In this document: piece after piece, positions 1 to 64,000 of the stretch
Position numbering within the stretch: position 1 is the first letter of the stretch
Layout of the letters: every line of letters starts with the position of its first letter
Source of the DNA: a virus
Taxonomy: Duplodnaviria; Caudoviricetes
DNA: 64,000 nt
Strand: one strand, 5' to 3'
IMG/VR virus record: IMGVR_UViG_3300017909_004705
Notes under the pieces: generated by a model
Database searches by the model: none
What the model was told of the DNA's origin: nothing
The model's input: the letters and a program-made list of their open reading frames with translations, nothing else
Program-made: the position numbers and the translations under genes

Positions 1-1
1 T

Positions 2-295
2 GTACGTGAAAGTTATCAGGCAAGATCATTACGACTTACCAAACAAGGTCTGGCCATGTTGGAAAAGATTGATCTCAAAACCTACGACATCAAGTTTCCT
101 GCAAAAGTCATATTCACACCACAGACATACCTATGGTTGGATGAATTTGTTGACTGTCCTTACTTTGTAGACAAGCAAAAAATCATAGTGACCATGGAAA
201 AAATGGCATTACAACTCATGTTATTTGCTGGAGATATCACAAAATACGGGTTGGCCAGGGCTATGAGCAAAATGGACGAGCAAAAAAGCCAATAA
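2..295 (+). CDS. Hypothetical phage protein, 5'-truncated by the window edge
   Basis: The frame of the 56..295 ORF is open back to position 2 (VRESYQARSLRLTKQGLAM...); ends TAA at 295. Confidence 0.7.
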   Translation, partial: VRESYQARSLRLTKQGLAMLEKIDLKTYDIKFPAKVIFTPQTYLWLDEFVDCPYFVDKQKIIVTMEKMALQLMLFAGDITKYGLARAMSKMDEQKSQ

Positions 296-325
296 AACTG
301 CGACTTTTTGCATAGATTTACCAGG

Positions 326-353
326 TTGACGTACAACACAATTCTGCTATAAT
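326..353 (+). promoter_or_regulatory. Sigma70-type early promoter
   Basis: TTGACG(326-331), 16 nt, TATAAT(348-353) with extended TGn; AGGAG SD lies upstream of ATG 388. Confidence 0.75.
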
Positions 354-387
354 GGTATTATAAACATTTTAAACAGGAGTGTACAAA

Positions 388-1491
388 ATGCCAAGAGCAA
401 AAAACAAAGAAGCCGCAGTAGGCTCACAAAACAGAACAGTTTCACCCAACGAGGCGAAATCCGCACTGACACATTGTATCAAATTACAAAGACCAATAAT
501 GATGTGGGGTGCGCCAGGTATTGGTAAATCCGATATTGTTAAACAAATTGCAGACCAAGAAGGCAGAGAAGTAATTGATATTAGACTGCCTTTGTGGGAA
601 CCAACAGATATCAAAGGTATTCCGTATTACAACTCAAAAGAAAACAACATGGTTTGGGCAAGTCCGGCAGAGTTGCCAACTGATCCAAAGTCTAATGCTA
701 TTGTTTTCTTGGACGAGCTAAACTCGGCGGCGCCGGCAGTACAGGCGGCGGCATACCAACTTATTCTAAACAGAAGAGTAGGACAATATCACCTGCCAGA
801 AGGCGTTTCAATTGTGGCGGCTGGTAATAGAGACAGTGACAAAGGTGTCACTTACAGGATGCCTGCTCCGTTGGCAAACAGATTTGTCCACATCGAATTG
901 AGAGTGGACTTCGAAGACTGGCTACAGTGGGCTACAGACCAACACATACACGCAGATGTCGTTGGTTATTGCACATTCGCTAAACAAGATTTATACGATT
1001 TTGATCCTAGAGGTAGTTCTAGATCATTCGCAACTCCAAGATCATGGAGTTTCGTATCCCAACTTCTATCAGATGACCTGCCAGAAAGTACGCTCACTGA
1101 CCTCGTTGCAGGTTGCGTAGGAGAGGGCCTGGCCGTGAAGTTTATGAATCATCGTAAAATTAGCGGTCAGTTACCTAACCCATCTGATATATTGAGCGGC
1201 AAGGTGAAAGACCTTAAGAGCAAAGAGATATCGGCTATGTACTCTTTGACAGTTTCTTTGTGCTATGAATTACAACAGGCACACGAGAAGAAAGATAAAA
1301 CTTGGAATGAACAAGCGGACAGGTTCTTTAACTACATGATGGACAACTTCGAGACAGAGTTGGTTGTTATGGGTGCAAAGATTGCCTTGACAAACTACAA
1401 ACTTCCGTTCGATCCTAGCAAGTTAAAATCATTTGATAGGTTCCATAAGAAGTTTGGCAAGTATGTCATAACTGCTATGGAGTCTAAATAG
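388..1491 (+). CDS. MoxR-like AAA+ ATPase
   Basis: Walker A GAPGIGKS, Walker B VFLDE, AAGN sensor and NRF motifs; start moved to ATG 388 on the basis of the AGGAG SD. Confidence 0.9.
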   Translation: MPRAKNKEAAVGSQNRTVSPNEAKSALTHCIKLQRPIMMWGAPGIGKSDIVKQIADQEGREVIDIRLPLWEPTDIKGIPYYNSKENNMVWASPAELPTDPKSNAIVFLDELNSAAPAVQAAAYQLILNRRVGQYHLPEGVSIVAAGNRDSDKGVTYRMPAPLANRFVHIELRVDFEDWLQWATDQHIHADVVGYCTFAKQDLYDFDPRGSSRSFATPRSWSFVSQLLSDDLPESTLTDLVAGCVGEGLAVKFMNHRKISGQLPNPSDILSGKVKDLKSKEISAMYSLTVSLCYELQQAHEKKDKTWNEQADRFFNYMMDNFETELVVMGAKIALTNYKLPFDPSKLKSFDRFHKKFGKYVITAMESK

Positions 1492-2729
1492 TGGATTACA
1501 GAGAACAGAAAATCATAGACAAACTAGTGACGGCAAGGATTGCCTTACTATTAAAGCATCCTTTCTTTGGCAACCTTGCAACTAGATTGAAACTTGTGAA
1601 CGCAGATGACTGGTGTCCCACTGCAGGTACAGATGGCAGACATTTCTATTACAATACAAAGTTCATAGATTCTCTTACACCCAAAGAAGCAGAGTTCTTG
1701 TTTGGACATGAGGTGTTGCACAATGTATTTGAACATATGCTCGTAAGGATAGGAGACAGAGATCCACAACTTTGGAACATAGCGGCGGACTATGCCGTTA
1801 ACCAGATACTGAAAGATTCCAACATCGGCGAAATGCCCAAAGGCAAAAAAGGTGAGAACAAAGGATTCCAAGATGACAAGTACAAGGATTGGGCATCAGA
1901 AAGAATCTATGATGACTTGTTCAAAACTTCAAAGAAGAACGGCAAGAAGTTTTTGGAGAAGATGGGTGAGCTTATGGACGATCACCAAGAGTGGGGCAAA
2001 GGTGATGGTGGAGGTGAAGGCAAGAGTAAAGATAAAAAAGGTGGCAAGAGTGGCAAGCCTGTGTATACTAAAGAAGAACTTAAAAAGATCAGAGACGAAG
2101 TAAAGGAGGCAATGGTAAGTGCCGCACAATCAACAGGCGCAAGTAATTTGCCAGGTGCTTTACAAAGACTTGTAAAGGATCTGACAGAGCCTAAGATGGA
2201 CTGGAGAGAAATACTTCAGCAACAGATAATGAGCACACTGAAATCGGACTATACTTGGATGAGACCAAGCAGAAAAAGTTGGCACACATCAGCAATACTT
2301 CCAGGACAAAACAATGATGAGATGATTGATATATGTTTGGCTTTAGATGCCAGTGGTAGTATTAGTAACGATCAATGTAAAGAATTTTTGACAGAGGTAA
2401 AAAACATAATGGATCAATACAAAGATTTCAGAATACACTTATGGAGTTTTGATACCGCAGTATTCAATCCAAAAGTTTTTACTCCTGACAACGCAGATGA
2501 ACTATTAGACTACAAACTAGGATCAGGTGGTGGAACAGAATTTGAATGTAATTGGGAGTACATGAAAGAACAAGGAATAGAACCGAAAAAATTTGTAATG
2601 TTCACAGATGGTTGGCCTTTTAATTCGTGGGGAGATGAACACTACTGTGACACAATATTTTTAATCAACAATCCTTACGAGAGGGACATCGAAGCACCAT
2701 GGGGACTAACGGTACAATACAATGACTAA
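1491..2729 (+). CDS. Metallopeptidase-like (HExxH) plus vWA domain protein (DUF2201-like), partner of the AAA ATPase
   Basis: HEVLH motif, MIDAS-like DASGS, GGGT and FTDG motifs; coupled to the ATPase gene. Confidence 0.85.
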   Translation: MDYREQKIIDKLVTARIALLLKHPFFGNLATRLKLVNADDWCPTAGTDGRHFYYNTKFIDSLTPKEAEFLFGHEVLHNVFEHMLVRIGDRDPQLWNIAADYAVNQILKDSNIGEMPKGKKGENKGFQDDKYKDWASERIYDDLFKTSKKNGKKFLEKMGELMDDHQEWGKGDGGGEGKSKDKKGGKSGKPVYTKEELKKIRDEVKEAMVSAAQSTGASNLPGALQRLVKDLTEPKMDWREILQQQIMSTLKSDYTWMRPSRKSWHTSAILPGQNNDEMIDICLALDASGSISNDQCKEFLTEVKNIMDQYKDFRIHLWSFDTAVFNPKVFTPDNADELLDYKLGSGGGTEFECNWEYMKEQGIEPKKFVMFTDGWPFNSWGDEHYCDTIFLINNPYERDIEAPWGLTVQYND

Positions 2730-2808
2730 TGATACAAAAATATTATACATATCAACTGCTATATTTGTTTTAGTTATAGTTGTTGCCACTGTGAGGTATT
2801 ATGCTTAA
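2722..2808 (+). CDS. 28-aa single-pass membrane peptide (not in ORF track)
   Basis: MTNDTKILYISTAIFVLVIVVATVRYYA*; overlaps the upstream stop, hydrophobic core. Confidence 0.5.
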   Translation: MTNDTKILYISTAIFVLVIVVATVRYYA

Positions 2809-2911
2809 TATGATATGGGCAATGATTAAGGATTGGTTAGAGAATCCTATAACCGTAGGAATAGGAATAATGCTATTAACACTTTTGATTTTTGAGATAG
2901 GAATAGGATAA
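2801..2911 (+). CDS. 36-aa membrane peptide (not in ORF track)
   Basis: MLNMIWAMIKDWLENPITVGIGIMLLTLLIFEIGIG*; GAGG SD; TAATG coupling to the next gene. Confidence 0.55.
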   Translation: MLNMIWAMIKDWLENPITVGIGIMLLTLLIFEIGIG

Positions 2912-3270
2912 TGGAAACTAGAGAAAAATGGTACTCAGGATCGATGATAAAAGTAAAGTGTTTTCGAAACTGGATGATCGACACGGCAACAGTCTTATTT
3001 GATGACAACAACAACGACCTACGAGCATTACCTAAAACCGTAAGGCTACAAATATTAGTGGTTTTAAGTTTTGTTTGGAGCACCGTGTTCACTGTTTATT
3101 TTTTCTCTATGTCTACTATGCTATGGGGTTGGGTAGGACTGGTCCTTGGACATCTTGGAATAATTTTTGCAGTCTATTACACTTTCAAACAGTTTCACAA
3201 TGCGGCTCATAAAATGGAACCTGATCCAAATGATCCACCATTGTATGACGATGTATGGTATGGCTCATGA
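2911..3270 (+). CDS. Hypothetical membrane protein with 2 TM segments
   Basis: Two hydrophobic stretches; translational coupling on both sides. Confidence 0.7.
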   Translation: METREKWYSGSMIKVKCFRNWMIDTATVLFDDNNNDLRALPKTVRLQILVVLSFVWSTVFTVYFFSMSTMLWGWVGLVLGHLGIIFAVYYTFKQFHNAAHKMEPDPNDPPLYDDVWYGS

Positions 3271-3455
3271 GCAAGTACGTTGTTTTTATAATGATGGTGG
3301 TAGTGTTGGCTATGTTCTGGAAAGGCATAGAAGTGCTTGGACCAAGCAACACCAACAAGGATATATTGTATGAAGGACCAAAAAAATCCGTTAAAGAAAG
3401 ATGGGACGCGGCATATGAATGGATGAAGGAGAAACGTGAAGATAAATCCAAATAA
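3267..3455 (+). CDS. Small protein with N-terminal membrane anchor
   Basis: ATGA overlap with the upstream stop; MSKYVVFIMMVVVLAMFW. Confidence 0.6.
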   Translation: MSKYVVFIMMVVVLAMFWKGIEVLGPSNTNKDILYEGPKKSVKERWDAAYEWMKEKREDKSK

Positions 3456-3702
3456 TTTTTTCAAAAGAGAACTTGATATATTACCACCACACTTTGTAAA
3501 CACAGTTGTAAAGGCCCATGAGTCAGACATAGAACACATGAGAAAATGGATCTATGAAAACTGTCATGGTAGATACTCAATTACCAAAGATGTTATATAC
3601 GAAGGTGACCAATCAAGGTCAATCACAGTGATTGGTTTTGAAAATCCAGGTGACCTGACCCTTTTCGCTCTAAGTGGTAAAGCTCAGATAAATCAAATCT
3701 AA
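3436..3702 (+). CDS. Hypothetical phage protein
   Basis: 88-aa ORF, GTG start preceded by AGGAG. Confidence 0.7.
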   Translation: MKINPNNFFKRELDILPPHFVNTVVKAHESDIEHMRKWIYENCHGRYSITKDVIYEGDQSRSITVIGFENPGDLTLFALSGKAQINQI

Positions 3703-3705
3703 TCG

Positions 3706-3734
3706 TTGCACTCCATAATTAATTTTAGTATAAT
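3706..3734 (+). promoter_or_regulatory. Sigma70-type promoter
   Basis: TTGCAC(3706-3711), 17 nt, TATAAT(3729-3734). Confidence 0.7.
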
Positions 3735-3774
3735 ATACGTATATTAATACCAATTGCAATTAGGAGAAAATTAA

Positions 3775-4056
3775 ATGGCAAAAGAAGAAACAAAAAAGAC
3801 GGAAACTGTTGAAGCAACAAAGACGGCGACGGCCCAATCTACTGCTCCAGCACAACCTGATCCGATGGCATTATCGATTGGAGATTTGAAAGGTCTTGCA
3901 TCAATTATTGATGTGGCATCAACAAGAGGTGCTTTCAAAGCCGCCGAGATGGCAGGTGTTGGAACACTCTACAATAAACTTAACGCATTCCTAGTGAATG
4001 TAGAAAAAGGCCAACAAGCAGGTACTGACGCAAAGGCACCAGCGGAAGGAAAATAA
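3775..4056 (+). CDS. Hypothetical phage protein
   Basis: AGGAG SD; 93-aa ORF with a helical core (IIDVASTRGAFKAAEM). Confidence 0.8.
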   Translation: MAKEETKKTETVEATKTATAQSTAPAQPDPMALSIGDLKGLASIIDVASTRGAFKAAEMAGVGTLYNKLNAFLVNVEKGQQAGTDAKAPAEGK

Positions 4057-4057
4057 A

Positions 4058-4597
4058 ATGGCAACACTAATGAACGTAAACAACCAAGCCATGCCGATGG
4101 GTGACAACACCGGAGCGGCGGGTGATGGTCAGACTGGTCCAAAAAGACACTTCAAACACATTGGAGAGTTGGCGGACGAGTCAAAAGCCAAAGTGGTTAT
4201 CATGTATAGAACAGTGCCAGGTGAACCGAACAACTGTTTGGTTGTTGGTACCAAGTTCTTACCTGACGTGTACCACAATGGTTTGATGTCTGCTGTGGAA
4301 TCAGAAGGCGGACAACAGGCAGAAGAATTTGCCGACTATGCCGGTAGACAGACATTCGCTGACGGCACAAATATGTTGGCAATGCTTCATAATGACAATT
4401 ATATCAAAAAATTTAAAACAAATGAAATAATGGTCACTTATGGATCAGGCCCAGACGGAAGAATCTTGTTGAATAAACTTAACGAGATGATTGCAAAAGA
4501 AAAAGGCGTCAAAGTCTCGGACCTTGGACAAAAGGATCCAGACGCTAAAGACGATACTAAAAAAGCGGATGCCAAAAAGACAACCGCCAAAAAATAG
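4058..4597 (+). CDS. Hypothetical phage protein
   Basis: 179-aa ORF directly after the previous stop. Confidence 0.8.
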   Translation: MATLMNVNNQAMPMGDNTGAAGDGQTGPKRHFKHIGELADESKAKVVIMYRTVPGEPNNCLVVGTKFLPDVYHNGLMSAVESEGGQQAEEFADYAGRQTFADGTNMLAMLHNDNYIKKFKTNEIMVTYGSGPDGRILLNKLNEMIAKEKGVKVSDLGQKDPDAKDDTKKADAKKTTAKK

Positions 4598-4913
4598 CAC
4601 TTGGGTACAGCTCACACGAGATTTCGTTAGAGAGTGGCCGGAGGTTTTGGAAGGCTTACAATTCCAGAACATGCCGGTCAAGTACCTAGATTATATTAAT
4701 CTTAATCTAAAAAATAATGTCACAATTAGATATGACATTAAAAAAGAGTTGAAAACAAAAAAGCAAGGCATTATTGCTAGAGTTCTAAAAAAAACAATCG
4801 AAGATCATTACGTTAGAATAAAAAACGTTGATTTAAAATTTAATGTTCCAGCACTTAAATGTGATATGGAAAACAAGACAAGAAATATTTTATCAAAGAC
4901 TTTTCGAAAGTAG
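4569..4913 (+). CDS. Hypothetical basic protein
   Basis: In-frame ATG 4569 (MPKRQPPK) of track ORF 4491..4913; start uncertain. Confidence 0.65.
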   Translation: MPKRQPPKNSTWVQLTRDFVREWPEVLEGLQFQNMPVKYLDYINLNLKNNVTIRYDIKKELKTKKQGIIARVLKKTIEDHYVRIKNVDLKFNVPALKCDMENKTRNILSKTFRK

Positions 4914-5762
4914 GTCTAAATTTTTTGCCACTTCAATGGCATTGTCTACATCTGATAGGGGTTTTCTTTTTTCCCTTACACAATCAACAAATTCAATAAG
5001 TTCGTTGCGGAGAGGATTTGATTCTATGTCAAATTGTTCGATAGTTGGCTCATAATTCATTCTATCTTCGTTCCAAATGTTGGTAGTAAGTTTGATAGTT
5101 TTCTTTTCTTCGTCCCAGAATATCATTCCTTTAGTTCCAACTATTGCTGTTGTTCTAACTTTTTCTGGATAGTACCAACTAAGATTGAATTTTATTGGAG
5201 TGCCATTACAAGTGAAAGAGAACTCGTCCCTATCATTTTGGACCTTACCACTGTATTTGTGTCCGCTGTGTTTGATGTTTTGGAACTCATAAGTGCCCAA
5301 CCAATAGTGTATTATGCTGACATCATGTGGTGCTAGGCTGTGTACTGTGCTTATCTTTGTTTGGAACCTACCCCAGTTGAGCCTGTTCATTTCTATGTGT
5401 TGCACTTCTCCTATTTGTGGTAGTAGTTCTTTAATTTTATGTACCCTATCATTGTAAAGGAAGATGTGTCCTACCATCAATGTCTGTTCACGCAGAAAAC
5501 TTTTTATTATGCAACACTCTGTACAGGTCAAAGAAAGTGGTTTCTCGACATAAACGTTTTTGCCTTGTTGCAGTAGTCTAATGGTCTGTGTGTGGTGATC
5601 CCAAGCAGGCGTGGCCAGTATCACGTTGTCATACTTAATGTCCTTTAAATCCTTGCCATCTTTGATATCAATTATTTCTATCTCTTCTACTCCCGGTATT
5701 GTTTCCAATTCCGCTTTCAACTTTGATCCCCAATATCCTGCACCTACTAAACTAATTTGCAT
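4893..5762 (-). CDS. Gfo/Idh/MocA NAD-dependent oxidoreductase (WbpB/WlbA-like sugar dehydrogenase)
   Basis: GAGYWG Rossmann motif, VEKPL, LAPHD. Confidence 0.9.
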   Translation of the reverse strand: MQISLVGAGYWGSKLKAELETIPGVEEIEIIDIKDGKDLKDIKYDNVILATPAWDHHTQTIRLLQQGKNVYVEKPLSLTCTECCIIKSFLREQTLMVGHIFLYNDRVHKIKELLPQIGEVQHIEMNRLNWGRFQTKISTVHSLAPHDVSIIHYWLGTYEFQNIKHSGHKYSGKVQNDRDEFSFTCNGTPIKFNLSWYYPEKVRTTAIVGTKGMIFWDEEKKTIKLTTNIWNEDRMNYEPTIEQFDIESNPLRNELIEFVDCVREKRKPLSDVDNAIEVAKNLDLLSKSL

Positions 5763-6846
5763 AAAAGTCCTTTATTGCTTTTATAATGTAATCCTGGTGA
5801 TGCTCGGGTAATGTATGATAGCAAGGCAAACTTAATATGTTATTGCAAATATATTCTGTTCTAGGCAAAACAGTGCCATTATCAAAAGCATTTGTTTTGT
5901 GCGTTGGAAATTTGTAGTGTATGTTAGTCTGTATTCCTTTTTGTTTTAAAAAAGATTGCAATTTATCACGTGTACCCTCAGGCGTTTCAATGACATAAAC
6001 ATAATATGAATGTTTTGACCAAGGTGCTTCCTTTGGACATTTCACAATATCATTAAGTTCTTTGGTATATTTCCTACACACAGACCTTTTCTTGTCCAAC
6101 CAACTATCTATCTTAGAAAGTTTGGCTGTAACAATCACTGCCTGTAAGTTGTCAATCCTTGCGTTGTAACCTACCTTGTCGTACTCGAACTTTGTTTTCC
6201 TTCCATGATCCCTATACATTTTAACTTTATCGATCAATTCTTTGCTACCTGTGACTGCACCTGCATCTCCCATGGCGCCTAAATTTTTTACAGGATTGAA
6301 ACTGAAACAAGTCAAGTCCACGAGACTGCCGACCTTCTTTCCTTTGTATTCGGAACCAAAACTCTGAGCGGCATCTTCTATTACTTTCAAATTAAATTTT
6401 TTTGCGAACTCATTTATCTTATCAATATCAGGCGTTTGACCATAAAGATCAACAAACATGATGGCCTTTAATGTGTCGGTAAGTTGTAGTTTATTAACGT
6501 CAAGATGATAGAAATCATCTATGTCAACAAAGACAGGTGACGCACCAACATTTACAATCGATTCTGTTGTTGAAACAAAAGTGTGACCCACCGTCATTAC
6601 CTGATGTCCAGGTCCGATGTCTAGAGCCCTCAAGGCACAAGTCAGTGCATTGGTGCCTGATCCGATACTAGCACAATCCTCAGCGCCTGTGTAATCACAG
6701 ATTGCTCTTTCAAAATTGTCCACAGTTGGCCCTGTTATAAAATCTGACCTAAGGATTATATCCTTGATCGCCATGTCTATCTCTGTTTGCAGTTCCTCGT
6801 ATTGAGGATAAAGATCAACAAACGGTATTTTGATATCGTTGCTCAT
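5752..6846 (-). CDS. DegT/DnrJ/EryC1/StrS PLP sugar aminotransferase
   Basis: IPFVDL, SGTNAL, EDAAQS, SFNPVKNLGAMGDAG (PLP lysine). Confidence 0.95.
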   Translation of the reverse strand: MSNDIKIPFVDLYPQYEELQTEIDMAIKDIILRSDFITGPTVDNFERAICDYTGAEDCASIGSGTNALTCALRALDIGPGHQVMTVGHTFVSTTESIVNVGASPVFVDIDDFYHLDVNKLQLTDTLKAIMFVDLYGQTPDIDKINEFAKKFNLKVIEDAAQSFGSEYKGKKVGSLVDLTCFSFNPVKNLGAMGDAGAVTGSKELIDKVKMYRDHGRKTKFEYDKVGYNARIDNLQAVIVTAKLSKIDSWLDKKRSVCRKYTKELNDIVKCPKEAPWSKHSYYVYVIETPEGTRDKLQSFLKQKGIQTNIHYKFPTHKTNAFDNGTVLPRTEYICNNILSLPCYHTLPEHHQDYIIKAIKDFYAN

Positions 6847-8131
6847 AATTCTGTTTTAGCCATTCGAAGTTGTATGAATTCATAAGTTGTTGATAATTGT
6901 CTTTGTTTTCATCATAGAACTTTTTTGCATCTGTGGCACCTTTATGTACCCAATCTGCATTGTTTCCTGAACCCATCGTGAGCCATTTCTTTAACCTATA
7001 TTTTCCTTCTACTGTTGGTTTTGCCTGTAATAATTTTATGACTTCTCTAAATGCTGTTCTCCATGCCAACCACGGTGTTTGATTAAAATGATTGATGGCA
7101 CTGAGTATTGGGACCACTTCGTGAGGTGCTGATAGGGTAAAGTCTAGACCAGGGTTTGTAGTTTTCATTACAAGGCCTTTGTTGTATAACAACACTGCTC
7201 CATGACCATACTCCAGTCCATTCACAGGATTCTTGCAGTGAAATATGTAGTGGCAAGGATTTTTCAGCCTATCTGGTTGAAAATCAAATTTAAAACTATC
7301 AACTATTTCTAATTTCGGAAACACTGCAAAAAAGTAATCTGTTTCACTCATTGACGCCGCGGCCATGTATGCCAGTGTTTGTCCTATTATGTCTTTTGCC
7401 CATTTGGCCCTAGGAAAACGTTTTTTCAATTCCTTGTATCTTTTTTCTGCACTTGGTTCATCATAAGATATAAAAATTATATCCATAGGCTTAGATTCAT
7501 ATTCTAAGTCATAATGCACTATTCTCTCTATGTCATAGAACTGTTTGATGTGCTCTTTGTGTGGTACCAACATTATGTCGTTTGTTTTACCCCAAGTGTA
7601 AAGTTTAACATCCTCCCAAAAACTTGGAAAAAAGTTTGGTATTGTTTTTGGATCTAGGTCTTTGTTGTGTAACCATGTATAATAATTAGGATCATTTTTC
7701 AAATATTCATAAGGGTCTTTCAGTTTGAAACTTTTTTTTGGTATCCAGTTTTGGAATAGGTTACTGTGTGCATGATAATTTATATCCTTAAAATCTCTTA
7801 AAAATTTTAAATTGTGTATTTGTTTTTTAAGTTCTTTAGTTGGTATTAAAAAAACATTGCCTTCTTTATTTGTCCCACCTAGGGGGTGTGTGTTGTACCA
7901 GACATGTATCTGTTTCTGTTCATGTTGTTCAGGAATATAATCTAAATCAACAGTTTTTAGATTCATAAAATTTGCAAAAAACCAGAAGTACTCTGTTTTG
8001 ACGTCATCTATTATAGACTTCAACACAGTAAGATAACTGTCCACGAATGGTACCACTCTTGTATCTGCAAATGGTGACGCAATGTGCTTTGTGTGTTTAA
8101 ATTTTACCTGTATACTTTCGAATCCAGTCAT
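6815..8131 (-). CDS. Glycosyltransferase-like protein; C-terminal domain paralogous to 20420..21319 but lacking DxD
   Basis: DIIFISYDEP...SETDYFF...NPVNGLEYG...AWRTAFRE aligns with the 299-aa paralog. Confidence 0.55.
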   Translation of the reverse strand: MTGFESIQVKFKHTKHIASPFADTRVVPFVDSYLTVLKSIIDDVKTEYFWFFANFMNLKTVDLDYIPEQHEQKQIHVWYNTHPLGGTNKEGNVFLIPTKELKKQIHNLKFLRDFKDINYHAHSNLFQNWIPKKSFKLKDPYEYLKNDPNYYTWLHNKDLDPKTIPNFFPSFWEDVKLYTWGKTNDIMLVPHKEHIKQFYDIERIVHYDLEYESKPMDIIFISYDEPSAEKRYKELKKRFPRAKWAKDIIGQTLAYMAAASMSETDYFFAVFPKLEIVDSFKFDFQPDRLKNPCHYIFHCKNPVNGLEYGHGAVLLYNKGLVMKTTNPGLDFTLSAPHEVVPILSAINHFNQTPWLAWRTAFREVIKLLQAKPTVEGKYRLKKWLTMGSGNNADWVHKGATDAKKFYDENKDNYQQLMNSYNFEWLKQNYEQRYQNTVC

Positions 8132-9056
8132 AATAACTTTCTAATCCTTGTCTTAGGGTAAATTGTGGTTGATAATCTAAAAGGTCTTTAGCCCTGCTTA
8201 TATCTAAAGTGCCTCGCATGGGATATAGTTTATGCATTCCTATATCTTTGATTTCAGATTGACTGCCTGTTATATCAATAATTGTTTCTGCAAGTGTCCT
8301 TAGGCTAGTGGCATTGCCTGCCGTTATGTTGAAACTAGTGTTGGCAACTTCAGAATTTGCCGCTTTAATTATACCATAGGCGGCATCCTGCCTGTACGTA
8401 AAGTCAACTCTGTTTTCACCATTGTGCAAGTGAATTTCTTCATTTTTCATTGCTTTGTCAAAAAACTTTGACACAACTCTGTCTGGAAGGTCTCCAGGAC
8501 CAAATACTCCACTGGGCCTTACAATGACATAGTTGAGTCCATCTCTCTTGGCAAATAACTTTGTGAGCCTTTCACCTGTCAATTTGGCCTCGCCGTAGAT
8601 GTTCTGTGGTTTAGTACTTGCTTCTTCTCTTGTTCCGTCAACAAAATCACCGTACACCATGCTACTACTGATGTACACAAATTTTTTCGTATTCCATTTA
8701 GCGGCATGCCATAACAAGTTTGTTGTTGTGTCAATTACTTTTGGAATGCCATTTATAGGATCTTCGTCTACTATTTTTGCTCTTGGATATGTCGCCATAT
8801 GTATCACTGTGTCTGGATTGGTTTTGAAGGCTCTAAGGCAAACCAGTCTGTCTAACACATCACCATGGATTATCTGTACATTTTCCTTCTTCCAATTTCT
8901 AGTTCTCCATTCAATCAGTTTATCAAGTGCTGACGGAGTAATAATATCGTAAGTGTCTTTGTTATCCACACATACAACTCTGTGTCCGTCGTTGGACAGT
9001 TTCTCTATTATCTTTGTGCCTATAAATCCTAATCCACCTGTAATCAAATATTTCAT
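8097..9056 (-). CDS. NAD-dependent nucleotide-sugar epimerase/dehydratase
   Basis: TGGLGFIG, SSSMVYG, YGEAK (YxxxK). Confidence 0.93.
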   Translation of the reverse strand: MKYLITGGLGFIGTKIIEKLSNDGHRVVCVDNKDTYDIITPSALDKLIEWRTRNWKKENVQIIHGDVLDRLVCLRAFKTNPDTVIHMATYPRAKIVDEDPINGIPKVIDTTTNLLWHAAKWNTKKFVYISSSMVYGDFVDGTREEASTKPQNIYGEAKLTGERLTKLFAKRDGLNYVIVRPSGVFGPGDLPDRVVSKFFDKAMKNEEIHLHNGENRVDFTYRQDAAYGIIKAANSEVANTSFNITAGNATSLRTLAETIIDITGSQSEIKDIGMHKLYPMRGTLDISRAKDLLDYQPQFTLRQGLESYYDWIRKYTGKI

Positions 9057-10519
9057 TATAGTACTTTCACTCCGTATTTCGCCGTCCAGTCTTTACCATC
9101 TTTGGTGTCATTTACCATAGGCATACCCTTAATGTTCAAACTGGTGTTTAATAATATTGGGCAACCTGTCTCTTTCTTCCATGCTTTTAGCAGTTCATAA
9201 AACCCTTCATTGTCGCTTTTTGACACGGTTTGCACCCTAGATGTGCCATCATAGTGCAATATGGCAGGACAGTCTTTACCATGCGTGTACGCCGCTGTAT
9301 ATTGCATATAAGGGGTGTTTTTAACGCCGGTAGGGAGGTCAAAATAGTCGTTTACGTCCTCTTCTAATATGGCCGGAGCGAACGGTCTAAACTTCTGTCT
9401 TTTCTTGATTGCGTTTACCAAATCCTTGATGTCCTCACCCCTAGGGTCTGCCAATAACGATCTATTACCAAGTGCCCGCGGGCCAAACTCTGCTCTACCA
9501 TTTGCAACTCCCACCATCTTGTTTTCTTTCAATTCTTTTATTATCGAGTCCACAGGATACTCACCTTCTATATTATGACCCAGGAATGGACTCTTCCAAT
9601 TAATAAATGATTTTTGGTGTGCGGCTATGCAACCTAGACTTGATCCTGCATCACCTGGGTTTGGAATTATCCAGATGTTGTCAAATAGTCCTAGGTTTGC
9701 AAGTACCTTGTTGGCCGCACAGTTAAGTGCTACTCCGCCGGCATACACCAAATTACGTGATCCATACCTACTTGCCCTGTGCCATAGATCTGCAAGGCAC
9801 TCTTCCGTCACTGCCTGTATACTGGCCGCAAGGTCCATTGGATCTGCTTCCGGATGCCACTCGCTTAACCCCCTGTGTAGATTTTGCTTCAACTTAAATG
9901 GAGACTGATACACAAAGTCATTGTATATGTCTTCTTTGTATTTTGGCTCACCGTATGCGGCCATGCCCATTAAAATGTATTCTTCTTCCGCAGGCTTCAG
10001 TCCACAACGATGTGTAAATGCACTGTAAAGTATTCCTATGCTGTGCGGATACTTGATTGTTTCCTTCCTTTCAATCCATATTTTTTCCGCAGTGGATATT
10101 GACACTGTATCCCATTCACCAATTGCGTCGACTGTTAGTATTGTTGCCTCTCTGAAAGGCGATGTAAAATATCCTGCCGCGGCGTGAGAGTCATGATGTT
10201 TCACGTACTCGTCGATCTTGATGTTGAAATTGTCTAGATGCCATTGTGGCAATTCTGTATGACTTAATGCATCTGACCATTGTCCTGCGTAAAGTTGCCG
10301 TGTTTTTTTCAGCCAAGGCTTTTCATAATAAACAACTTTGTCGAAAGGACCATATGTCATTGCCTCATTTACTATTTGCCAATTAAGATAGTGATCGTTT
10401 TTGACCTTTGAATAGCGTTCTGCGTGTGCGGCCCATAAAACCTCACCTATGCCAGAACTGTAATCTACCACTGACATGGCGGCATCATGATTCATACAAT
10501 TAATTCCTAGTATCTTCAT
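9056..10519 (-). CDS. Carbamoyltransferase (NodU/CmcH/TobZ family)
   Basis: HHDSHAA, GGVALNC, PGDAGSSLG, EFGPRALGNRS, FRPFAP, LNTSLN. Confidence 0.95.
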   Translation of the reverse strand: MKILGINCMNHDAAMSVVDYSSGIGEVLWAAHAERYSKVKNDHYLNWQIVNEAMTYGPFDKVVYYEKPWLKKTRQLYAGQWSDALSHTELPQWHLDNFNIKIDEYVKHHDSHAAAGYFTSPFREATILTVDAIGEWDTVSISTAEKIWIERKETIKYPHSIGILYSAFTHRCGLKPAEEEYILMGMAAYGEPKYKEDIYNDFVYQSPFKLKQNLHRGLSEWHPEADPMDLAASIQAVTEECLADLWHRASRYGSRNLVYAGGVALNCAANKVLANLGLFDNIWIIPNPGDAGSSLGCIAAHQKSFINWKSPFLGHNIEGEYPVDSIIKELKENKMVGVANGRAEFGPRALGNRSLLADPRGEDIKDLVNAIKKRQKFRPFAPAILEEDVNDYFDLPTGVKNTPYMQYTAAYTHGKDCPAILHYDGTSRVQTVSKSDNEGFYELLKAWKKETGCPILLNTSLNIKGMPMVNDTKDGKDWTAKYGVKVL

Positions 10520-10664
10520 CTTCCTCCTTGTGCCAACCCCTGTCCTCGATATTGTTGCCTTTGCATTTAGGACATGCCCAACCCTCTTCCGAGTCGTCCT
10601 GTATTAGATCCTGTGGTGCCCCACGCCACTGACAGCCATAGCAATACCAGTTCCACCAGGCCAT
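10500..10664 (-). CDS. Small zinc-ribbon/rubredoxin-like CxxC...CxxC protein
   Basis: WYCYGCQW...WACPKCKG; ATG 10664 follows the trxB stop. Confidence 0.6.
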   Translation of the reverse strand: MAWWNWYCYGCQWRGAPQDLIQDDSEEGWACPKCKGNNIEDRGWHKEEDEDTRN

Positions 10665-10665
10665 C

Positions 10666-11607
10666 CTATTTTGTCTCTTGTCCTGCAAGATATTTCTCTG
10701 CTTCCAGGGCCGCCATGCAACCCATTCCGGCGGCTGTCACCGCCTGCCTATAAGTTTTATCTTTTACGTCACCAGCGGCATAAACTCCTTCTACGCTAGT
10801 AAGAGTTGAATCAGGTTTTGTAATTATGTAATTCTCATTGTCCATCTCTACTTGGCCTTTGAATATGCCTGTGGCTGGATCATGCCCTATTGCAATGAAT
10901 ACTCCATCTATTTTCTTTTCAGTGATAGATCCATCCACTGTGCTTTTAAGTTTCACACCAGTAACGTTATTTGGATTCTCATCTCCCACTATTTCTTCAA
11001 TCTGGCTGTTCCAAATACATTCGATCTTTTTGTGTGCAAATAACCTGTCCTGCAAAATTTTTTCTGCCCTTAATTTGTCTCTCCTATGCACAAGATAGAC
11101 TTTACTTGCCATTCCTGTGAGGTAAAGTGCTTCTTCAACTGCACTGTTTCCACCGCCAACCACTATGACCTCCTTGTCCTTAAAAAAGAATCCATCACAT
11201 GTTGCACAGGCAGAAACTCCGAATCCTGAAAATTTCTTTTCACTTTCTATTCCCAACCATCTTGCTTGGGCGCCTGTTGATATGATCACACTGTCGGCCG
11301 TGTATGTTTCTCCACTTTCCCCTACTGCGGTGAATGGTCTATTACTGAAATCAACTGATTTAATCATGTCTGTAATGATGTCTGTGCCAACACTTTTAGC
11401 CTGTTGCTCCATCTGTTGCATCAACCACGGCCCTTGTATTACATCACCAAATCCAGGATAGTTTTCCACGTCAGTTGTTATTGTCAATTGTCCTCCTGGT
11501 TGCATACCCTGTACCAACGTTGGCTTCAGCATCGCCCTTGCTGTGTATATGGCCGCGGTATAACCAGCGGGACCTGATCCAATAATTAAAACTTTTGAAT
11601 GTTTCAT
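10666..11607 (-). CDS. trxB: Thioredoxin-disulfide reductase
   Basis: IIGSGPAG, GGQL...VENYPG, SACATCDG (CxxC), VGGGNSA, AAGDV...RQAVTAAG; start set at the ATGA overlap 11607. Confidence 0.95.
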   Translation of the reverse strand: MKHSKVLIIGSGPAGYTAAIYTARAMLKPTLVQGMQPGGQLTITTDVENYPGFGDVIQGPWLMQQMEQQAKSVGTDIITDMIKSVDFSNRPFTAVGESGETYTADSVIISTGAQARWLGIESEKKFSGFGVSACATCDGFFFKDKEVIVVGGGNSAVEEALYLTGMASKVYLVHRRDKLRAEKILQDRLFAHKKIECIWNSQIEEIVGDENPNNVTGVKLKSTVDGSITEKKIDGVFIAIGHDPATGIFKGQVEMDNENYIITKPDSTLTSVEGVYAAGDVKDKTYRQAVTAAGMGCMAALEAEKYLAGQETK

Positions 11608-12281
11608 TTTACTTTCAAGAATCCTTTCGCTTTTACTAAAGCAGTCTCCCAATCTTCCAATGTCATGTCATATTCAAAATTTTGCGAAGTTTCGTTTACC
11701 TGTAATTCTTTAGCACCATTTTTAGTATGGAAATTCCTTGCCATTTTAGTCAACGGTGAAAGTGTAACCAATCGATTTAGATGATTTGATTTTTTGATTC
11801 TCTTGTACACTTCATTTATTATTGCACGTCCTCCGCCTTTTTTCTTTGCCCAAACTGTGTAAGCCACTGCAATCGACCCTTGCACTCCTGCCCTGTTACT
11901 GGACCTGATTGCGGAATCATAACTAAATTTTTCTAGTTCTTCAACGGTCTTTGGTACCTCATCCGTAAAAGCAAAACAAATGATGGCAGAGATGTCACCT
12001 TCGTCATCTCGCAATCCTAGTATTTTTCTACCATATGTTTGTCTGAATACTAAATCTAGTTCAGGACGGACTGGATCTTCTGTGACGTCAATATATGGAA
12101 GTTCTACAAGTGTATACTTTGATTCTTTTATTTTTTGTTTTGTGTATGCTTCTAAACTTTTATAATTTTTATTTGTGTAACTTTGTAACTTTGAAAATTT
12201 TTCCAATAGTCCGGTGACCGAAGGATGCTCTTTCCATCGTTCCAAAACCTCTTTCAGTTTTTCTTTATTAAGTATTTCCAT
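11604..12281 (-). CDS. Putative GNAT-fold protein
   Basis: KKKGGGRAII (motif A-like) and ARNFHTKNGA (motif B-like). Confidence 0.5.
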   Translation of the reverse strand: MEILNKEKLKEVLERWKEHPSVTGLLEKFSKLQSYTNKNYKSLEAYTKQKIKESKYTLVELPYIDVTEDPVRPELDLVFRQTYGRKILGLRDDEGDISAIICFAFTDEVPKTVEELEKFSYDSAIRSSNRAGVQGSIAVAYTVWAKKKGGGRAIINEVYKRIKKSNHLNRLVTLSPLTKMARNFHTKNGAKELQVNETSQNFEYDMTLEDWETALVKAKGFLKVK

Positions 12282-12283
12282 TT

Positions 12284-12388
12284 TTATTTGTAAATGAATG
12301 GATCTTTCTTCTTAAGTTCTTTCACTCTTTTTCTATAGGCTATTTCTTGTTTGAATTTAAGCCAAAGATTTTTTATCCATTTAAACAT
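12284..12388 (-). CDS. 34-aa basic peptide ending DPFIYK (not in ORF track)
   Basis: MFKWIKNLWLKFKQEIAYRKRVKELKKKDPFIYK*; AGGAG SD; fills the gap exactly; paralog at 13045..13161. Confidence 0.8.
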   Translation of the reverse strand: MFKWIKNLWLKFKQEIAYRKRVKELKKKDPFIYK

Positions 12389-13058
12389 GATTTGTCTCCT
12401 TTCTAAAAACATATGTTGTTAATCCGCCGTTCCTCCAGTTCCATAATATTCCTGGATGACTGTCTACGAATTTATAATCCATAAACATCTTTTTTACATC
12501 TCTACTGTAAAAACTTAATTCGTAAGGATGTTGTTCCTGATCTATTTCTAGGGTTTGAGTAGCATAATCATTTGGCAATAACTTTTGCAACCTCTTGCCC
12601 CATGGATGATAAAGACCTATTATGAACATACCACCGTTGTGTAGCATGTTTTGTAACCTTGCTAAAGTCTGCATGTAATCAGGTATGTGATGCAACACGC
12701 CCTGGCATATGATTGTATCGAAACCATCATGTGTTTCAAACCTTGTAAGATCTTCTTTTATGAATTTAAGATTAGGCCTGTTCAGTTCTTCTTTTATTTT
12801 CACTGCATAATTTATACTATCTGCAAAATCTACTCCGGTAAAGTTTTTGGTAGGATAGGTTTGTGCAAGATAGTTCACCATGAAACCTGTGCCACAACCT
12901 GCGTCGAGGACAGTACGGCTATGCATTATACTGTTTGATATGAAAGCAATATAACGATTTTGCCCTGCATAGGTCTTAACAGACTGAGCAGTGTAAGGAC
13001 CTGGAAAAGGATGTTTATTATAAAAACCTTTTACCTGATCGCTTTTATTTGTATTCAT
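12381..13058 (-). CDS. Class I SAM-dependent methyltransferase
   Basis: VLDAGCGTG, GVD, FDTIICQGVLHH. Confidence 0.92.
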   Translation of the reverse strand: MNTNKSDQVKGFYNKHPFPGPYTAQSVKTYAGQNRYIAFISNSIMHSRTVLDAGCGTGFMVNYLAQTYPTKNFTGVDFADSINYAVKIKEELNRPNLKFIKEDLTRFETHDGFDTIICQGVLHHIPDYMQTLARLQNMLHNGGMFIIGLYHPWGKRLQKLLPNDYATQTLEIDQEQHPYELSFYSRDVKKMFMDYKFVDSHPGILWNWRNGGLTTYVFRKETNHV

Positions 13059-13161
13059 AAGGATCCTTCATTTTCAATTCTTCTAGTCTTTTTTTCAATT
13101 TTCTTCTGTATGCAATTTTCTGTATCATTTTGTCAAAGAGTTGTTTTATCCATGATATCAT
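13045..13161 (-). CDS. 38-aa basic peptide ending DPYEYK (not in ORF track)
   Basis: MISWIKQLFDKMIQKIAYRRKLKKRLEELKMKDPYEYK*; ATGA coupling to the upstream gene; paralog of 12284..12388. Confidence 0.75.
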   Translation of the reverse strand: MISWIKQLFDKMIQKIAYRRKLKKRLEELKMKDPYEYK

Positions 13162-13961
13162 AGTTTTTCTCCTGTTATTTTTTTAAACACTGGTAACATT
13201 AATTTTACAGCATCATCGTGTGATTCGTCAAGTGGATGAGTTGTACCCCTTTCGTAGTCATTTAACAATGCCCACTGGTTAAAACCCATCATCCTTTCAC
13301 CAAAACTAAACCATTTAGTAATATCAATTTCATTGTATAAGGCATTCATAAATTTGTCCTGATCTTTGTGATGTTTCATCTCATTGTAAAACAAACTGTT
13401 ATCTGCCAGTGTGAACATAAATGGTATTTTCTTTTTTTCCAAGATATTCTGTAACCAAATTATGCTCTTCCAACTTTGGTAGACTTCGTGGTATTCATTT
13501 GCCGCGTGTCTATAAATTGCCTCGGCAAAAGGTCTGACCCCTGTTTCTGCCAACAGGGATGACCTACGTTTCCAAACTTCTTGTTGCCCCTCTGATCCTA
13601 AAAGTGCTTTATGCCTTTCTTCGTTTGTCATTGTAGTGTCCCAAGGTGATATCGATACCCAACGTGTGTCCTCTAATACTTTGTGCCTTGGCATTGCCCA
13701 ATCATACCTTGATGTGAACGTCCACATAACAACCACCATATCTATATTATTATTCTGTGACACTGAATTAAACACCCTACGTGCTATGCCTGAATTGCCA
13801 GTGCCCGGCACTGCTGAACAAATAAAGTTTCCTGTTGGTTGGCAGTGCTTGAATAGTCCATAGGCCCATGTCTGCTTGGAGTCAGTTTTACCATTGTTGT
13901 CGTCTGATAACTCCGATCCGTATGTAAAACTACAACCCCCTGCTAAAAAATCTCTAATCAT
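13158..13961 (-). CDS. SGNH/GDSL-like hydrolase or acyltransferase family protein
   Basis: GGCSFTYG block I-like, GTGNSGI block II-like, C-terminal THP. Confidence 0.6.
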   Translation of the reverse strand: MIRDFLAGGCSFTYGSELSDDNNGKTDSKQTWAYGLFKHCQPTGNFICSAVPGTGNSGIARRVFNSVSQNNNIDMVVVMWTFTSRYDWAMPRHKVLEDTRWVSISPWDTTMTNEERHKALLGSEGQQEVWKRRSSLLAETGVRPFAEAIYRHAANEYHEVYQSWKSIIWLQNILEKKKIPFMFTLADNSLFYNEMKHHKDQDKFMNALYNEIDITKWFSFGERMMGFNQWALLNDYERGTTHPLDESHDDAVKLMLPVFKKITGEKL

Positions 13962-15132
13962 AAATCTGTAAAACCTTATTTAAAAGTGGAAATACTTCTC
14001 CAAAATTTTCCTTTCTATACTTGTCTGTCCGCAATATTCTAGCCTTACGCTGTTCTCTCATCTCAGGAGAATCCCTGTCCACGGCATTCATGAATCTAAT
14101 GCTAGGCTGATAGTCTGTGAGCATGTGATATCTATCCGTGACTATATCTTTGATTTGTTTTGGTAGGGTCTGAACATTGAAGATATCAGGGTCGAAACAG
14201 GTGTTTACATAAAAAAACTTGGGCTGGTACTGTGCTACCCATAACGCAATCTTGGCCCAATTGAACACATTGAATATTGATACCGTTGAACATATCTGAA
14301 ATTCCATGTTGGGTGTTTGCATCTCCTTAAACTTGACAAGGTTAGCACTAACTTGCCGCCAATTGGCTGGATGTCGCTGATACTCGAATGCTTCGCCTAT
14401 GTCATCTATACTAAATGCTATTTCCACGTGTTTGAAGTATGCCCAAAGATCAAATATTTCCTGTGGTGGCAAATGGGTGCCGTTTGTGTTGTAATGTATG
14501 TCAATATTTTTGGCATATCCTTTTTCAACACAGTGCATTAGAATTTTGAAATGATCCTTTATCATAAAAGGTTCACCGCCTGTAAATTCAAAGTGCTCCA
14601 CATGTTTTAAATCCTCTTGCAGTTCTTCAAAAAACTGTGGATTACGTTTTGGCCATCCGCCGTCTTTCAATTGCTGTCTTGCAACAGGATTATCAGAACC
14701 TATGGCCTTTTCATAGTCTATTTCTTCCTGTGCCCATTTGCTTGAACTCCACGATCCGCAGATCCTACACTTGAGGTTGCAAACGTTACCTAACTTAAAG
14801 TCTATAAACTTTAGCGTTGGCTCGCTGTTAGGTGTCCAATCTTTGAGGCTCTTGTTCATTTTGTATATTGAGTTCTGCCTTTTTGATGTTTTACCGGCAT
14901 CCTCCTCAGCCCAGCAGTTTGCACAACCTAAAGGTCTCTCTCCTTTACGGAACTGTTCTCGTAATTTTTCCATGTATTCTGTTTTCTGTATAGTTCTTAA
15001 GCTCTGTTTGTACACTTTGACCTCTGGTATGCTACCTTTGTAGAGACAGCAAGGAGACGCACCGCCGTTTACATCCACTTCCAAGTGTGTCCATGGTAAC
15101 GGACAGACAGTTGATTTTATATACTTTTCCAC
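13954..15132 (-). CDS. Radical SAM protein with N-terminal twitch/SPASM-like Cys domain (#1)
   Basis: CPLPWTH...PCC...CANCW; CNLKCRIC; FTGGEP. Confidence 0.93.
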   Translation of the reverse strand: MEKYIKSTVCPLPWTHLEVDVNGGASPCCLYKGSIPEVKVYKQSLRTIQKTEYMEKLREQFRKGERPLGCANCWAEEDAGKTSKRQNSIYKMNKSLKDWTPNSEPTLKFIDFKLGNVCNLKCRICGSWSSSKWAQEEIDYEKAIGSDNPVARQQLKDGGWPKRNPQFFEELQEDLKHVEHFEFTGGEPFMIKDHFKILMHCVEKGYAKNIDIHYNTNGTHLPPQEIFDLWAYFKHVEIAFSIDDIGEAFEYQRHPANWRQVSANLVKFKEMQTPNMEFQICSTVSIFNVFNWAKIALWVAQYQPKFFYVNTCFDPDIFNVQTLPKQIKDIVTDRYHMLTDYQPSIRFMNAVDRDSPEMREQRKARILRTDKYRKENFGEVFPLLNKVLQIYD

Positions 15133-16463
15133 CAGTCTAATATCCTTTTATCTCTTTTCAAAATATGTGTGATATCTTGTTTTCTTATTTTGTCAAGATA
15201 CAGTTGTCTTAATTTTCCCTTTTTTGTTGGGGTAAATGTTTCTCTTGTCTTTAAATTTTTAATCACATCGATCAATGCCCTTTGTTTGTGCGTGGCCTTT
15301 GGCTCCATGTATTCCAATGCTTCATCAATAATTGTGTGTAGTAAATCTTTTGGCAGTGACAATGGACTTAAAATTTCGTCATTGCTAAAAGTAAACATGA
15401 CTTTTGTCAAAACTTCAGTGTTCAACTCTTGACTTAGGTCAAACATATTTTGTAACTCTAATAGTCCAGGCATTGTGATAGTATAATCCAATCTCATTTG
15501 TCTAGAGTGAGTTGATACTGATAAACCTTCTTTGAAATTACGCAACCACTGTGTGTAATCTAGTCCGTCTCTGATATATTCTGCAACTTCGCCGGTGCCG
15601 TCCATAGACGCACACACCTGCCAATCATTAAAATATTTCAAAATGTCAAAAAGATTGGAGTTTCTAAAAGAGGTTCTGCTTAAATTAGTATTGTATCTAA
15701 CATACACTTCGTCAGCAAATCCAAGTTCTATTATCCTTTCCATTGCTTTCCAATGCATATCCCACATCAGTGGTTCCCCTCCACACCAATAAATTTCTCT
15801 TATTTGTTTTGTTTCGATTGAATCTACAAACTCTTGTACAATTTGCTTATCTTGAAACTTTTGTATCTGTTCTCGTAAAGGAGATGCCATCCAAGGCTGT
15901 GACTCTTTGCTCCAGGTTTTGTTCTTCCTGGATTCTGCTTCCCAACTTGAACTTAACATATCACCACACATCCTACATTTAAAATTGCATAAGTTATTGA
16001 ACCTATAATCAAAACTTATAGTTGGCATAGTAGTAGCACCCGTATCATCGGTTTTTGCAAACGCTTCATCAATCCTGTCTGCGAACAATTTATTCCAATA
16101 CGATCTATAAACATCTGTGTTCAAAAGTTTATGATCACACACTTGACATTCGGGTAATTCTTCCCCTGCCATCATACGCAGTCTAACAGATCGCATGTGA
16201 TCTGAATTCCAGTGTTCTTTTAGCGTAAGAGGTTTGTATTCTTTTGCATTATTTCCTGTATCTATGTACTGTTTGAAACTTTGGGCAGGCTCTCTTGATG
16301 CACAACACATACGCCTCTCGGTCTGTGGTGACAAGTAAGTGTGCGTCCATGGAGCCATACAAAATGTCTTGTTTCCATCCTTTGGCTTGACACGTTTTGA
16401 CACTTTAGCCACCTCTCCGTTCCTTGGCCATCTCTCATCCGCTGTTGGAAATCTATCCGGCAT
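15117..16463 (-). CDS. Radical SAM protein with N-terminal twitch-like domain (#2)
   Basis: CMAPWTH...MCC...CQVC; CNFKCRMC; WCGGEP. Confidence 0.93.
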   Translation of the reverse strand: MPDRFPTADERWPRNGEVAKVSKRVKPKDGNKTFCMAPWTHTYLSPQTERRMCCASREPAQSFKQYIDTGNNAKEYKPLTLKEHWNSDHMRSVRLRMMAGEELPECQVCDHKLLNTDVYRSYWNKLFADRIDEAFAKTDDTGATTMPTISFDYRFNNLCNFKCRMCGDMLSSSWEAESRKNKTWSKESQPWMASPLREQIQKFQDKQIVQEFVDSIETKQIREIYWCGGEPLMWDMHWKAMERIIELGFADEVYVRYNTNLSRTSFRNSNLFDILKYFNDWQVCASMDGTGEVAEYIRDGLDYTQWLRNFKEGLSVSTHSRQMRLDYTITMPGLLELQNMFDLSQELNTEVLTKVMFTFSNDEILSPLSLPKDLLHTIIDEALEYMEPKATHKQRALIDVIKNLKTRETFTPTKKGKLRQLYLDKIRKQDITHILKRDKRILDWWKSI

Positions 16464-17733
16464 ACAACTCCTTTAATTCAGGAAACACTTCTGTAATGTT
16501 TTCATTTCTTATCACATCTAATTTTTGCATACTGTCTTTAAATTGTTGCAGGTCCTTTGAATTATCTCTCCTCATCATGTAGTCTAGTCCAGACTCGAAG
16601 CCTTTTGTTGCACGAGTTAGATGATCTTTTGGACGTAACCACTCCAAGTGTTTTTCATATTTTTCTTTTACTTTCAGTTTGTATGAATCAGGCAACAGAT
16701 CTATCCTTTGTGGATATGGATACTGCAAAAGATTAAAATTAAAATCTTGTGGTTTAAGTAGTCCTTGATCAACCCAATTCCTATGGAAGTCAGGTATATG
16801 TAAGGCATTGATTAATCCTACTGTTGAACTGATGTAGAAATCAACTTGTGGACAAACTTCCAACATCCTTTTCCTGTTTGCAACAATGTCTTCCCATACT
16901 GTACCTTTACGCATTAATTCTCCACGTTTGCCTTCAGCATCTAGGCTGGCACCTATAGATACTGAATCAAATTTATTCCATAATTCTAAAACATCAATGT
17001 CCTTGTATTTTGTCCTTGTAAAATTAGTATTGTAAATTAGTCTCACATGATACATTTTTCTTTTATCTAATTCTTTCAATATCCTGTAGTGTTCTTCCAT
17101 TATAATTGGCTCACCACCAGCAAAATAAAATTGTTCCACATGTTCAAACTGATCTAACATCTGTTCCCATATGTCATTGCTACTTCTTCCAACTTTCATT
17201 ACCTTGGCGTGATTAGGCGGAGCACCAGTGAGTTTTTTGTGATCTTCGTACCAATTCGAACTAAACCATGTGCCGCAACTTCTACATGCTAGGTTACAAA
17301 GGTTACTGAACCTTATGTCCCAATATTTGATTACAAAATCTGCTTCACCTTCTGGTGTGGTGTTGTCCACCATGCCTATGTTATGCCCAAAATGTTTGTT
17401 AGAACTCAAACGCAAACTGAAAAAACCAGATTTTTCCTGGTCATAACATTTTCCACAATGTTTGCTCGCCTTGTTTGACAGCATATTTTTTCTTATGCCT
17501 TTCATGGTATCATTGTTGAACACTTCCGCCATGCTATTTTTATTAAGGTCACCAACAGGATATTTGTCCAAAGCAAAACAACACGGATACGCCCTGCCGT
17601 CCGGAAACGCATGTATGTGCAACCAAGGCATCATGCAGAAAGTTTCACTGTCGATCAACAACTCCTTTTGGCGAGGAGTCATGTCCTTAATCTTTAACTT
17701 CTCGGGCTCCTTGGCCCCGTAATCATATGCCAC
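16453..17733 (-). CDS. Radical SAM protein with N-terminal twitch-like domain (#3)
   Basis: CMMPWLH...PCC...CGKC; CNLACRSC; FAGGEP. Confidence 0.93.
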   Translation of the reverse strand: MAYDYGAKEPEKLKIKDMTPRQKELLIDSETFCMMPWLHIHAFPDGRAYPCCFALDKYPVGDLNKNSMAEVFNNDTMKGIRKNMLSNKASKHCGKCYDQEKSGFFSLRLSSNKHFGHNIGMVDNTTPEGEADFVIKYWDIRFSNLCNLACRSCGTWFSSNWYEDHKKLTGAPPNHAKVMKVGRSSNDIWEQMLDQFEHVEQFYFAGGEPIIMEEHYRILKELDKRKMYHVRLIYNTNFTRTKYKDIDVLELWNKFDSVSIGASLDAEGKRGELMRKGTVWEDIVANRKRMLEVCPQVDFYISSTVGLINALHIPDFHRNWVDQGLLKPQDFNFNLLQYPYPQRIDLLPDSYKLKVKEKYEKHLEWLRPKDHLTRATKGFESGLDYMMRRDNSKDLQQFKDSMQKLDVIRNENITEVFPELKELYAG

Positions 17734-19066
17734 GGTACCATTCTCCTATGATTGGGAAAGTCTTTTCAAAGTCCTTTCCTGTTCGTTTGTCGTATTGGCT
17801 ATAAAACGCCTTGAAATCTTTTTGCAGTTTGCTTTGTTCGGCCGCTCCTGCGTGTGGTGTTTTTACAACATCAAGGTAGTCAATCAGCCTTTGTGTTTGA
17901 TTGATTTCCATGTGTTCTAAATACTTTTCGTTACTATTTAAAAACTTTACCAAGTCCAATTTAAATTTATTTCTTAGGTCGTCTGGTAGGACAAGCGGTG
18001 ATTGGAAACTAGGAAACCTCAAAATATTAAGTGTGTAATTTATTGTCGGACCGTACACCTTACTTGCATTTTTAAACCATACAATTTTCTCTAAAAACTC
18101 CGGCAATGATTCAAGGCACAATGCATTTATTGTTGCCATGTTGTGTATTTCAGATGGCACCTTATCTACCATCATATGTAAAACTTGGCTATGCCAATCA
18201 CCATAATTTAATCCATCTCTGATGTATTCAGCCTGCCCAAACGTTGCTTCACAACTAGTGTATAAGTGAAAATTTTTAAAGTTTTTTAATTTTGTTTTAA
18301 ATCTATCAATAATACTTTGCTTCGCTCCTAAATTAGAATTGATTGCGATACGCATGTTTGGATTCATTTTATCACCTTGCGTTTCAATCCAATCTAACAA
18401 TCGCCATAAGTTTGGTGACATCATTGGCTCACCACCCGTGATTCTAAGTTCATCTAAACTCTTGTGCAGGTCAGTTTCCCACCATTTGTAAAATGCTTCT
18501 ACATAAGGATTGGTTTCATCTTTCTTGTATGGTTCTGCACTCTCATGACTGTGAGTATAATGGTTTCTTCCGTCTGACGTGAGTCCTGTGTATGGTCCTT
18601 GTTGTTTTATATTGTTTGCCCATGTAGAACTAAATGCAGGATTGCAATAGGTACAGGCAAACTGACAGGTCCTGTCAAATGCTATTTCTAAAGTTTTAAG
18701 ATTCCAATCAATGTTATGGTCTGATCTGTGTGCCTCATCTAAGGCCGCATCTGAAAATATTCTTGATTTATAAACCCTATCACTGATTGCGTCCCTGCCT
18801 ATGTCTTCTATCTTCCAGCAGTATTCACAACCTGCAGGCCTTTCGCCACACTGCATTTGCCTACGTTGTTCTTTCTTTTGTTTTGTGTTGTGGATTGCAC
18901 TTGGATTTTTCTTAATTTCTTCGAGATCAATCTTATGCGGCAATGGGTGGTGGCAACTTGTGGTCATTCCTGATCCCAACCATATTGTTGCATTGAACCA
19001 TTTGGCTCCACAGAAACTGGCACTCTTTGTATCTAGTATTTTTTTCTTGTATTCTAAATCGTTCAT
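17723..19066 (-). CDS. Radical SAM protein with N-terminal twitch-like domain (#4)
   Basis: CGAKW...SCHHP...CEYCW; CQFACTYC; ITGGEP; start set at the ATGA overlap 19066. Confidence 0.93.
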   Translation of the reverse strand: MNDLEYKKKILDTKSASFCGAKWFNATIWLGSGMTTSCHHPLPHKIDLEEIKKNPSAIHNTKQKKEQRRQMQCGERPAGCEYCWKIEDIGRDAISDRVYKSRIFSDAALDEAHRSDHNIDWNLKTLEIAFDRTCQFACTYCNPAFSSTWANNIKQQGPYTGLTSDGRNHYTHSHESAEPYKKDETNPYVEAFYKWWETDLHKSLDELRITGGEPMMSPNLWRLLDWIETQGDKMNPNMRIAINSNLGAKQSIIDRFKTKLKNFKNFHLYTSCEATFGQAEYIRDGLNYGDWHSQVLHMMVDKVPSEIHNMATINALCLESLPEFLEKIVWFKNASKVYGPTINYTLNILRFPSFQSPLVLPDDLRNKFKLDLVKFLNSNEKYLEHMEINQTQRLIDYLDVVKTPHAGAAEQSKLQKDFKAFYSQYDKRTGKDFEKTFPIIGEWYRGI

Positions 19067-20433
19067 GCCGATCTGCACTCCTCCCAGAATTCTTCCATCT
19101 CAGGAAATGTGTTCAAGAACCTTGTCAAACGTCTGCGGTCGTGTTCATTAAAAAAAGCGTAAAAGTTTTTTTTATTTTGCGTACTTGCGTCCGCGTTTTC
19201 GCGCCAGTATGCGAGGTTCCTCTGCATCTTCTGGATCTCAAAGTCCTTGAATATGTGTAGGCCATTCTCTTCGCCGGCGTTGTTCTGCATGTATTCTATG
19301 TTGGCCTCGTGTATTGCCTGATAACTCTCTGGTAACATCGTTATCTGTTGCCAGGCAGGTTGTCTTAGAAGTGGCACGTCGAACCATACCCTCTGGTATG
19401 TCTTGCTGTAGGCCTTCCTAAGGTCTATTATCTTCTGCAACAGTTTGTCCATGCTGGTGATACTGAGGTTGTTGTAGGTGCATATGAAGGTTATGCTGTT
19501 ACGACTAGGAATCCTGTCCAAGAACTCCTCGACATTGTCCATCATGTAGTTGAAGTCCAAACCGTCACGTATGTATTCCGCACGTTTGCCCCATGCGTCC
19601 ACACTGACAAATTGCATCATGTGTTCAACTTTCTTCTGCATACATATCTCCTGGGCCATGTTGAAGTACTTCTCTTTTAGTTTCTTGTCTGGCGGACACA
19701 TGTTGCTGGTAACATTGAGGTGAAGGTCATCCTTGGGATGGTCTATGATGTACTGGAAGACCTTGTACGTGTTCTTGTCCATCATTGGCTCTCCTCCGGT
19801 CATGCGGAAGTGTTTAAGGTTGTTGTACAGCGTGGGCCACCATTTCCAGAACGCCGTCACGTAGGGATTTTCCTCCCTGTGTGGTATGGGCCTTCTACTG
19901 CCCTGGAAGTGCTCTGGAGCGTTGTGGGGTGGAGATGTTGGATATTGGCCATACCTTTCGATCTCCTTGCCCCACGTTGTTGAGAACTGTGGAGAACAAT
20001 AACTGCACTTGAAGTTACAAGCGTTGTTGAAGTTAACCTCCACGTACCTCGGTGTCCAACTTGTCGTCATTGGATTCTGTCTAATCTGCTCGAAGTCCTG
20101 CATGGCCCATGGCTCACCGGAACGGTAGTGCCTGTCTGACATCTCTCCCGTGTCCTCCATCTTCCAGCAGTACGAACATCCATCGGGACGTTCGCCTCGT
20201 AGCATCTTGAATCTTTGGTCCAGTTTTTCAACTGTGTTGTGCAGTGCCGCTGGATTCTTCTCCAGTTGCCTTGCGTCTATTTTGTGCAATGGTGGGTGGT
20301 AGCACGAATTGGTCATCCCTGTGGGCAGGTGCAGTGAGGTCTGATTCCACTTCGCCAGGCACATCGTGGGAGACACTGTGTTCAATTTCTCCCTGGCCTT
20401 AAGTGCGTCTGCTTTGTAATCACTTGTACTCAC
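19063..20433 (-). CDS. Radical SAM protein with N-terminal twitch-like domain (#5)
   Basis: CLAKW...SCYHP...CSYCW; CNFKCSYC; MTGGEP; probable GTG start at 20433 behind AGGAG. Confidence 0.92.
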   Translation of the reverse strand: MSTSDYKADALKAREKLNTVSPTMCLAKWNQTSLHLPTGMTNSCYHPPLHKIDARQLEKNPAALHNTVEKLDQRFKMLRGERPDGCSYCWKMEDTGEMSDRHYRSGEPWAMQDFEQIRQNPMTTSWTPRYVEVNFNNACNFKCSYCSPQFSTTWGKEIERYGQYPTSPPHNAPEHFQGSRRPIPHREENPYVTAFWKWWPTLYNNLKHFRMTGGEPMMDKNTYKVFQYIIDHPKDDLHLNVTSNMCPPDKKLKEKYFNMAQEICMQKKVEHMMQFVSVDAWGKRAEYIRDGLDFNYMMDNVEEFLDRIPSRNSITFICTYNNLSITSMDKLLQKIIDLRKAYSKTYQRVWFDVPLLRQPAWQQITMLPESYQAIHEANIEYMQNNAGEENGLHIFKDFEIQKMQRNLAYWRENADASTQNKKNFYAFFNEHDRRRLTRFLNTFPEMEEFWEECRSA

Positions 20434-21319
20434 GGTCTTGCACTCCTGTGTTTTTGTGTGGTGGATAGATGTATTTGATGAACCTGCTCTGGTACTCGTC
20501 CAGTTCGGCCACGGGCAGGTCAATCCTCTGTCTTATGCTTTCTCCATACAGTCTTAGATCCTCGTCGATGTTATCTGGTTTCACTGAATTCTCATATAGG
20601 TCGATCATCTTGTCGAGATCCCTAACCTGTATCCATTCGTTGGAGTCCACTGTGGTGCTGTAGCAACCCATCCTTGCCCCCAGCATTGCATACTTGCCAT
20701 TGTCCACATCGGCTCCCACTGTCATCCATGTGCTGAGTATCCTCAAGTTAGGACCCCATATCTTTTTCATAAATTCGTCTGGTCGGATGTGTTCACCCTG
20801 GTTGAGACTCATCTTGACTCCTTCCCTATATCCTGCTATCCAGGCCTGGAAAGGTTCACTGTTGATCACACTCGTTGAATAACAGTTGTGCAAGTTTTCA
20901 TGCTTCACTGTCCAGCAAAAATCTATCTCCGCTTTTTTGTCTTTTGCATTTTCATGTGTGTGCATGTTAAGGCAAGTTTCTTTGTCCCAGCCAACCAATC
21001 CGCCATTTCCATACACCAGTCCATTGATTATGTTCTTTGCCCGCCACCTGTGTACTGCTTTCCTGTCTGTCTTTTCGAAGTCCAGTGTCTGTAAAAGGAA
21101 TCGTTCGTCGATGATGTTGTCACCATCAACACTTATGAAGAAATCGGTCTCTGAAATTTCTGCCGCGGCCTTGTGTGCAGAATCAAAACCTTTTACACCG
21201 TCAACACGTTTTGCCCATGGAACCTTGTTTTTTAGGTCAGCCCAATTTTCTTCTTTGTTGGGTTCCATGTAACTGATGTAAACAAAATCTAGGTCTGTTA
21301 CTCGGATTTTATCTGCCAT
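20420..21319 (-). CDS. Putative GT-A fold glycosyltransferase
   Basis: DFVYISYMEP start; ISVDGDN DxD motif after a hydrophobic strand. Confidence 0.65.
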   Translation of the reverse strand: MADKIRVTDLDFVYISYMEPNKEENWADLKNKVPWAKRVDGVKGFDSAHKAAAEISETDFFISVDGDNIIDERFLLQTLDFEKTDRKAVHRWRAKNIINGLVYGNGGLVGWDKETCLNMHTHENAKDKKAEIDFCWTVKHENLHNCYSTSVINSEPFQAWIAGYREGVKMSLNQGEHIRPDEFMKKIWGPNLRILSTWMTVGADVDNGKYAMLGARMGCYSTTVDSNEWIQVRDLDKMIDLYENSVKPDNIDEDLRLYGESIRQRIDLPVAELDEYQSRFIKYIYPPHKNTGVQDREYK

Positions 21320-21600
21320 TGGTATCCTTTCTCTGCCACGTCCTCTATCCAGTATGGATCACCTTCATGGAAATGTGCTCCAACATCTGCCTTAACCAAT
21401 ACTTTGCACTTGACTTTAGTTTTTTTTCTTGGTCTGAGAACTATGTTTCCATCTTTGAGCATGAATGCTGACTCCCCAGAACGCATTATCTCCAATTTCT
21501 TTTCAAGGCTTACTTCTATGCTCTGTCCATCTACGGTGACCATGTGCCTCTTTTTCTTTGGCGGCGGCATGTCTGCAAGTGCTCTAAGAAGTGGATCCAT
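21298..21600 (-). CDS. Hypothetical protein
   Basis: 100-aa ORF overlapping its neighbours in the operon. Confidence 0.7.
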   Translation of the reverse strand: MDPLLRALADMPPPKKKRHMVTVDGQSIEVSLEKKLEIMRSGESAFMLKDGNIVLRPRKKTKVKCKVLVKADVGAHFHEGDPYWIEDVAEKGYQWQIKSE

Positions 21601-22384
21601 TCAATTCTCCTACTAATTTCTTGTTGTGATAATGCACTATCCTGCTTTGCCTATAGCCTCCCATGTATAGTCTGTGTCCCACCTTGAGAGGGTAAAGGAA
21701 ATTGTCGTTGTCGAATTGCTGTCCTATGCCATTGATGTGCTGTTTGTTGTGCATGAACTTGAACCATTCATAATCAATTTTGCCATTTTGTAAAGGATCC
21801 TGTATTTTGTTTGCCAATGCATACACCACATCTGTGGTAGGCTGTTCGTCATGGCAGTTCACAAGTACTTTTTCTTTTACAGTCTTCCAATCTTTTATTA
21901 TAGTTTCACAGATGTCATAGAACTGTTTTGCCTTGACGCTCCTTCTAAAATAATGTAGACCATTGTACACATCAGGCAATCTGTTTCTCTCAAACAACTT
22001 CCTATAGAAACTGCTTACTATTACCCTGTCCTGATAGTTCCTACAATTATATGAGAACACTTGATCATGTTGCCAAAGGAAATTCCACCACCAGTCTGTG
22101 TTTTGTGTGAACAACATGTCCGCCTCAAGTTTGATTGTGTGAGTGAACGGTGTCAATGCAAACACCTTGTATTCATTGTTTAGTTTCCATTCCTGTCCTG
22201 CACTGTCATCTTCTTTGAGAACTTTGACAAAATCAAACAGTTCATCCTCCAGAGGTTTGTCAGTGATCACGCAAACCTTGTTATGCCGATTTACTTCCTT
22301 GATACTTTTGGCCAGTGTTCTGCTGAGTGCAACATAGTCCGTGGTTGAGTTGTTCAACGCAAACCAAACATATCCCCTATCCAT
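21584..22384 (-). CDS. Putative glycosyltransferase (GT8/GT-A-like)
   Basis: TPFTHTIKLEADML (ExD), YNGLHYF, C-terminal VHYH. Confidence 0.7.
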   Translation of the reverse strand: MDRGYVWFALNNSTTDYVALSRTLAKSIKEVNRHNKVCVITDKPLEDELFDFVKVLKEDDSAGQEWKLNNEYKVFALTPFTHTIKLEADMLFTQNTDWWWNFLWQHDQVFSYNCRNYQDRVIVSSFYRKLFERNRLPDVYNGLHYFRRSVKAKQFYDICETIIKDWKTVKEKVLVNCHDEQPTTDVVYALANKIQDPLQNGKIDYEWFKFMHNKQHINGIGQQFDNDNFLYPLKVGHRLYMGGYRQSRIVHYHNKKLVGELNGSTS

Positions 22385-23129
22385 TGCACCACTCCTTGTC
22401 CATTATGTGTACGTCCAATCCAGATGTTAAATTGACTTTGTTGCCGTGTTTGAAAATTATACCATCGTCATCACTGTCCAGAACGTCAACGCTGTCAGCC
22501 AACATGCTCATAGGCGTTGGTATCCTATCTCCCAGGTTCAACTGATGCAGTGCTATTGCGAACGCATAGTCATTCCTGTAATTCTCATAACGAATCCTGT
22601 AAAGGTTCTTGTAGTGTGTATAATACTGTTGCACGTGTTTGATCAATTCAAATATCTGTTTAGTTTTCTCTGTTTTACGGAATAGAGTCACCGTCGCCCA
22701 AACCAAAGGCAGAGTGCTTTCATCCTTGCCCTCTATCATGTTTTGCCCTGTGAGATCCTTAACACGATCATGCAACATCATGTCAAATTTAGTATTTGCA
22801 AGTTCAAGTAGAGTTGAAGAGAAAACAAAGTAGTCACAGTCCATCAGTATGGTTGTGTCGTAGGGAGAATGTTCGTATGCAAGAGCACGTTCTTTGTTGT
22901 ACCATGCAACATTTTTTCCCCTGTATGTTCTCTTATTTGTTGTCTTTGCGTCCACCAACTTATAGTTGATCATGCCCATAGGTTTGAATTTCTTAAATGT
23001 CTCTAAATTTGTTACTATCGTAATTTCTAGTTGTAGATACTTTTTGATTTGTGCCACACAACGCTCAGCCAACTTGTGATATTGTGTGTCAGGATTGTCG
23101 AAACAATATATTAGGACCCCAGTCGTCAT
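22377..23129 (-). CDS. Putative glycosyltransferase (GT8/GT-A-like), paralog of 21584..22384
   Basis: SPYDTTILMDCDY (DxD), RNDYAFAIAL, DVHIMDK. Confidence 0.7.
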   Translation of the reverse strand: MTTGVLIYCFDNPDTQYHKLAERCVAQIKKYLQLEITIVTNLETFKKFKPMGMINYKLVDAKTTNKRTYRGKNVAWYNKERALAYEHSPYDTTILMDCDYFVFSSTLLELANTKFDMMLHDRVKDLTGQNMIEGKDESTLPLVWATVTLFRKTEKTKQIFELIKHVQQYYTHYKNLYRIRYENYRNDYAFAIALHQLNLGDRIPTPMSMLADSVDVLDSDDDGIIFKHGNKVNLTSGLDVHIMDKEWCNG

Positions 23130-23446
23130 TATCTTCCCTTAGTTGAGAGATCTTGATGCAGTCGGTGATATGCGTTCAGTGTTTCCTGGTTCCTTTGTAT
23201 CAATCTTCGTAGGAAATCATCCGGGTCTTGTATGTGACAAGGATTGTCGTTCACGTCCAACACAAAAAAATCTTTGTTATGTTGCTTCATTGTGCTTACA
23301 AGATTTATGGTGTCAGCGTTAGCCTTAAAAAGCCTTTCGTTGTAAGCCATCAACTGTCGAGAACGCATCTTTTCCAGTGCGTTGTCCTTAGCCTGTGCGA
23401 CTTCAAAGTTAAGGTCCGAGTGTTTCTTAATATTGCCAATATCCAT
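23129..23446 (-). CDS. Hypothetical protein, first gene of the enzyme operon
   Basis: 105-aa ORF immediately downstream of a promoter. Confidence 0.75.
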   Translation of the reverse strand: MDIGNIKKHSDLNFEVAQAKDNALEKMRSRQLMAYNERLFKANADTINLVSTMKQHNKDFFVLDVNDNPCHIQDPDDFLRRLIQRNQETLNAYHRLHQDLSTKGR

Positions 23447-23447
23447 A

Positions 23448-23483
23448 TAACTGTATTATACAGTTAATTATTGCTGAATGCAA
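23448..23483 (-). promoter_or_regulatory. Sigma70-type promoter with an overlapping perfect inverted repeat (candidate operator)
   Basis: Minus strand TTGCAT(23483-23478), 17 nt, TATAAT(23460-23455); IR TAACTGTAT-n-ATACAGTTA at 23448-23466. Confidence 0.7.
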
Positions 23484-23499
23484 TATGGAAAATAATTTA

Positions 23500-24477
23500 T
23501 TATGCTGTAGTGTTGGACTCTATCGCACTTGCTGATATTGTAGCAACGGAACCTAGACCCTGGTCCGTCGTTGGGTTTACAGTGTGCAATGCCCAGTCTG
23601 TCGTACCAATGAAGTTTGCGAACTGGTCCACACCTGAAGTGTTACCATCTGTGAACTCTGAGTCTCCTGAGTCAGCGTCAATCACTGAACACTTGATTGT
23701 TACCTTTGTAGCATCGCCATAAGTGGCGTTGTCCACTTTGCCTTCTATCTTTAGATCCATGGTTGTGTAGGTTCCACTGGATTGTCTAATTACAGCAATA
23801 GTTACGTATGATGTGCCGAAGTCATCTACTCCGTTTGCGAGACCATCAGTCTGTAGTGTCTCACCTGAACCTGATCTTGTTGATACCTGTGCGCCGATGT
23901 CAAAGTTGCCCAGTGCCGTGATCAACTCGTCAACTGAAGCATCCTTTGATGTGGCGGAACCACCACCGTTGCCTGTTCTGGTCAATTTAATTCTTATCTT
24001 ACCACCTGCGTTGAAGAAATGTCTTAAGTCATTGCCGTTTGCAAAACTTACTGAATGTTCAACCACGTGTGAACCAGCGTATCTTGTTCCTGATGCCGCA
24101 CTTCTAAGTTCTGAACTTTCAGATACTGCTGTGGCATTAACACAACCACCCGCGACTGATGCCGATAGAGTTGCCAGGTCCGTGGCTACAGCGGCTTTGA
24201 TCTTTATTGGATCTCCTGCTGTTACCTGTCCCCTTGCTGTCATTGAATCGTTTGTGTGGTTGGCAATGTTGTCAATCCCTGCTAGAAGTGAATTCCAACT
24301 GGCCGCTTTGATAAGATTAGAATCTGAAGCACTTACCTGTGCTAACTCTGTTTGGCCCAGTCCTTGATTGCCTGATCCTGTGCCGGCAATGTGATTGTAA
24401 CCAAATGGAGAACTTGAACTCGCAACAAATACGTTGTATTCATCGTCTTTGATGGTTTCGCCTGCTACATATCCCAT
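23500..24477 (-). CDS. Virion structural protein (tail fibre-associated)
   Basis: Gly/Ser/Thr/Ala-rich; RHFFNAGGKIRI motif; last gene of the tail module. Confidence 0.65.
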   Translation of the reverse strand: MGYVAGETIKDDEYNVFVASSSSPFGYNHIAGTGSGNQGLGQTELAQVSASDSNLIKAASWNSLLAGIDNIANHTNDSMTARGQVTAGDPIKIKAAVATDLATLSASVAGGCVNATAVSESSELRSAASGTRYAGSHVVEHSVSFANGNDLRHFFNAGGKIRIKLTRTGNGGGSATSKDASVDELITALGNFDIGAQVSTRSGSGETLQTDGLANGVDDFGTSYVTIAVIRQSSGTYTTMDLKIEGKVDNATYGDATKVTIKCSVIDADSGDSEFTDGNTSGVDQFANFIGTTDWALHTVNPTTDQGLGSVATISASAIESNTTA

Positions 24478-24481
24478 AATT

Positions 24482-26107
24482 CTATTTGACTCCTATCACA
24501 CACTCTGTGAGTGCTGTTTCTTCATTATATTTAGCTTTTATTAAACGCCCTATTACATTAAAATGGTTGCATTCGTCTGCCGTGGCCACACGTGCTTCGG
24601 CATTTCCTGCCGAAACTAGCCTGTCACCTGCCTTGCCAGTGCCTTTGAGCTTCACGAACACACGTCCTTTCAGTGCTACCATAGGATGTGTGTGGTTGTT
24701 TCCTGCCTGTGCATTCATCAAAAATGCTGGTGAATCTGACACTACACCAAAAACAGCGTCTGAAAGTTCAGTTTGACATTTGGTAACTTCAGCATGGCCT
24801 CCCAACTGCACTACATCACCTGCTTCTGTTTCACAGTCAGCCTCGTATCTCTCTGCCAAGTCAGCATATTGGGCCGATGTCGATGTAGCGTGAACAATGT
24901 TTGCTCTTAGATCAACCAAGGTTGGTGCTTCTAGTTCAGTGTCACCATCAGCGCCTTTGAACGCCGTCCAGGCACCACCTGCATTGCCATGAATCGTTGT
25001 GCCGTCATCCGCGAATGTTTCGTCCCACACCCAATAAAGGTTCTGTTCTGTTGCACTCGATGTTGCACCTCTGTTGACCTTCAATCCAGAATAACTTGGC
25101 ATTCCTGCGTTTGAAGAAATATTCCTATTCAATTCTATTATATTGTCTTCTACAGAAAGAGTTACTGTGTTCATTATGGTGTTTGTGCCATCAACTGTCA
25201 AATCGCCAACTCTTAGATGTTCAATCCTTCCTGTGGATCCTTTGATTCTTAACGCTTCTGTCTGTGTTCCACCGTCATTGACCGTGAAAATTATGTCTTT
25301 GTTTTCTGTAGTTTGTGCAATGGTGAAATCATCGCTTGAAAGTTGCATGGTTACATCTGAACCGGCACCTATTGTAATACCTAAATCATTCAACACACCC
25401 AAACTTCCTGATGTTGTGTCATTGGCATTGGATCTTAGGTAGTTGGCCGCGGCTACTCCACCCAATGAATCCGAGTCTGTGGAGGTACCTCTGAATTTTG
25501 CAGAAGTTACCGCTGATGAAAGTTGAATACCCTGTGCGACTGTGGAATATCCTGCCGCGATAAGAGCCGCGCCTGCCGTCTCCGAAGAGCTAGGAGTAAA
25601 TGCCAAGTTGGAAACAACTCCAACCACAGCATCATTGGCCACAAATTTTAAGATGTCTCTGTTTACACCGGTGTTGTCTTGTATGGTTTCTGGAATGGCA
25701 TTGGTCACACCTGAACCTGCAACCGTTGTTGGTCCAATCAGTGTCCAAGCAGATCCATCATATACGTAATACTGTTTGTTGGTAGTGTCAAACCATTCAT
25801 CACCAAGCACAGCATTAGTTGGTGCAGTGGTTGACGGAGTAGGTCCCAGTGGTTTAAATTTTGCTCCTGTGTACACGTTAAGTTGATTGTTAGTCTTGTC
25901 GTACCACAGTTGTCCTTGAATTTTGTTGTTTGGTGCTGATGTGTTGTTAAAATTTTCTAGAAGTTTTACAAGGTTTTCATTCAACGCCTCTCCGAAACCC
26001 GCATAACCTTTTCCGATCAGTGTGAGATCAGTTGTGGTTGTGTCTATCGTTCCATCCGCGAGGGTGACCAATAAGGTTCCGAATGTGTTGTTTATCTTGT
26101 AAGCCAT
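24482..26107 (-). CDS. Tail fibre/baseplate protein with C-terminal autocleaving chaperone-like domain
   Basis: N-terminal LIGKGYAGFGE..NENLVKLLENF module, GQLWYD/GDEWFD repeats, C-terminal YADLAERY...GVVS...PMVALKGRV. Confidence 0.75.
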   Translation of the reverse strand: MAYKINNTFGTLLVTLADGTIDTTTTDLTLIGKGYAGFGEALNENLVKLLENFNNTSAPNNKIQGQLWYDKTNNQLNVYTGAKFKPLGPTPSTTAPTNAVLGDEWFDTTNKQYYVYDGSAWTLIGPTTVAGSGVTNAIPETIQDNTGVNRDILKFVANDAVVGVVSNLAFTPSSSETAGAALIAAGYSTVAQGIQLSSAVTSAKFRGTSTDSDSLGGVAAANYLRSNANDTTSGSLGVLNDLGITIGAGSDVTMQLSSDDFTIAQTTENKDIIFTVNDGGTQTEALRIKGSTGRIEHLRVGDLTVDGTNTIMNTVTLSVEDNIIELNRNISSNAGMPSYSGLKVNRGATSSATEQNLYWVWDETFADDGTTIHGNAGGAWTAFKGADGDTELEAPTLVDLRANIVHATSTSAQYADLAERYEADCETEAGDVVQLGGHAEVTKCQTELSDAVFGVVSDSPAFLMNAQAGNNHTHPMVALKGRVFVKLKGTGKAGDRLVSAGNAEARVATADECNHFNVIGRLIKAKYNEETALTECVIGVK

Positions 26108-26110
26108 ACT

Positions 26111-26290
26111 TTAATTGTTTGATGCGTTGTCTCTTACGTCTACTAGAAAACTAACATCACCCACCAACTTGATTAATATAGCCGCTAATTCTGGTGTAAG
26201 CATTTGATCTATCTTTGCCTCTTCGGCATCAGTCCATGCTGTTCCGTAGTTTGCATTGATGTAATCTGCCACTTCTTGTTTTGTTGCCAT
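26111..26290 (-). CDS. 59-aa hypothetical protein (not in ORF track)
   Basis: MATKQEVADYINANYGTAWT...DNASNN*; AAGGAG SD; TAAATA at 26311-26316. Confidence 0.75.
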   Translation of the reverse strand: MATKQEVADYINANYGTAWTDAEEAKIDQMLTPELAAILIKLVGDVSFLVDVRDNASNN

Positions 26291-26309
26291 TTAAATGTAC
26301 TCCTTATGC

Positions 26310-26774
26310 TTATTTATTACGGCTGTTGATCTGCTCATCGTCTGATATCCAAGTTAAATCCTCAGAATATGCCCCATCGAGATCACGTAAAAATGTCTTA
26401 ACATTGCTTTCCGTAAGCATCATATTGTGGTATTTTGTGTATCTTTTGTGAAGTGCCTGTTCCTTTGTGGCGGTGTATACCAACTTCAGCTCTCTTTCTT
26501 TTGCCAGTTTCATTATACTGTCTATGCACAACTTCAAAGCAGTGTGTACTTTGCGACTATCCGCCTGTTTATCAGTGACAATCCATTCCATGAATCCAAA
26601 CTGTGTGCCCTCTCCTATGTACAATCCTCCAGCACACAATGGCTTTCCGTTGTCTTCAATGATGATTCCCTCTGGTGGAAGGCACTCCTTTGGCACTTTG
26701 CCAAATTCCCAATCAGCCCACCACTTGACTAAGGTGTCATAATCTTTATCTCTGTCCCACTTCCTACTTTGCAT
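26310..26774 (-). CDS. Putative GNAT-fold acyltransferase
   Basis: GNAT-like strand/helix pattern (PLCAGGLY, FMEWIVTD, LAKERELKLVYT). Confidence 0.5.
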   Translation of the reverse strand: MQSRKWDRDKDYDTLVKWWADWEFGKVPKECLPPEGIIIEDNGKPLCAGGLYIGEGTQFGFMEWIVTDKQADSRKVHTALKLCIDSIMKLAKERELKLVYTATKEQALHKRYTKYHNMMLTESNVKTFLRDLDGAYSEDLTWISDDEQINSRNK

Positions 26775-27351
26775 TTTTTTGTATCACTATCTTGTTTATG
26801 TTATATCTTTTTGAAAAGCACATGTCTACGCATTCGGCCACATCTCCTGCATCCAACTTTGGGTATTCATCCCATAATCCATTGCTCATATCGGTATCTA
26901 CAGTGTCGGGACAAACATCATATATCTGTATGGGATAATCATAAAGATCTTGTTGAGCCTTCTCGATAAATTCAATCAATTCTTTTTTGTTTTTGCAATA
27001 CCAATTATATTCTTGTTGCTTTAAACTGCTATCCATGCCAGCCTGGGTGCCAGACGTGCTTGTAATTACTGCCACATGCTTCTCATCATTTTTATATAAG
27101 TCAATGATTGCTTTTAACATTTTAAGTTGACTGTCTTTTGCGTAGGCATTCAACACAATATATTTGAAGTTTGCCATTTGTTGCACAATGGCATCACAGT
27201 CTTTGTCGACATCGAGTCCTTCTGACTTTGATACTCCATAACAAAAATAATTTTTTGATTTGTACAAGTCAAATATTGCCTTTCCTATACCTCTGGTGTG
27301 GCCTGTAACAAATATCCTAGGTTTTTTGCTTTCTTGACTCATATGTATCAA
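26764..27351 (-). CDS. Short-chain dehydrogenase/reductase
   Basis: TGHTRGIG, LNA, YCKNK (YxxxK), CPDTVDTDM. Confidence 0.85.
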   Translation of the reverse strand: MIHMSQESKKPRIFVTGHTRGIGKAIFDLYKSKNYFCYGVSKSEGLDVDKDCDAIVQQMANFKYIVLNAYAKDSQLKMLKAIIDLYKNDEKHVAVITSTSGTQAGMDSSLKQQEYNWYCKNKKELIEFIEKAQQDLYDYPIQIYDVCPDTVDTDMSNGLWDEYPKLDAGDVAECVDMCFSKRYNINKIVIQKNAK

Positions 27352-27988
27352 CTAAATTTTCCAGCCCTTCAAAACATTCTGAATAATGCTGGTAATATTT
27401 TTCAAACTTCTCTTTAGTATACTCTGATTCTTTGAAAAAGTCAATTAGCAAGGTGGTTCTCTCACCAGGATTATTGTTGAAACCGTTGTGTAACTGCCTG
27501 TCTGGCTGAAATACAAAAGCATCTCCAGTTTTCCAAGTGTACAACTCTTGCTTTTCCGTATCAATGTTCATTACGTACATACCGCTTTGATCTCCACCAC
27601 CGTCATCTAGGCACATTTGATATCTCCAACCGCCTTCGTTGTCAGTATGATTACCAATTTTCGTGTTTGGGCCAACCGTCATAATAGCAACATTAGTCTT
27701 GTAAGGAAATTTCCTTAGTATCGAATACAGTATCGGATAATCATTGAATGACTGACCTTCGTGATCTCCTGATTGTATTCCAAGTGCCCGCCACTGTCCA
27801 TGCACATAGTCACCTGACTTGTCATCAAAATCGTCAGGAAGTCCTCGCACACTGTCGGAAAAATCTTCTGGGTCTAGAAAAGTTTTGTTAGGTTGGGTGT
27901 CAAACTCGTGTTTAATGTTTTGCCAGTGTTTGTCTAACTGTCTAAAACATTCGCCTTGTTTTCCGTGGTAAAAACTTTTATCAAGCAT
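27317..27988 (-). CDS. Aspartyl/asparaginyl beta-hydroxylase family 2OG-Fe(II) oxygenase
   Basis: HTD...WKTGDAFVF...LHNGFN...RTTLLIDF (HxD...H...R). Confidence 0.85.
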   Translation of the reverse strand: MLDKSFYHGKQGECFRQLDKHWQNIKHEFDTQPNKTFLDPEDFSDSVRGLPDDFDDKSGDYVHGQWRALGIQSGDHEGQSFNDYPILYSILRKFPYKTNVAIMTVGPNTKIGNHTDNEGGWRYQMCLDDGGGDQSGMYVMNIDTEKQELYTWKTGDAFVFQPDRQLHNGFNNNPGERTTLLIDFFKESEYTKEKFEKYYQHYSECFEGLENLVDTYESRKQKT

Positions 27989-29402
27989 TCAGTATATTAA
28001 CATTTTTATCATGTATCTGTCTATCATGATCCTGCCAATTACTAAAAATATCTTCGCCGTGGTTGATTAGTTCTTGCTGTTCGCTTAATTCGAAGTAATC
28101 TGTGAATTCTGTTCCATTAATTATGATTCTTCTGTTTTCGTTACCGAACACATAAACAATCACTTCATCATCACCTAATGCAACACCTAGTCTACTGTCT
28201 TGAACCCGTACCCATGCACCGTCTTCTTTGACCATGTGTGTGCCAGAAACTTGTATTCCATTGTAGTCATATAAGTTGTCTATCAAGAATTTACCTGTTG
28301 CGAACACTTTGCCTCCTACTGAAACCTCATCACCTATGTCAACTTGCTCGACCGGTTTCAAAGAACCGTCTGCCATGGATATCATGGTGCCTGCTATGAA
28401 ACAACCACCGCCCGATCCTGTAGAACCTGATGCTGATCCTCCTGATGCGTTTCCAAACCCTGCTGATGTGCTTATGAAGTTTATTCCGCTGTTGAACAAT
28501 GCCTTCCAAGAACCACCAATTTTAACATATCCTGCTGTTATTCTTTTCCATACATTGTTGACTTTGAAGAAAGCGTCATTGATGCCTTTCCATGTGCCAC
28601 CAACTTTAAATTTACCTTCTACACTTGTATTGAATATCACTACTGCAAGACCGTCTGCTCCAGATCCACTAGGATTGCCGCCTACTGCAACTCCTGATTG
28701 ATAGTAGGCATTATCTGTTCCGCCTGGTGTTACTCCAGAACCGTTGCTTTCTGTGCCACCTGCCGCTGTGTTTGATCCTGATGTACCACCGGTACCACCG
28801 TTGTCACCTGAACCACCGTTACCACCAGTACCTCCGTCAGTACCCCCTCCACCGGCACCTGCACCACCTCCGTCTCCAGAGTGTCCTGCACCGTTTTCTC
28901 CCAGTGTGCCTGGTGAGTTAGATGTTGCTGAATTTGAGTTGGAACCTGATGTACCGTTCGAGGCAATACCAGCACCTGCTCCACCACCGCCTCCTCCAGC
29001 GGTTGCTATTTCGTTTCCGTCGACTAATACTACTGTGGCACCTCCGCCACCGCCGCCTGAGCCTGATGAACCACGTGGACCTGATGAACCACCAGTACCA
29101 CCCGAGTACCCTGCTATGCTTTTGCCGTTTGTTCCACCTGGGGCACCACCGCCACCACCTCCACCGGCTCCACCGCCGCCTACTGCGACAGTCATTGTCT
29201 TGCCAATGTTGGATGTCATTGAAATTGCTGTTGCAGAAACGTGATGTCCTGCGGCGCCTGTGCCTCCCGGGCCACCTCGGTCACCGCCACCACCGCCACC
29301 AGCGCCACCCCATAGGTGTACGTCAATTGATTGTGTGCCAGGTGGTATTTCGACCTGTCGAAGTGTTCCTGAGTATAAAAAAGTATTAACTATTGCCGCC
29401 AT
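27981..29402 (-). CDS. Glycine-rich adhesin-like virion protein with C-terminal Hint domain
   Basis: Polyglycine repeats, three K[VI]xxxWK hairpins, then GGG|CFIAGTMISMADGS...SGTH (Hint blocks A and B), Cys codon at 28401-28403. Confidence 0.8.
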   Translation of the reverse strand: MAAIVNTFLYSGTLRQVEIPPGTQSIDVHLWGGAGGGGGGDRGGPGGTGAAGHHVSATAISMTSNIGKTMTVAVGGGGAGGGGGGGAPGGTNGKSIAGYSGGTGGSSGPRGSSGSGGGGGGATVVLVDGNEIATAGGGGGGAGAGIASNGTSGSNSNSATSNSPGTLGENGAGHSGDGGGAGAGGGGTDGGTGGNGGSGDNGGTGGTSGSNTAAGGTESNGSGVTPGGTDNAYYQSGVAVGGNPSGSGADGLAVVIFNTSVEGKFKVGGTWKGINDAFFKVNNVWKRITAGYVKIGGSWKALFNSGINFISTSAGFGNASGGSASGSTGSGGGCFIAGTMISMADGSLKPVEQVDIGDEVSVGGKVFATGKFLIDNLYDYNGIQVSGTHMVKEDGAWVRVQDSRLGVALGDDEVIVYVFGNENRRIIINGTEFTDYFELSEQQELINHGEDIFSNWQDHDRQIHDKNVNILNA

Positions 29403-29406
29403 GGGA

Positions 29407-30846
29407 TTAGCTCTCCCTTACGAACCAAAGATCCCCGTTTGAGCCTTGACCAGATGTAGGTGCTGAGGTCTCAACGTATCTGTTACCTGCTATGCTGTTG
29501 CTACCGTCGTCGGATATTGTAGAGCCACCCCATAATTTTAGTGATTTGGTTACCTGCCCTAGCGTTGTTACATCTGCACTTGTTGTTGACGATGAAGAAG
29601 TGATGTCAGATCCAACAGCGGCCAATGTCAATGTCGTGACTTTAAGGTTACCTGTTGACGAATCTGTTATCAGAGGTTTTGTGCCTTTGTTAGCATCACC
29701 GTCGTCTGTCGCGTCTAACAGTCTTAACACTTGCGAGTATGTTCCACCTGAACCTGCTGTCCAGTGGTTCTCAGATGCGTCCCAGAATATTCTTGCGTCA
29801 TCTGTGTCTGGAGTCTCAACTATGAATCCTGCATCAACGTCTCCACCACTGGAGTTGACCTTGATGAATGTGTCTGTGTGTTCTGATATGTTGGATGAAG
29901 TGTAACTGTATGCACCACTAACATTCAAATTTCCTGTGATTGTCACATCACCTGTGATGTCAACACCACCATCGGCACCTGTCAATGTCAAAGGTGTTTT
30001 TGTGCTACCACCATCGTTGACTGTGAATTTTAGATCCTTGTCCTGTGATGTCTGTGCAATAGTGACATCATTGCTCGAAACTGAAATTGTCAATTCTTGT
30101 GCGTCACCTACCACAACTCCTGTGTCATTGTCTACCGTCAATGACCCTGTTGTAGTGTCATTGGCATCCGCTCTCAGAAAGTTACCACCGGCTATGACCG
30201 TGGCTGAAGTGTTTGACGTGCCTGAAACATCTATGTTTGCCGCCTGTGTGTTGGTTCCTTCGAACACCGCACTCAAAGTCGAGTTCAGTGTGAAGCCTGC
30301 TTTGATCTCCGCAAATCCCGACTGTGACACACTTGGTGTGAAAGTTTCTTTGGAAAGTATCGCCACCCTAGTGTTGCCCACGTACATCGAAGATACGACC
30401 TTGTCTCCACCTGCACTAGCCAGTGTCTCGATCTTCCAACCTGACAGTGTCTGCCCTGCTGTGTATACTGGGCCAACCAGCACGAATGCTGATCCTGTGT
30501 ACACATACAGTTGGTCATCTGTTGAATTGTGCCAAAGATCTCCTGCTGATGCTGAAGTTGGTGCTGATGCCTGGGACTTCGCCGCACCCGTTGGTTTGAA
30601 TGCTGATCCGTCGTAAACTTTCAACTGTGCTGTGTTGGTGTCGAACCAAAGTTCACCCCTCAGAGGTGAAGTTGGAGCCGACGTGCTGGCCGCGTTTTCC
30701 AATAATTTTACTAAATTTTCGTTAAGGCCTTCACCAAAACCCGAGAAGCTCTTTCCAAACAACTGCAACGAAGTGGTGTTATCGACCGTTCCGTCCGTGA
30801 TTGTTGTTACTACTGTTCCGTCTGTTTTGTTAATTGTGTACGCCAT
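29407..30846 (-). CDS. Tail fibre protein
   Basis: Same N-terminal module as 24482 and 30871; C-terminal APTSGQGSNGDLWF. Confidence 0.75.
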   Translation of the reverse strand: MAYTINKTDGTVVTTITDGTVDNTTSLQLFGKSFSGFGEGLNENLVKLLENAASTSAPTSPLRGELWFDTNTAQLKVYDGSAFKPTGAAKSQASAPTSASAGDLWHNSTDDQLYVYTGSAFVLVGPVYTAGQTLSGWKIETLASAGGDKVVSSMYVGNTRVAILSKETFTPSVSQSGFAEIKAGFTLNSTLSAVFEGTNTQAANIDVSGTSNTSATVIAGGNFLRADANDTTTGSLTVDNDTGVVVGDAQELTISVSSNDVTIAQTSQDKDLKFTVNDGGSTKTPLTLTGADGGVDITGDVTITGNLNVSGAYSYTSSNISEHTDTFIKVNSSGGDVDAGFIVETPDTDDARIFWDASENHWTAGSGGTYSQVLRLLDATDDGDANKGTKPLITDSSTGNLKVTTLTLAAVGSDITSSSSTTSADVTTLGQVTKSLKLWGGSTISDDGSNSIAGNRYVETSAPTSGQGSNGDLWFVRES

Positions 30847-30870
30847 TTCTTATATTTACCTCATCTTTTT

Positions 30871-32571
30871 TTAATTTAGAACCGTCTGACTTGTAAAATA
30901 AGTTTGTGTTTCAAAACTGAAAATTACAAACATGTGTTTGCCGTTAGTAGTTGAACCATCACCGACTGTAACAGTGGACTGGGTTACCCCATCTACCTGA
31001 AATACTATTTCCCTAATCGTTGCTGTCTGTGTAACTACTGTTAAGAATTTTATTGTTCCGTTTTGAATATTTGTAAAATTCAAGGTAACGTCAGCGTTTA
31101 CAAACACTTCGGCGTATCTTGAATTAGACATGTCTATAGTTTGATTAGTTGTAACTCCAGCACTAATTGTTCCTTTAGACTGAACTTCACCAATTATGCT
31201 GTCTGCTGTGAAATTTCCTTGAACTTGTAAATCATCGTTAATCGTCACAGCACTTGAATCTGTTGCACTTAATGACGTGCCTGTTATAGATAATCCGTCA
31301 AGCACAACCGCACCTGTTCCTGAACCTTTTAGCACAAGGTTGTCATTTGATCTACTTGCTACTATCTCATTATCATTTATCGTTACACCTTGGCTTTTAA
31401 TCTCTGTTGCATCTAATGTGTCAAAGAACGCTGTTGCGAATCTATTTCCGTCTGTACCTAAATTGTGTGTTGAATCTGCACTTGGCAATATGGCTTCTGA
31501 GTTTAATGTTCCTGTAAGAGTACCTCCAGTTAATAAAAGGTTGAGACTTGCTGAGCCTGTCACTGTCCCTGTAACATCTCCTGTTACGTCACCTGTTACA
31601 TCTCCTACCACGTTTCCTGTTATAGGTCCTGTGAATGCTGTTGCGTTTACTGTGCCTGACACATCCAGTTTTGTGGTCGGCGTTAATGTGCCTATCCCTA
31701 TCCTGGCCACCGATCCGTCCATTGTCATCAGCGTGGTTGTTGTACCGCCTGTGTTGACTTTGAAGGTGATATCTGAATCTGATATGATGTTTTGCATCAC
31801 TACACCACTGCTGTCAACAGTCAGTGAGAGATCGTTGTCAACTCCGACCTTGAGTCCGTTATCATTGAGAATTCCTAAAGTTCCTGTTGTGGTATCATTG
31901 GCGTTTGATCTGAGATAATTGGCCGCCGCAACTCCACCTAATGCATCTGCGTCTGTTGACGTGCCTGCAAATTTAAGATCTGATATTGACGTTGATAATG
32001 TGATACCTTTCTTGATTGAAGCAAATCCTGATATGGCCGCTTTTGGCGTGAATTCATCTTCAGATATAATTGCGATCAGGTTTCCGTTGTTAAACAATTT
32101 TGTTACATTCTGATCTGTGTCAGTGTCGTCTGTTATGGTTTCAAATGTGAACCCGTTTGTGTTGGCACCGGCTGAAGTGTTTGGTCCAATTAATATATTT
32201 GACGTTCCGTTGTAGAAAAAAAGTTGTGCTGTGTCTGAATCTATCCAAAGATCACCTGTAACTAGATTGGAAGGTGCGGTTGGACCATACGGCACAGTGT
32301 TACCTGCAGGCACGAAGTTCGAGCCTGTGTAAACTTTTAGTTGTGAAGCACCACTGTCATACCATAACTGTCCTTGAATAGGTTTGCTGGGTGCCGAGCT
32401 GTTGGCAAAATTTTCTAAAAGATGTAAAAAGTTTTCGTGGATTACCTCACCATATCCAGCATAACCTCTTCCAATGAATTTGAGATCAGTCTGTGTGTTC
32501 AGCACACCATCCTGGACGGTGTAAGAGCTGGGCGAAGCAGAACTATTTGTCTTGTCAACTGTGTATGCCAT
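30871..32571 (-). CDS. Tail fibre protein
   Basis: Same N-terminal module; RIGIGTLTPTTKLDVSG and GDVT repeats. Confidence 0.75.
   Translation of the reverse strand: MAYTVDKTNSSASPSSYTVQDGVLNTQTDLKFIGRGYAGYGEVIHENFLHLLENFANSSAPSKPIQGQLWYDSGASQLKVYTGSNFVPAGNTVPYGPTAPSNLVTGDLWIDSDTAQLFFYNGTSNILIGPNTSAGANTNGFTFETITDDTDTDQNVTKLFNNGNLIAIISEDEFTPKAAISGFASIKKGITLSTSISDLKFAGTSTDADALGGVAAANYLRSNANDTTTGTLGILNDNGLKVGVDNDLSLTVDSSGVVMQNIISDSDITFKVNTGGTTTTLMTMDGSVARIGIGTLTPTTKLDVSGTVNATAFTGPITGNVVGDVTGDVTGDVTGTVTGSASLNLLLTGGTLTGTLNSEAILPSADSTHNLGTDGNRFATAFFDTLDATEIKSQGVTINDNEIVASRSNDNLVLKGSGTGAVVLDGLSITGTSLSATDSSAVTINDDLQVQGNFTADSIIGEVQSKGTISAGVTTNQTIDMSNSRYAEVFVNADVTLNFTNIQNGTIKFLTVVTQTATIREIVFQVDGVTQSTVTVGDGSTTNGKHMFVIFSFETQTYFTSQTVLN
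31556..31635 (-). repeat. Degenerate 12-bp coding repeat (G-[DNTP]-[VI]-[TV])n in the fibre shaft
   Basis: FTGPITGNVVGDVTGDVTGDVTGTVTG. Confidence 0.8.
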
Positions 32572-33296
32572 TAGTATCCTGTGTTACCGCCTGAAGTAGT
32601 GCCGCTCACTGTGTTTGAAGTTGTCAGTGCAGTGGAACTAGTCTCAGTAAAAGTAGTCAAACTTTGTATCCTTAGTGTGTAGTCAATTTGTATTAATCTG
32701 TTCAGTGATTTCTGCACTGGATGAAATACAACGTGTGTTAAAAGTTTATTGGTTGAACCATTCTCTGTACCTTCCCAACTTTTCAATCCAAGTTCGTCAA
32801 ATACAAAATCGCCATTGAAATCCGTTGTGTTGTCGAATGCCGCCTGGCCTGTGGGCTCACCGTAGTCCAAGGTGCAAGTGCAAACTATGTCAGTGTACTT
32901 GTTTCCTGCTGTGTGTCTCACTTCCATCTTGTTTCTAGTGGTGTCCTTGTTTGTTGCCGAATTGTCATCTATTACTTTGTAATAAGTCTGATTGTAAAGA
33001 CTTGCGTTGGTTCCTGTTGAGTTAGGTGTAAGATAAGTTATAATTCCTGTGGGATCAACACTGGTTCCACCGTTTCCAAAAGCCATTTCATGCACAAAGC
33101 CTGTGCTTTTATTAGCCAATGAATTGGCCAACGCCTGAGACATGTTTTCATAATGAATTGCATTTCTCTTATCAACGATCACTTCTCCAGTGTCTGGATC
33201 AAAGATCTTGATGTGGCCAGTCATCATAACGCCTGTGTTATCCTGTGGCTTTTTGTTCTCTTCTTTTGTTTCTGTTGGTTTGTTGTCCTGTGTCAT
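32571..33296 (-). CDS. Baseplate/tail-fibre connector-like structural protein
   Basis: FGNGG...FDELGL...LLTHVVFHPVQK pattern; lies between the giant wedge gene and the fibres. Confidence 0.6.
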   Translation of the reverse strand: MTQDNKPTETKEENKKPQDNTGVMMTGHIKIFDPDTGEVIVDKRNAIHYENMSQALANSLANKSTGFVHEMAFGNGGTSVDPTGIITYLTPNSTGTNASLYNQTYYKVIDDNSATNKDTTRNKMEVRHTAGNKYTDIVCTCTLDYGEPTGQAAFDNTTDFNGDFVFDELGLKSWEGTENGSTNKLLTHVVFHPVQKSLNRLIQIDYTLRIQSLTTFTETSSTALTTSNTVSGTTSGGNTGY

Positions 33297-33305
33297 CTAG
33301 TGTAT

Positions 33306-36300
33306 TTATTCAGGTGCGTTTGTGGGCTCATCCGCTATGAATTTAGCCTGTTGAGTGGTCGACGCCTGTAATCCTCTACCATCTGCTGGATTACCATCTT
33401 TGGCTGTATACCAGACCTGTCCTTTCTTGTGTAATATTTTGATCTGTGTGCCTGAAGCCGGTGCTGTGCTTAGAGTCACTGCTGTCGAACTTCCGTCCAC
33501 AGAATAGTTTATAGTTGATCCATCCTCGCTAGTGAGCAACAATCGTTGGCCACCAATGAATATGTCTAACTCACTAGCGGAGGCTGGTGCTTGTGATAGT
33601 GCAAACACTGTTGTACTGCCATCACCTGTGAAGGTGTTGGTGTAAACTGTGTCCGCGTAAGGGATGGTTTGAGTACCAGACGCATCTACCACTTCCGTGC
33701 CTGATCCATGCTCCTTAATTCCTGTTCCAAGTGTTCCACGTTTAAGTTGTCCCAACGTGTTACTTGATTTTGTGAAATATTCTATTCTCTCTTTGTCAAT
33801 AAAGATAACCCCCGGTATTATTGTTTGAACTGAAGATCCGTCTCTACTGATAATGCTTTTTGGATCTGGTAACAATGATCCGTCTTTGACAGTGATTGTT
33901 TTGATACCTGGTGTCATGTCTTGTGTTAATGTCGTAGTTGCAGTTTTAGAGATTCGTTTGTAGAAAGTCCTGTTCAACATGTCTTTGAATATCCTGAATC
34001 CTGTGGCATTTACTGCTGAGTCAACAGCAAAGTACAACACATCCAGCCTGTCAGAGGACGTGATAGTTCTTCCGTTGATGGTTAAAGTGTTACCGCTAAC
34101 TGTGTAGTCACTACCCTGTAATAATTGTTCACCGTTGAGCCAAACAAAAGTGTAACTGGCATTAAGTGTATCAAATCGTAGTTTGAAAACTCCACTGCTT
34201 CTACCCTCTAGAACTTCTCGTCTCTGTTTCATGCCTAAAGCATTGTTGAAAGTAGTGACTGATAAAGTGTCACTTGCACTTAATGAATATGGAGATGTGA
34301 TTGCACTTGGCACAAGAACCAAATCAGCATCAGCACCACCGTCAACGAAATACTGATGGTCGACTAGTGTAGATATACAAATAACGTCAGTCGATGATGG
34401 CACATTCGCTGTGTTAAAATTAACGTTTTGATTGCCTATGTCCACAGTGTAATGAGTGTTTAAGATTTTTTGAACTCCATTGACAAAAACTTCTACTTGA
34501 CTTGCTGATGAAATGGTCTTGGCCGGATCAACAGTAGAATCATCTTCAAGTCCTGCTAACACGCTATAAGTGTAAGTGCTTCCGTCACCTAGATAGTAAG
34601 TGTTATCCGGTCCTCGTAACAGCCTACCATTTAGTTCCACAGTTGTCAGTCCAGATAAAGGACCTATTGCTCCAGGTGGATACGTTAATGCATATCTATT
34701 GGTTGATCCATCATAAGTTATTGACTCATTACGAACACTGGCAAAACTTCTAGTTGATGTTGTGGACTTGTTGAATCCTGCTATCTGCACAAAGGCATCT
34801 GCTTCTGGTGGAGTGTTGAATGTTACAGTGATTGTGTTTGCACTAATCGACGTTGCGTATGCTGTAGTTGGCACTCCGTCTATTGTCACATAGATATCAG
34901 ATGATGTTGAATCAAGATTGAACTCACCCCTGGTTGACGTCAAGAACGCTGTCGTGCTTCCGTCACCAGTGAATGTGTTAAGCACTCTGTAGTTTTCTCC
35001 AGATATGGCAAAGACCTTAGTTGATATTTCACTATGGTTTGCAGGTGCTGTGTCAAATGTAATTGTTTTGTTAGCAACGTCGATGGTGTAGTCTGATATT
35101 GTTGAGTCCAAAGCACTGCCTTTTTGAATCACTCCATCTACTGCTACTGTCACTGATCCCAGTGATCCTGGGAAATCTCCTATGCTGAACACAGTTGTAG
35201 TTCCGTCTCCTCTGTAGTTTCTCTCAGATATAAATGGAACTCCAGACTCTGGCGAGGTATAGACTTTTATGTCCACTGTGTCGAACATCTGTCCTGGCAC
35301 AGTTTCTTCTGGTGCGTAACTCGTATCAGGAGAAACAAACTGATCGCCCTCTAAGACAATGTCACTTGGTGCATGACCAAGTGCCGATGTGAAAAGTCCG
35401 CCCTTCACGATAGAATCGATTGTCCTATCATCTGTCGGAGTCAACACACCGTCATCATCGAAAGGAATAAATTCAACTAATGCGTTCGCTTCTGGAGTTT
35501 CACTGATGCCAAATGTGACCGTTGATCCATCACCTCTGATGACATCGGGAAGTTTTTTCCTTGTACTGTCGTCCTGTGTGATGTAAACTTGAAAAACTTC
35601 TGTTGTGGCCGGCGCAGTGTCAAATGTGTAATCGTTATTGATGCCATCTGCTCTAAATGCCTTGATTCTAGATCCGCCAAATGTGTCGAATGGGAAATCA
35701 TACCAGCCCGATTTGTCCCATCCTGCTTCTTGTGAAAACAATAATCCTGTGACCATTGTTCCGCCATAGTCAACACCTGACATTACCTGATCTAACTCGT
35801 TGCCTGGCATGCCTGCTCCTGGTGTGTAAAAACCTTTTGTTCTGTCAGCGGCCGTAAGTCCAGTTTCATCGCCGTACACCTTGTACACACTGCCGACGTT
35901 GTCGTCGAAGTCTGTTGATGACGTGAATGCATTGGTCACTTTGTAAAGTTGGTTGTTGTATCTCAGTAGGTCATTGTAAGCATAGTTTGTGTTGGACGCC
36001 CAGTCTACAACTCTAGATGTGCTGGAAACCCTGTCAAATTTTATTGTGGTGTCAAAATCTCTTACCAGGTCGTTGGCGAGATTAGCATATGCTCTTGCTG
36101 TGTCTGACGGAGTTGAACCGTCATCGGCACCACCCGTGATAACCACCATTGGAGTGGCTGTGTAATTAGATCCTTTGCCTGTTAGTGTAATTTTTGTTAC
36201 CTTACCGTCTTGTATTGTTGCTGTTGCCGTGGCCGCAGTAATGTCTGGAGTCTCATACATTTTGTAGGCACCCGATCTAGTGCTGGTAGGAGTGATAGTT

Positions 36301-39300
36301 GTACTTGGACCATAAAACAGTCCAGATAAGCCGTCGAAGCCGTAGGTGTTTGTGGTTCCCGAACCTCCGTTTTGACTGTCCCATATTTTTGCTTGAGTCT
36401 CACTACTGAACAAAGGATAAAAGTAACCGTAACTGCCTGATGTTGAACCTCTATTACTAGTTGCTTGGATCTGGAATGGCCCTGTTGATGCCACCGTACC
36501 ACCTACTATGTTTACTGTAGGTGTCTTGGTGTATCCGGATCCACCATCAAAAACTGTTATTGATGAAACATATTTCTTGTGGTAATCGTTCCACATCTGC
36601 CATGGGTATTCAGTCAACTTCGCAGTGTCTAGACTTACATTCAACGGTCTTATTTTTCCTGTACTTGCGTCATAGAAAGTTGGATTGTCAAAGTCTGTGT
36701 ATATACCGTCTTGCGTTTCTGTCTTATCATAACCAAGTCTATACTCTCGCAGTTTAGTATGGAAAGGTTTGACTTCGTTTATGTAATCTTCTATCCAATC
36801 ATCCGTTCCAGTTGTGTAGGTTTTTCTCTGGTCCAGTTCACGCACACTGTTTTTTGCGTTGATAAATGAAGTTTTAAACATCCAGTCTACGTAAGTTTGC
36901 TCTGCGAGAACTTTTCTCAATCCTGTAAAGAACAAAGTGTTGTATTCGATAGCAAGGTTGTTGATAAACAAGTCATCTCTTAAGGCAGTGAGAATATTTC
37001 TTGTTTCAATGCTTGGCTGTTGGTCAAAGAAGTTGTCGTCGAAATTGTCTGCTCCGGCAAATCCTGTTGCGTCCTGCGAATAGTCATAAAGTTTAGTGCT
37101 GAGCCTTATTGTGCCATTTTCTGTACCAACATTTTTGAAACCTGTGGCCGTTTTCATGAACAATTTCCAACCACCTGTGTCCGCGTTTGTTACCTTTACG
37201 TGTTTTCCGATAGCCAGGTCAAGTGTGTCAAGCTCATACTGGAAGGTGACTTGTTTGTCAATCTTCGTGTTCTCGTCGTGGGTCATTGTGCCGTCTGTGT
37301 CGTACCAATCTGTGTAACTCCAGTACGCACTAGTGTTATAGGTCTGTAGTTTTGTTCTCATGAATTCTGTGCCGTCCCATGTGTATATTGCCCAATAGTT
37401 GTTGGCCGTTTCGTCTGCCTTGACCAAATATCTCACACTGCCTGACAAGTCTGCCGTGTTAATATAGGTCAACTCAGCGTATGTGTCAATCGTTGCGTCC
37501 CATTCACCACTCTGTTGCGTTGGCTCAGGCTCCTTCTTGTCTAGGTTGCTTAAATTTATCGTTCCGCTCAACTGATTTTTCTTCAGCACGGTGTTTGCGT
37601 AATCTATGATTTCTTTCAAAGCGGCGTATCTGTCAACGTACCAACTCTGCCTAGGCCTTACATTGTTACCATATCTCTCATTCACAGGTGAGTTAGGGTC
37701 AGGCACTATGTCGCCTGTGCTGTTTGAGCCAATCAAAGAGTCCCACCAACGTGTTTCAACTTGGTGTCCAGGTTTGAAATCGGCATCTCCCTCTCTGGCC
37801 AACTTCCAGACGCTGTGTGCATCACCATCAAAGTCATTTGTCCTTATGTCAACGTTTAGCACGATGTCATCCCCGACAAGGTCATTCACGTTGTAAATCT
37901 GTAATTTGTTGGTGTCCGTTACCGCGTAGTACTTGATGTCAAATGCACTTGGGTTCGCGATAAGATTCGCCACGTATGCCACTGTGTTGATCCTGTGTCC
38001 TGCTCGGTGCCTATGCCTGTCTCCGCCTGAACGTGGTGGCAATGTTGTTTTGCCTTTGACCCAATAGTAATAGACATTGACAAATCTATCTGCCCTTGAA
38101 TCATATATTTGTTTTACCGTGTACTGTTCATCGTTGCCATACAGAGCGGTGCCGGTCACTACTTGATTAGTCTGTCGCCTTAAGTTCCATTCACTTGGCA
38201 ACAGCCTTGACTCTGTCCATTCATACACATCGATACTTGAGCCTGGGAAGGTTCTTCCCCAGTTGTTGTTCTTGTATTCCTGTCCGCCTTGCTCGTACCA
38301 TAGCCATTTTACAGTTGAAAGATCCCACCATACCTCACCTAAGTGATCCTCTGCCCATGGTGTTTTGCTGTTTGCATTATCCCCAACATTGTAGGTTGCT
38401 GGATCCCATGCTGTTTTGATGTCAATCTCTCTGTCTGCCAGTCCCAAAATTCTTCCTTTGACAGGATCATAAAGATCATAATAGTCTCTTATCTGTTTGC
38501 TTTTGTTGTTGAATTCGAACACCTGTCCCAACTTGCTGACGTCTATGAAAGCAGTTTCTGACGCTATGTTCTTCCATGCGAAACTGCCACTGGTTGTCAA
38601 ATCATATCTTATGACTGTTCCGTCATTTTCTACTTTGGTGCTTCCGTCTGATGTCGTGTTCCCGTCGTCCTGTGGAGCACCTACCAACACTGTGTTGTCT
38701 ATCATGCAAACGCCACGCCCAAAGTCATCGTTCTCCGAAACGCTGTCTCCTTCAAGCATGTCATCTATTACAAATTTTGAATTGTACATGGTTGCCGTGA
38801 ATGCACCACCCGAACCAATGTTTAGGTCCACCACGTCAGTGTCCTGCAAGTCGAAAGTTGTTTCACCGGAGTCAAATTTCATTTCTCTGTATGTCGCAAA
38901 TCTTTCAGCACCTATCACTATCCTGTTGCCCGACTGGTTGATGTCAAGGCTGTTACCGAACTTCATGTTGTTCTGTGTCTCTGGTGCCTTAATAGTCTGT
39001 TGAAGTGTGTAAGTGTTTGTTGATCCATCAGCGTTCCATTTGTAGTAGTACACTGCTCCACCATCTATCTGACTAGTGCTACCGTCATCTACTCCTGGTG
39101 CTCCTATTATCAGCGTGGTTCCGTCCTTGCTCATAGCCATCGACTCCCCAAACGCGGTGTTGAGAGAAGATCCATCACTTGACACTCCTGTCAATGTCTG
39201 TGCCAAAACAAAAGAATGTTGTGTGCTTCCGTCGTTGCTCTGCGAGGTCCTTCGGAATATTTCGACCTTGCCGGCATTTCCAGGCGCAAGTGAACTGACG

Positions 39301-42300
39301 GCCAAAATATCGCCGTTGTCATTTGCCTCTAACCTGTGGCCGAACCTCTGTCCTGAGCCGCCATCTGGTGCTTCTATTGTGTAATCCTGTGTCCATGTGT
39401 CATACGTAGAACCGTCTGATCCAACTGCCCACTTGTACATGTAAACTCTTCCTTGGTCACTGTCATGTCCAGGAGCCGAAATAAAAAGATACTTGGTAGG
39501 TGTTGTGGTCAACGAGTCGGCGCCAGGTTCGGATATTTGGTGTTGCCAACCAAAGTTCAATCCTTCGTTGCTACTAGATCCGTCCGTTGGAGGAGATATT
39601 GTGTTTAGTATCGAATACTCAAAAGTGCTTGGATTCCATTGGTATACCTTAACAAGTCCCGAATCTATCTGCCTGGTGCTACCGTCTGAGTCGACTGTGT
39701 TACTGAATGGTGCACCTGCAACCACATAATTCTCATCGGTACTGATTGATAACGATTCACCCAATCTGCTGGTATTGTCATCGTTCTCTGTCATAGTGAC
39801 AGTTGACTGAGTTGAGAGGCTAGTGCCTGCATCTGCATTTTTCCTAAATAGGAAATGCACTTCACCTTGCCCTTTGCCTGGTGCTGAAACAATAATTGTT
39901 CTACCGTCGTTACGTGCAACAATCCTGTGTCCAAACTCCTGTGATGCTGTCGTGGCATCAGGTGAAAGAACCAGTCCTGCATCGTATGGATCACACTTTT
40001 CGTACACACGCCACAGTCCTGAACTGTCGCTGTCAGCAAAAACCTTGTCCCCTTCTCTGTCTATCGCAGAATCTCTGTCATTGTATTCACTGTGATGTAT
40101 TAGATCGTTCACATTGTCCATTGATGCGAGTCTTACAGAAATAAATTTGCTTATGTTTCCAAAACTGTCTGCTGTTGAACCATCTTCTAATGTTGGTATG
40201 AAACCCACGTTTCCTTGGAAATCAATAATGACCGTCTTGTGACTCACAACGGCCGCTACTTGATACACACCATTAAGCGTTGGCTCCTCACTATTAGAGA
40301 TTGCAAAAAAGTCCGGTTGGCTTGTAGAAGAACCTGCTGACAGACCATGTGATCCTGTGAATGTGATCTCCAACTGTGTTGCATCGTTTATAGACCGTAG
40401 ATCTGCAATGGTTACTCCTGCGTTGGTTATTCTAAACACGTCCCAATCATTGTTGCTCTTGTTTGCCACCCAAATTAAATCATTTGCTGACACAGTTGAC
40501 ATGTCTAGGTTCAAAAGCTCTGTTATGTTGAATGCAGTGTGTTGCACCTGGGTTAGCCTAGGATACCCTGCTGTTTTAAATACCTGGGCTCTGTCTCTGT
40601 CTATTCCTTCTTTTGTATAATCTAGTCTTTTGAAAGTTTCCGAGGCAGTGTATTCAACCGGCCTGAAATAAAAATTTTCCTTGACTATGCCACGTGATCT
40701 TCCATATGACGCCGTTTCATTTGTGTTGTCTAAAAGTTCTATGCTTTGCGGGTTAAATTGGATTTCACTGTCTTTTAGAGTTATCTGTATGTTTTCAGTT
40801 GTGTCTGTGTTTCCAAATGACCCTGTCCTAATCATCCATTCAGGATATAGGTCGAGATTTATATCTTCGCCTTCATACTTCGCTTTTAAAATTTTATCTA
40901 TTGCCGCCTGTGTTCCTTTTTCTCTGATATAGCCTTGGTAGAACTTGTATTGTGATACATCATTTACAAATAGATTCTCAAGATAGTCTCTTGACTGATA
41001 GCCTATTAGCCTCTGAGCCAGTTCCTGTTGTGATTCGTCAAAGTTGTTTGTCTCTAGATTGTAGAAATCGTTGAACTGCGATATCTTATATTCGAAATTC
41101 GGAATCAGTTGTGGTGCAGGTTTTTGATCTTTCTGTGTCCAATTTAGTGTATCAAACTTAGATCCTGAATTATGATTGGTTTTTGCCACATAAAATTTTC
41201 CTTGATATTCAACGCTGTCACCTATTCTGTAATCTGTATTCGCCAACCAATATGTGACCTGTGCCGCATCAAACACAAAACCTGGGGCATAGTAGTCACC
41301 GTTCCAATTTGCAGTCTTCCAGCCAACCACTTTCAATCTTTGCTGTCTGAAACCTGTTGACGGTTCATAAATTATATCTGAGAACACAGTTTTGTTGTCA
41401 AAGATCAGCAAGTGTTCTTTCTGCACAGTGTTCAAAGAGATGTTGTAAAGTCCAATTGTGTCTGACTTGATTCCAAGCTCGAACGTCTTGCCAATTCTTT
41501 TTGTTGACAGTTCGGCTATGTCTATCTTCCTACCGCCTGCATCAAGCACTGAGTAGTCGCCTGCAAGATTCCTTAGTTTCCCAACAACACTGTTATCTGT
41601 GTCCAGTTCAAACCCGTCCGCGGCCGGTGATACTGTCACAGCAGATCCAGGAGCCCATTCCTGCGTGGTCCAAAATAAAAATTCCCTGACCGCGTTTGAC
41701 CAATTCAATGTTTCTTTCAATTCATTTGAAAACTTGTTGAATTTGAAGCCCTGTGACTCTAGCCAGTGTCCATATCCAAACAAGAAGTCTGCCACGTCCT
41801 GTATAGTGTCAAACACATGTCCATACGGTATGGTCTGTGTCGCTTGTTGGTGTGTTGCATATTTTTTGACTACCAGTGAACCTTCCACTGAGACTGGTGT
41901 GACCGATGAAGTTGTTACTGGGTAGTTGAACTTGAAGTAAGGTCTCACAGTGTTATATCCAAGCACTTTGTAGCCACCAAGCACCGTTGAGCCATCTGCA
42001 CTAATGTCTGTGTTCTTTTCTATAAGCACACCCGAGTAGTAGAAACTCTCAACAGGATTTGATGTCCTGAACAATATTTTAAAGTTTTCGTCGGGGATAA
42101 ATTTAGAGCCTGACGTGGATCCAGGAGAAACACTGTCCGTCAACACTTTTATGTTTTCTTTGTCTGTGAAGCCGCCTAACTTGTATGCCAACTGGACAGT
42201 CAGTCCTTTCATTTTGTCAGTGTAAAAAGTTTCTGCATCAAGATTCCTTGACACTAGATAGTTGATCACATAGTTCTGATACCCTGTGGTCTGATATCTA

Positions 42301-45300
42301 GTTGTGACACCTGTTGCAGTGTCTGTCGAGGTTTCAAGATGATACTTGGCAGTGGCCAGTGTTCTCCTGATGCCGGTATCGGTATCAATTTGGTTTTCTG
42401 CCGTGTTTGTTCCAAGCCTAGATACGTCAAAAAAGTTAGAAAAGAATTTAGCAGGTTTTGTCACTGCAAGTGTCTTCAAGGCAGTAAACGGAAATGAACT
42501 TGATCTTCTCCATGCCGTTTCCGCAGGTGCATGGTCTCCAAATTTCCAAGCATTCTGCCTACCTGGTATGTCATAGTTGTCAACAAGTCCTGACGCCAAA
42601 GGATCAAGCAAATTTCCTGATGCGTCAACTGGCAAGTATGATCGTATTGTTGGTTTGCCATATCTGCCAACCTCGGTCGCAATCCTGTTCCATAAAACAT
42701 CATTGGCAGATGTGTAAGGAGCCGGGCCATAAAGGTCCTCCCAGTCGCTTGGTTTTTCCGAATGTCCTAACATCTCCCACGGTCTCACATGCGGTGCGTC
42801 TGTGTCATAGAAGTATTTGTATATGCCTCTCCAGTGTCCTGGTAGGTTTTCATCTATAAGTCTGCCTCTAGATCTTGCGTAGTTGTATGTGAAAGGTGAT
42901 CCTTCAGAGAATGCTGTGTTGTTAATGTACTGAACATTGTTCCTACCTGCCCATTTGTAAAAGTCAGGACCCATGATATCATTTATTTCTCCAAGCGTGT
43001 AATCAGTTGACGTAAATGCACTTGGAATCACATCATTCATTTCCAGCAAGTCTGAATCGAATGTCACTTTAATGTTGTTGTAAATTCTTTTTTCAAGTTC
43101 TAAGATCAAATCATCACGTTCGTCTCCGTATGCTTTTATGATCGAACCGTCATGTTTTCTTATAACTGCCGTGTCAACAAGAAATGTATTATCCGTAAAT
43201 GCTTCTGGTGTGAATTTAGGATACATACCAAGTTTGGTAGGGGACGGTGGCATGTAACTGCCAGTGGTATCTTCGTAGTCCTTGATTACAATTTTATCTC
43301 CTTCTACTAGGGCTCTTGATATGTTTACAGAATCATCTGTGGTGCTAAAAGTATAGTCCGTGCCTAGTAGTAACTGAGCGCCATTGAGATAGACATACAC
43401 CGCCCTGTTGCTAGGCTTAGATATATCATGTTGTGAATTTAAAGCATAATCTTTCTGTGATGATCCCATCACAGTGTATAATCTAGTTGACACGTTTTCT
43501 CCATACCCTATCATGTCCTCATAGAAGAAAGGGAAACTGCTATCTCTACCTGGCGTGATCGCTGAAATTATCTCGTCCACCCTGTCAGCGGCAATACCTT
43601 CATAAGAAGTGCCTGTGGCGTGGGTCAAGAACGAATTGTACCATTTCTCATATTCTTGATTAGCATAATCAATGGCAGTGATTGCATTTGCCTCTTGATC
43701 AATAAGATTGAAAATGGCCGGCAACAAAGGTGCTTCGTGTTGCTGAATGCTTCCGCCTTTTAATCTGGCGTCAGGCTTGTCCCTGAGATTCGACACCCCT
43801 GGTATTGATCCTGTGACATCCGGATTCCTATCAAGAATGTCTCTCACATGATTTAAAATTTGGCCAAAAGTAAAAGTGCCCAACTGTTCATTCAATGAGT
43901 TTGTTGATAAATTTTGTGGTAGTTCGTATATGCCCTTATCACTCACTTTGTCAGCACTGCTATATCCTGCTATCCTTACCTGGTCGTTTATTTCAAGATC
44001 CTCGTTGAATTTAACATACTTGTTTGTTGATCCATCGACTAACGTGTAATCTGTTGACAACGTTTTTCGTGTTCCATTTACCACTACCGACACTTCTAAA
44101 TCAGTCAGTGAAGCAGAGTTTTTGAAGAAGTCAATTGGAAAAAGTTTCTTTTCTGTGGCATCAACTATAAGGGTTCTCACAACCCGCTGTTTACTGTCAC
44201 TTGTTCTCTTTATCCAAGAACTTCTGGAATTGTGTGTGGCACGTCCTGTCGTGTAGTGCAGATGTCCTTCGCCAAGCCTTTTGGTGACGGTAGTTGTGCC
44301 GCTTTTGTATGTGAATGTACCTGCGGTATGATCAGATTCGAAAACAATGTCACCTATGTTGTTAATTGTGTTGTATTTTACTTTTATGCCTAGCACGGTG
44401 TCTGTAGTTGCCGAGTCAGATGTTGCAAATTCAAAAACTTTTGCTCCAGCGAATGTTGAGTTAGGATACGTAGTGGCGTCATCGAACGACACATGATCGT
44501 TGTCGAACATTGCAAAAAGAGGTTGCTGGTTTACTCCAGTCTTCTGTTGTGCTTCTTTCCATTCTGTGGTAGTGGTGTCAAAGTAAAAGGTCTTACCTTG
44601 ATTATTGGTTCCAAATTCTATAAAAACGCTGTCGTCGGCTGTAGGCACTCCATCGTCCTCTAGTGTAAGACTAATATTTTGCGAACTGTCTCCAGTGTCG
44701 GCAAAACTGACTTTGTAAATTCTTCCCTTGACTGTAGGATCAGTGTCTGCCGCAAATATCACCCTCATTCCTTCAGCAAGTGTGATACCATCGATAATGT
44801 ATCCGGTCTGTAGAACTATTTCACTGAATGCATCCTTGGTGACTGTGTCGTACAAGGTTACAGATTTCTTTGCCACTGTGCCGTGATTGTACAGGGCAAG
44901 TCCTGAATCGAATTCAATAATGGGTCTTTTGGCTCTAGCGTCCTCGTCGAAAGTTGCCGTGAAGCCTCCTATCCTAGCAGTCTCTTCTATCACCGATCTA
45001 TGGAACCACCTGTTGTATCTAGACCAGGCGTTCTGGTCTCTGGAATCTCTTTTGATTGTGATATAATCCAGTGTTTCTGGAATGTAGAACGCTTTTGCAT
45101 ATGGTCTTGAGTCGTACGCCACTGAGTCATAAAGTATCGTCGACTCGGTTGCATAAGAGCCTGGTGTGATAAGGTCCTCAACATCTGTCAGTGTGATAGC
45201 ATCACCAACTCCCTCAACATAGTATTCTTTGTTTTGATACGCAGTAGGAACCTTATCATTTTTGAATGTAATCTTCATTCCATTAGAAAGATCAAGCGTC

Positions 45301-46232
45301 CTTAAACTGTAATTTTTTGTTCCTATGATGTCATTCTCAGGATTGATTTGGACTGTGGATGTTATATCTCTGATTTGTAGTAGGCCGTACATGGCATTGT
45401 GGTTGCCACACTGATAATATAAAGTGTCAGGTGCTCCTGTAAGTGGTACCGTGAACGTTACTGTGCCGTAATCGGCACCGTTGTTTGTAACGCCTGAGCT
45501 GAAAAGTGTTGATGTTGACCCGTCTTCCGCAACCTGATTGTTATAAGGTTCAGTCATTATGTAGAAAGGATGACCTTTTGCGTTTACATTGAATTTGTAG
45601 GTGTTTCCCCTGTACAGAATAAGAGTTGGATTGTTTTCATTTTCCCTGTGGGTGAACTCGTAGGCCGCTTGGGCATTATTTTTTACAGAGTATTCAACCA
45701 CCGAGTTCGGTCCAACTGAATCTATCTCTATTGATCCTGGTCCATCAGGCATCCAGTAGTATTCTCTGTAGTTGACCAGTTTGTCATAGTCTATTGCAGG
45801 GTTCCAACTGTAGACAGTTTCCTTGTTTAACCTGTCATGGTTATCTACATTGCCTCCAAAAAACTTGATCTGGTTTATGTAGTCATCATAGGTACCTGTA
45901 AATTTGACCTGATCCTCAGGATTTATACTGGTTGTGTCTTTGTCTGTGTAAGTTACCGCAGGCTCGAGCTGGTAGGCCATCCTGTCTCTGCTGGTTGCAG
46001 GCAGGTACCTGTCATTGACGTTTCTTGTGTAAGCATCCTGTCTGCCTATGAAACCGTCAAGCCTCTCCAGTGAACCTTTCTGTACCAAAGGATCTAGTGT
46101 ACTTGCTAGAAATCTCTGGTTGCTGTCTGTCCTGTAAAAGGCAGGAAGATGTTGTACGGTACGTCTGTACTCGTTGTTTCCTTGTTTTACAACTTCATTA
46201 TTGACTGATGCGTTTGTTGTGTTGTCTGCCAT
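33306..46232 (-). CDS. Giant (4308 aa) virion structural protein, probable baseplate wedge (gp7-like position)
   Basis: Uninterrupted ORF after gp6-like gene; YINEVKPFHTK motif, cupredoxin-like module, FG-GAP propeller, GDGSTT Ig-like repeats. Confidence 0.8.
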   Translation of the reverse strand: MADNTTNASVNNEVVKQGNNEYRRTVQHLPAFYRTDSNQRFLASTLDPLVQKGSLERLDGFIGRQDAYTRNVNDRYLPATSRDRMAYQLEPAVTYTDKDTTSINPEDQVKFTGTYDDYINQIKFFGGNVDNHDRLNKETVYSWNPAIDYDKLVNYREYYWMPDGPGSIEIDSVGPNSVVEYSVKNNAQAAYEFTHRENENNPTLILYRGNTYKFNVNAKGHPFYIMTEPYNNQVAEDGSTSTLFSSGVTNNGADYGTVTFTVPLTGAPDTLYYQCGNHNAMYGLLQIRDITSTVQINPENDIIGTKNYSLRTLDLSNGMKITFKNDKVPTAYQNKEYYVEGVGDAITLTDVEDLITPGSYATESTILYDSVAYDSRPYAKAFYIPETLDYITIKRDSRDQNAWSRYNRWFHRSVIEETARIGGFTATFDEDARAKRPIIEFDSGLALYNHGTVAKKSVTLYDTVTKDAFSEIVLQTGYIIDGITLAEGMRVIFAADTDPTVKGRIYKVSFADTGDSSQNISLTLEDDGVPTADDSVFIEFGTNNQGKTFYFDTTTTEWKEAQQKTGVNQQPLFAMFDNDHVSFDDATTYPNSTFAGAKVFEFATSDSATTDTVLGIKVKYNTINNIGDIVFESDHTAGTFTYKSGTTTVTKRLGEGHLHYTTGRATHNSRSSWIKRTSDSKQRVVRTLIVDATEKKLFPIDFFKNSASLTDLEVSVVVNGTRKTLSTDYTLVDGSTNKYVKFNEDLEINDQVRIAGYSSADKVSDKGIYELPQNLSTNSLNEQLGTFTFGQILNHVRDILDRNPDVTGSIPGVSNLRDKPDARLKGGSIQQHEAPLLPAIFNLIDQEANAITAIDYANQEYEKWYNSFLTHATGTSYEGIAADRVDEIISAITPGRDSSFPFFYEDMIGYGENVSTRLYTVMGSSQKDYALNSQHDISKPSNRAVYVYLNGAQLLLGTDYTFSTTDDSVNISRALVEGDKIVIKDYEDTTGSYMPPSPTKLGMYPKFTPEAFTDNTFLVDTAVIRKHDGSIIKAYGDERDDLILELEKRIYNNIKVTFDSDLLEMNDVIPSAFTSTDYTLGEINDIMGPDFYKWAGRNNVQYINNTAFSEGSPFTYNYARSRGRLIDENLPGHWRGIYKYFYDTDAPHVRPWEMLGHSEKPSDWEDLYGPAPYTSANDVLWNRIATEVGRYGKPTIRSYLPVDASGNLLDPLASGLVDNYDIPGRQNAWKFGDHAPAETAWRRSSSFPFTALKTLAVTKPAKFFSNFFDVSRLGTNTAENQIDTDTGIRRTLATAKYHLETSTDTATGVTTRYQTTGYQNYVINYLVSRNLDAETFYTDKMKGLTVQLAYKLGGFTDKENIKVLTDSVSPGSTSGSKFIPDENFKILFRTSNPVESFYYSGVLIEKNTDISADGSTVLGGYKVLGYNTVRPYFKFNYPVTTSSVTPVSVEGSLVVKKYATHQQATQTIPYGHVFDTIQDVADFLFGYGHWLESQGFKFNKFSNELKETLNWSNAVREFLFWTTQEWAPGSAVTVSPAADGFELDTDNSVVGKLRNLAGDYSVLDAGGRKIDIAELSTKRIGKTFELGIKSDTIGLYNISLNTVQKEHLLIFDNKTVFSDIIYEPSTGFRQQRLKVVGWKTANWNGDYYAPGFVFDAAQVTYWLANTDYRIGDSVEYQGKFYVAKTNHNSGSKFDTLNWTQKDQKPAPQLIPNFEYKISQFNDFYNLETNNFDESQQELAQRLIGYQSRDYLENLFVNDVSQYKFYQGYIREKGTQAAIDKILKAKYEGEDINLDLYPEWMIRTGSFGNTDTTENIQITLKDSEIQFNPQSIELLDNTNETASYGRSRGIVKENFYFRPVEYTASETFKRLDYTKEGIDRDRAQVFKTAGYPRLTQVQHTAFNITELLNLDMSTVSANDLIWVANKSNNDWDVFRITNAGVTIADLRSINDATQLEITFTGSHGLSAGSSTSQPDFFAISNSEEPTLNGVYQVAAVVSHKTVIIDFQGNVGFIPTLEDGSTADSFGNISKFISVRLASMDNVNDLIHHSEYNDRDSAIDREGDKVFADSDSSGLWRVYEKCDPYDAGLVLSPDATTASQEFGHRIVARNDGRTIIVSAPGKGQGEVHFLFRKNADAGTSLSTQSTVTMTENDDNTSRLGESLSISTDENYVVAGAPFSNTVDSDGSTRQIDSGLVKVYQWNPSTFEYSILNTISPPTDGSSSNEGLNFGWQHQISEPGADSLTTTPTKYLFISAPGHDSDQGRVYMYKWAVGSDGSTYDTWTQDYTIEAPDGGSGQRFGHRLEANDNGDILAVSSLAPGNAGKVEIFRRTSQSNDGSTQHSFVLAQTLTGVSSDGSSLNTAFGESMAMSKDGTTLIIGAPGVDDGSTSQIDGGAVYYYKWNADGSTNTYTLQQTIKAPETQNNMKFGNSLDINQSGNRIVIGAERFATYREMKFDSGETTFDLQDTDVVDLNIGSGGAFTATMYNSKFVIDDMLEGDSVSENDDFGRGVCMIDNTVLVGAPQDDGNTTSDGSTKVENDGTVIRYDLTTSGSFAWKNIASETAFIDVSKLGQVFEFNNKSKQIRDYYDLYDPVKGRILGLADREIDIKTAWDPATYNVGDNANSKTPWAEDHLGEVWWDLSTVKWLWYEQGGQEYKNNNWGRTFPGSSIDVYEWTESRLLPSEWNLRRQTNQVVTGTALYGNDEQYTVKQIYDSRADRFVNVYYYWVKGKTTLPPRSGGDRHRHRAGHRINTVAYVANLIANPSAFDIKYYAVTDTNKLQIYNVNDLVGDDIVLNVDIRTNDFDGDAHSVWKLAREGDADFKPGHQVETRWWDSLIGSNSTGDIVPDPNSPVNERYGNNVRPRQSWYVDRYAALKEIIDYANTVLKKNQLSGTINLSNLDKKEPEPTQQSGEWDATIDTYAELTYINTADLSGSVRYLVKADETANNYWAIYTWDGTEFMRTKLQTYNTSAYWSYTDWYDTDGTMTHDENTKIDKQVTFQYELDTLDLAIGKHVKVTNADTGGWKLFMKTATGFKNVGTENGTIRLSTKLYDYSQDATGFAGADNFDDNFFDQQPSIETRNILTALRDDLFINNLAIEYNTLFFTGLRKVLAEQTYVDWMFKTSFINAKNSVRELDQRKTYTTGTDDWIEDYINEVKPFHTKLREYRLGYDKTETQDGIYTDFDNPTFYDASTGKIRPLNVSLDTAKLTEYPWQMWNDYHKKYVSSITVFDGGSGYTKTPTVNIVGGTVASTGPFQIQATSNRGSTSGSYGYFYPLFSSETQAKIWDSQNGGSGTTNTYGFDGLSGLFYGPSTTITPTSTRSGAYKMYETPDITAATATATIQDGKVTKITLTGKGSNYTATPMVVITGGADDGSTPSDTARAYANLANDLVRDFDTTIKFDRVSSTSRVVDWASNTNYAYNDLLRYNNQLYKVTNAFTSSTDFDDNVGSVYKVYGDETGLTAADRTKGFYTPGAGMPGNELDQVMSGVDYGGTMVTGLLFSQEAGWDKSGWYDFPFDTFGGSRIKAFRADGINNDYTFDTAPATTEVFQVYITQDDSTRKKLPDVIRGDGSTVTFGISETPEANALVEFIPFDDDGVLTPTDDRTIDSIVKGGLFTSALGHAPSDIVLEGDQFVSPDTSYAPEETVPGQMFDTVDIKVYTSPESGVPFISERNYRGDGTTTVFSIGDFPGSLGSVTVAVDGVIQKGSALDSTISDYTIDVANKTITFDTAPANHSEISTKVFAISGENYRVLNTFTGDGSTTAFLTSTRGEFNLDSTSSDIYVTIDGVPTTAYATSISANTITVTFNTPPEADAFVQIAGFNKSTTSTRSFASVRNESITYDGSTNRYALTYPPGAIGPLSGLTTVELNGRLLRGPDNTYYLGDGSTYTYSVLAGLEDDSTVDPAKTISSASQVEVFVNGVQKILNTHYTVDIGNQNVNFNTANVPSSTDVICISTLVDHQYFVDGGADADLVLVPSAITSPYSLSASDTLSVTTFNNALGMKQRREVLEGRSSGVFKLRFDTLNASYTFVWLNGEQLLQGSDYTVSGNTLTINGRTITSSDRLDVLYFAVDSAVNATGFRIFKDMLNRTFYKRISKTATTTLTQDMTPGIKTITVKDGSLLPDPKSIISRDGSSVQTIIPGVIFIDKERIEYFTKSSNTLGQLKRGTLGTGIKEHGSGTEVVDASGTQTIPYADTVYTNTFTGDGSTTVFALSQAPASASELDIFIGGQRLLLTSEDGSTINYSVDGSSTAVTLSTAPASGTQIKILHKKGQVWYTAKDGNPADGRGLQASTTQQAKFIADEPTNAPE

Positions 46233-49200
46233 TAGTATCCTGATCCACTACTGCCGGAACTTGACGACGATCCGGAACCTGTTGTAGTAGAGCCTGACAC
46301 TGCTGATCCTGTTGTGCTGTTCGTTGTGGCAGTTGATACTGATGTGACAACAGATCCCGAAGCCGCTAATTGGTTGGCTCCAAGTGCTGTAATGATTGAC
46401 ACATCATCAACGGTGGCCCCACTGATGAAAATTTCGTCTGCCGCTGAATTCAGTTGGAACAAAGACCCAAAACTTTGTCCTGACTGGTTTGGCACGATTA
46501 CAACCGTTAGTAGGTCAGGTGCCAATTCATTGTGAACATAAGCGGCTAATTCTGTGAAATAAAAACTGTCTCCAAAATCCCAGTTGTCCAAAGCAAAAAA
46601 TTCGTTAATTGCGGCTATCACTCTTGTTTTTATTACTGCATCTGACACATTTGTTTTAGGATTTTTAACAACTTTGAATGTTGCTTGTAATTCTTCATTG
46701 GCTGTCGAGCCAAACAACACTTTGTACTTGACAGGATGGTAAACAATCTGGTCTGATAAAGATTTCAATGGATTTAATATTCCAGAATAGTTTATCCTCA
46801 GTTGATCAGAAGTGGAAGTCTCAGGTGCTGTCCCACCGTCCTGTAGATATATTCTAAATAGATTGTCATAGGTCCTCTCCAGCATGTAAACGTCTACAAT
46901 GTTAGACACACTTGGATCGATCCGTGTTTCTTGGCCAGCATGATGCTTGTATTGGAAACTTAAAGAACTCCTGCCTTTTCTGGCAATGTAATCGGTGCTG
47001 GTTGAGAGTGTGTTCGTTGTGCTGTCATATTTTTTGATCACATCCTCATCCGATGCATAGAAGTAAAATAATTGATTGTCAGAATAAGTTGCACTCGATA
47101 GTGTTATGTCTGCTTCCTTTTCTGACACTACGAAGTTGGAGGCCGCATACGGTCTGAATCTCTCTATATTGTCATATGAAGTGTATTTCTCGAAAAAAAC
47201 AAATTTTGTAGACTCTGCCAGTGTTGGCTCGATTATGATGTCGAACAGTTCCGGATTGTCCACAACTCCATCGTCGTCATCGTCAAAGAATCCAACTTGG
47301 ACTTTCCTGTTGTCTTGGAAGCCATCTGATTCAGTTACTGTGTCCACCACCTGCCAGGTGATAGGATATCCAACGCTGTTGCCTGTGGAAACTATGCTGT
47401 TTGTCTTTAATAATTTTACTGTGTCCTTGACACTTTTTCCTGTTTTATAGTCATAAATTCTTTCTTCCACGTCGTAATGGAACTTGTTCTGTGACTCAGA
47501 TTCAAAAATGTAATCTAGTTTCCTATATTGAACTGTATACGTGTTTCCGTCATTGGTGAATTTGAACCACCAACTTGCATCCGCATTTGTGCCTGTGATA
47601 CTTCCTGTGTCTGCTAGACTGAATACAGAACTTGTTGAAAGATTGGTTGACGTGATTACTTTCCAAGACTCACTGTCTACATCATAACGTAATCCAAACT
47701 CCTCAAAGGCTTCAATCCGATCAATAATATCCGTCTCTAGGGTGCTTGAAAACGAAGTTGTAAGATTTGGAATAATCGCGTTGATCACTGATCCATCAGG
47801 GACCACGTTGTTCAAAGTAACTGGTCCGACCCCTGTCTCTAGGTTACCTTTTCCGCCGTTGGCGCCATCTAACACCACCGCGCCAATCTTTGCCCAAAGT
47901 CTGTCTTCTGCCTCGTCTGTTCCTGCGGTCACCAAAGTATTGTTCAAAAATTCCCTTGTGTCCGGAGACGTGAACTTTATCAAGGCTCCTGGTTTGGCGT
48001 ATTTTAAATTCGAAGTGGCGGAATCGCCTATCACTAGGGCACCACCTGACGTGAAAAATCCAGTGTTTGTGTTTGTTGAAGTCGTTGTGGAATTCCATGT
48101 TGCTGTCAGTCCACTGACGTCTTTGGTAGCATATTTCAGATAATAGAATTGTCTTGCATATGCATTCTTTAATTTTGCTTCTATGTCAGCGTCGATTGTT
48201 GATTGTATATCACTACGATTGTTGAAAGTGAATGTAAACTGTTGTGTTGATTCTTCTCTGTAAAGGATACCGTCCTCAGCAAAGGTGCTGACATTAGAGT
48301 AGGCACCTGTGGGATCCAAGATCTCCTTGGCCCTGGAAATACCCGATGCTGATCTGTTTACAGATCTTACCTTTACAATCTCCTGTGATGCCGATAATGG
48401 CACAACTTGATAATCCTCAGCGGTGATCATCCTGTTCTGCGAATAATAAACCTGAGATGCTTTTTCCTTTATTGAATCATTGGTCTCAGTTGCCGCCGCA
48501 TTGTACACCGCGGCCTTAAGGCTGATAGTCATTGTCAACGACTGTTGTGCACCGTTGGCATCCGTGTATGGCACAGTCAACTGTACGTTCTGCATGTCAG
48601 ACGACTGTATGGCATACTTGGCGTTGTCACTCACCCTGACGTATGCTCTGAAACTTCCCAATGGAATGTTTGAAAAGTTTCCGTCTCCAAACACAAGATC
48701 CACTGCGTCATCATTTTTGGTAACGACGTTGTAAATGTTTCTTTCTGACCTAGACAATGAATTGTAAATTGCGTTATTGCCGGACAGTGCAGGGACCTTG
48801 TTCCATACTTCTGCTATTTGACCAAACTGATCTAATTTGTAAAGCCAAACGTCGGTGTCGTTGACATTTGTTATGTCAAGTGGCTTGACGAAATTGGTTA
48901 CAGATGCATCAATCGTGAAATCTGTCTGCTGTAAGGTTCCTTGTTTGAAAAGGAAGAAAAATCCTGTGTTGTTGGAACTGTCCCCAGATCCGTCAGATCT
49001 GTATGTGTATGTAAGTCCCGATCCAGGCACTGGGTCTGACTCGTAGATGCTGTCTGAACCTGTGATCCTGCTTGACACTATCTCGAATCCCCTCGATATG
49101 CCTCCAACGGATTTTGAAAATTTAAAGATCGGTAAATCCAATTGATTTGAACTTAAAGTGTATACTTCTGTGTCAATGCCACCAATCTGACCCGACTCCC

Positions 49201-49720
49201 TTGGATTGCCGAACAGTTGTCCTGTCTGGTTGGCCGCGTTAAGTATGGCTGTGAATTGTTCTCTGTAGTTTGAGTTGGCAGAATCATTCCATATGATTGT
49301 GCTGTTCGCTAGATTTGTTCCGGTGCTGTCTAGTACGTCCTGCGTGGTTGAAATAGAATCTATCTTCAACAATCCTGTGGCTGGCTTGTTTCTCTTTGCA
49401 TTGTAGTTGATTAATCTTGCTAATCTCAGCACAGAGTTTCTTCTCTCCGCTGTCTCGAGGAAATTTTCCCTTGCGTTCAAGTCCACCCTGAATGACAGTG
49501 CCTGGGAAATGTAGGCTATCAGATCTATTAGTGCAACGTATTCCGAACTTTCAACAAAGTCATTGAAATCGTCTGGATAGTTCTCCCTGAGATAGGCAAC
49601 CATGGTCCTTCTAAGAGTCTCAAAGTCATAAGATTTGAAATCTGCCTGCTGGAAAGCCTGGTAGATCTTTCTCCAATCTTCCGCTACAAGTAATCTGTTC
49701 TGTCTATCTGTTGTGGCCAT
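46232..49720 (-). CDS. gp6: Baseplate wedge protein, T4 gp6-like
   Basis: DFETLR...ENFLETA...LARLINY; LVFGDG; SQNRMITAEDY. Confidence 0.85.
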   Translation of the reverse strand: MATTDRQNRLLVAEDWRKIYQAFQQADFKSYDFETLRRTMVAYLRENYPDDFNDFVESSEYVALIDLIAYISQALSFRVDLNARENFLETAERRNSVLRLARLINYNAKRNKPATGLLKIDSISTTQDVLDSTGTNLANSTIIWNDSANSNYREQFTAILNAANQTGQLFGNPRESGQIGGIDTEVYTLSSNQLDLPIFKFSKSVGGISRGFEIVSSRITGSDSIYESDPVPGSGLTYTYRSDGSGDSSNNTGFFFLFKQGTLQQTDFTIDASVTNFVKPLDITNVNDTDVWLYKLDQFGQIAEVWNKVPALSGNNAIYNSLSRSERNIYNVVTKNDDAVDLVFGDGNFSNIPLGSFRAYVRVSDNAKYAIQSSDMQNVQLTVPYTDANGAQQSLTMTISLKAAVYNAAATETNDSIKEKASQVYYSQNRMITAEDYQVVPLSASQEIVKVRSVNRSASGISRAKEILDPTGAYSNVSTFAEDGILYREESTQQFTFTFNNRSDIQSTIDADIEAKLKNAYARQFYYLKYATKDVSGLTATWNSTTTSTNTNTGFFTSGGALVIGDSATSNLKYAKPGALIKFTSPDTREFLNNTLVTAGTDEAEDRLWAKIGAVVLDGANGGKGNLETGVGPVTLNNVVPDGSVINAIIPNLTTSFSSTLETDIIDRIEAFEEFGLRYDVDSESWKVITSTNLSTSSVFSLADTGSITGTNADASWWFKFTNDGNTYTVQYRKLDYIFESESQNKFHYDVEERIYDYKTGKSVKDTVKLLKTNSIVSTGNSVGYPITWQVVDTVTESDGFQDNRKVQVGFFDDDDDGVVDNPELFDIIIEPTLAESTKFVFFEKYTSYDNIERFRPYAASNFVVSEKEADITLSSATYSDNQLFYFYASDEDVIKKYDSTTNTLSTSTDYIARKGRSSLSFQYKHHAGQETRIDPSVSNIVDVYMLERTYDNLFRIYLQDGGTAPETSTSDQLRINYSGILNPLKSLSDQIVYHPVKYKVLFGSTANEELQATFKVVKNPKTNVSDAVIKTRVIAAINEFFALDNWDFGDSFYFTELAAYVHNELAPDLLTVVIVPNQSGQSFGSLFQLNSAADEIFISGATVDDVSIITALGANQLAASGSVVTSVSTATTNSTTGSAVSGSTTTGSGSSSSSGSSGSGY

Positions 49721-49734
49721 TGTATATACAACGG

Positions 49735-49742
49735 TATTTATA
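49735..49742 (-). promoter_or_regulatory. T4-type late promoter TATAAATA
   Basis: Exact TATAAATA on the minus strand, 14 nt before the gp6-like ATG. Confidence 0.75.
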
Positions 49743-49762
49743 TGTTAGGAAATGTGCGTATA

Positions 49763-50176
49763 TTAAGATAGACGCAATAGAGAGTTTTCGTCGAAATTAA
49801 ACCGCAGTTTTTCAGTGATATTCAAAGGAACATAGGTGATGGTTGCCTGTATGGCTATGCCCTTATCGGCCTCTGTTACCAAAATTTCTTCTGTGGAGAT
49901 CCTTGGATCTGCGTTGAGATTCGCTGTTATATCCTCAACAATGGCCTCCTTAAGATCGTCCGTGAATGGTTCAAATATTGCGTCATATATGATTGTGCCA
50001 AAATCAGGATTCTCAACCCTTTCGCCTTTACGCACACTCAATCGGTTGATCAGTCCTTGCTTGGCAACCTCGAAATCATAAAGTTTGAAGTTCCGCTTAT
50101 CTGCACGTGAACTAAAACCTTTAAAGGTCACTGTTTTGTTTGATAAGTCTCCTGTTCCTGAATCTCCGTATGCCAT
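49763..50176 (-). CDS. gp25: Baseplate wedge/sheath-initiator protein, gp25-like
   Basis: RKGERVENPDFGT.I...FEP...DPRI. Confidence 0.9.
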   Translation of the reverse strand: MAYGDSGTGDLSNKTVTFKGFSSRADKRNFKLYDFEVAKQGLINRLSVRKGERVENPDFGTIIYDAIFEPFTDDLKEAIVEDITANLNADPRISTEEILVTEADKGIAIQATITYVPLNITEKLRFNFDENSLLRLS

Positions 50177-50192
50177 ACTGTATATTTACTTT

Positions 50193-52142
50193 CTAAAACC
50201 TAAAAAAACTTCTCACTGCACTTATGCCTGTGTTAACAAATGATGCAACTTTTCCTTGGACAAAACTCATCACCGCCTCCTTAGGATCTAAATTGATTAA
50301 CTTTTCAATTTGATCTGCCTTGGTAACAAGCGAGTTAAGATTTTTAACAGGCAATTTAATCTTATCATTTAGATTGACGACCCTTGCCAGTTTATTAGAT
50401 ACTGCCTTGATAGATCTTTGTTTTAATAGTTCAGTTTTGATAACTTTAAATTCTGTGGCAGAAATTCCTAGGGCGTCCAAGTTCGCTATTGGCAGTTTGA
50501 TCTTAATGTTGAGTTTGCCCAGTTGATCTGCCACTGCCTTGATGCTTGGCTGTTCCATCAACTCCGCTTTGATACGTTCCAATTCAGTGGATGAAATTTC
50601 TGGATTTGTTCTCTTGATCTGTTCTATGATGTCATTAACAACACTTGCTTTCTTGATCTCTGCCATTGCTTCGTTGATGAATGTTTTTATTCTCTGAGTG
50701 CTACTCTGCCTGTCATATGGCTCATGTGTAACAAAATCAGATACCGTAGTCCTGTTTTCGATCTTGTTAGGCTTGCCTTGCAAGATGGCTTGGTCATCGT
50801 CTATGTCAATTAAGCCTTCTGTGACCCTTATCCCTATTGCATCGGGTTTGAGCCAACTTGGTCCCCATTGTTTACTAGCATTCTGTGAATTGAAGTGTAC
50901 TTGCGACCCTGCCAAATGAATCTGGCCACTGGCCCCATGTAGTTGTGTGCCATCTGTGAACGAGGATATGCCGTCTCTGGCATAGTGCCTCACCGCACCT
51001 CCCTGTGAACTGTTCAATATACCTTTTTGTCCCATTGCAAACAGATATCCTTCTGCGTTGATTCCAACATTTGTTTCTGACGTAAAGTTTATTACTCCCT
51101 TGGCGTGAAAATTAATGTTCATGTCTGAGTGCAGGTTGAAATCTCGACTTGTTCTCATATTGATTCCTCCATCGGAGTATAGGCTTACAGTACCATCCCT
51201 GTCCATCTCTATGAATGCCTTACCTGACCCATTAGCGATATACACCACGCCGTCTGTGTCGTGCATCAACAATTGGTGTCCCGATGCCGTCCTCAATCTG
51301 GTGAGTTGATTAGTTCCATCCTGTGCACCGTCGTCCATGACGAAACTGTGTCCTGGATCTCTGTCTGTCTTGATTTTAACATTCGATAAACCTATGTTCA
51401 ACACACGTGAATCATCACGTATCCTACCTGGGGTGTTCATGCCAAACACCCTGCTAGGAGATTCCCTACGAGCACTAGATGAGGTTGTGCCACGCACTGT
51501 GTCCTGTACCAGACCTTGTGCAGTCAGTTGATCTGCAAGTATGTCATTTATCGGGTATCTCCAATTCGCTAGATTGCTAAGAGTCTCGCCGTCCTGATAT
51601 CTTCTTTGATTTTTTTCTCCCGCGGGAAGGAAATCCGTGCCGTAATTTGTTTGACCGCTTATTCTCCGCTCTCTGTTAGTTGATCCAGAATACTCTGTAC
51701 GTGATGAAGAACCGTTTGCAGGGACCTGTTGATTAACAAGTGGTTTCTGTACGCAACCTATCCAGAATGCGGTGTTGTTTGACTGTTCTCCCTTGGCAAA
51801 TATCACCAACACGTCGGTGTCTATGTCGGGTGGTACCGCCCACATGCCATAACTGTGTTGTGTAGTTTTGTAACTGAATGGATCACTGTTGCTGACCGCG
51901 TTTATACTTTTGGCTCCGTAAAATGGCGAAAGGTACTGGCACCATATTATCTGCTCAGGACCTGGGTTAGTTGTCAACGTGAGGGCAGGTATGTTCACAC
52001 CAAGTCGACCCATCCTCAGTGGATCATTGGTGACCTTGACCGTCGCTATGTACGGACCCGCATCATTGTCAACGAACTTCTCTTTGAAGTCCTTCTGGTT
52101 GTCCTGTGTGTCTGTGAATCCTCTTGAATCGCTGTATGACAT
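50193..52142 (-). CDS. Baseplate hub/spike protein, gp5/VgrG-like, with no recognisable lysozyme domain
   Basis: DPLRMGRLGV OB-fold, PPDIDTDVLVIF, RTASGHQLLMHD beta-helix repeats. Confidence 0.8.
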   Translation of the reverse strand: MSYSDSRGFTDTQDNQKDFKEKFVDNDAGPYIATVKVTNDPLRMGRLGVNIPALTLTTNPGPEQIIWCQYLSPFYGAKSINAVSNSDPFSYKTTQHSYGMWAVPPDIDTDVLVIFAKGEQSNNTAFWIGCVQKPLVNQQVPANGSSSRTEYSGSTNRERRISGQTNYGTDFLPAGEKNQRRYQDGETLSNLANWRYPINDILADQLTAQGLVQDTVRGTTSSSARRESPSRVFGMNTPGRIRDDSRVLNIGLSNVKIKTDRDPGHSFVMDDGAQDGTNQLTRLRTASGHQLLMHDTDGVVYIANGSGKAFIEMDRDGTVSLYSDGGINMRTSRDFNLHSDMNINFHAKGVINFTSETNVGINAEGYLFAMGQKGILNSSQGGAVRHYARDGISSFTDGTQLHGASGQIHLAGSQVHFNSQNASKQWGPSWLKPDAIGIRVTEGLIDIDDDQAILQGKPNKIENRTTVSDFVTHEPYDRQSSTQRIKTFINEAMAEIKKASVVNDIIEQIKRTNPEISSTELERIKAELMEQPSIKAVADQLGKLNIKIKLPIANLDALGISATEFKVIKTELLKQRSIKAVSNKLARVVNLNDKIKLPVKNLNSLVTKADQIEKLINLDPKEAVMSFVQGKVASFVNTGISAVRSFFRF

Positions 52143-52164
52143 ACTTTAATTTATACTCCTAAAT

Positions 52165-54351
52165 TTATGATGATAAATTTGTTATATCACCTACTTGGTC
52201 TGTTATTTTTTTAAGTGCTTTGTCCTTGAGTTTCCTTTTCTCATCGGCTATGTTGACTTCTTTTTGGATCTCAGTGATTTCGGAAATAGCAGAGTTTGCC
52301 AACACAGGGGCAACTCCTTTGCCCTGCTGGTTGTCGAACCTGCTACAGTGCAGTGTCTGAGTGAACTGCCCTTGGTTGAAACTGCTTTCTATCTTGTTGA
52401 CCTGGTATAGCCCATTGAAGAACAGGTTCTCGTCTCTGAAGCGTTTGCCTTGACCATTGAACATAGTTCCTTCTTTCTCGTCTATGTCATCCGGCAGTCT
52501 GTACCTAACATTGATGATGGGTTGGAATTGGTCAGCGTTGAACCCACCAGATGCTGTGTCGTACACTTCGTTCTTATTACCAAACGCTACGGTGCCCTTG
52601 GGACCAAGAGGCACGTACATGTCCTGGCAGATGTATGTGGGATCTCCCAGTATGTCAAGCTCGATCCTCATCATATCAACATCCGGGTTGGTGAGATAAT
52701 CATAAAACTGCTGTGCCTTGTTGTCCTCACCTGCCACCGACGATAGTGTGTTTACACCCTTGATGCTGGAAGGATACTGTCTCAATGGTAGCAACGGTTC
52801 TGGATCTCTCTCACGTCCAAACACGTTTTTAAATGCTTCACCCACGTGTGTGAATAGTCCTTTCTCCACATAATCTTTGTCATCGCCCCTTACGTTACGT
52901 CTGTAGTAGGCAGTCTTGTAGTTGATCCTCAGACCTTGCACGTCCACGTTGTCACCTGTGTATATGAAATCGTATTCTTTGTGAACCATTCTACTCCAAT
53001 CAACGTTGGCAACGCTGATTCCTGGTGCAATTAATTTTAATATGTGTATCCTGAAGGGTATGGCCCTGTATATTATAATTTTAGGAGACATCTTTGTTAT
53101 GGGATCAATACGCTCGGGGTCTGGAGTTAAGACAGTGGTCTTTATCTTGAACCAGTCGACATACTGGTTGTTTACCAGTGTCTTCTCGAAATCTTTACTT
53201 TTGAATATAGCGGATAATTTTTGCGGATCTTTCAAAGTGGCGTTGTCATATTTTCCTGTGCTTCTGAGATAAGTGGTCCAAAAACTCTGTGCCAATTCTT
53301 GGAAACCGGTACCGCTCCTGACGGCGTCTTCGAACCATTTTGTCATGGCAATGCCACCGCTGGCCTGTGCAGATGCTTTTTTACCGTCCGGGTACGTTAT
53401 TGAATCTAACGAATAGGTGTCTTCAGAATCTGACACAGAACCACTGTTGTTGGCCGATTGTGTTTCATTTTTGTATTTTCCAGCGTTTTCGAACACCTCT
53501 GGATCTATTTCAAACTTGTATATGTCCTCATAGAGCCTTACCTTTTCTTTGATCTCATCCTCCATCTGTTTTTTGAGTACACGTTCCGCACTCCTGGCCC
53601 ATTCATTTACATCGTCGGCTTCTAATGGCATTCCTGTTCGTGGAAATTTATACCTGTCATCATAGGCCAGATCTGTGTAGGGCACTGCCACCACGGTATA
53701 CCTCGCACCACCTTCCGTGACATCCAAGTCCACCCTGCTGATCAGTATTGGAATCTTTCTTGTGTGGCTCTTGTTGGTGCTGTGTTGTGCGTATGCCCGG
53801 CCGTGTTCATCGACTCCCTTGAATTCTATTGTAAACAATAATGGGGCATCTTGGTAGTCCAGGAAGCCATTGAGTGCTGTGCAGGCCCTTACCTTTTCTA
53901 TGAATGTTATACCAAAAGGTTCATGTATCTCAAATTCCATTTTTGTGAAGTTTCCGAGGTTTCGTTCTGGGTTTGGACCCACAGTCGATATCATGTTCAC
54001 GTTTTCAATAAAAAGATCATGATTACGTGCCAAAATATCTATGCTATCTTGATAGTTCTCATAGAACTTTTGCCTGTCCTTCTGCTTAGATAAGATCTCC
54101 ACTACACTGTTGTTTTGGGCTTTGAATTCTCTTGTGGTCACATGGCTCCCGTCACCAATACCTCCGGTACGTGCAATGATGTCATGCACAGGATTTGTTA
54201 AAAATTTTCTTGATTGGTATTCGTTCTCTGTAATACCACTCAAAGTGAATATGGTGTTAAAAGAAGCGTACTGGTGCAGTACGTTCGGTTTTAGGAATGG
54301 CTTTGAGACCTTGCCGGATCCTCGAACATTGTTTTCATAGAATGATGACAT
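52165..54351 (-). CDS. Baseplate hub protein (gp27-like position)
   Basis: ILGDP and FNGLYQVNKIESSFNQGQFTQTL C-terminal hub signature. Confidence 0.7.
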   Translation of the reverse strand: MSSFYENNVRGSGKVSKPFLKPNVLHQYASFNTIFTLSGITENEYQSRKFLTNPVHDIIARTGGIGDGSHVTTREFKAQNNSVVEILSKQKDRQKFYENYQDSIDILARNHDLFIENVNMISTVGPNPERNLGNFTKMEFEIHEPFGITFIEKVRACTALNGFLDYQDAPLLFTIEFKGVDEHGRAYAQHSTNKSHTRKIPILISRVDLDVTEGGARYTVVAVPYTDLAYDDRYKFPRTGMPLEADDVNEWARSAERVLKKQMEDEIKEKVRLYEDIYKFEIDPEVFENAGKYKNETQSANNSGSVSDSEDTYSLDSITYPDGKKASAQASGGIAMTKWFEDAVRSGTGFQELAQSFWTTYLRSTGKYDNATLKDPQKLSAIFKSKDFEKTLVNNQYVDWFKIKTTVLTPDPERIDPITKMSPKIIIYRAIPFRIHILKLIAPGISVANVDWSRMVHKEYDFIYTGDNVDVQGLRINYKTAYYRRNVRGDDKDYVEKGLFTHVGEAFKNVFGRERDPEPLLPLRQYPSSIKGVNTLSSVAGEDNKAQQFYDYLTNPDVDMMRIELDILGDPTYICQDMYVPLGPKGTVAFGNKNEVYDTASGGFNADQFQPIINVRYRLPDDIDEKEGTMFNGQGKRFRDENLFFNGLYQVNKIESSFNQGQFTQTLHCSRFDNQQGKGVAPVLANSAISEITEIQKEVNIADEKRKLKDKALKKITDQVGDITNLSS

Positions 54352-54354
54352 CTA

Positions 54355-54654
54355 TTATATCCCTAGGTCGGTGTTCACGTTGCCTGGCTTAGGCAGTTGT
54401 ATTGTGACTCCTGGTTTGAAATCGTAGATTGGATCCTCTATCTGGTCTGGATTACGCTGTGCGAACACCCACCATAGCCTCGGGGTGCCATAGAGGTCAA
54501 AGGCCAGCAGATCTGGTCTGTATGCGTAAGTTCTTTCTATAGTGTATGATTGATCATCATCCTCTGCCGTGATGGTCCTTGGCACGAATGTCTCTAAATT
54601 AATCTCGTTCTGTGGAGTTGAGAAGTAGGGTGATGTCGCTGAATACTTGGCCAT
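54355..54654 (-). CDS. LysM-like baseplate protein (gp53-like)
   Basis: YRPDLLAFDLYGTPRLWWVFA.RN. Confidence 0.85.
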   Translation of the reverse strand: MAKYSATSPYFSTPQNEINLETFVPRTITAEDDDQSYTIERTYAYRPDLLAFDLYGTPRLWWVFAQRNPDQIEDPIYDFKPGVTIQLPKPGNVNTDLGI

Positions 54655-55481
54655 TAAATGAATCCTATGTCGCCTTCCCCCTTGCCACTCAGTTCACCAC
54701 GAGCAAATTCTGACAGAGAGAATTTTTTGAGAGATTCTCTGCTGTACACTGGCGTTACCAAAACTGAAATGTTAGACAGTGTGGGAGCCCATGACTGTGA
54801 CTCACCTGCAATAACTGCCTGCTGGAAGCCAGCGTCTGCGCCATTCAGTTGCCTGTATGGGGTGTTTGACTGTTTTGTAGAAATGTAATCAATACCTGGT
54901 CTCAGTTCAACGTTGAATGTGTTTACCACCACGGGCACTTTGTTGAACACATGATCACCGTAGCCCGACATGTGCATGATCGGTGGTGGATTGCCCTTTA
55001 GTGGTTGGCTATCTTTTCCGAAATACATCTTAGTAATAGTCCTTAGGAAATTGACGGTTGCCACCCAGTGCTTGGCATCATCAGAATTTTGTACAGGAAA
55101 TTCGCCAATTATGTTGTATGAGTCCACCTGTGAATTTTGGTAAGCCTGAAATGGATAGTTGCTGTGTGTCTGTGACAACGGATTGTAATTCGCGGAGTGC
55201 TGTATGACCACAGCAGGCGTCAACGGCCAAAATACACCACGTGATGGAATCAATGGGGCCATTAATTCGTTGTTACGTAAAATGGAGTCATAGACCTGGT
55301 TAGCGTTTGTTGGGATCTGTAGCCGCACACGCCAGTCTGTTTTGTCACCTCTTCCTGACCATTTGGCCCTTGCTTGTACCAGCCTGTTGTCAGGATTTAT
55401 ACCCGCACCCGTCAATCTGCCCAGGGTCCTGTTGAATATGCCCTGTCCCACGTTCTTTATTACCTTGCCAAGTGTTGCCAT
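54654..55481 (-). CDS. Tail tube initiator/baseplate-tube junction protein (gp48/gp54-like)
   Basis: WPLTP, THSNY, FLRTITKM.FG, GNPPP, VPVVV. Confidence 0.7.
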   Translation of the reverse strand: MATLGKVIKNVGQGIFNRTLGRLTGAGINPDNRLVQARAKWSGRGDKTDWRVRLQIPTNANQVYDSILRNNELMAPLIPSRGVFWPLTPAVVIQHSANYNPLSQTHSNYPFQAYQNSQVDSYNIIGEFPVQNSDDAKHWVATVNFLRTITKMYFGKDSQPLKGNPPPIMHMSGYGDHVFNKVPVVVNTFNVELRPGIDYISTKQSNTPYRQLNGADAGFQQAVIAGESQSWAPTLSNISVLVTPVYSRESLKKFSLSEFARGELSGKGEGDIGFI

Positions 55482-55489
55482 CTAAATGG

Positions 55490-55518
55490 TTGCTTTCCTT
55501 CGTAAAATTTCGTATACT
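55490..55518 (+). promoter_or_regulatory. Sigma70-type promoter for the gp55-gp47-gp46 genes
   Basis: TTGCTT(55490-55495), 17 nt, TATACT(55513-55518). Confidence 0.65.
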
Positions 55519-55525
55519 TTAACTA

Positions 55526-55533
55526 TATTTATA
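55526..55533 (-). promoter_or_regulatory. T4-type late promoter TATAAATA for the tail operon
   Basis: Exact TATAAATA on the minus strand upstream of 55481. Confidence 0.8.
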
Positions 55534-55620
55534 GGCATTATTTTAGGCGCACTTAATTCACCATACGGCACGATTCAACAGACCTGTTTGTGGTCATTTC
55601 AACGACAATGAAAGATAATT

Positions 55621-56604
55621 ATGAAACGAGTGAAATACCTAAACAACCGAGATCTGTTGGCACAGATACACGCCAGCAAAAACACATACTGCTCTTACGT
55701 CACACCTGAGGACGCACAGTATGACCTGATAGTACCCAACTTGAAAAAGATCAACGCAAGTGCAGTGGCACAGGCAAGGAAGATGAAGGCCAAAAGGCTG
55801 ACCCAGGAAGCATGGGAACAGGCCAAGGAGGCAGGGCTAAAGAAAATTAAATTGGCCGACTACACAGTTTCACCGAGAAAGATAGACAAGACCGACCTGG
55901 TGTTCAGGGTCATGATGTTCGATCACGTGCCCATGGACGACGAAAGAAAAAAGAATCCTAAAACGACAGCGGATCACCACAGCAAGGTGAACTTCCCTCC
56001 CTTCCAACACTACAGATTCGACAAAAAAGACAAACTGGTGTGCGTGGGCAAATCACACTGGGTGGGCGGAATGAACAACGGACACTTCTCGTCAGACCAT
56101 GGCAAGATGACCAACCAGTTGGCCACGATGTACATGAAACTGTGTGAGAGATACGGAACAAGGGCAAACTGGAGAGGGTACACCTACAATGATGAGATGC
56201 AGTCACAGGCTCTGATGCAACTGTCACAGATCGGACTACAGTTTGATGAATCAAAATCAGACAACCCATTCGCATACTACACGGCGGCCATCACGAACAG
56301 TTTCACAAGGATACTGAACATAGAAAAGAAAAATCAATCCATACGTGACGACCTGCTAGAATACAATGGCATGATGCCAAGTTTCACAAGACAAAATGAA
56401 AATGACGTAAGTGCACCATCGTACAAGAAGCGAATGAAGAATGTACACGGAGACGTACACGCTGTGAACAAAACAACATTAGCAAAACTTAACAAAGTTT
56501 TAAAGAAAAAAGGAAAACTTGACTCGGAAGATTTCAAAGATGTAAAATTCAAGAACAAAATAGACATGACAAATCACAAACCAACACTGAAGAAGAAATG
56601 GTAA
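55621..56604 (+). CDS. gp55: Late-transcription sigma factor, T4 gp55-like
   Basis: YLNNRDLL; NWRGYTYNDEM; FDESKSDNPFAYYT...SF.R; adjacent to gp47/gp46. Confidence 0.85.
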   Translation: MKRVKYLNNRDLLAQIHASKNTYCSYVTPEDAQYDLIVPNLKKINASAVAQARKMKAKRLTQEAWEQAKEAGLKKIKLADYTVSPRKIDKTDLVFRVMMFDHVPMDDERKKNPKTTADHHSKVNFPPFQHYRFDKKDKLVCVGKSHWVGGMNNGHFSSDHGKMTNQLATMYMKLCERYGTRANWRGYTYNDEMQSQALMQLSQIGLQFDESKSDNPFAYYTAAITNSFTRILNIEKKNQSIRDDLLEYNGMMPSFTRQNENDVSAPSYKKRMKNVHGDVHAVNKTTLAKLNKVLKKKGKLDSEDFKDVKFKNKIDMTNHKPTLKKKW

Positions 56605-56607
56605 CAT

Positions 56608-57627
56608 ATGTTTTTTAAGAAAGTAGCATGTTTCACTGACATACACTTTGGAATGAAAGGAAACAGTCGTGTACACAACGACGACTGTGAAGCGTTTATA
56701 TATTGGTTCATAGATCAGGCAAAACTGCACGGATGTGAGACCTGCATATTCCTTGGTGACTGGCATCACCACAGATCCGCCACAAACGTTTCCACAATGA
56801 ACTACACAGTCTCCAACATGGAAAGATTAGGCAAAGCGTTCGAGAAAGTTTACGTGATAATGGGTAACCATGATCTATATTACAGAGACAAAAGAGAAAT
56901 CAATTCAATGGAGTACATCAGAAACATTCCAAACATACAAATCGTTAACGAATGGTTGGTGGAAGACGATGTGGCAATCATACCATGGGTAGTGCAAGAC
57001 GAATGGAAGAAAATTGCAAACATGAAACAGAAATACGTGTTCGGACACTTCGAATTGCCTTACTTCAAGATGAATGCCATGGTAGAAATGCCGGATGTTG
57101 GTGGCATACAAACAGATCATTTTGCAGGATGTGGCAAAGTGTTCTCAGGACACTTTCACAAGAGACAGTACATGAAAAACGTGACATACATGGGCAATGC
57201 CTTTCCACACAACTATGCAGATGCATGGGATGACGATCGTGGAATGATGGTGTTGGAATATGGTGGCGAGCCCAAATACATCAACTGGCCGGACATGCCA
57301 AGATACATCACAATAAAAGTTTCAGAATTGCTGGAAGACCCAGACAAGTACCTAAAGCCAAAGATGTACGTGAGGGTGACGCTTGACATCAAAATTAGTT
57401 ACGAAGAAGCAAACTTTGTAAGGGAAACATTCATAGACAAATATCAACTGAGGGAACTACAACTGATACCCGAGCAGGTGGACAACGCCCAGCAACCTTT
57501 GGTAGAAGTTCAGAAGTTTGACAGCGTGGATCAGATCGTAATCAAACAACTGCAAGGCGTAGACTCAGAAGTCTACGACAAGAATATATTAACGGCAATT
57601 TACAACGATTTAGATGTCACGCATTAG
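56608..57627 (+). CDS. gp47: Recombination endonuclease subunit (Mre11/SbcD-like)
   Basis: DIHFG, GDWHH, GNHD, GHFE, SGHFH. Confidence 0.93.
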   Translation: MFFKKVACFTDIHFGMKGNSRVHNDDCEAFIYWFIDQAKLHGCETCIFLGDWHHHRSATNVSTMNYTVSNMERLGKAFEKVYVIMGNHDLYYRDKREINSMEYIRNIPNIQIVNEWLVEDDVAIIPWVVQDEWKKIANMKQKYVFGHFELPYFKMNAMVEMPDVGGIQTDHFAGCGKVFSGHFHKRQYMKNVTYMGNAFPHNYADAWDDDRGMMVLEYGGEPKYINWPDMPRYITIKVSELLEDPDKYLKPKMYVRVTLDIKISYEEANFVRETFIDKYQLRELQLIPEQVDNAQQPLVEVQKFDSVDQIVIKQLQGVDSEVYDKNILTAIYNDLDVTH

Positions 57628-57835
57628 TAAAAGGAAATTGTTAAAGGCCCTGAAAGGTGAATTAGAAGCACCAACCATGTCAGACACTATGATATTCGAC
57701 ATGTTCAAGAATCCACCGAGCCAGGAAGAATGGCTCAAAGGCTACAAAAGATGGGTCCAACAACAGGACCTGACTGCGTTACCAGAGATAGAAAAGTTAA
57801 TAAAAAAAAGTAAAAGAAAGAGAAAAAAGTGTTAA
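57614..57835 (+). CDS. Small basic hypothetical protein between gp47 and gp46
   Basis: 73-aa ORF overlapping both neighbours. Confidence 0.6.
   Translation: MSRISKRKLLKALKGELEAPTMSDTMIFDMFKNPPSQEEWLKGYKRWVQQQDLTALPEIEKLIKKSKRKRKKC

Positions 57836-64000: not shown

Follow-up and report, generated by a model that had tools for sequence, protein, structure and literature searches.

The operon lies on the minus strand of the 64,000-nucleotide stretch of DNA that we analysed (the window), which derives from an uncultured giant marine phage, and it adjoins tail-fibre genes. Between 4893 and 23446 we found 22 co-oriented ORFs spanning 18.5 kb (all features below are on the minus strand unless stated), 19 of which encode at least 100 aa, the remaining three encoding 34, 38, and 54 aa. 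Junctions all measure −35 to +2 nt, with no gap above 2 nt before a 53-nt spacer 5′ of the first gene, which bears out the original prediction of about 21 overlapping or abutting genes. The last gene and a convergent plus-strand ORF share 21 nt (4893–4913), GC content drops to 0.356–0.363 in the 6001–8000 and 12001–14000 intervals, and the genes directly upstream (23500–26107 and beyond) are tail-fibre/virion-protein paralogues by PHROG assignment. No cluster protein contains a membrane segment, indicating that the substrate is cytoplasmic.

The promoter (23449–23483) consists of a −35 element TTGCAT (23483–23478), a 17-nt spacer, and a TG-preceded −10 element TATAAT (23460–23455), and the perfect palindrome AACTGTAT-A-ATACAGTT (23465–23449) overlaps this last element. 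With 8 nt between the −10 element and the ATG, the operon mRNA may be leaderless. Although a generic promoter scan performed at chance level (57 sites vs 53.5 expected) and missed this site, the footprint TTTACCAGGTTGAnn-N17-TATAAT, which matches TTGCAT-N17-TATAAT at 23483–23455, is retained in 30 of 36 distinct relatives, and the proposal of one sigma70-type promoter therefore holds. The operon is predicted to be one transcription unit with a conserved promoter. The same motif precedes an ATPase gene at position 326 of the window and is the phage's sigma70/early type, whereas baseplate and tail genes are preceded by T4-late TATAAATA boxes; because of this difference, the operon is linked to the tail module by position and perhaps not by regulation.

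Just 5′ of the promoter lies tf325 (23500–24477), a Ser/Thr/Gly-rich tail-fibre-like protein of 325 aa (S+T 22%) that is present in 58 of 69 loci, has no match of its own in family and PHROG searches, and is a candidate acceptor. The first operon gene, u105 (23129–23446; 105 aa; present in 53 loci), also found no family match in our searches. It is followed by gtA (22377–23129), whose model (pLDDT 91) has a GT-A glycosyltransferase fold with a retaining GT6/GT8/GT24-like shape and whose DxD motif, D97-C-D99, has both aspartates invariant. The top Foldseek matches of gtA were all GT-A enzymes (alpha3GalT, LgtC, UGGT, and GlyE), at E about 1e-6 and TM scores of only 0.45–0.51. A gtA paralogue, gtB (21584–22384; hhalign, 96.7%), has E-A-D in place of DxD, and a 100-aa protein that is highly divergent among relatives (21298–21600) separates it from gtC (20420–21319). 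The latter combines an N-terminal nucleotide-diphospho-sugar-transferase-like domain carrying a D-G-D motif with a helical C-terminal half (model pLDDT 74; Foldseek E 0.02–0.1; VIA Z 6–7; weak GT2 lead in the protein atlas). Near the other end of the operon, u438 (6815–8131; 438 aa) has a C-terminal half that is homologous to gtC (99.2%) and has no DxD. Both gtC and this half of u438 reach only Z 6–7 and E 0.02–0.1 against nucleotide-diphospho-sugar transferase folds, a group that mixes glycosyltransferases with nucleotidyltransferases, and by its model gtC could be either. Among the four proteins first described as GT-A-like, then, the label suits gtA by its model and gtB by homology; gtC and u438 are only nucleotide-sugar-transferase-like.

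Across relatives, tf325, u105, gtA, and gtB co-vary mutually (r 0.58–0.88) and are uncorrelated with both flanks; the identity of tf325 tracks that of u105, gtA, and gtB (r 0.58–0.77) and not that of its other neighbour. Judged by this co-variation, the four genes evolve as one swapped cassette. The pattern appears compatible with a virion acceptor, and it may also reflect only physical linkage or a host modification matched to the receptor.

Five tandem N-terminal-twitch (N-twitch) radical SAM genes follow (13954–20433): rS1 (19063–20433), rS2 (17723–19078), rS3 (16453–17733), rS4 (15117–16463), and rS5 (13954–15132). As predicted, all five are radical SAM proteins, scoring 293–413 bits against NF033640 (cut-off 170), and their CxxxCxxC motifs and four N-terminal cysteines align. 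Each is a separate orthologue retained in 62–69 loci; rS4 occurs in three allele classes and is swapped as a cassette, and rS5 co-varies with the adjacent SGNH-like gene (13158–13961; 267 aa). The latter protein keeps the motif residues S11, G53, N56, and H248 invariant and has no significant family or PDB match, so the SGNH label is upheld at the level of motifs only. The window holds two further NF033640 members above the cut-off. We found no paper on this family (N_Twi_rSAM), and membership therefore gives no function; the cellular members that we examined occupy unrelated or mobile contexts.

Two copies of a micro-peptide gene, missed in the first reading, lie downstream of the array. The first, mic1 (12284–12388), encodes a basic 34-aa peptide ending in KKKDPFIYK and occurs in 64 related loci; the second, mic2 (13045–13161), encodes 38 aa ending in KDPYEYK and lies directly 5′ of a class I SAM-dependent methyltransferase gene (12381–13058), a rare accessory present in 4 of 69 loci. 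In the alignment W4, Y18, R19, D29, P30, Y33, and K34 are invariant and the DPFIYK end is conserved, and a pattern scan of viral contigs yielded 85 distinct sequences among 108 bona fide copies. A carbamoyltransferase gene lies downstream of the peptide in 55 of the 74 loci with enough downstream sequence (within 1.3 kb in 47). By gene neighbourhood, the carbamoyltransferase has its closest partner in the micro-peptide, and this holds across phage lineages.

The carbamoyltransferase (9056–10519; 54 loci) matches PF02543 (143 bits) and PF16861 (180 bits), in keeping with the NodU/CmcH/TobZ family assigned earlier, and falls below the NodU equivalog cut-off (148 vs 1000 bits). Its homologues sit among heptose genes, an NDP-sugar epimerase, and a tail fibre in S-CAM1, and among glycosyltransferase, methyltransferase, and UDP-glucose dehydrogenase genes in HTVC008M; the micro-peptide was not found near the homologues of S-CAM1, S-SSM7, HTVC008M, or C48C1. 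It does adjoin the carbamoyltransferase in the cultured Ralstonia phage RsoM2USA, together with radical SAM and SGNH-like genes, and the 19.5-kb region examined there yielded none of the operon's GT-like families. The peptide–carbamoyltransferase pair occurs without nearby GT-like genes in 19 of 72 loci and without an N-twitch radical SAM in 21 of 72; from these loci and RsoM2USA, the core chemistry may not need glycosyl transfer.

Family matches confirmed the methyltransferase and four further assignments. TrxB, a thioredoxin-disulfide reductase with a CATC motif (10666–11607; 425 bits to TIGR01292, cut-off 343), is a rare accessory found in 3 loci; one nucleotide past it starts a 54-aa zinc-ribbon/rubredoxin-like protein (10500–10664; CxxC...CPxC; weak zinc-ribbon matches; 7 loci). 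The operon's variable end holds an extended-SDR NDP-sugar epimerase/dehydratase (8097–9056), a DegT/PseC/LegC-type sugar aminotransferase (5752–6846; DegT 324 bits; 34 of 69 loci) that scores 230 bits against the PseC model, under its cut-off of 423, and, as the last gene, a Gfo/Idh/MocA oxidoreductase (4893–5762; 9 of 69 loci) with 85 bits against the UDP-GlcNAc 3-dehydrogenase model (cut-off 450). The 225-aa GNAT-like protein (11604–12281; 35 loci) contains a motif-A-like KKKGGG stretch and found no significant match in our searches, leaving that label to the motif. The assignments of gtC, u438, and the SGNH-like and GNAT-like proteins are thus weak.

Synteny in relatives, proposed as a check, was found: about 65 related viral contigs share the gene order, and the core order gtA, gtB, gtC, rS1–rS5, peptide, carbamoyltransferase is intact to about 50% identity. 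Among relatives the distal sugar genes, like rS4, are swapped as cassettes, a pattern to be expected if the glycan is surface-exposed and diversifying. The clade has genomes of about 350 kb, and the nearest baseplates to its own are those of Atu_ph07, Phosso, and GAP32, at about 35%. In three complete relatives (92–100% complete; 342–361 kb) we found neither an NTP_transferase-family (PF00483) sugar-1-phosphate nucleotidyltransferase nor a priming phosphoglycosyltransferase or flippase. These results, together with the status of Gfo/DegT/SDR, TrxB, and the methyltransferase as variable accessories, contradict the claim of a largely self-contained pathway; the missing priming transferase and flippase, with the absence of membrane segments, indicate a cytoplasmic acceptor.

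From gene content, operon structure, promoter footprint, synteny, the GT-A fold of gtA, and the co-varying cassette, we infer the chemical steps, the roles of the radical SAM enzymes and peptide, and the acceptor. Our tentative preference is that the operon serves to modify sugars in the host cytoplasm and to join them to an acceptor, likeliest a virion protein; the product would most likely be a heavily edited sugar decoration. Host NDP-sugars, e.g. UDP-GlcNAc, would be the starting supply, and the optional Gfo/Idh/MocA, DegT, and SDR set of the source phage would turn NDP-sugars into keto or amino sugars. Transfer onto the acceptor would fall to gtA and gtB, perhaps with gtC and u438, and a conserved tailoring core (the five N-twitch radical SAMs, the SGNH-like putative esterase/acyltransferase, and the carbamoyltransferase plus its partner peptide of 34 aa) would edit the product afterwards, with methyl- and acyltransferases as extras. 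TrxB and the small four-Cys protein may be the electron source for the radical SAM clusters. The first-choice acceptor would be tf325, the Ser/Thr-rich, tail-fibre-like protein swapped with gtA and gtB. By analogy, NodU/TobZ carbamoyltransferases act on sugars, and the cultured-phage homologues sit in sugar-gene contexts, which argues for the sugar chemistry. The earlier idea of a glycan pathway with a virion target thus gains from the presence of GT-A and radical SAM proteins, of the carbamoyltransferase, and of enzymes for amino sugars, and from cassette co-variation, whereas the tail linkage may be no more than a positional argument.

The overlooked peptide beside the carbamoyltransferase opens a RiPP-like or scaffold-peptide alternative, which we consider rather unlikely: the peptide would serve as the substrate or as a carrier, and its invariant DPFIYK end would be carbamoylated, cross-linked, or edited in some other way by the radical SAMs and also methylated, acylated, and glycosylated, the outcome being either the peptide in modified form or a small molecule cleaved from it. 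Mycofactocin combines a peptide with a radical SAM, a glycosyltransferase, and a methyltransferase, HypF/HypE provide a precedent for a carbamoyltransferase acting on a protein C-terminus, and twitch/SPASM radical SAMs are usual peptide maturases. The peptide is conserved as strongly as the enzymes and across lineages, all four relatives with the methyltransferase carry the second copy directly 5′ of it, and in other lineages the peptide adjoins 2OG-Fe(II)/prolyl-hydroxylase-like genes. However, we found neither an RRE/PqqD-like domain nor a leader peptidase or exporter, and the invariant "core" and variable "leader" are the opposite of most RiPPs. An N-twitch radical SAM is near only 29% of peptide loci, cellular N-twitch loci have no micro-peptide, and in one small-phage lineage the peptide precedes terminase genes with a methyltransferase as sole tailoring enzyme. 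The NDP-sugar enzymes (DegT, Gfo, SDR) are also explained less well by peptide maturation than by sugar tailoring.

The early-type promoter fits an infection-stage function better than an assembly-stage one, as would be expected if the enzymes remodelled the host envelope by acting on cytoplasmic lipid- or nucleotide-linked LPS or capsule precursors, changing the receptor and blocking superinfection. Such remodelling has been proposed for GT8 and LPS genes beside tail fibres (PMC7029224), GT8-like folds such as LgtC act on LOS, and co-variation of the fibre-like gene with gtA and gtB is also expected if the phage masks its own fibre's receptor. We nevertheless regard this as unlikely: neither the operon nor the complete relatives encode Gtr-type membrane proteins, a priming transferase, a flippase, or a polymerase, serotype conversion is less useful to a lytic giant phage than to a temperate one, and O-antigen modification offers no known precedent for five radical SAMs plus a peptide.

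The separate co-variation blocks (tf325–gtB; rS5 with the SGNH-like gene; the three rS4 classes) and the GC dips raise the prospect that there is no single pathway and that the shared transcript is a mosaic of cassettes with different substrates (GT plus fibre gene, radical SAM array, peptide–carbamoyltransferase pair, and sugar-nucleotide genes). That pair stands alone in many phages, and N-twitch radical SAMs are scattered over 5–21 sites in complete relatives and adjoin recombination genes in the window. The intact core order from gtA to carbamoyltransferase and the overlapping junctions throughout speak against a mosaic, making it distinctly unlikely. Glycosylation and tailoring of modified bases in phage DNA for restriction evasion is very improbable: the early-type promoter, all-soluble enzymes, and a very basic peptide that could bind DNA would be compatible with it, and known thymidine hypermodification pathways employ PLP and radical SAM enzymes, but signatures of hydroxymethylases, base kinases, and known DNA glycosyltransferases were not seen in the window, in line with the first reading, the single thymidylate-synthase-family gene of complete relatives (342–355 bits to PF00303) scores like a canonical ThyA, the GT-A enzymes resemble protein- or glycan-acting GT6/GT8/GT24, and the operon's place is the tail-fibre region, where a fibre-like gene is swapped along with it.

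Among known systems, cytoplasmic sugar tailoring by this operon can be compared with the host recognition cluster (HRC) of pelagimyophages and cyanomyophages, for which a host-envelope change was proposed (Zaragoza-Solas et al., 2020; PMC7029224). In these marine T4-like phages GT8-type glycosyltransferases and LPS-type sugar genes likewise lie in a hypervariable region beside tail-fibre genes, along with an Asp/Asn beta-hydroxylase and radical SAM cassettes whose presence differs between close relatives, and this counts in favour of sugar tailoring; the work goes no further than description, and an operon, an N-twitch family, a carbamoyltransferase–peptide pair, and a promoter are not defined there (PMC7029224). 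HRC phages have 130–250-kb genomes and SAR11 or cyanobacterial hosts, whereas the clade of our source phage is larger. The likeness to NF033640 extends to seven window proteins, rS1–rS5 and the two others above the curated cut-off, with the CxxxCxxC motif and N-terminal four-Cys domain. Virus-encoded virion glycosylation is known for mycobacteriophage capsid and tail-tube proteins, chlorovirus PBCV-1 (A64R), and Mimivirus fibril sugars. These systems share soluble virus-encoded GT-A enzymes with or near structural genes and cytoplasmic action, giant viruses also having amino-sugar enzymes, and A64R was among the weak fold matches of the nucleotide-sugar-transferase-like proteins; unlike our operon, they are not known to have a radical SAM array, a carbamoyltransferase, or a partner peptide. 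NodU, NolO, CmcH, TobZ, and the cyanophage/pelagiphage "Nol-like carbamoyltransferase" have an identical two-domain architecture (phage homologues at 29–46% identity, in sugar-gene contexts), whereas here and in many uncultured phages a 34-aa peptide accompanies the enzyme. Mycofactocin and other radical-SAM peptide pathways similarly cluster a short peptide whose C-terminal end is aromatic, a twitch/SPASM-type radical SAM, a glycosyltransferase, and a methyltransferase; the operon differs in having no RRE/PqqD-like protein, peptidase, or MftD-like oxidase, in the N-terminal position of its twitch domains, and in a peptide more tightly linked to the carbamoyltransferase than to the radical SAMs.

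Along the minus strand of the window, from 23446 to 4893, we counted 22 ORFs with junctions of −35 to +2 nt, in agreement with the original prediction of a tight, co-oriented gene run. The 53-nt spacer 5′ of the first gene contains TTGCAT-N17-TATAAT. A generic promoter and terminator scan performed at chance level only, and we accepted a promoter only on its footprint in relatives. The same site, TTTACCAGGTTGAnn-N17-TATAAT, lies 6–8 bases before the ATG in 30 of 36 distinct relatives; thus, the single sigma70-type promoter proposed for the operon is real. Because the −10 box ends so near the start codon, the mRNA of the first gene may be leaderless. An inverted repeat, AACTGTAT-A-ATACAGTT, overlaps this −10 box (23449–23465), and at the same place in relatives (L010–L075) the letters differ and the symmetry is kept (e.g., ACCAtAATTA...TAATTgTGGT); the repeat resembles an operator for a dimeric regulator. 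Two promoter classes are present in the window, an early type, with the operon's motif recurring as TTTACCAGGTTGAcg-N17-TATAAT before an ATPase gene (326–354), and a T4-late-like type, represented by TATAAATA boxes at 49743 and 55534 before baseplate/structural genes. The operon is under its own early-type control, with read-through from the tail-fibre genes possible. At the operon's far end, past the short convergent plus-strand genes, 379–2729 encodes a MoxR/CobS-like ATPase (PHROG 1297) and a 412-aa protein (phrog_1314, PHROG annotation HNH endonuclease), both kept in relatives (L191).

Positions 1–63298 correspond to the reverse strand of a 91,069-bp IMG/VR viral contig with an estimated completeness of 26%; the last 702 bases (63299–64000) lie outside this contig (G000:C1). 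The baseplate wedge protein (46232–49720) is ~35% identical to its counterparts in the giant myophages Phosso, Atu_ph07, and GAP32, and related contigs reach 342–361 kb at 92–100% estimated completeness, one with terminal repeats, so the source of the window is an uncultured giant myophage. Megablast against cultured phages gave no match. Marine metagenomes are very rich in close homologues of the phage's proteins, and one radical SAM query returned 6,541 ocean-metagenome proteins at E ≤ 1e-5. A single 4308-aa ORF (33306–46232) separates the baseplate wedge gene from the tail-fibre paralogues. Between tail-fibre paralogues, a cassette at 26310–29402 encodes an SDR fragment (26764–27351), an Asp/Asn beta-hydroxylase (27317–27988), and a Gly-rich protein with a weak Hint-domain match (27981–29402), which suggests a separate, protein-level modification of fibre proteins.

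Four GT-A-like proteins had been predicted, and this assignment stands for gtA (22377–23129) by fold and DxD motif and for gtB (21584–22384) by homology. The gtA model has a pLDDT of 91, and all of its top Foldseek matches are GT-A enzymes (E about 1e-6, TM 0.45–0.51), including alpha-1,3-galactosyltransferase, LgtC, UGGT, and GlyE; its DxD motif, D97-C-D99, is invariant in 13 sequences. gtB, a gtA homologue, has E-A-D at the DxD position. The assignment is less certain for gtC (20420–21319) and u438, a 438-aa protein (6815–8131), whose fold matches are also compatible with nucleotidyltransferases. gtC and the C-terminal half of u438 are homologous to each other and give middling matches (Z 6–7, E 0.02–0.1) to the nucleotide-diphospho-sugar transferase fold, in a mix of glycosyltransferases with cytidylyl-, thymidylyl-, and MobA-type transferases. 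gtC has an invariant D65-G-D67, u438 has no DxD motif, and the only lead for gtC in the protein atlas was GT2 (0.87). Pfam and NCBIfam gave no family match for any of the four proteins, and PDB profile searches with gtA and gtC returned nothing significant.

The five predicted radical SAM proteins, encoded by the tandem genes rS1–rS5 (13954–20433), all score above the curated cut-off of 170 bits for the N-twitch radical SAM model NF033640 (N_Twi_rSAM), with whole-protein scores of 328, 293, 413, 314, and 374 bits, respectively. An alignment of seven paralogues shows no variation at the CxxxCxxC cysteines (C146, C150, C153) or at C33, C93, and C96; six of the seven, all but the protein encoded at 59617–60699, also have the Cys51/52 site. 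Pfam places SPASM N-terminal to Radical_SAM in 3 of the 5 operon enzymes. Two more N-twitch genes are found in the region 59617–60699 (+), 61510–62520 (−), and 62510–63193 (−), adjoining gp47/gp46-like recombination nuclease genes (56608–59604) and a SegE-type GIY-YIG homing endonuclease. Complete relatives have 5–21 matches each to the N-twitch model, scattered over the genome. We found no characterised NF033640 member in the literature. Cellular contexts were uninformative as a guide to function: in Bdellovibrionales, an integrase/relaxase island with four tandem radical SAM genes, and in Agaribacillus, neighbours encoding LiaF, a two-component system, and TerB. Twitch-domain enzymes of the BtrN type oxidise, epimerise, or otherwise edit sugars, and, by analogy with BtrN, the operon enzymes might carry out sugar oxidation, epimerisation, or other editing. 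TrxB and a small four-Cys protein would be a plausible but rare electron supply.

Family scans also recovered the predicted class I methyltransferase, extended-SDR epimerase/dehydratase, DegT aminotransferase, and Gfo/Idh/MocA dehydrogenase, and TrxB was identified by TIGR01292 (425 bits, cut-off 343) and a CATC motif. The carbamoyltransferase (9056–10519), likewise as predicted, is of the two-domain NodU/CmcH/TobZ type, with a Kae1-like N-terminal domain (PF02543, 143 bits) and a YrdC-like C-terminal domain (PF16861, 180 bits); it falls below the NodU equivalog cut-off (148 versus 1000 bits). To our knowledge, members of this family other than HypF act on sugar or antibiotic hydroxyls. For the proposed WbpB/WbpE-type pair, adjacency held, as the Gfo/Idh/MocA (4893–5762) and DegT (5752–6846) genes overlap by 11 nt, but an equivalog-level match to a 3-dehydrogenase and 3-aminotransferase did not: the former protein scored 85 bits against the UDP-GlcNAc 3-dehydrogenase model (cut-off 450), and the best DegT models, PseC and LegC, were both below cut-off. 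The SGNH-like and GNAT-like proteins have motif-like residues but lack a significant database match. S11, G53, N56, and H248 (blocks I, II, III, and V) of the SGNH-like protein are invariant in nine sequences; its best database match was a GDSL protein at E 0.4, with no match in Pfam. The GNAT-like protein has a K-K-K-G-G-G motif-A-like stretch and matches the malonyl-CoA decarboxylase C-terminal region at only E 0.086. PDB profile searches with both proteins found nothing significant.

Sequence identity to the window, compared over 54 distinct close relatives (related loci, adjacent genes, and a single reference), showed that tf325 (a tail-fibre-like gene, 23500–24477), u105 (23129–23446), gtA, and gtB co-vary (r 0.58–0.88, medians 47–54%) and that this cassette is uncorrelated with the genes on either side. 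The flanking genes follow the backbone, with tf541, the other neighbour of tf325, tracking rS1, rS2, and the carbamoyltransferase (r 0.75–0.81, medians 73–85%). Among the radical SAM genes, rS4 alleles fall into three classes, and variation in rS5 tracks that in the SGNH-like gene. These results show that tf325, u105, gtA, and gtB form a repeatedly exchanged unit, although co-variation leaves a biochemical link between its members unproven. The weight of evidence favours sugar chemistry, because of the GT-A fold, the NDP-sugar enzymes, the carbamoyltransferase family, the sugar contexts of some of its phage homologues, and cassette-like diversification beside the tail fibres. As all of the enzymes are soluble and no export machinery accompanies them, the acceptor should be cytoplasmic. 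By position and co-variation, the foremost candidate is the fibre-like protein, which is Ser/Thr-rich and exchanged together with gtA and gtB. Our leading reading, held tentatively and at somewhat short of even chances, is therefore that sugars are tailored in the cytoplasm, with a virion protein as the likeliest acceptor.

The alternative that survives best, though we consider it unlikely, is a pathway centred on a peptide. A 34-aa ORF, mic1 (12284–12388), lies between the methyltransferase and GNAT-like genes, and a 38-aa paralogue, mic2, is encoded at 13045–13161. The peptide ORF is present in 64 related loci, and the family is strongly constrained: its N-terminal half is basic and amphipathic, and the ...DPFIYK terminus is invariant. 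Scanning viral contigs with a degenerate pattern found at least 120 loci; the matches listed include 108 bona fide short basic ORFs (85 distinct sequences). Among the matches listed with at least 2.5 kb downstream, a carbamoyltransferase homologue follows in 55 of 74 (within 1.3 kb in 47), whereas among those in loci of at least 8 kb an N-twitch radical SAM gene is nearby in only 21 of 72 and a GT-like gene in only 19 of 72. Thus, the peptide's first tie is to the carbamoyltransferase. In all four relatives with the methyltransferase, a second peptide copy lies directly upstream of it, as in the window.

The cultured Ralstonia giant phage RsoM2USA has a module of SGNH-like, radical SAM, SGNH-like, peptide, SGNH-like, and carbamoyltransferase genes, in which the radical SAM protein is 54% identical to rS2 and the carbamoyltransferase shows 46% identity; apart from the peptide ORF, these are genes 199–203. 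Its 36-aa ORF ending in DPFIYK is unannotated (MG752970.1, complement about 125891–126001; L215:8026–8136) and lies between genes 201 and 200, one gene upstream of the carbamoyltransferase; the published RsoM2USA description contains nothing on the module genes. The 34-aa peptide is too short a query for tblastn, and a search of phage records with it gave no match. In other lineages, the peptide gene stands beside a primase, truncated and full carbamoyltransferases, and 2OG-Fe(II) oxygenases, or beside a prolyl-hydroxylase-like gene. In a small-phage lineage (L132, L137, L151, L202), the peptide gene immediately precedes a 112-aa gene and the large terminase gene, in some cases with a methyltransferase gene before it, and no carbamoyltransferase is in view. 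No peptide ORF was found near the carbamoyltransferases of S-CAM1, S-SSM7, HTVC008M, or C48C1. Two of these genes lie in plain sugar contexts, the S-CAM1 gene with heptose genes, an NDP-sugar epimerase, and a tail fibre, and the HTVC008M gene with a glycosyltransferase, a methyltransferase, and UDP-glucose dehydrogenase; the S-SSM7 and C48C1 contexts are less telling. Two peptide-tail likenesses were set aside, KDPYEY in u438 as a coincidence unconserved in its homologues and DPFSYK in the baseplate hub as chance.

If the peptide were the centre of the system, which we doubt, many marine and soil phage lineages could be making a peptide that is carbamoylated, edited by radical SAM enzymes, and in some cases glycosylated, or a small molecule cut from its DPFIYK end. 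As in RiPP systems, there is a conserved precursor-like small ORF; the co-occurrence of peptide and maturase across lineages expected of such systems is not seen, given the scarcity of N-twitch genes near the listed loci, and no RRE/PqqD element, leader peptidase, or exporter appears among the Pfam/NCBIfam matches of the cluster proteins. Fusion of the peptide to the carbamoyltransferase by read-through or frameshift was rejected, as spacing and frame vary between loci. Leader-peptide attenuation is unlikely: with genes overlapping or abutting the peptide gene on both sides, a regulatory RNA would not fit.

Remodelling of the host envelope, as proposed by the authors who described the host recognition cluster (HRC), is a still more doubtful account of the operon; no membrane segment was found in any operon protein. 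An improbable explanation is that the operon is a mosaic of unrelated cassettes. Hypermodification of DNA is very improbable, as the single thymidylate-synthase-family gene of relatives scores like canonical ThyA.

The distal end of the operon is variable, with the SDR gene present in 44 loci, u438 in 42, DegT in 34, Gfo in 9, the four-Cys protein in 7, the methyltransferase in 4, and TrxB in 3. The core order, the synteny of which the original prediction had proposed as a check, is shared by 69 IMG/VR loci and several 'MAG' contigs of evident phage origin, and it persists to about 50% identity: tail-fibre-like, (u105), gtA, gtB, (u100; 21298–21600), gtC, rS1, rS2, rS3, rS4/rS5, (SGNH-like), 34-aa ORF, (GNAT-like), and carbamoyltransferase. 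The 'MAG' contigs with operon and tail-fibre genes (L078–L081, L083, L084; GenBank NHCU01000062, NHDJ01000025, NZIN01000062, PBLX01000002, and JBBAKG01 ctg1 and ctg3) are filed under the bacterial MAGs TMED41, TMED56, MED606, Legionellales SP228, and Haliscomenobacter EUL_031 and are probably mis-binned phage DNA. Hypermodification of DNA is very improbable, as the single thymidylate-synthase-family gene of relatives scores like canonical ThyA.

Cytoplasmic sugar tailoring, our preferred reading, cannot be the largely self-contained pathway of the original prediction: three complete relatives have no PF00483 NTP_transferase-family nucleotidyltransferase, Bac_transf priming enzyme, or Wzx-type flippase, and the pathway must therefore start from host NDP-sugars. 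Viewed as virus-encoded glycan tailoring, the operon offers a real chance of new chemistry. An edited glycan coat on tail fibres or other parts of the virion, if that is what the operon makes, would add a new layer of host-range and immunity-evasion control in abundant marine phages and supply new radical sugar chemistry. If instead the peptide is the substrate, it would define a new class of phage natural product and a widespread peptide-tailoring pathway, with so far undescribed chemistry by the N-twitch radical SAM family. Because RsoM2USA is cultured and has a minimal module (one radical SAM, SGNH-like, peptide, and carbamoyltransferase), the question is open to bench testing now.

Our literature searches found no description of the operon core as a fixed unit, of its promoter, of the peptide–carbamoyltransferase pair, of the fibre-transferase cassette, or of the RsoM2USA mini-module. 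Descriptive accounts of the gene classes and of their location beside tail fibres already exist, and the radical SAM family is catalogued. The same pattern of sugar and radical SAM genes beside tail fibres has been described, without a functional test, as the HRC of marine T4-like phages (PMC7029224). Like the HRC, the operon is a variable island beside tail fibres with glycosyltransferases and radical SAM cassettes.
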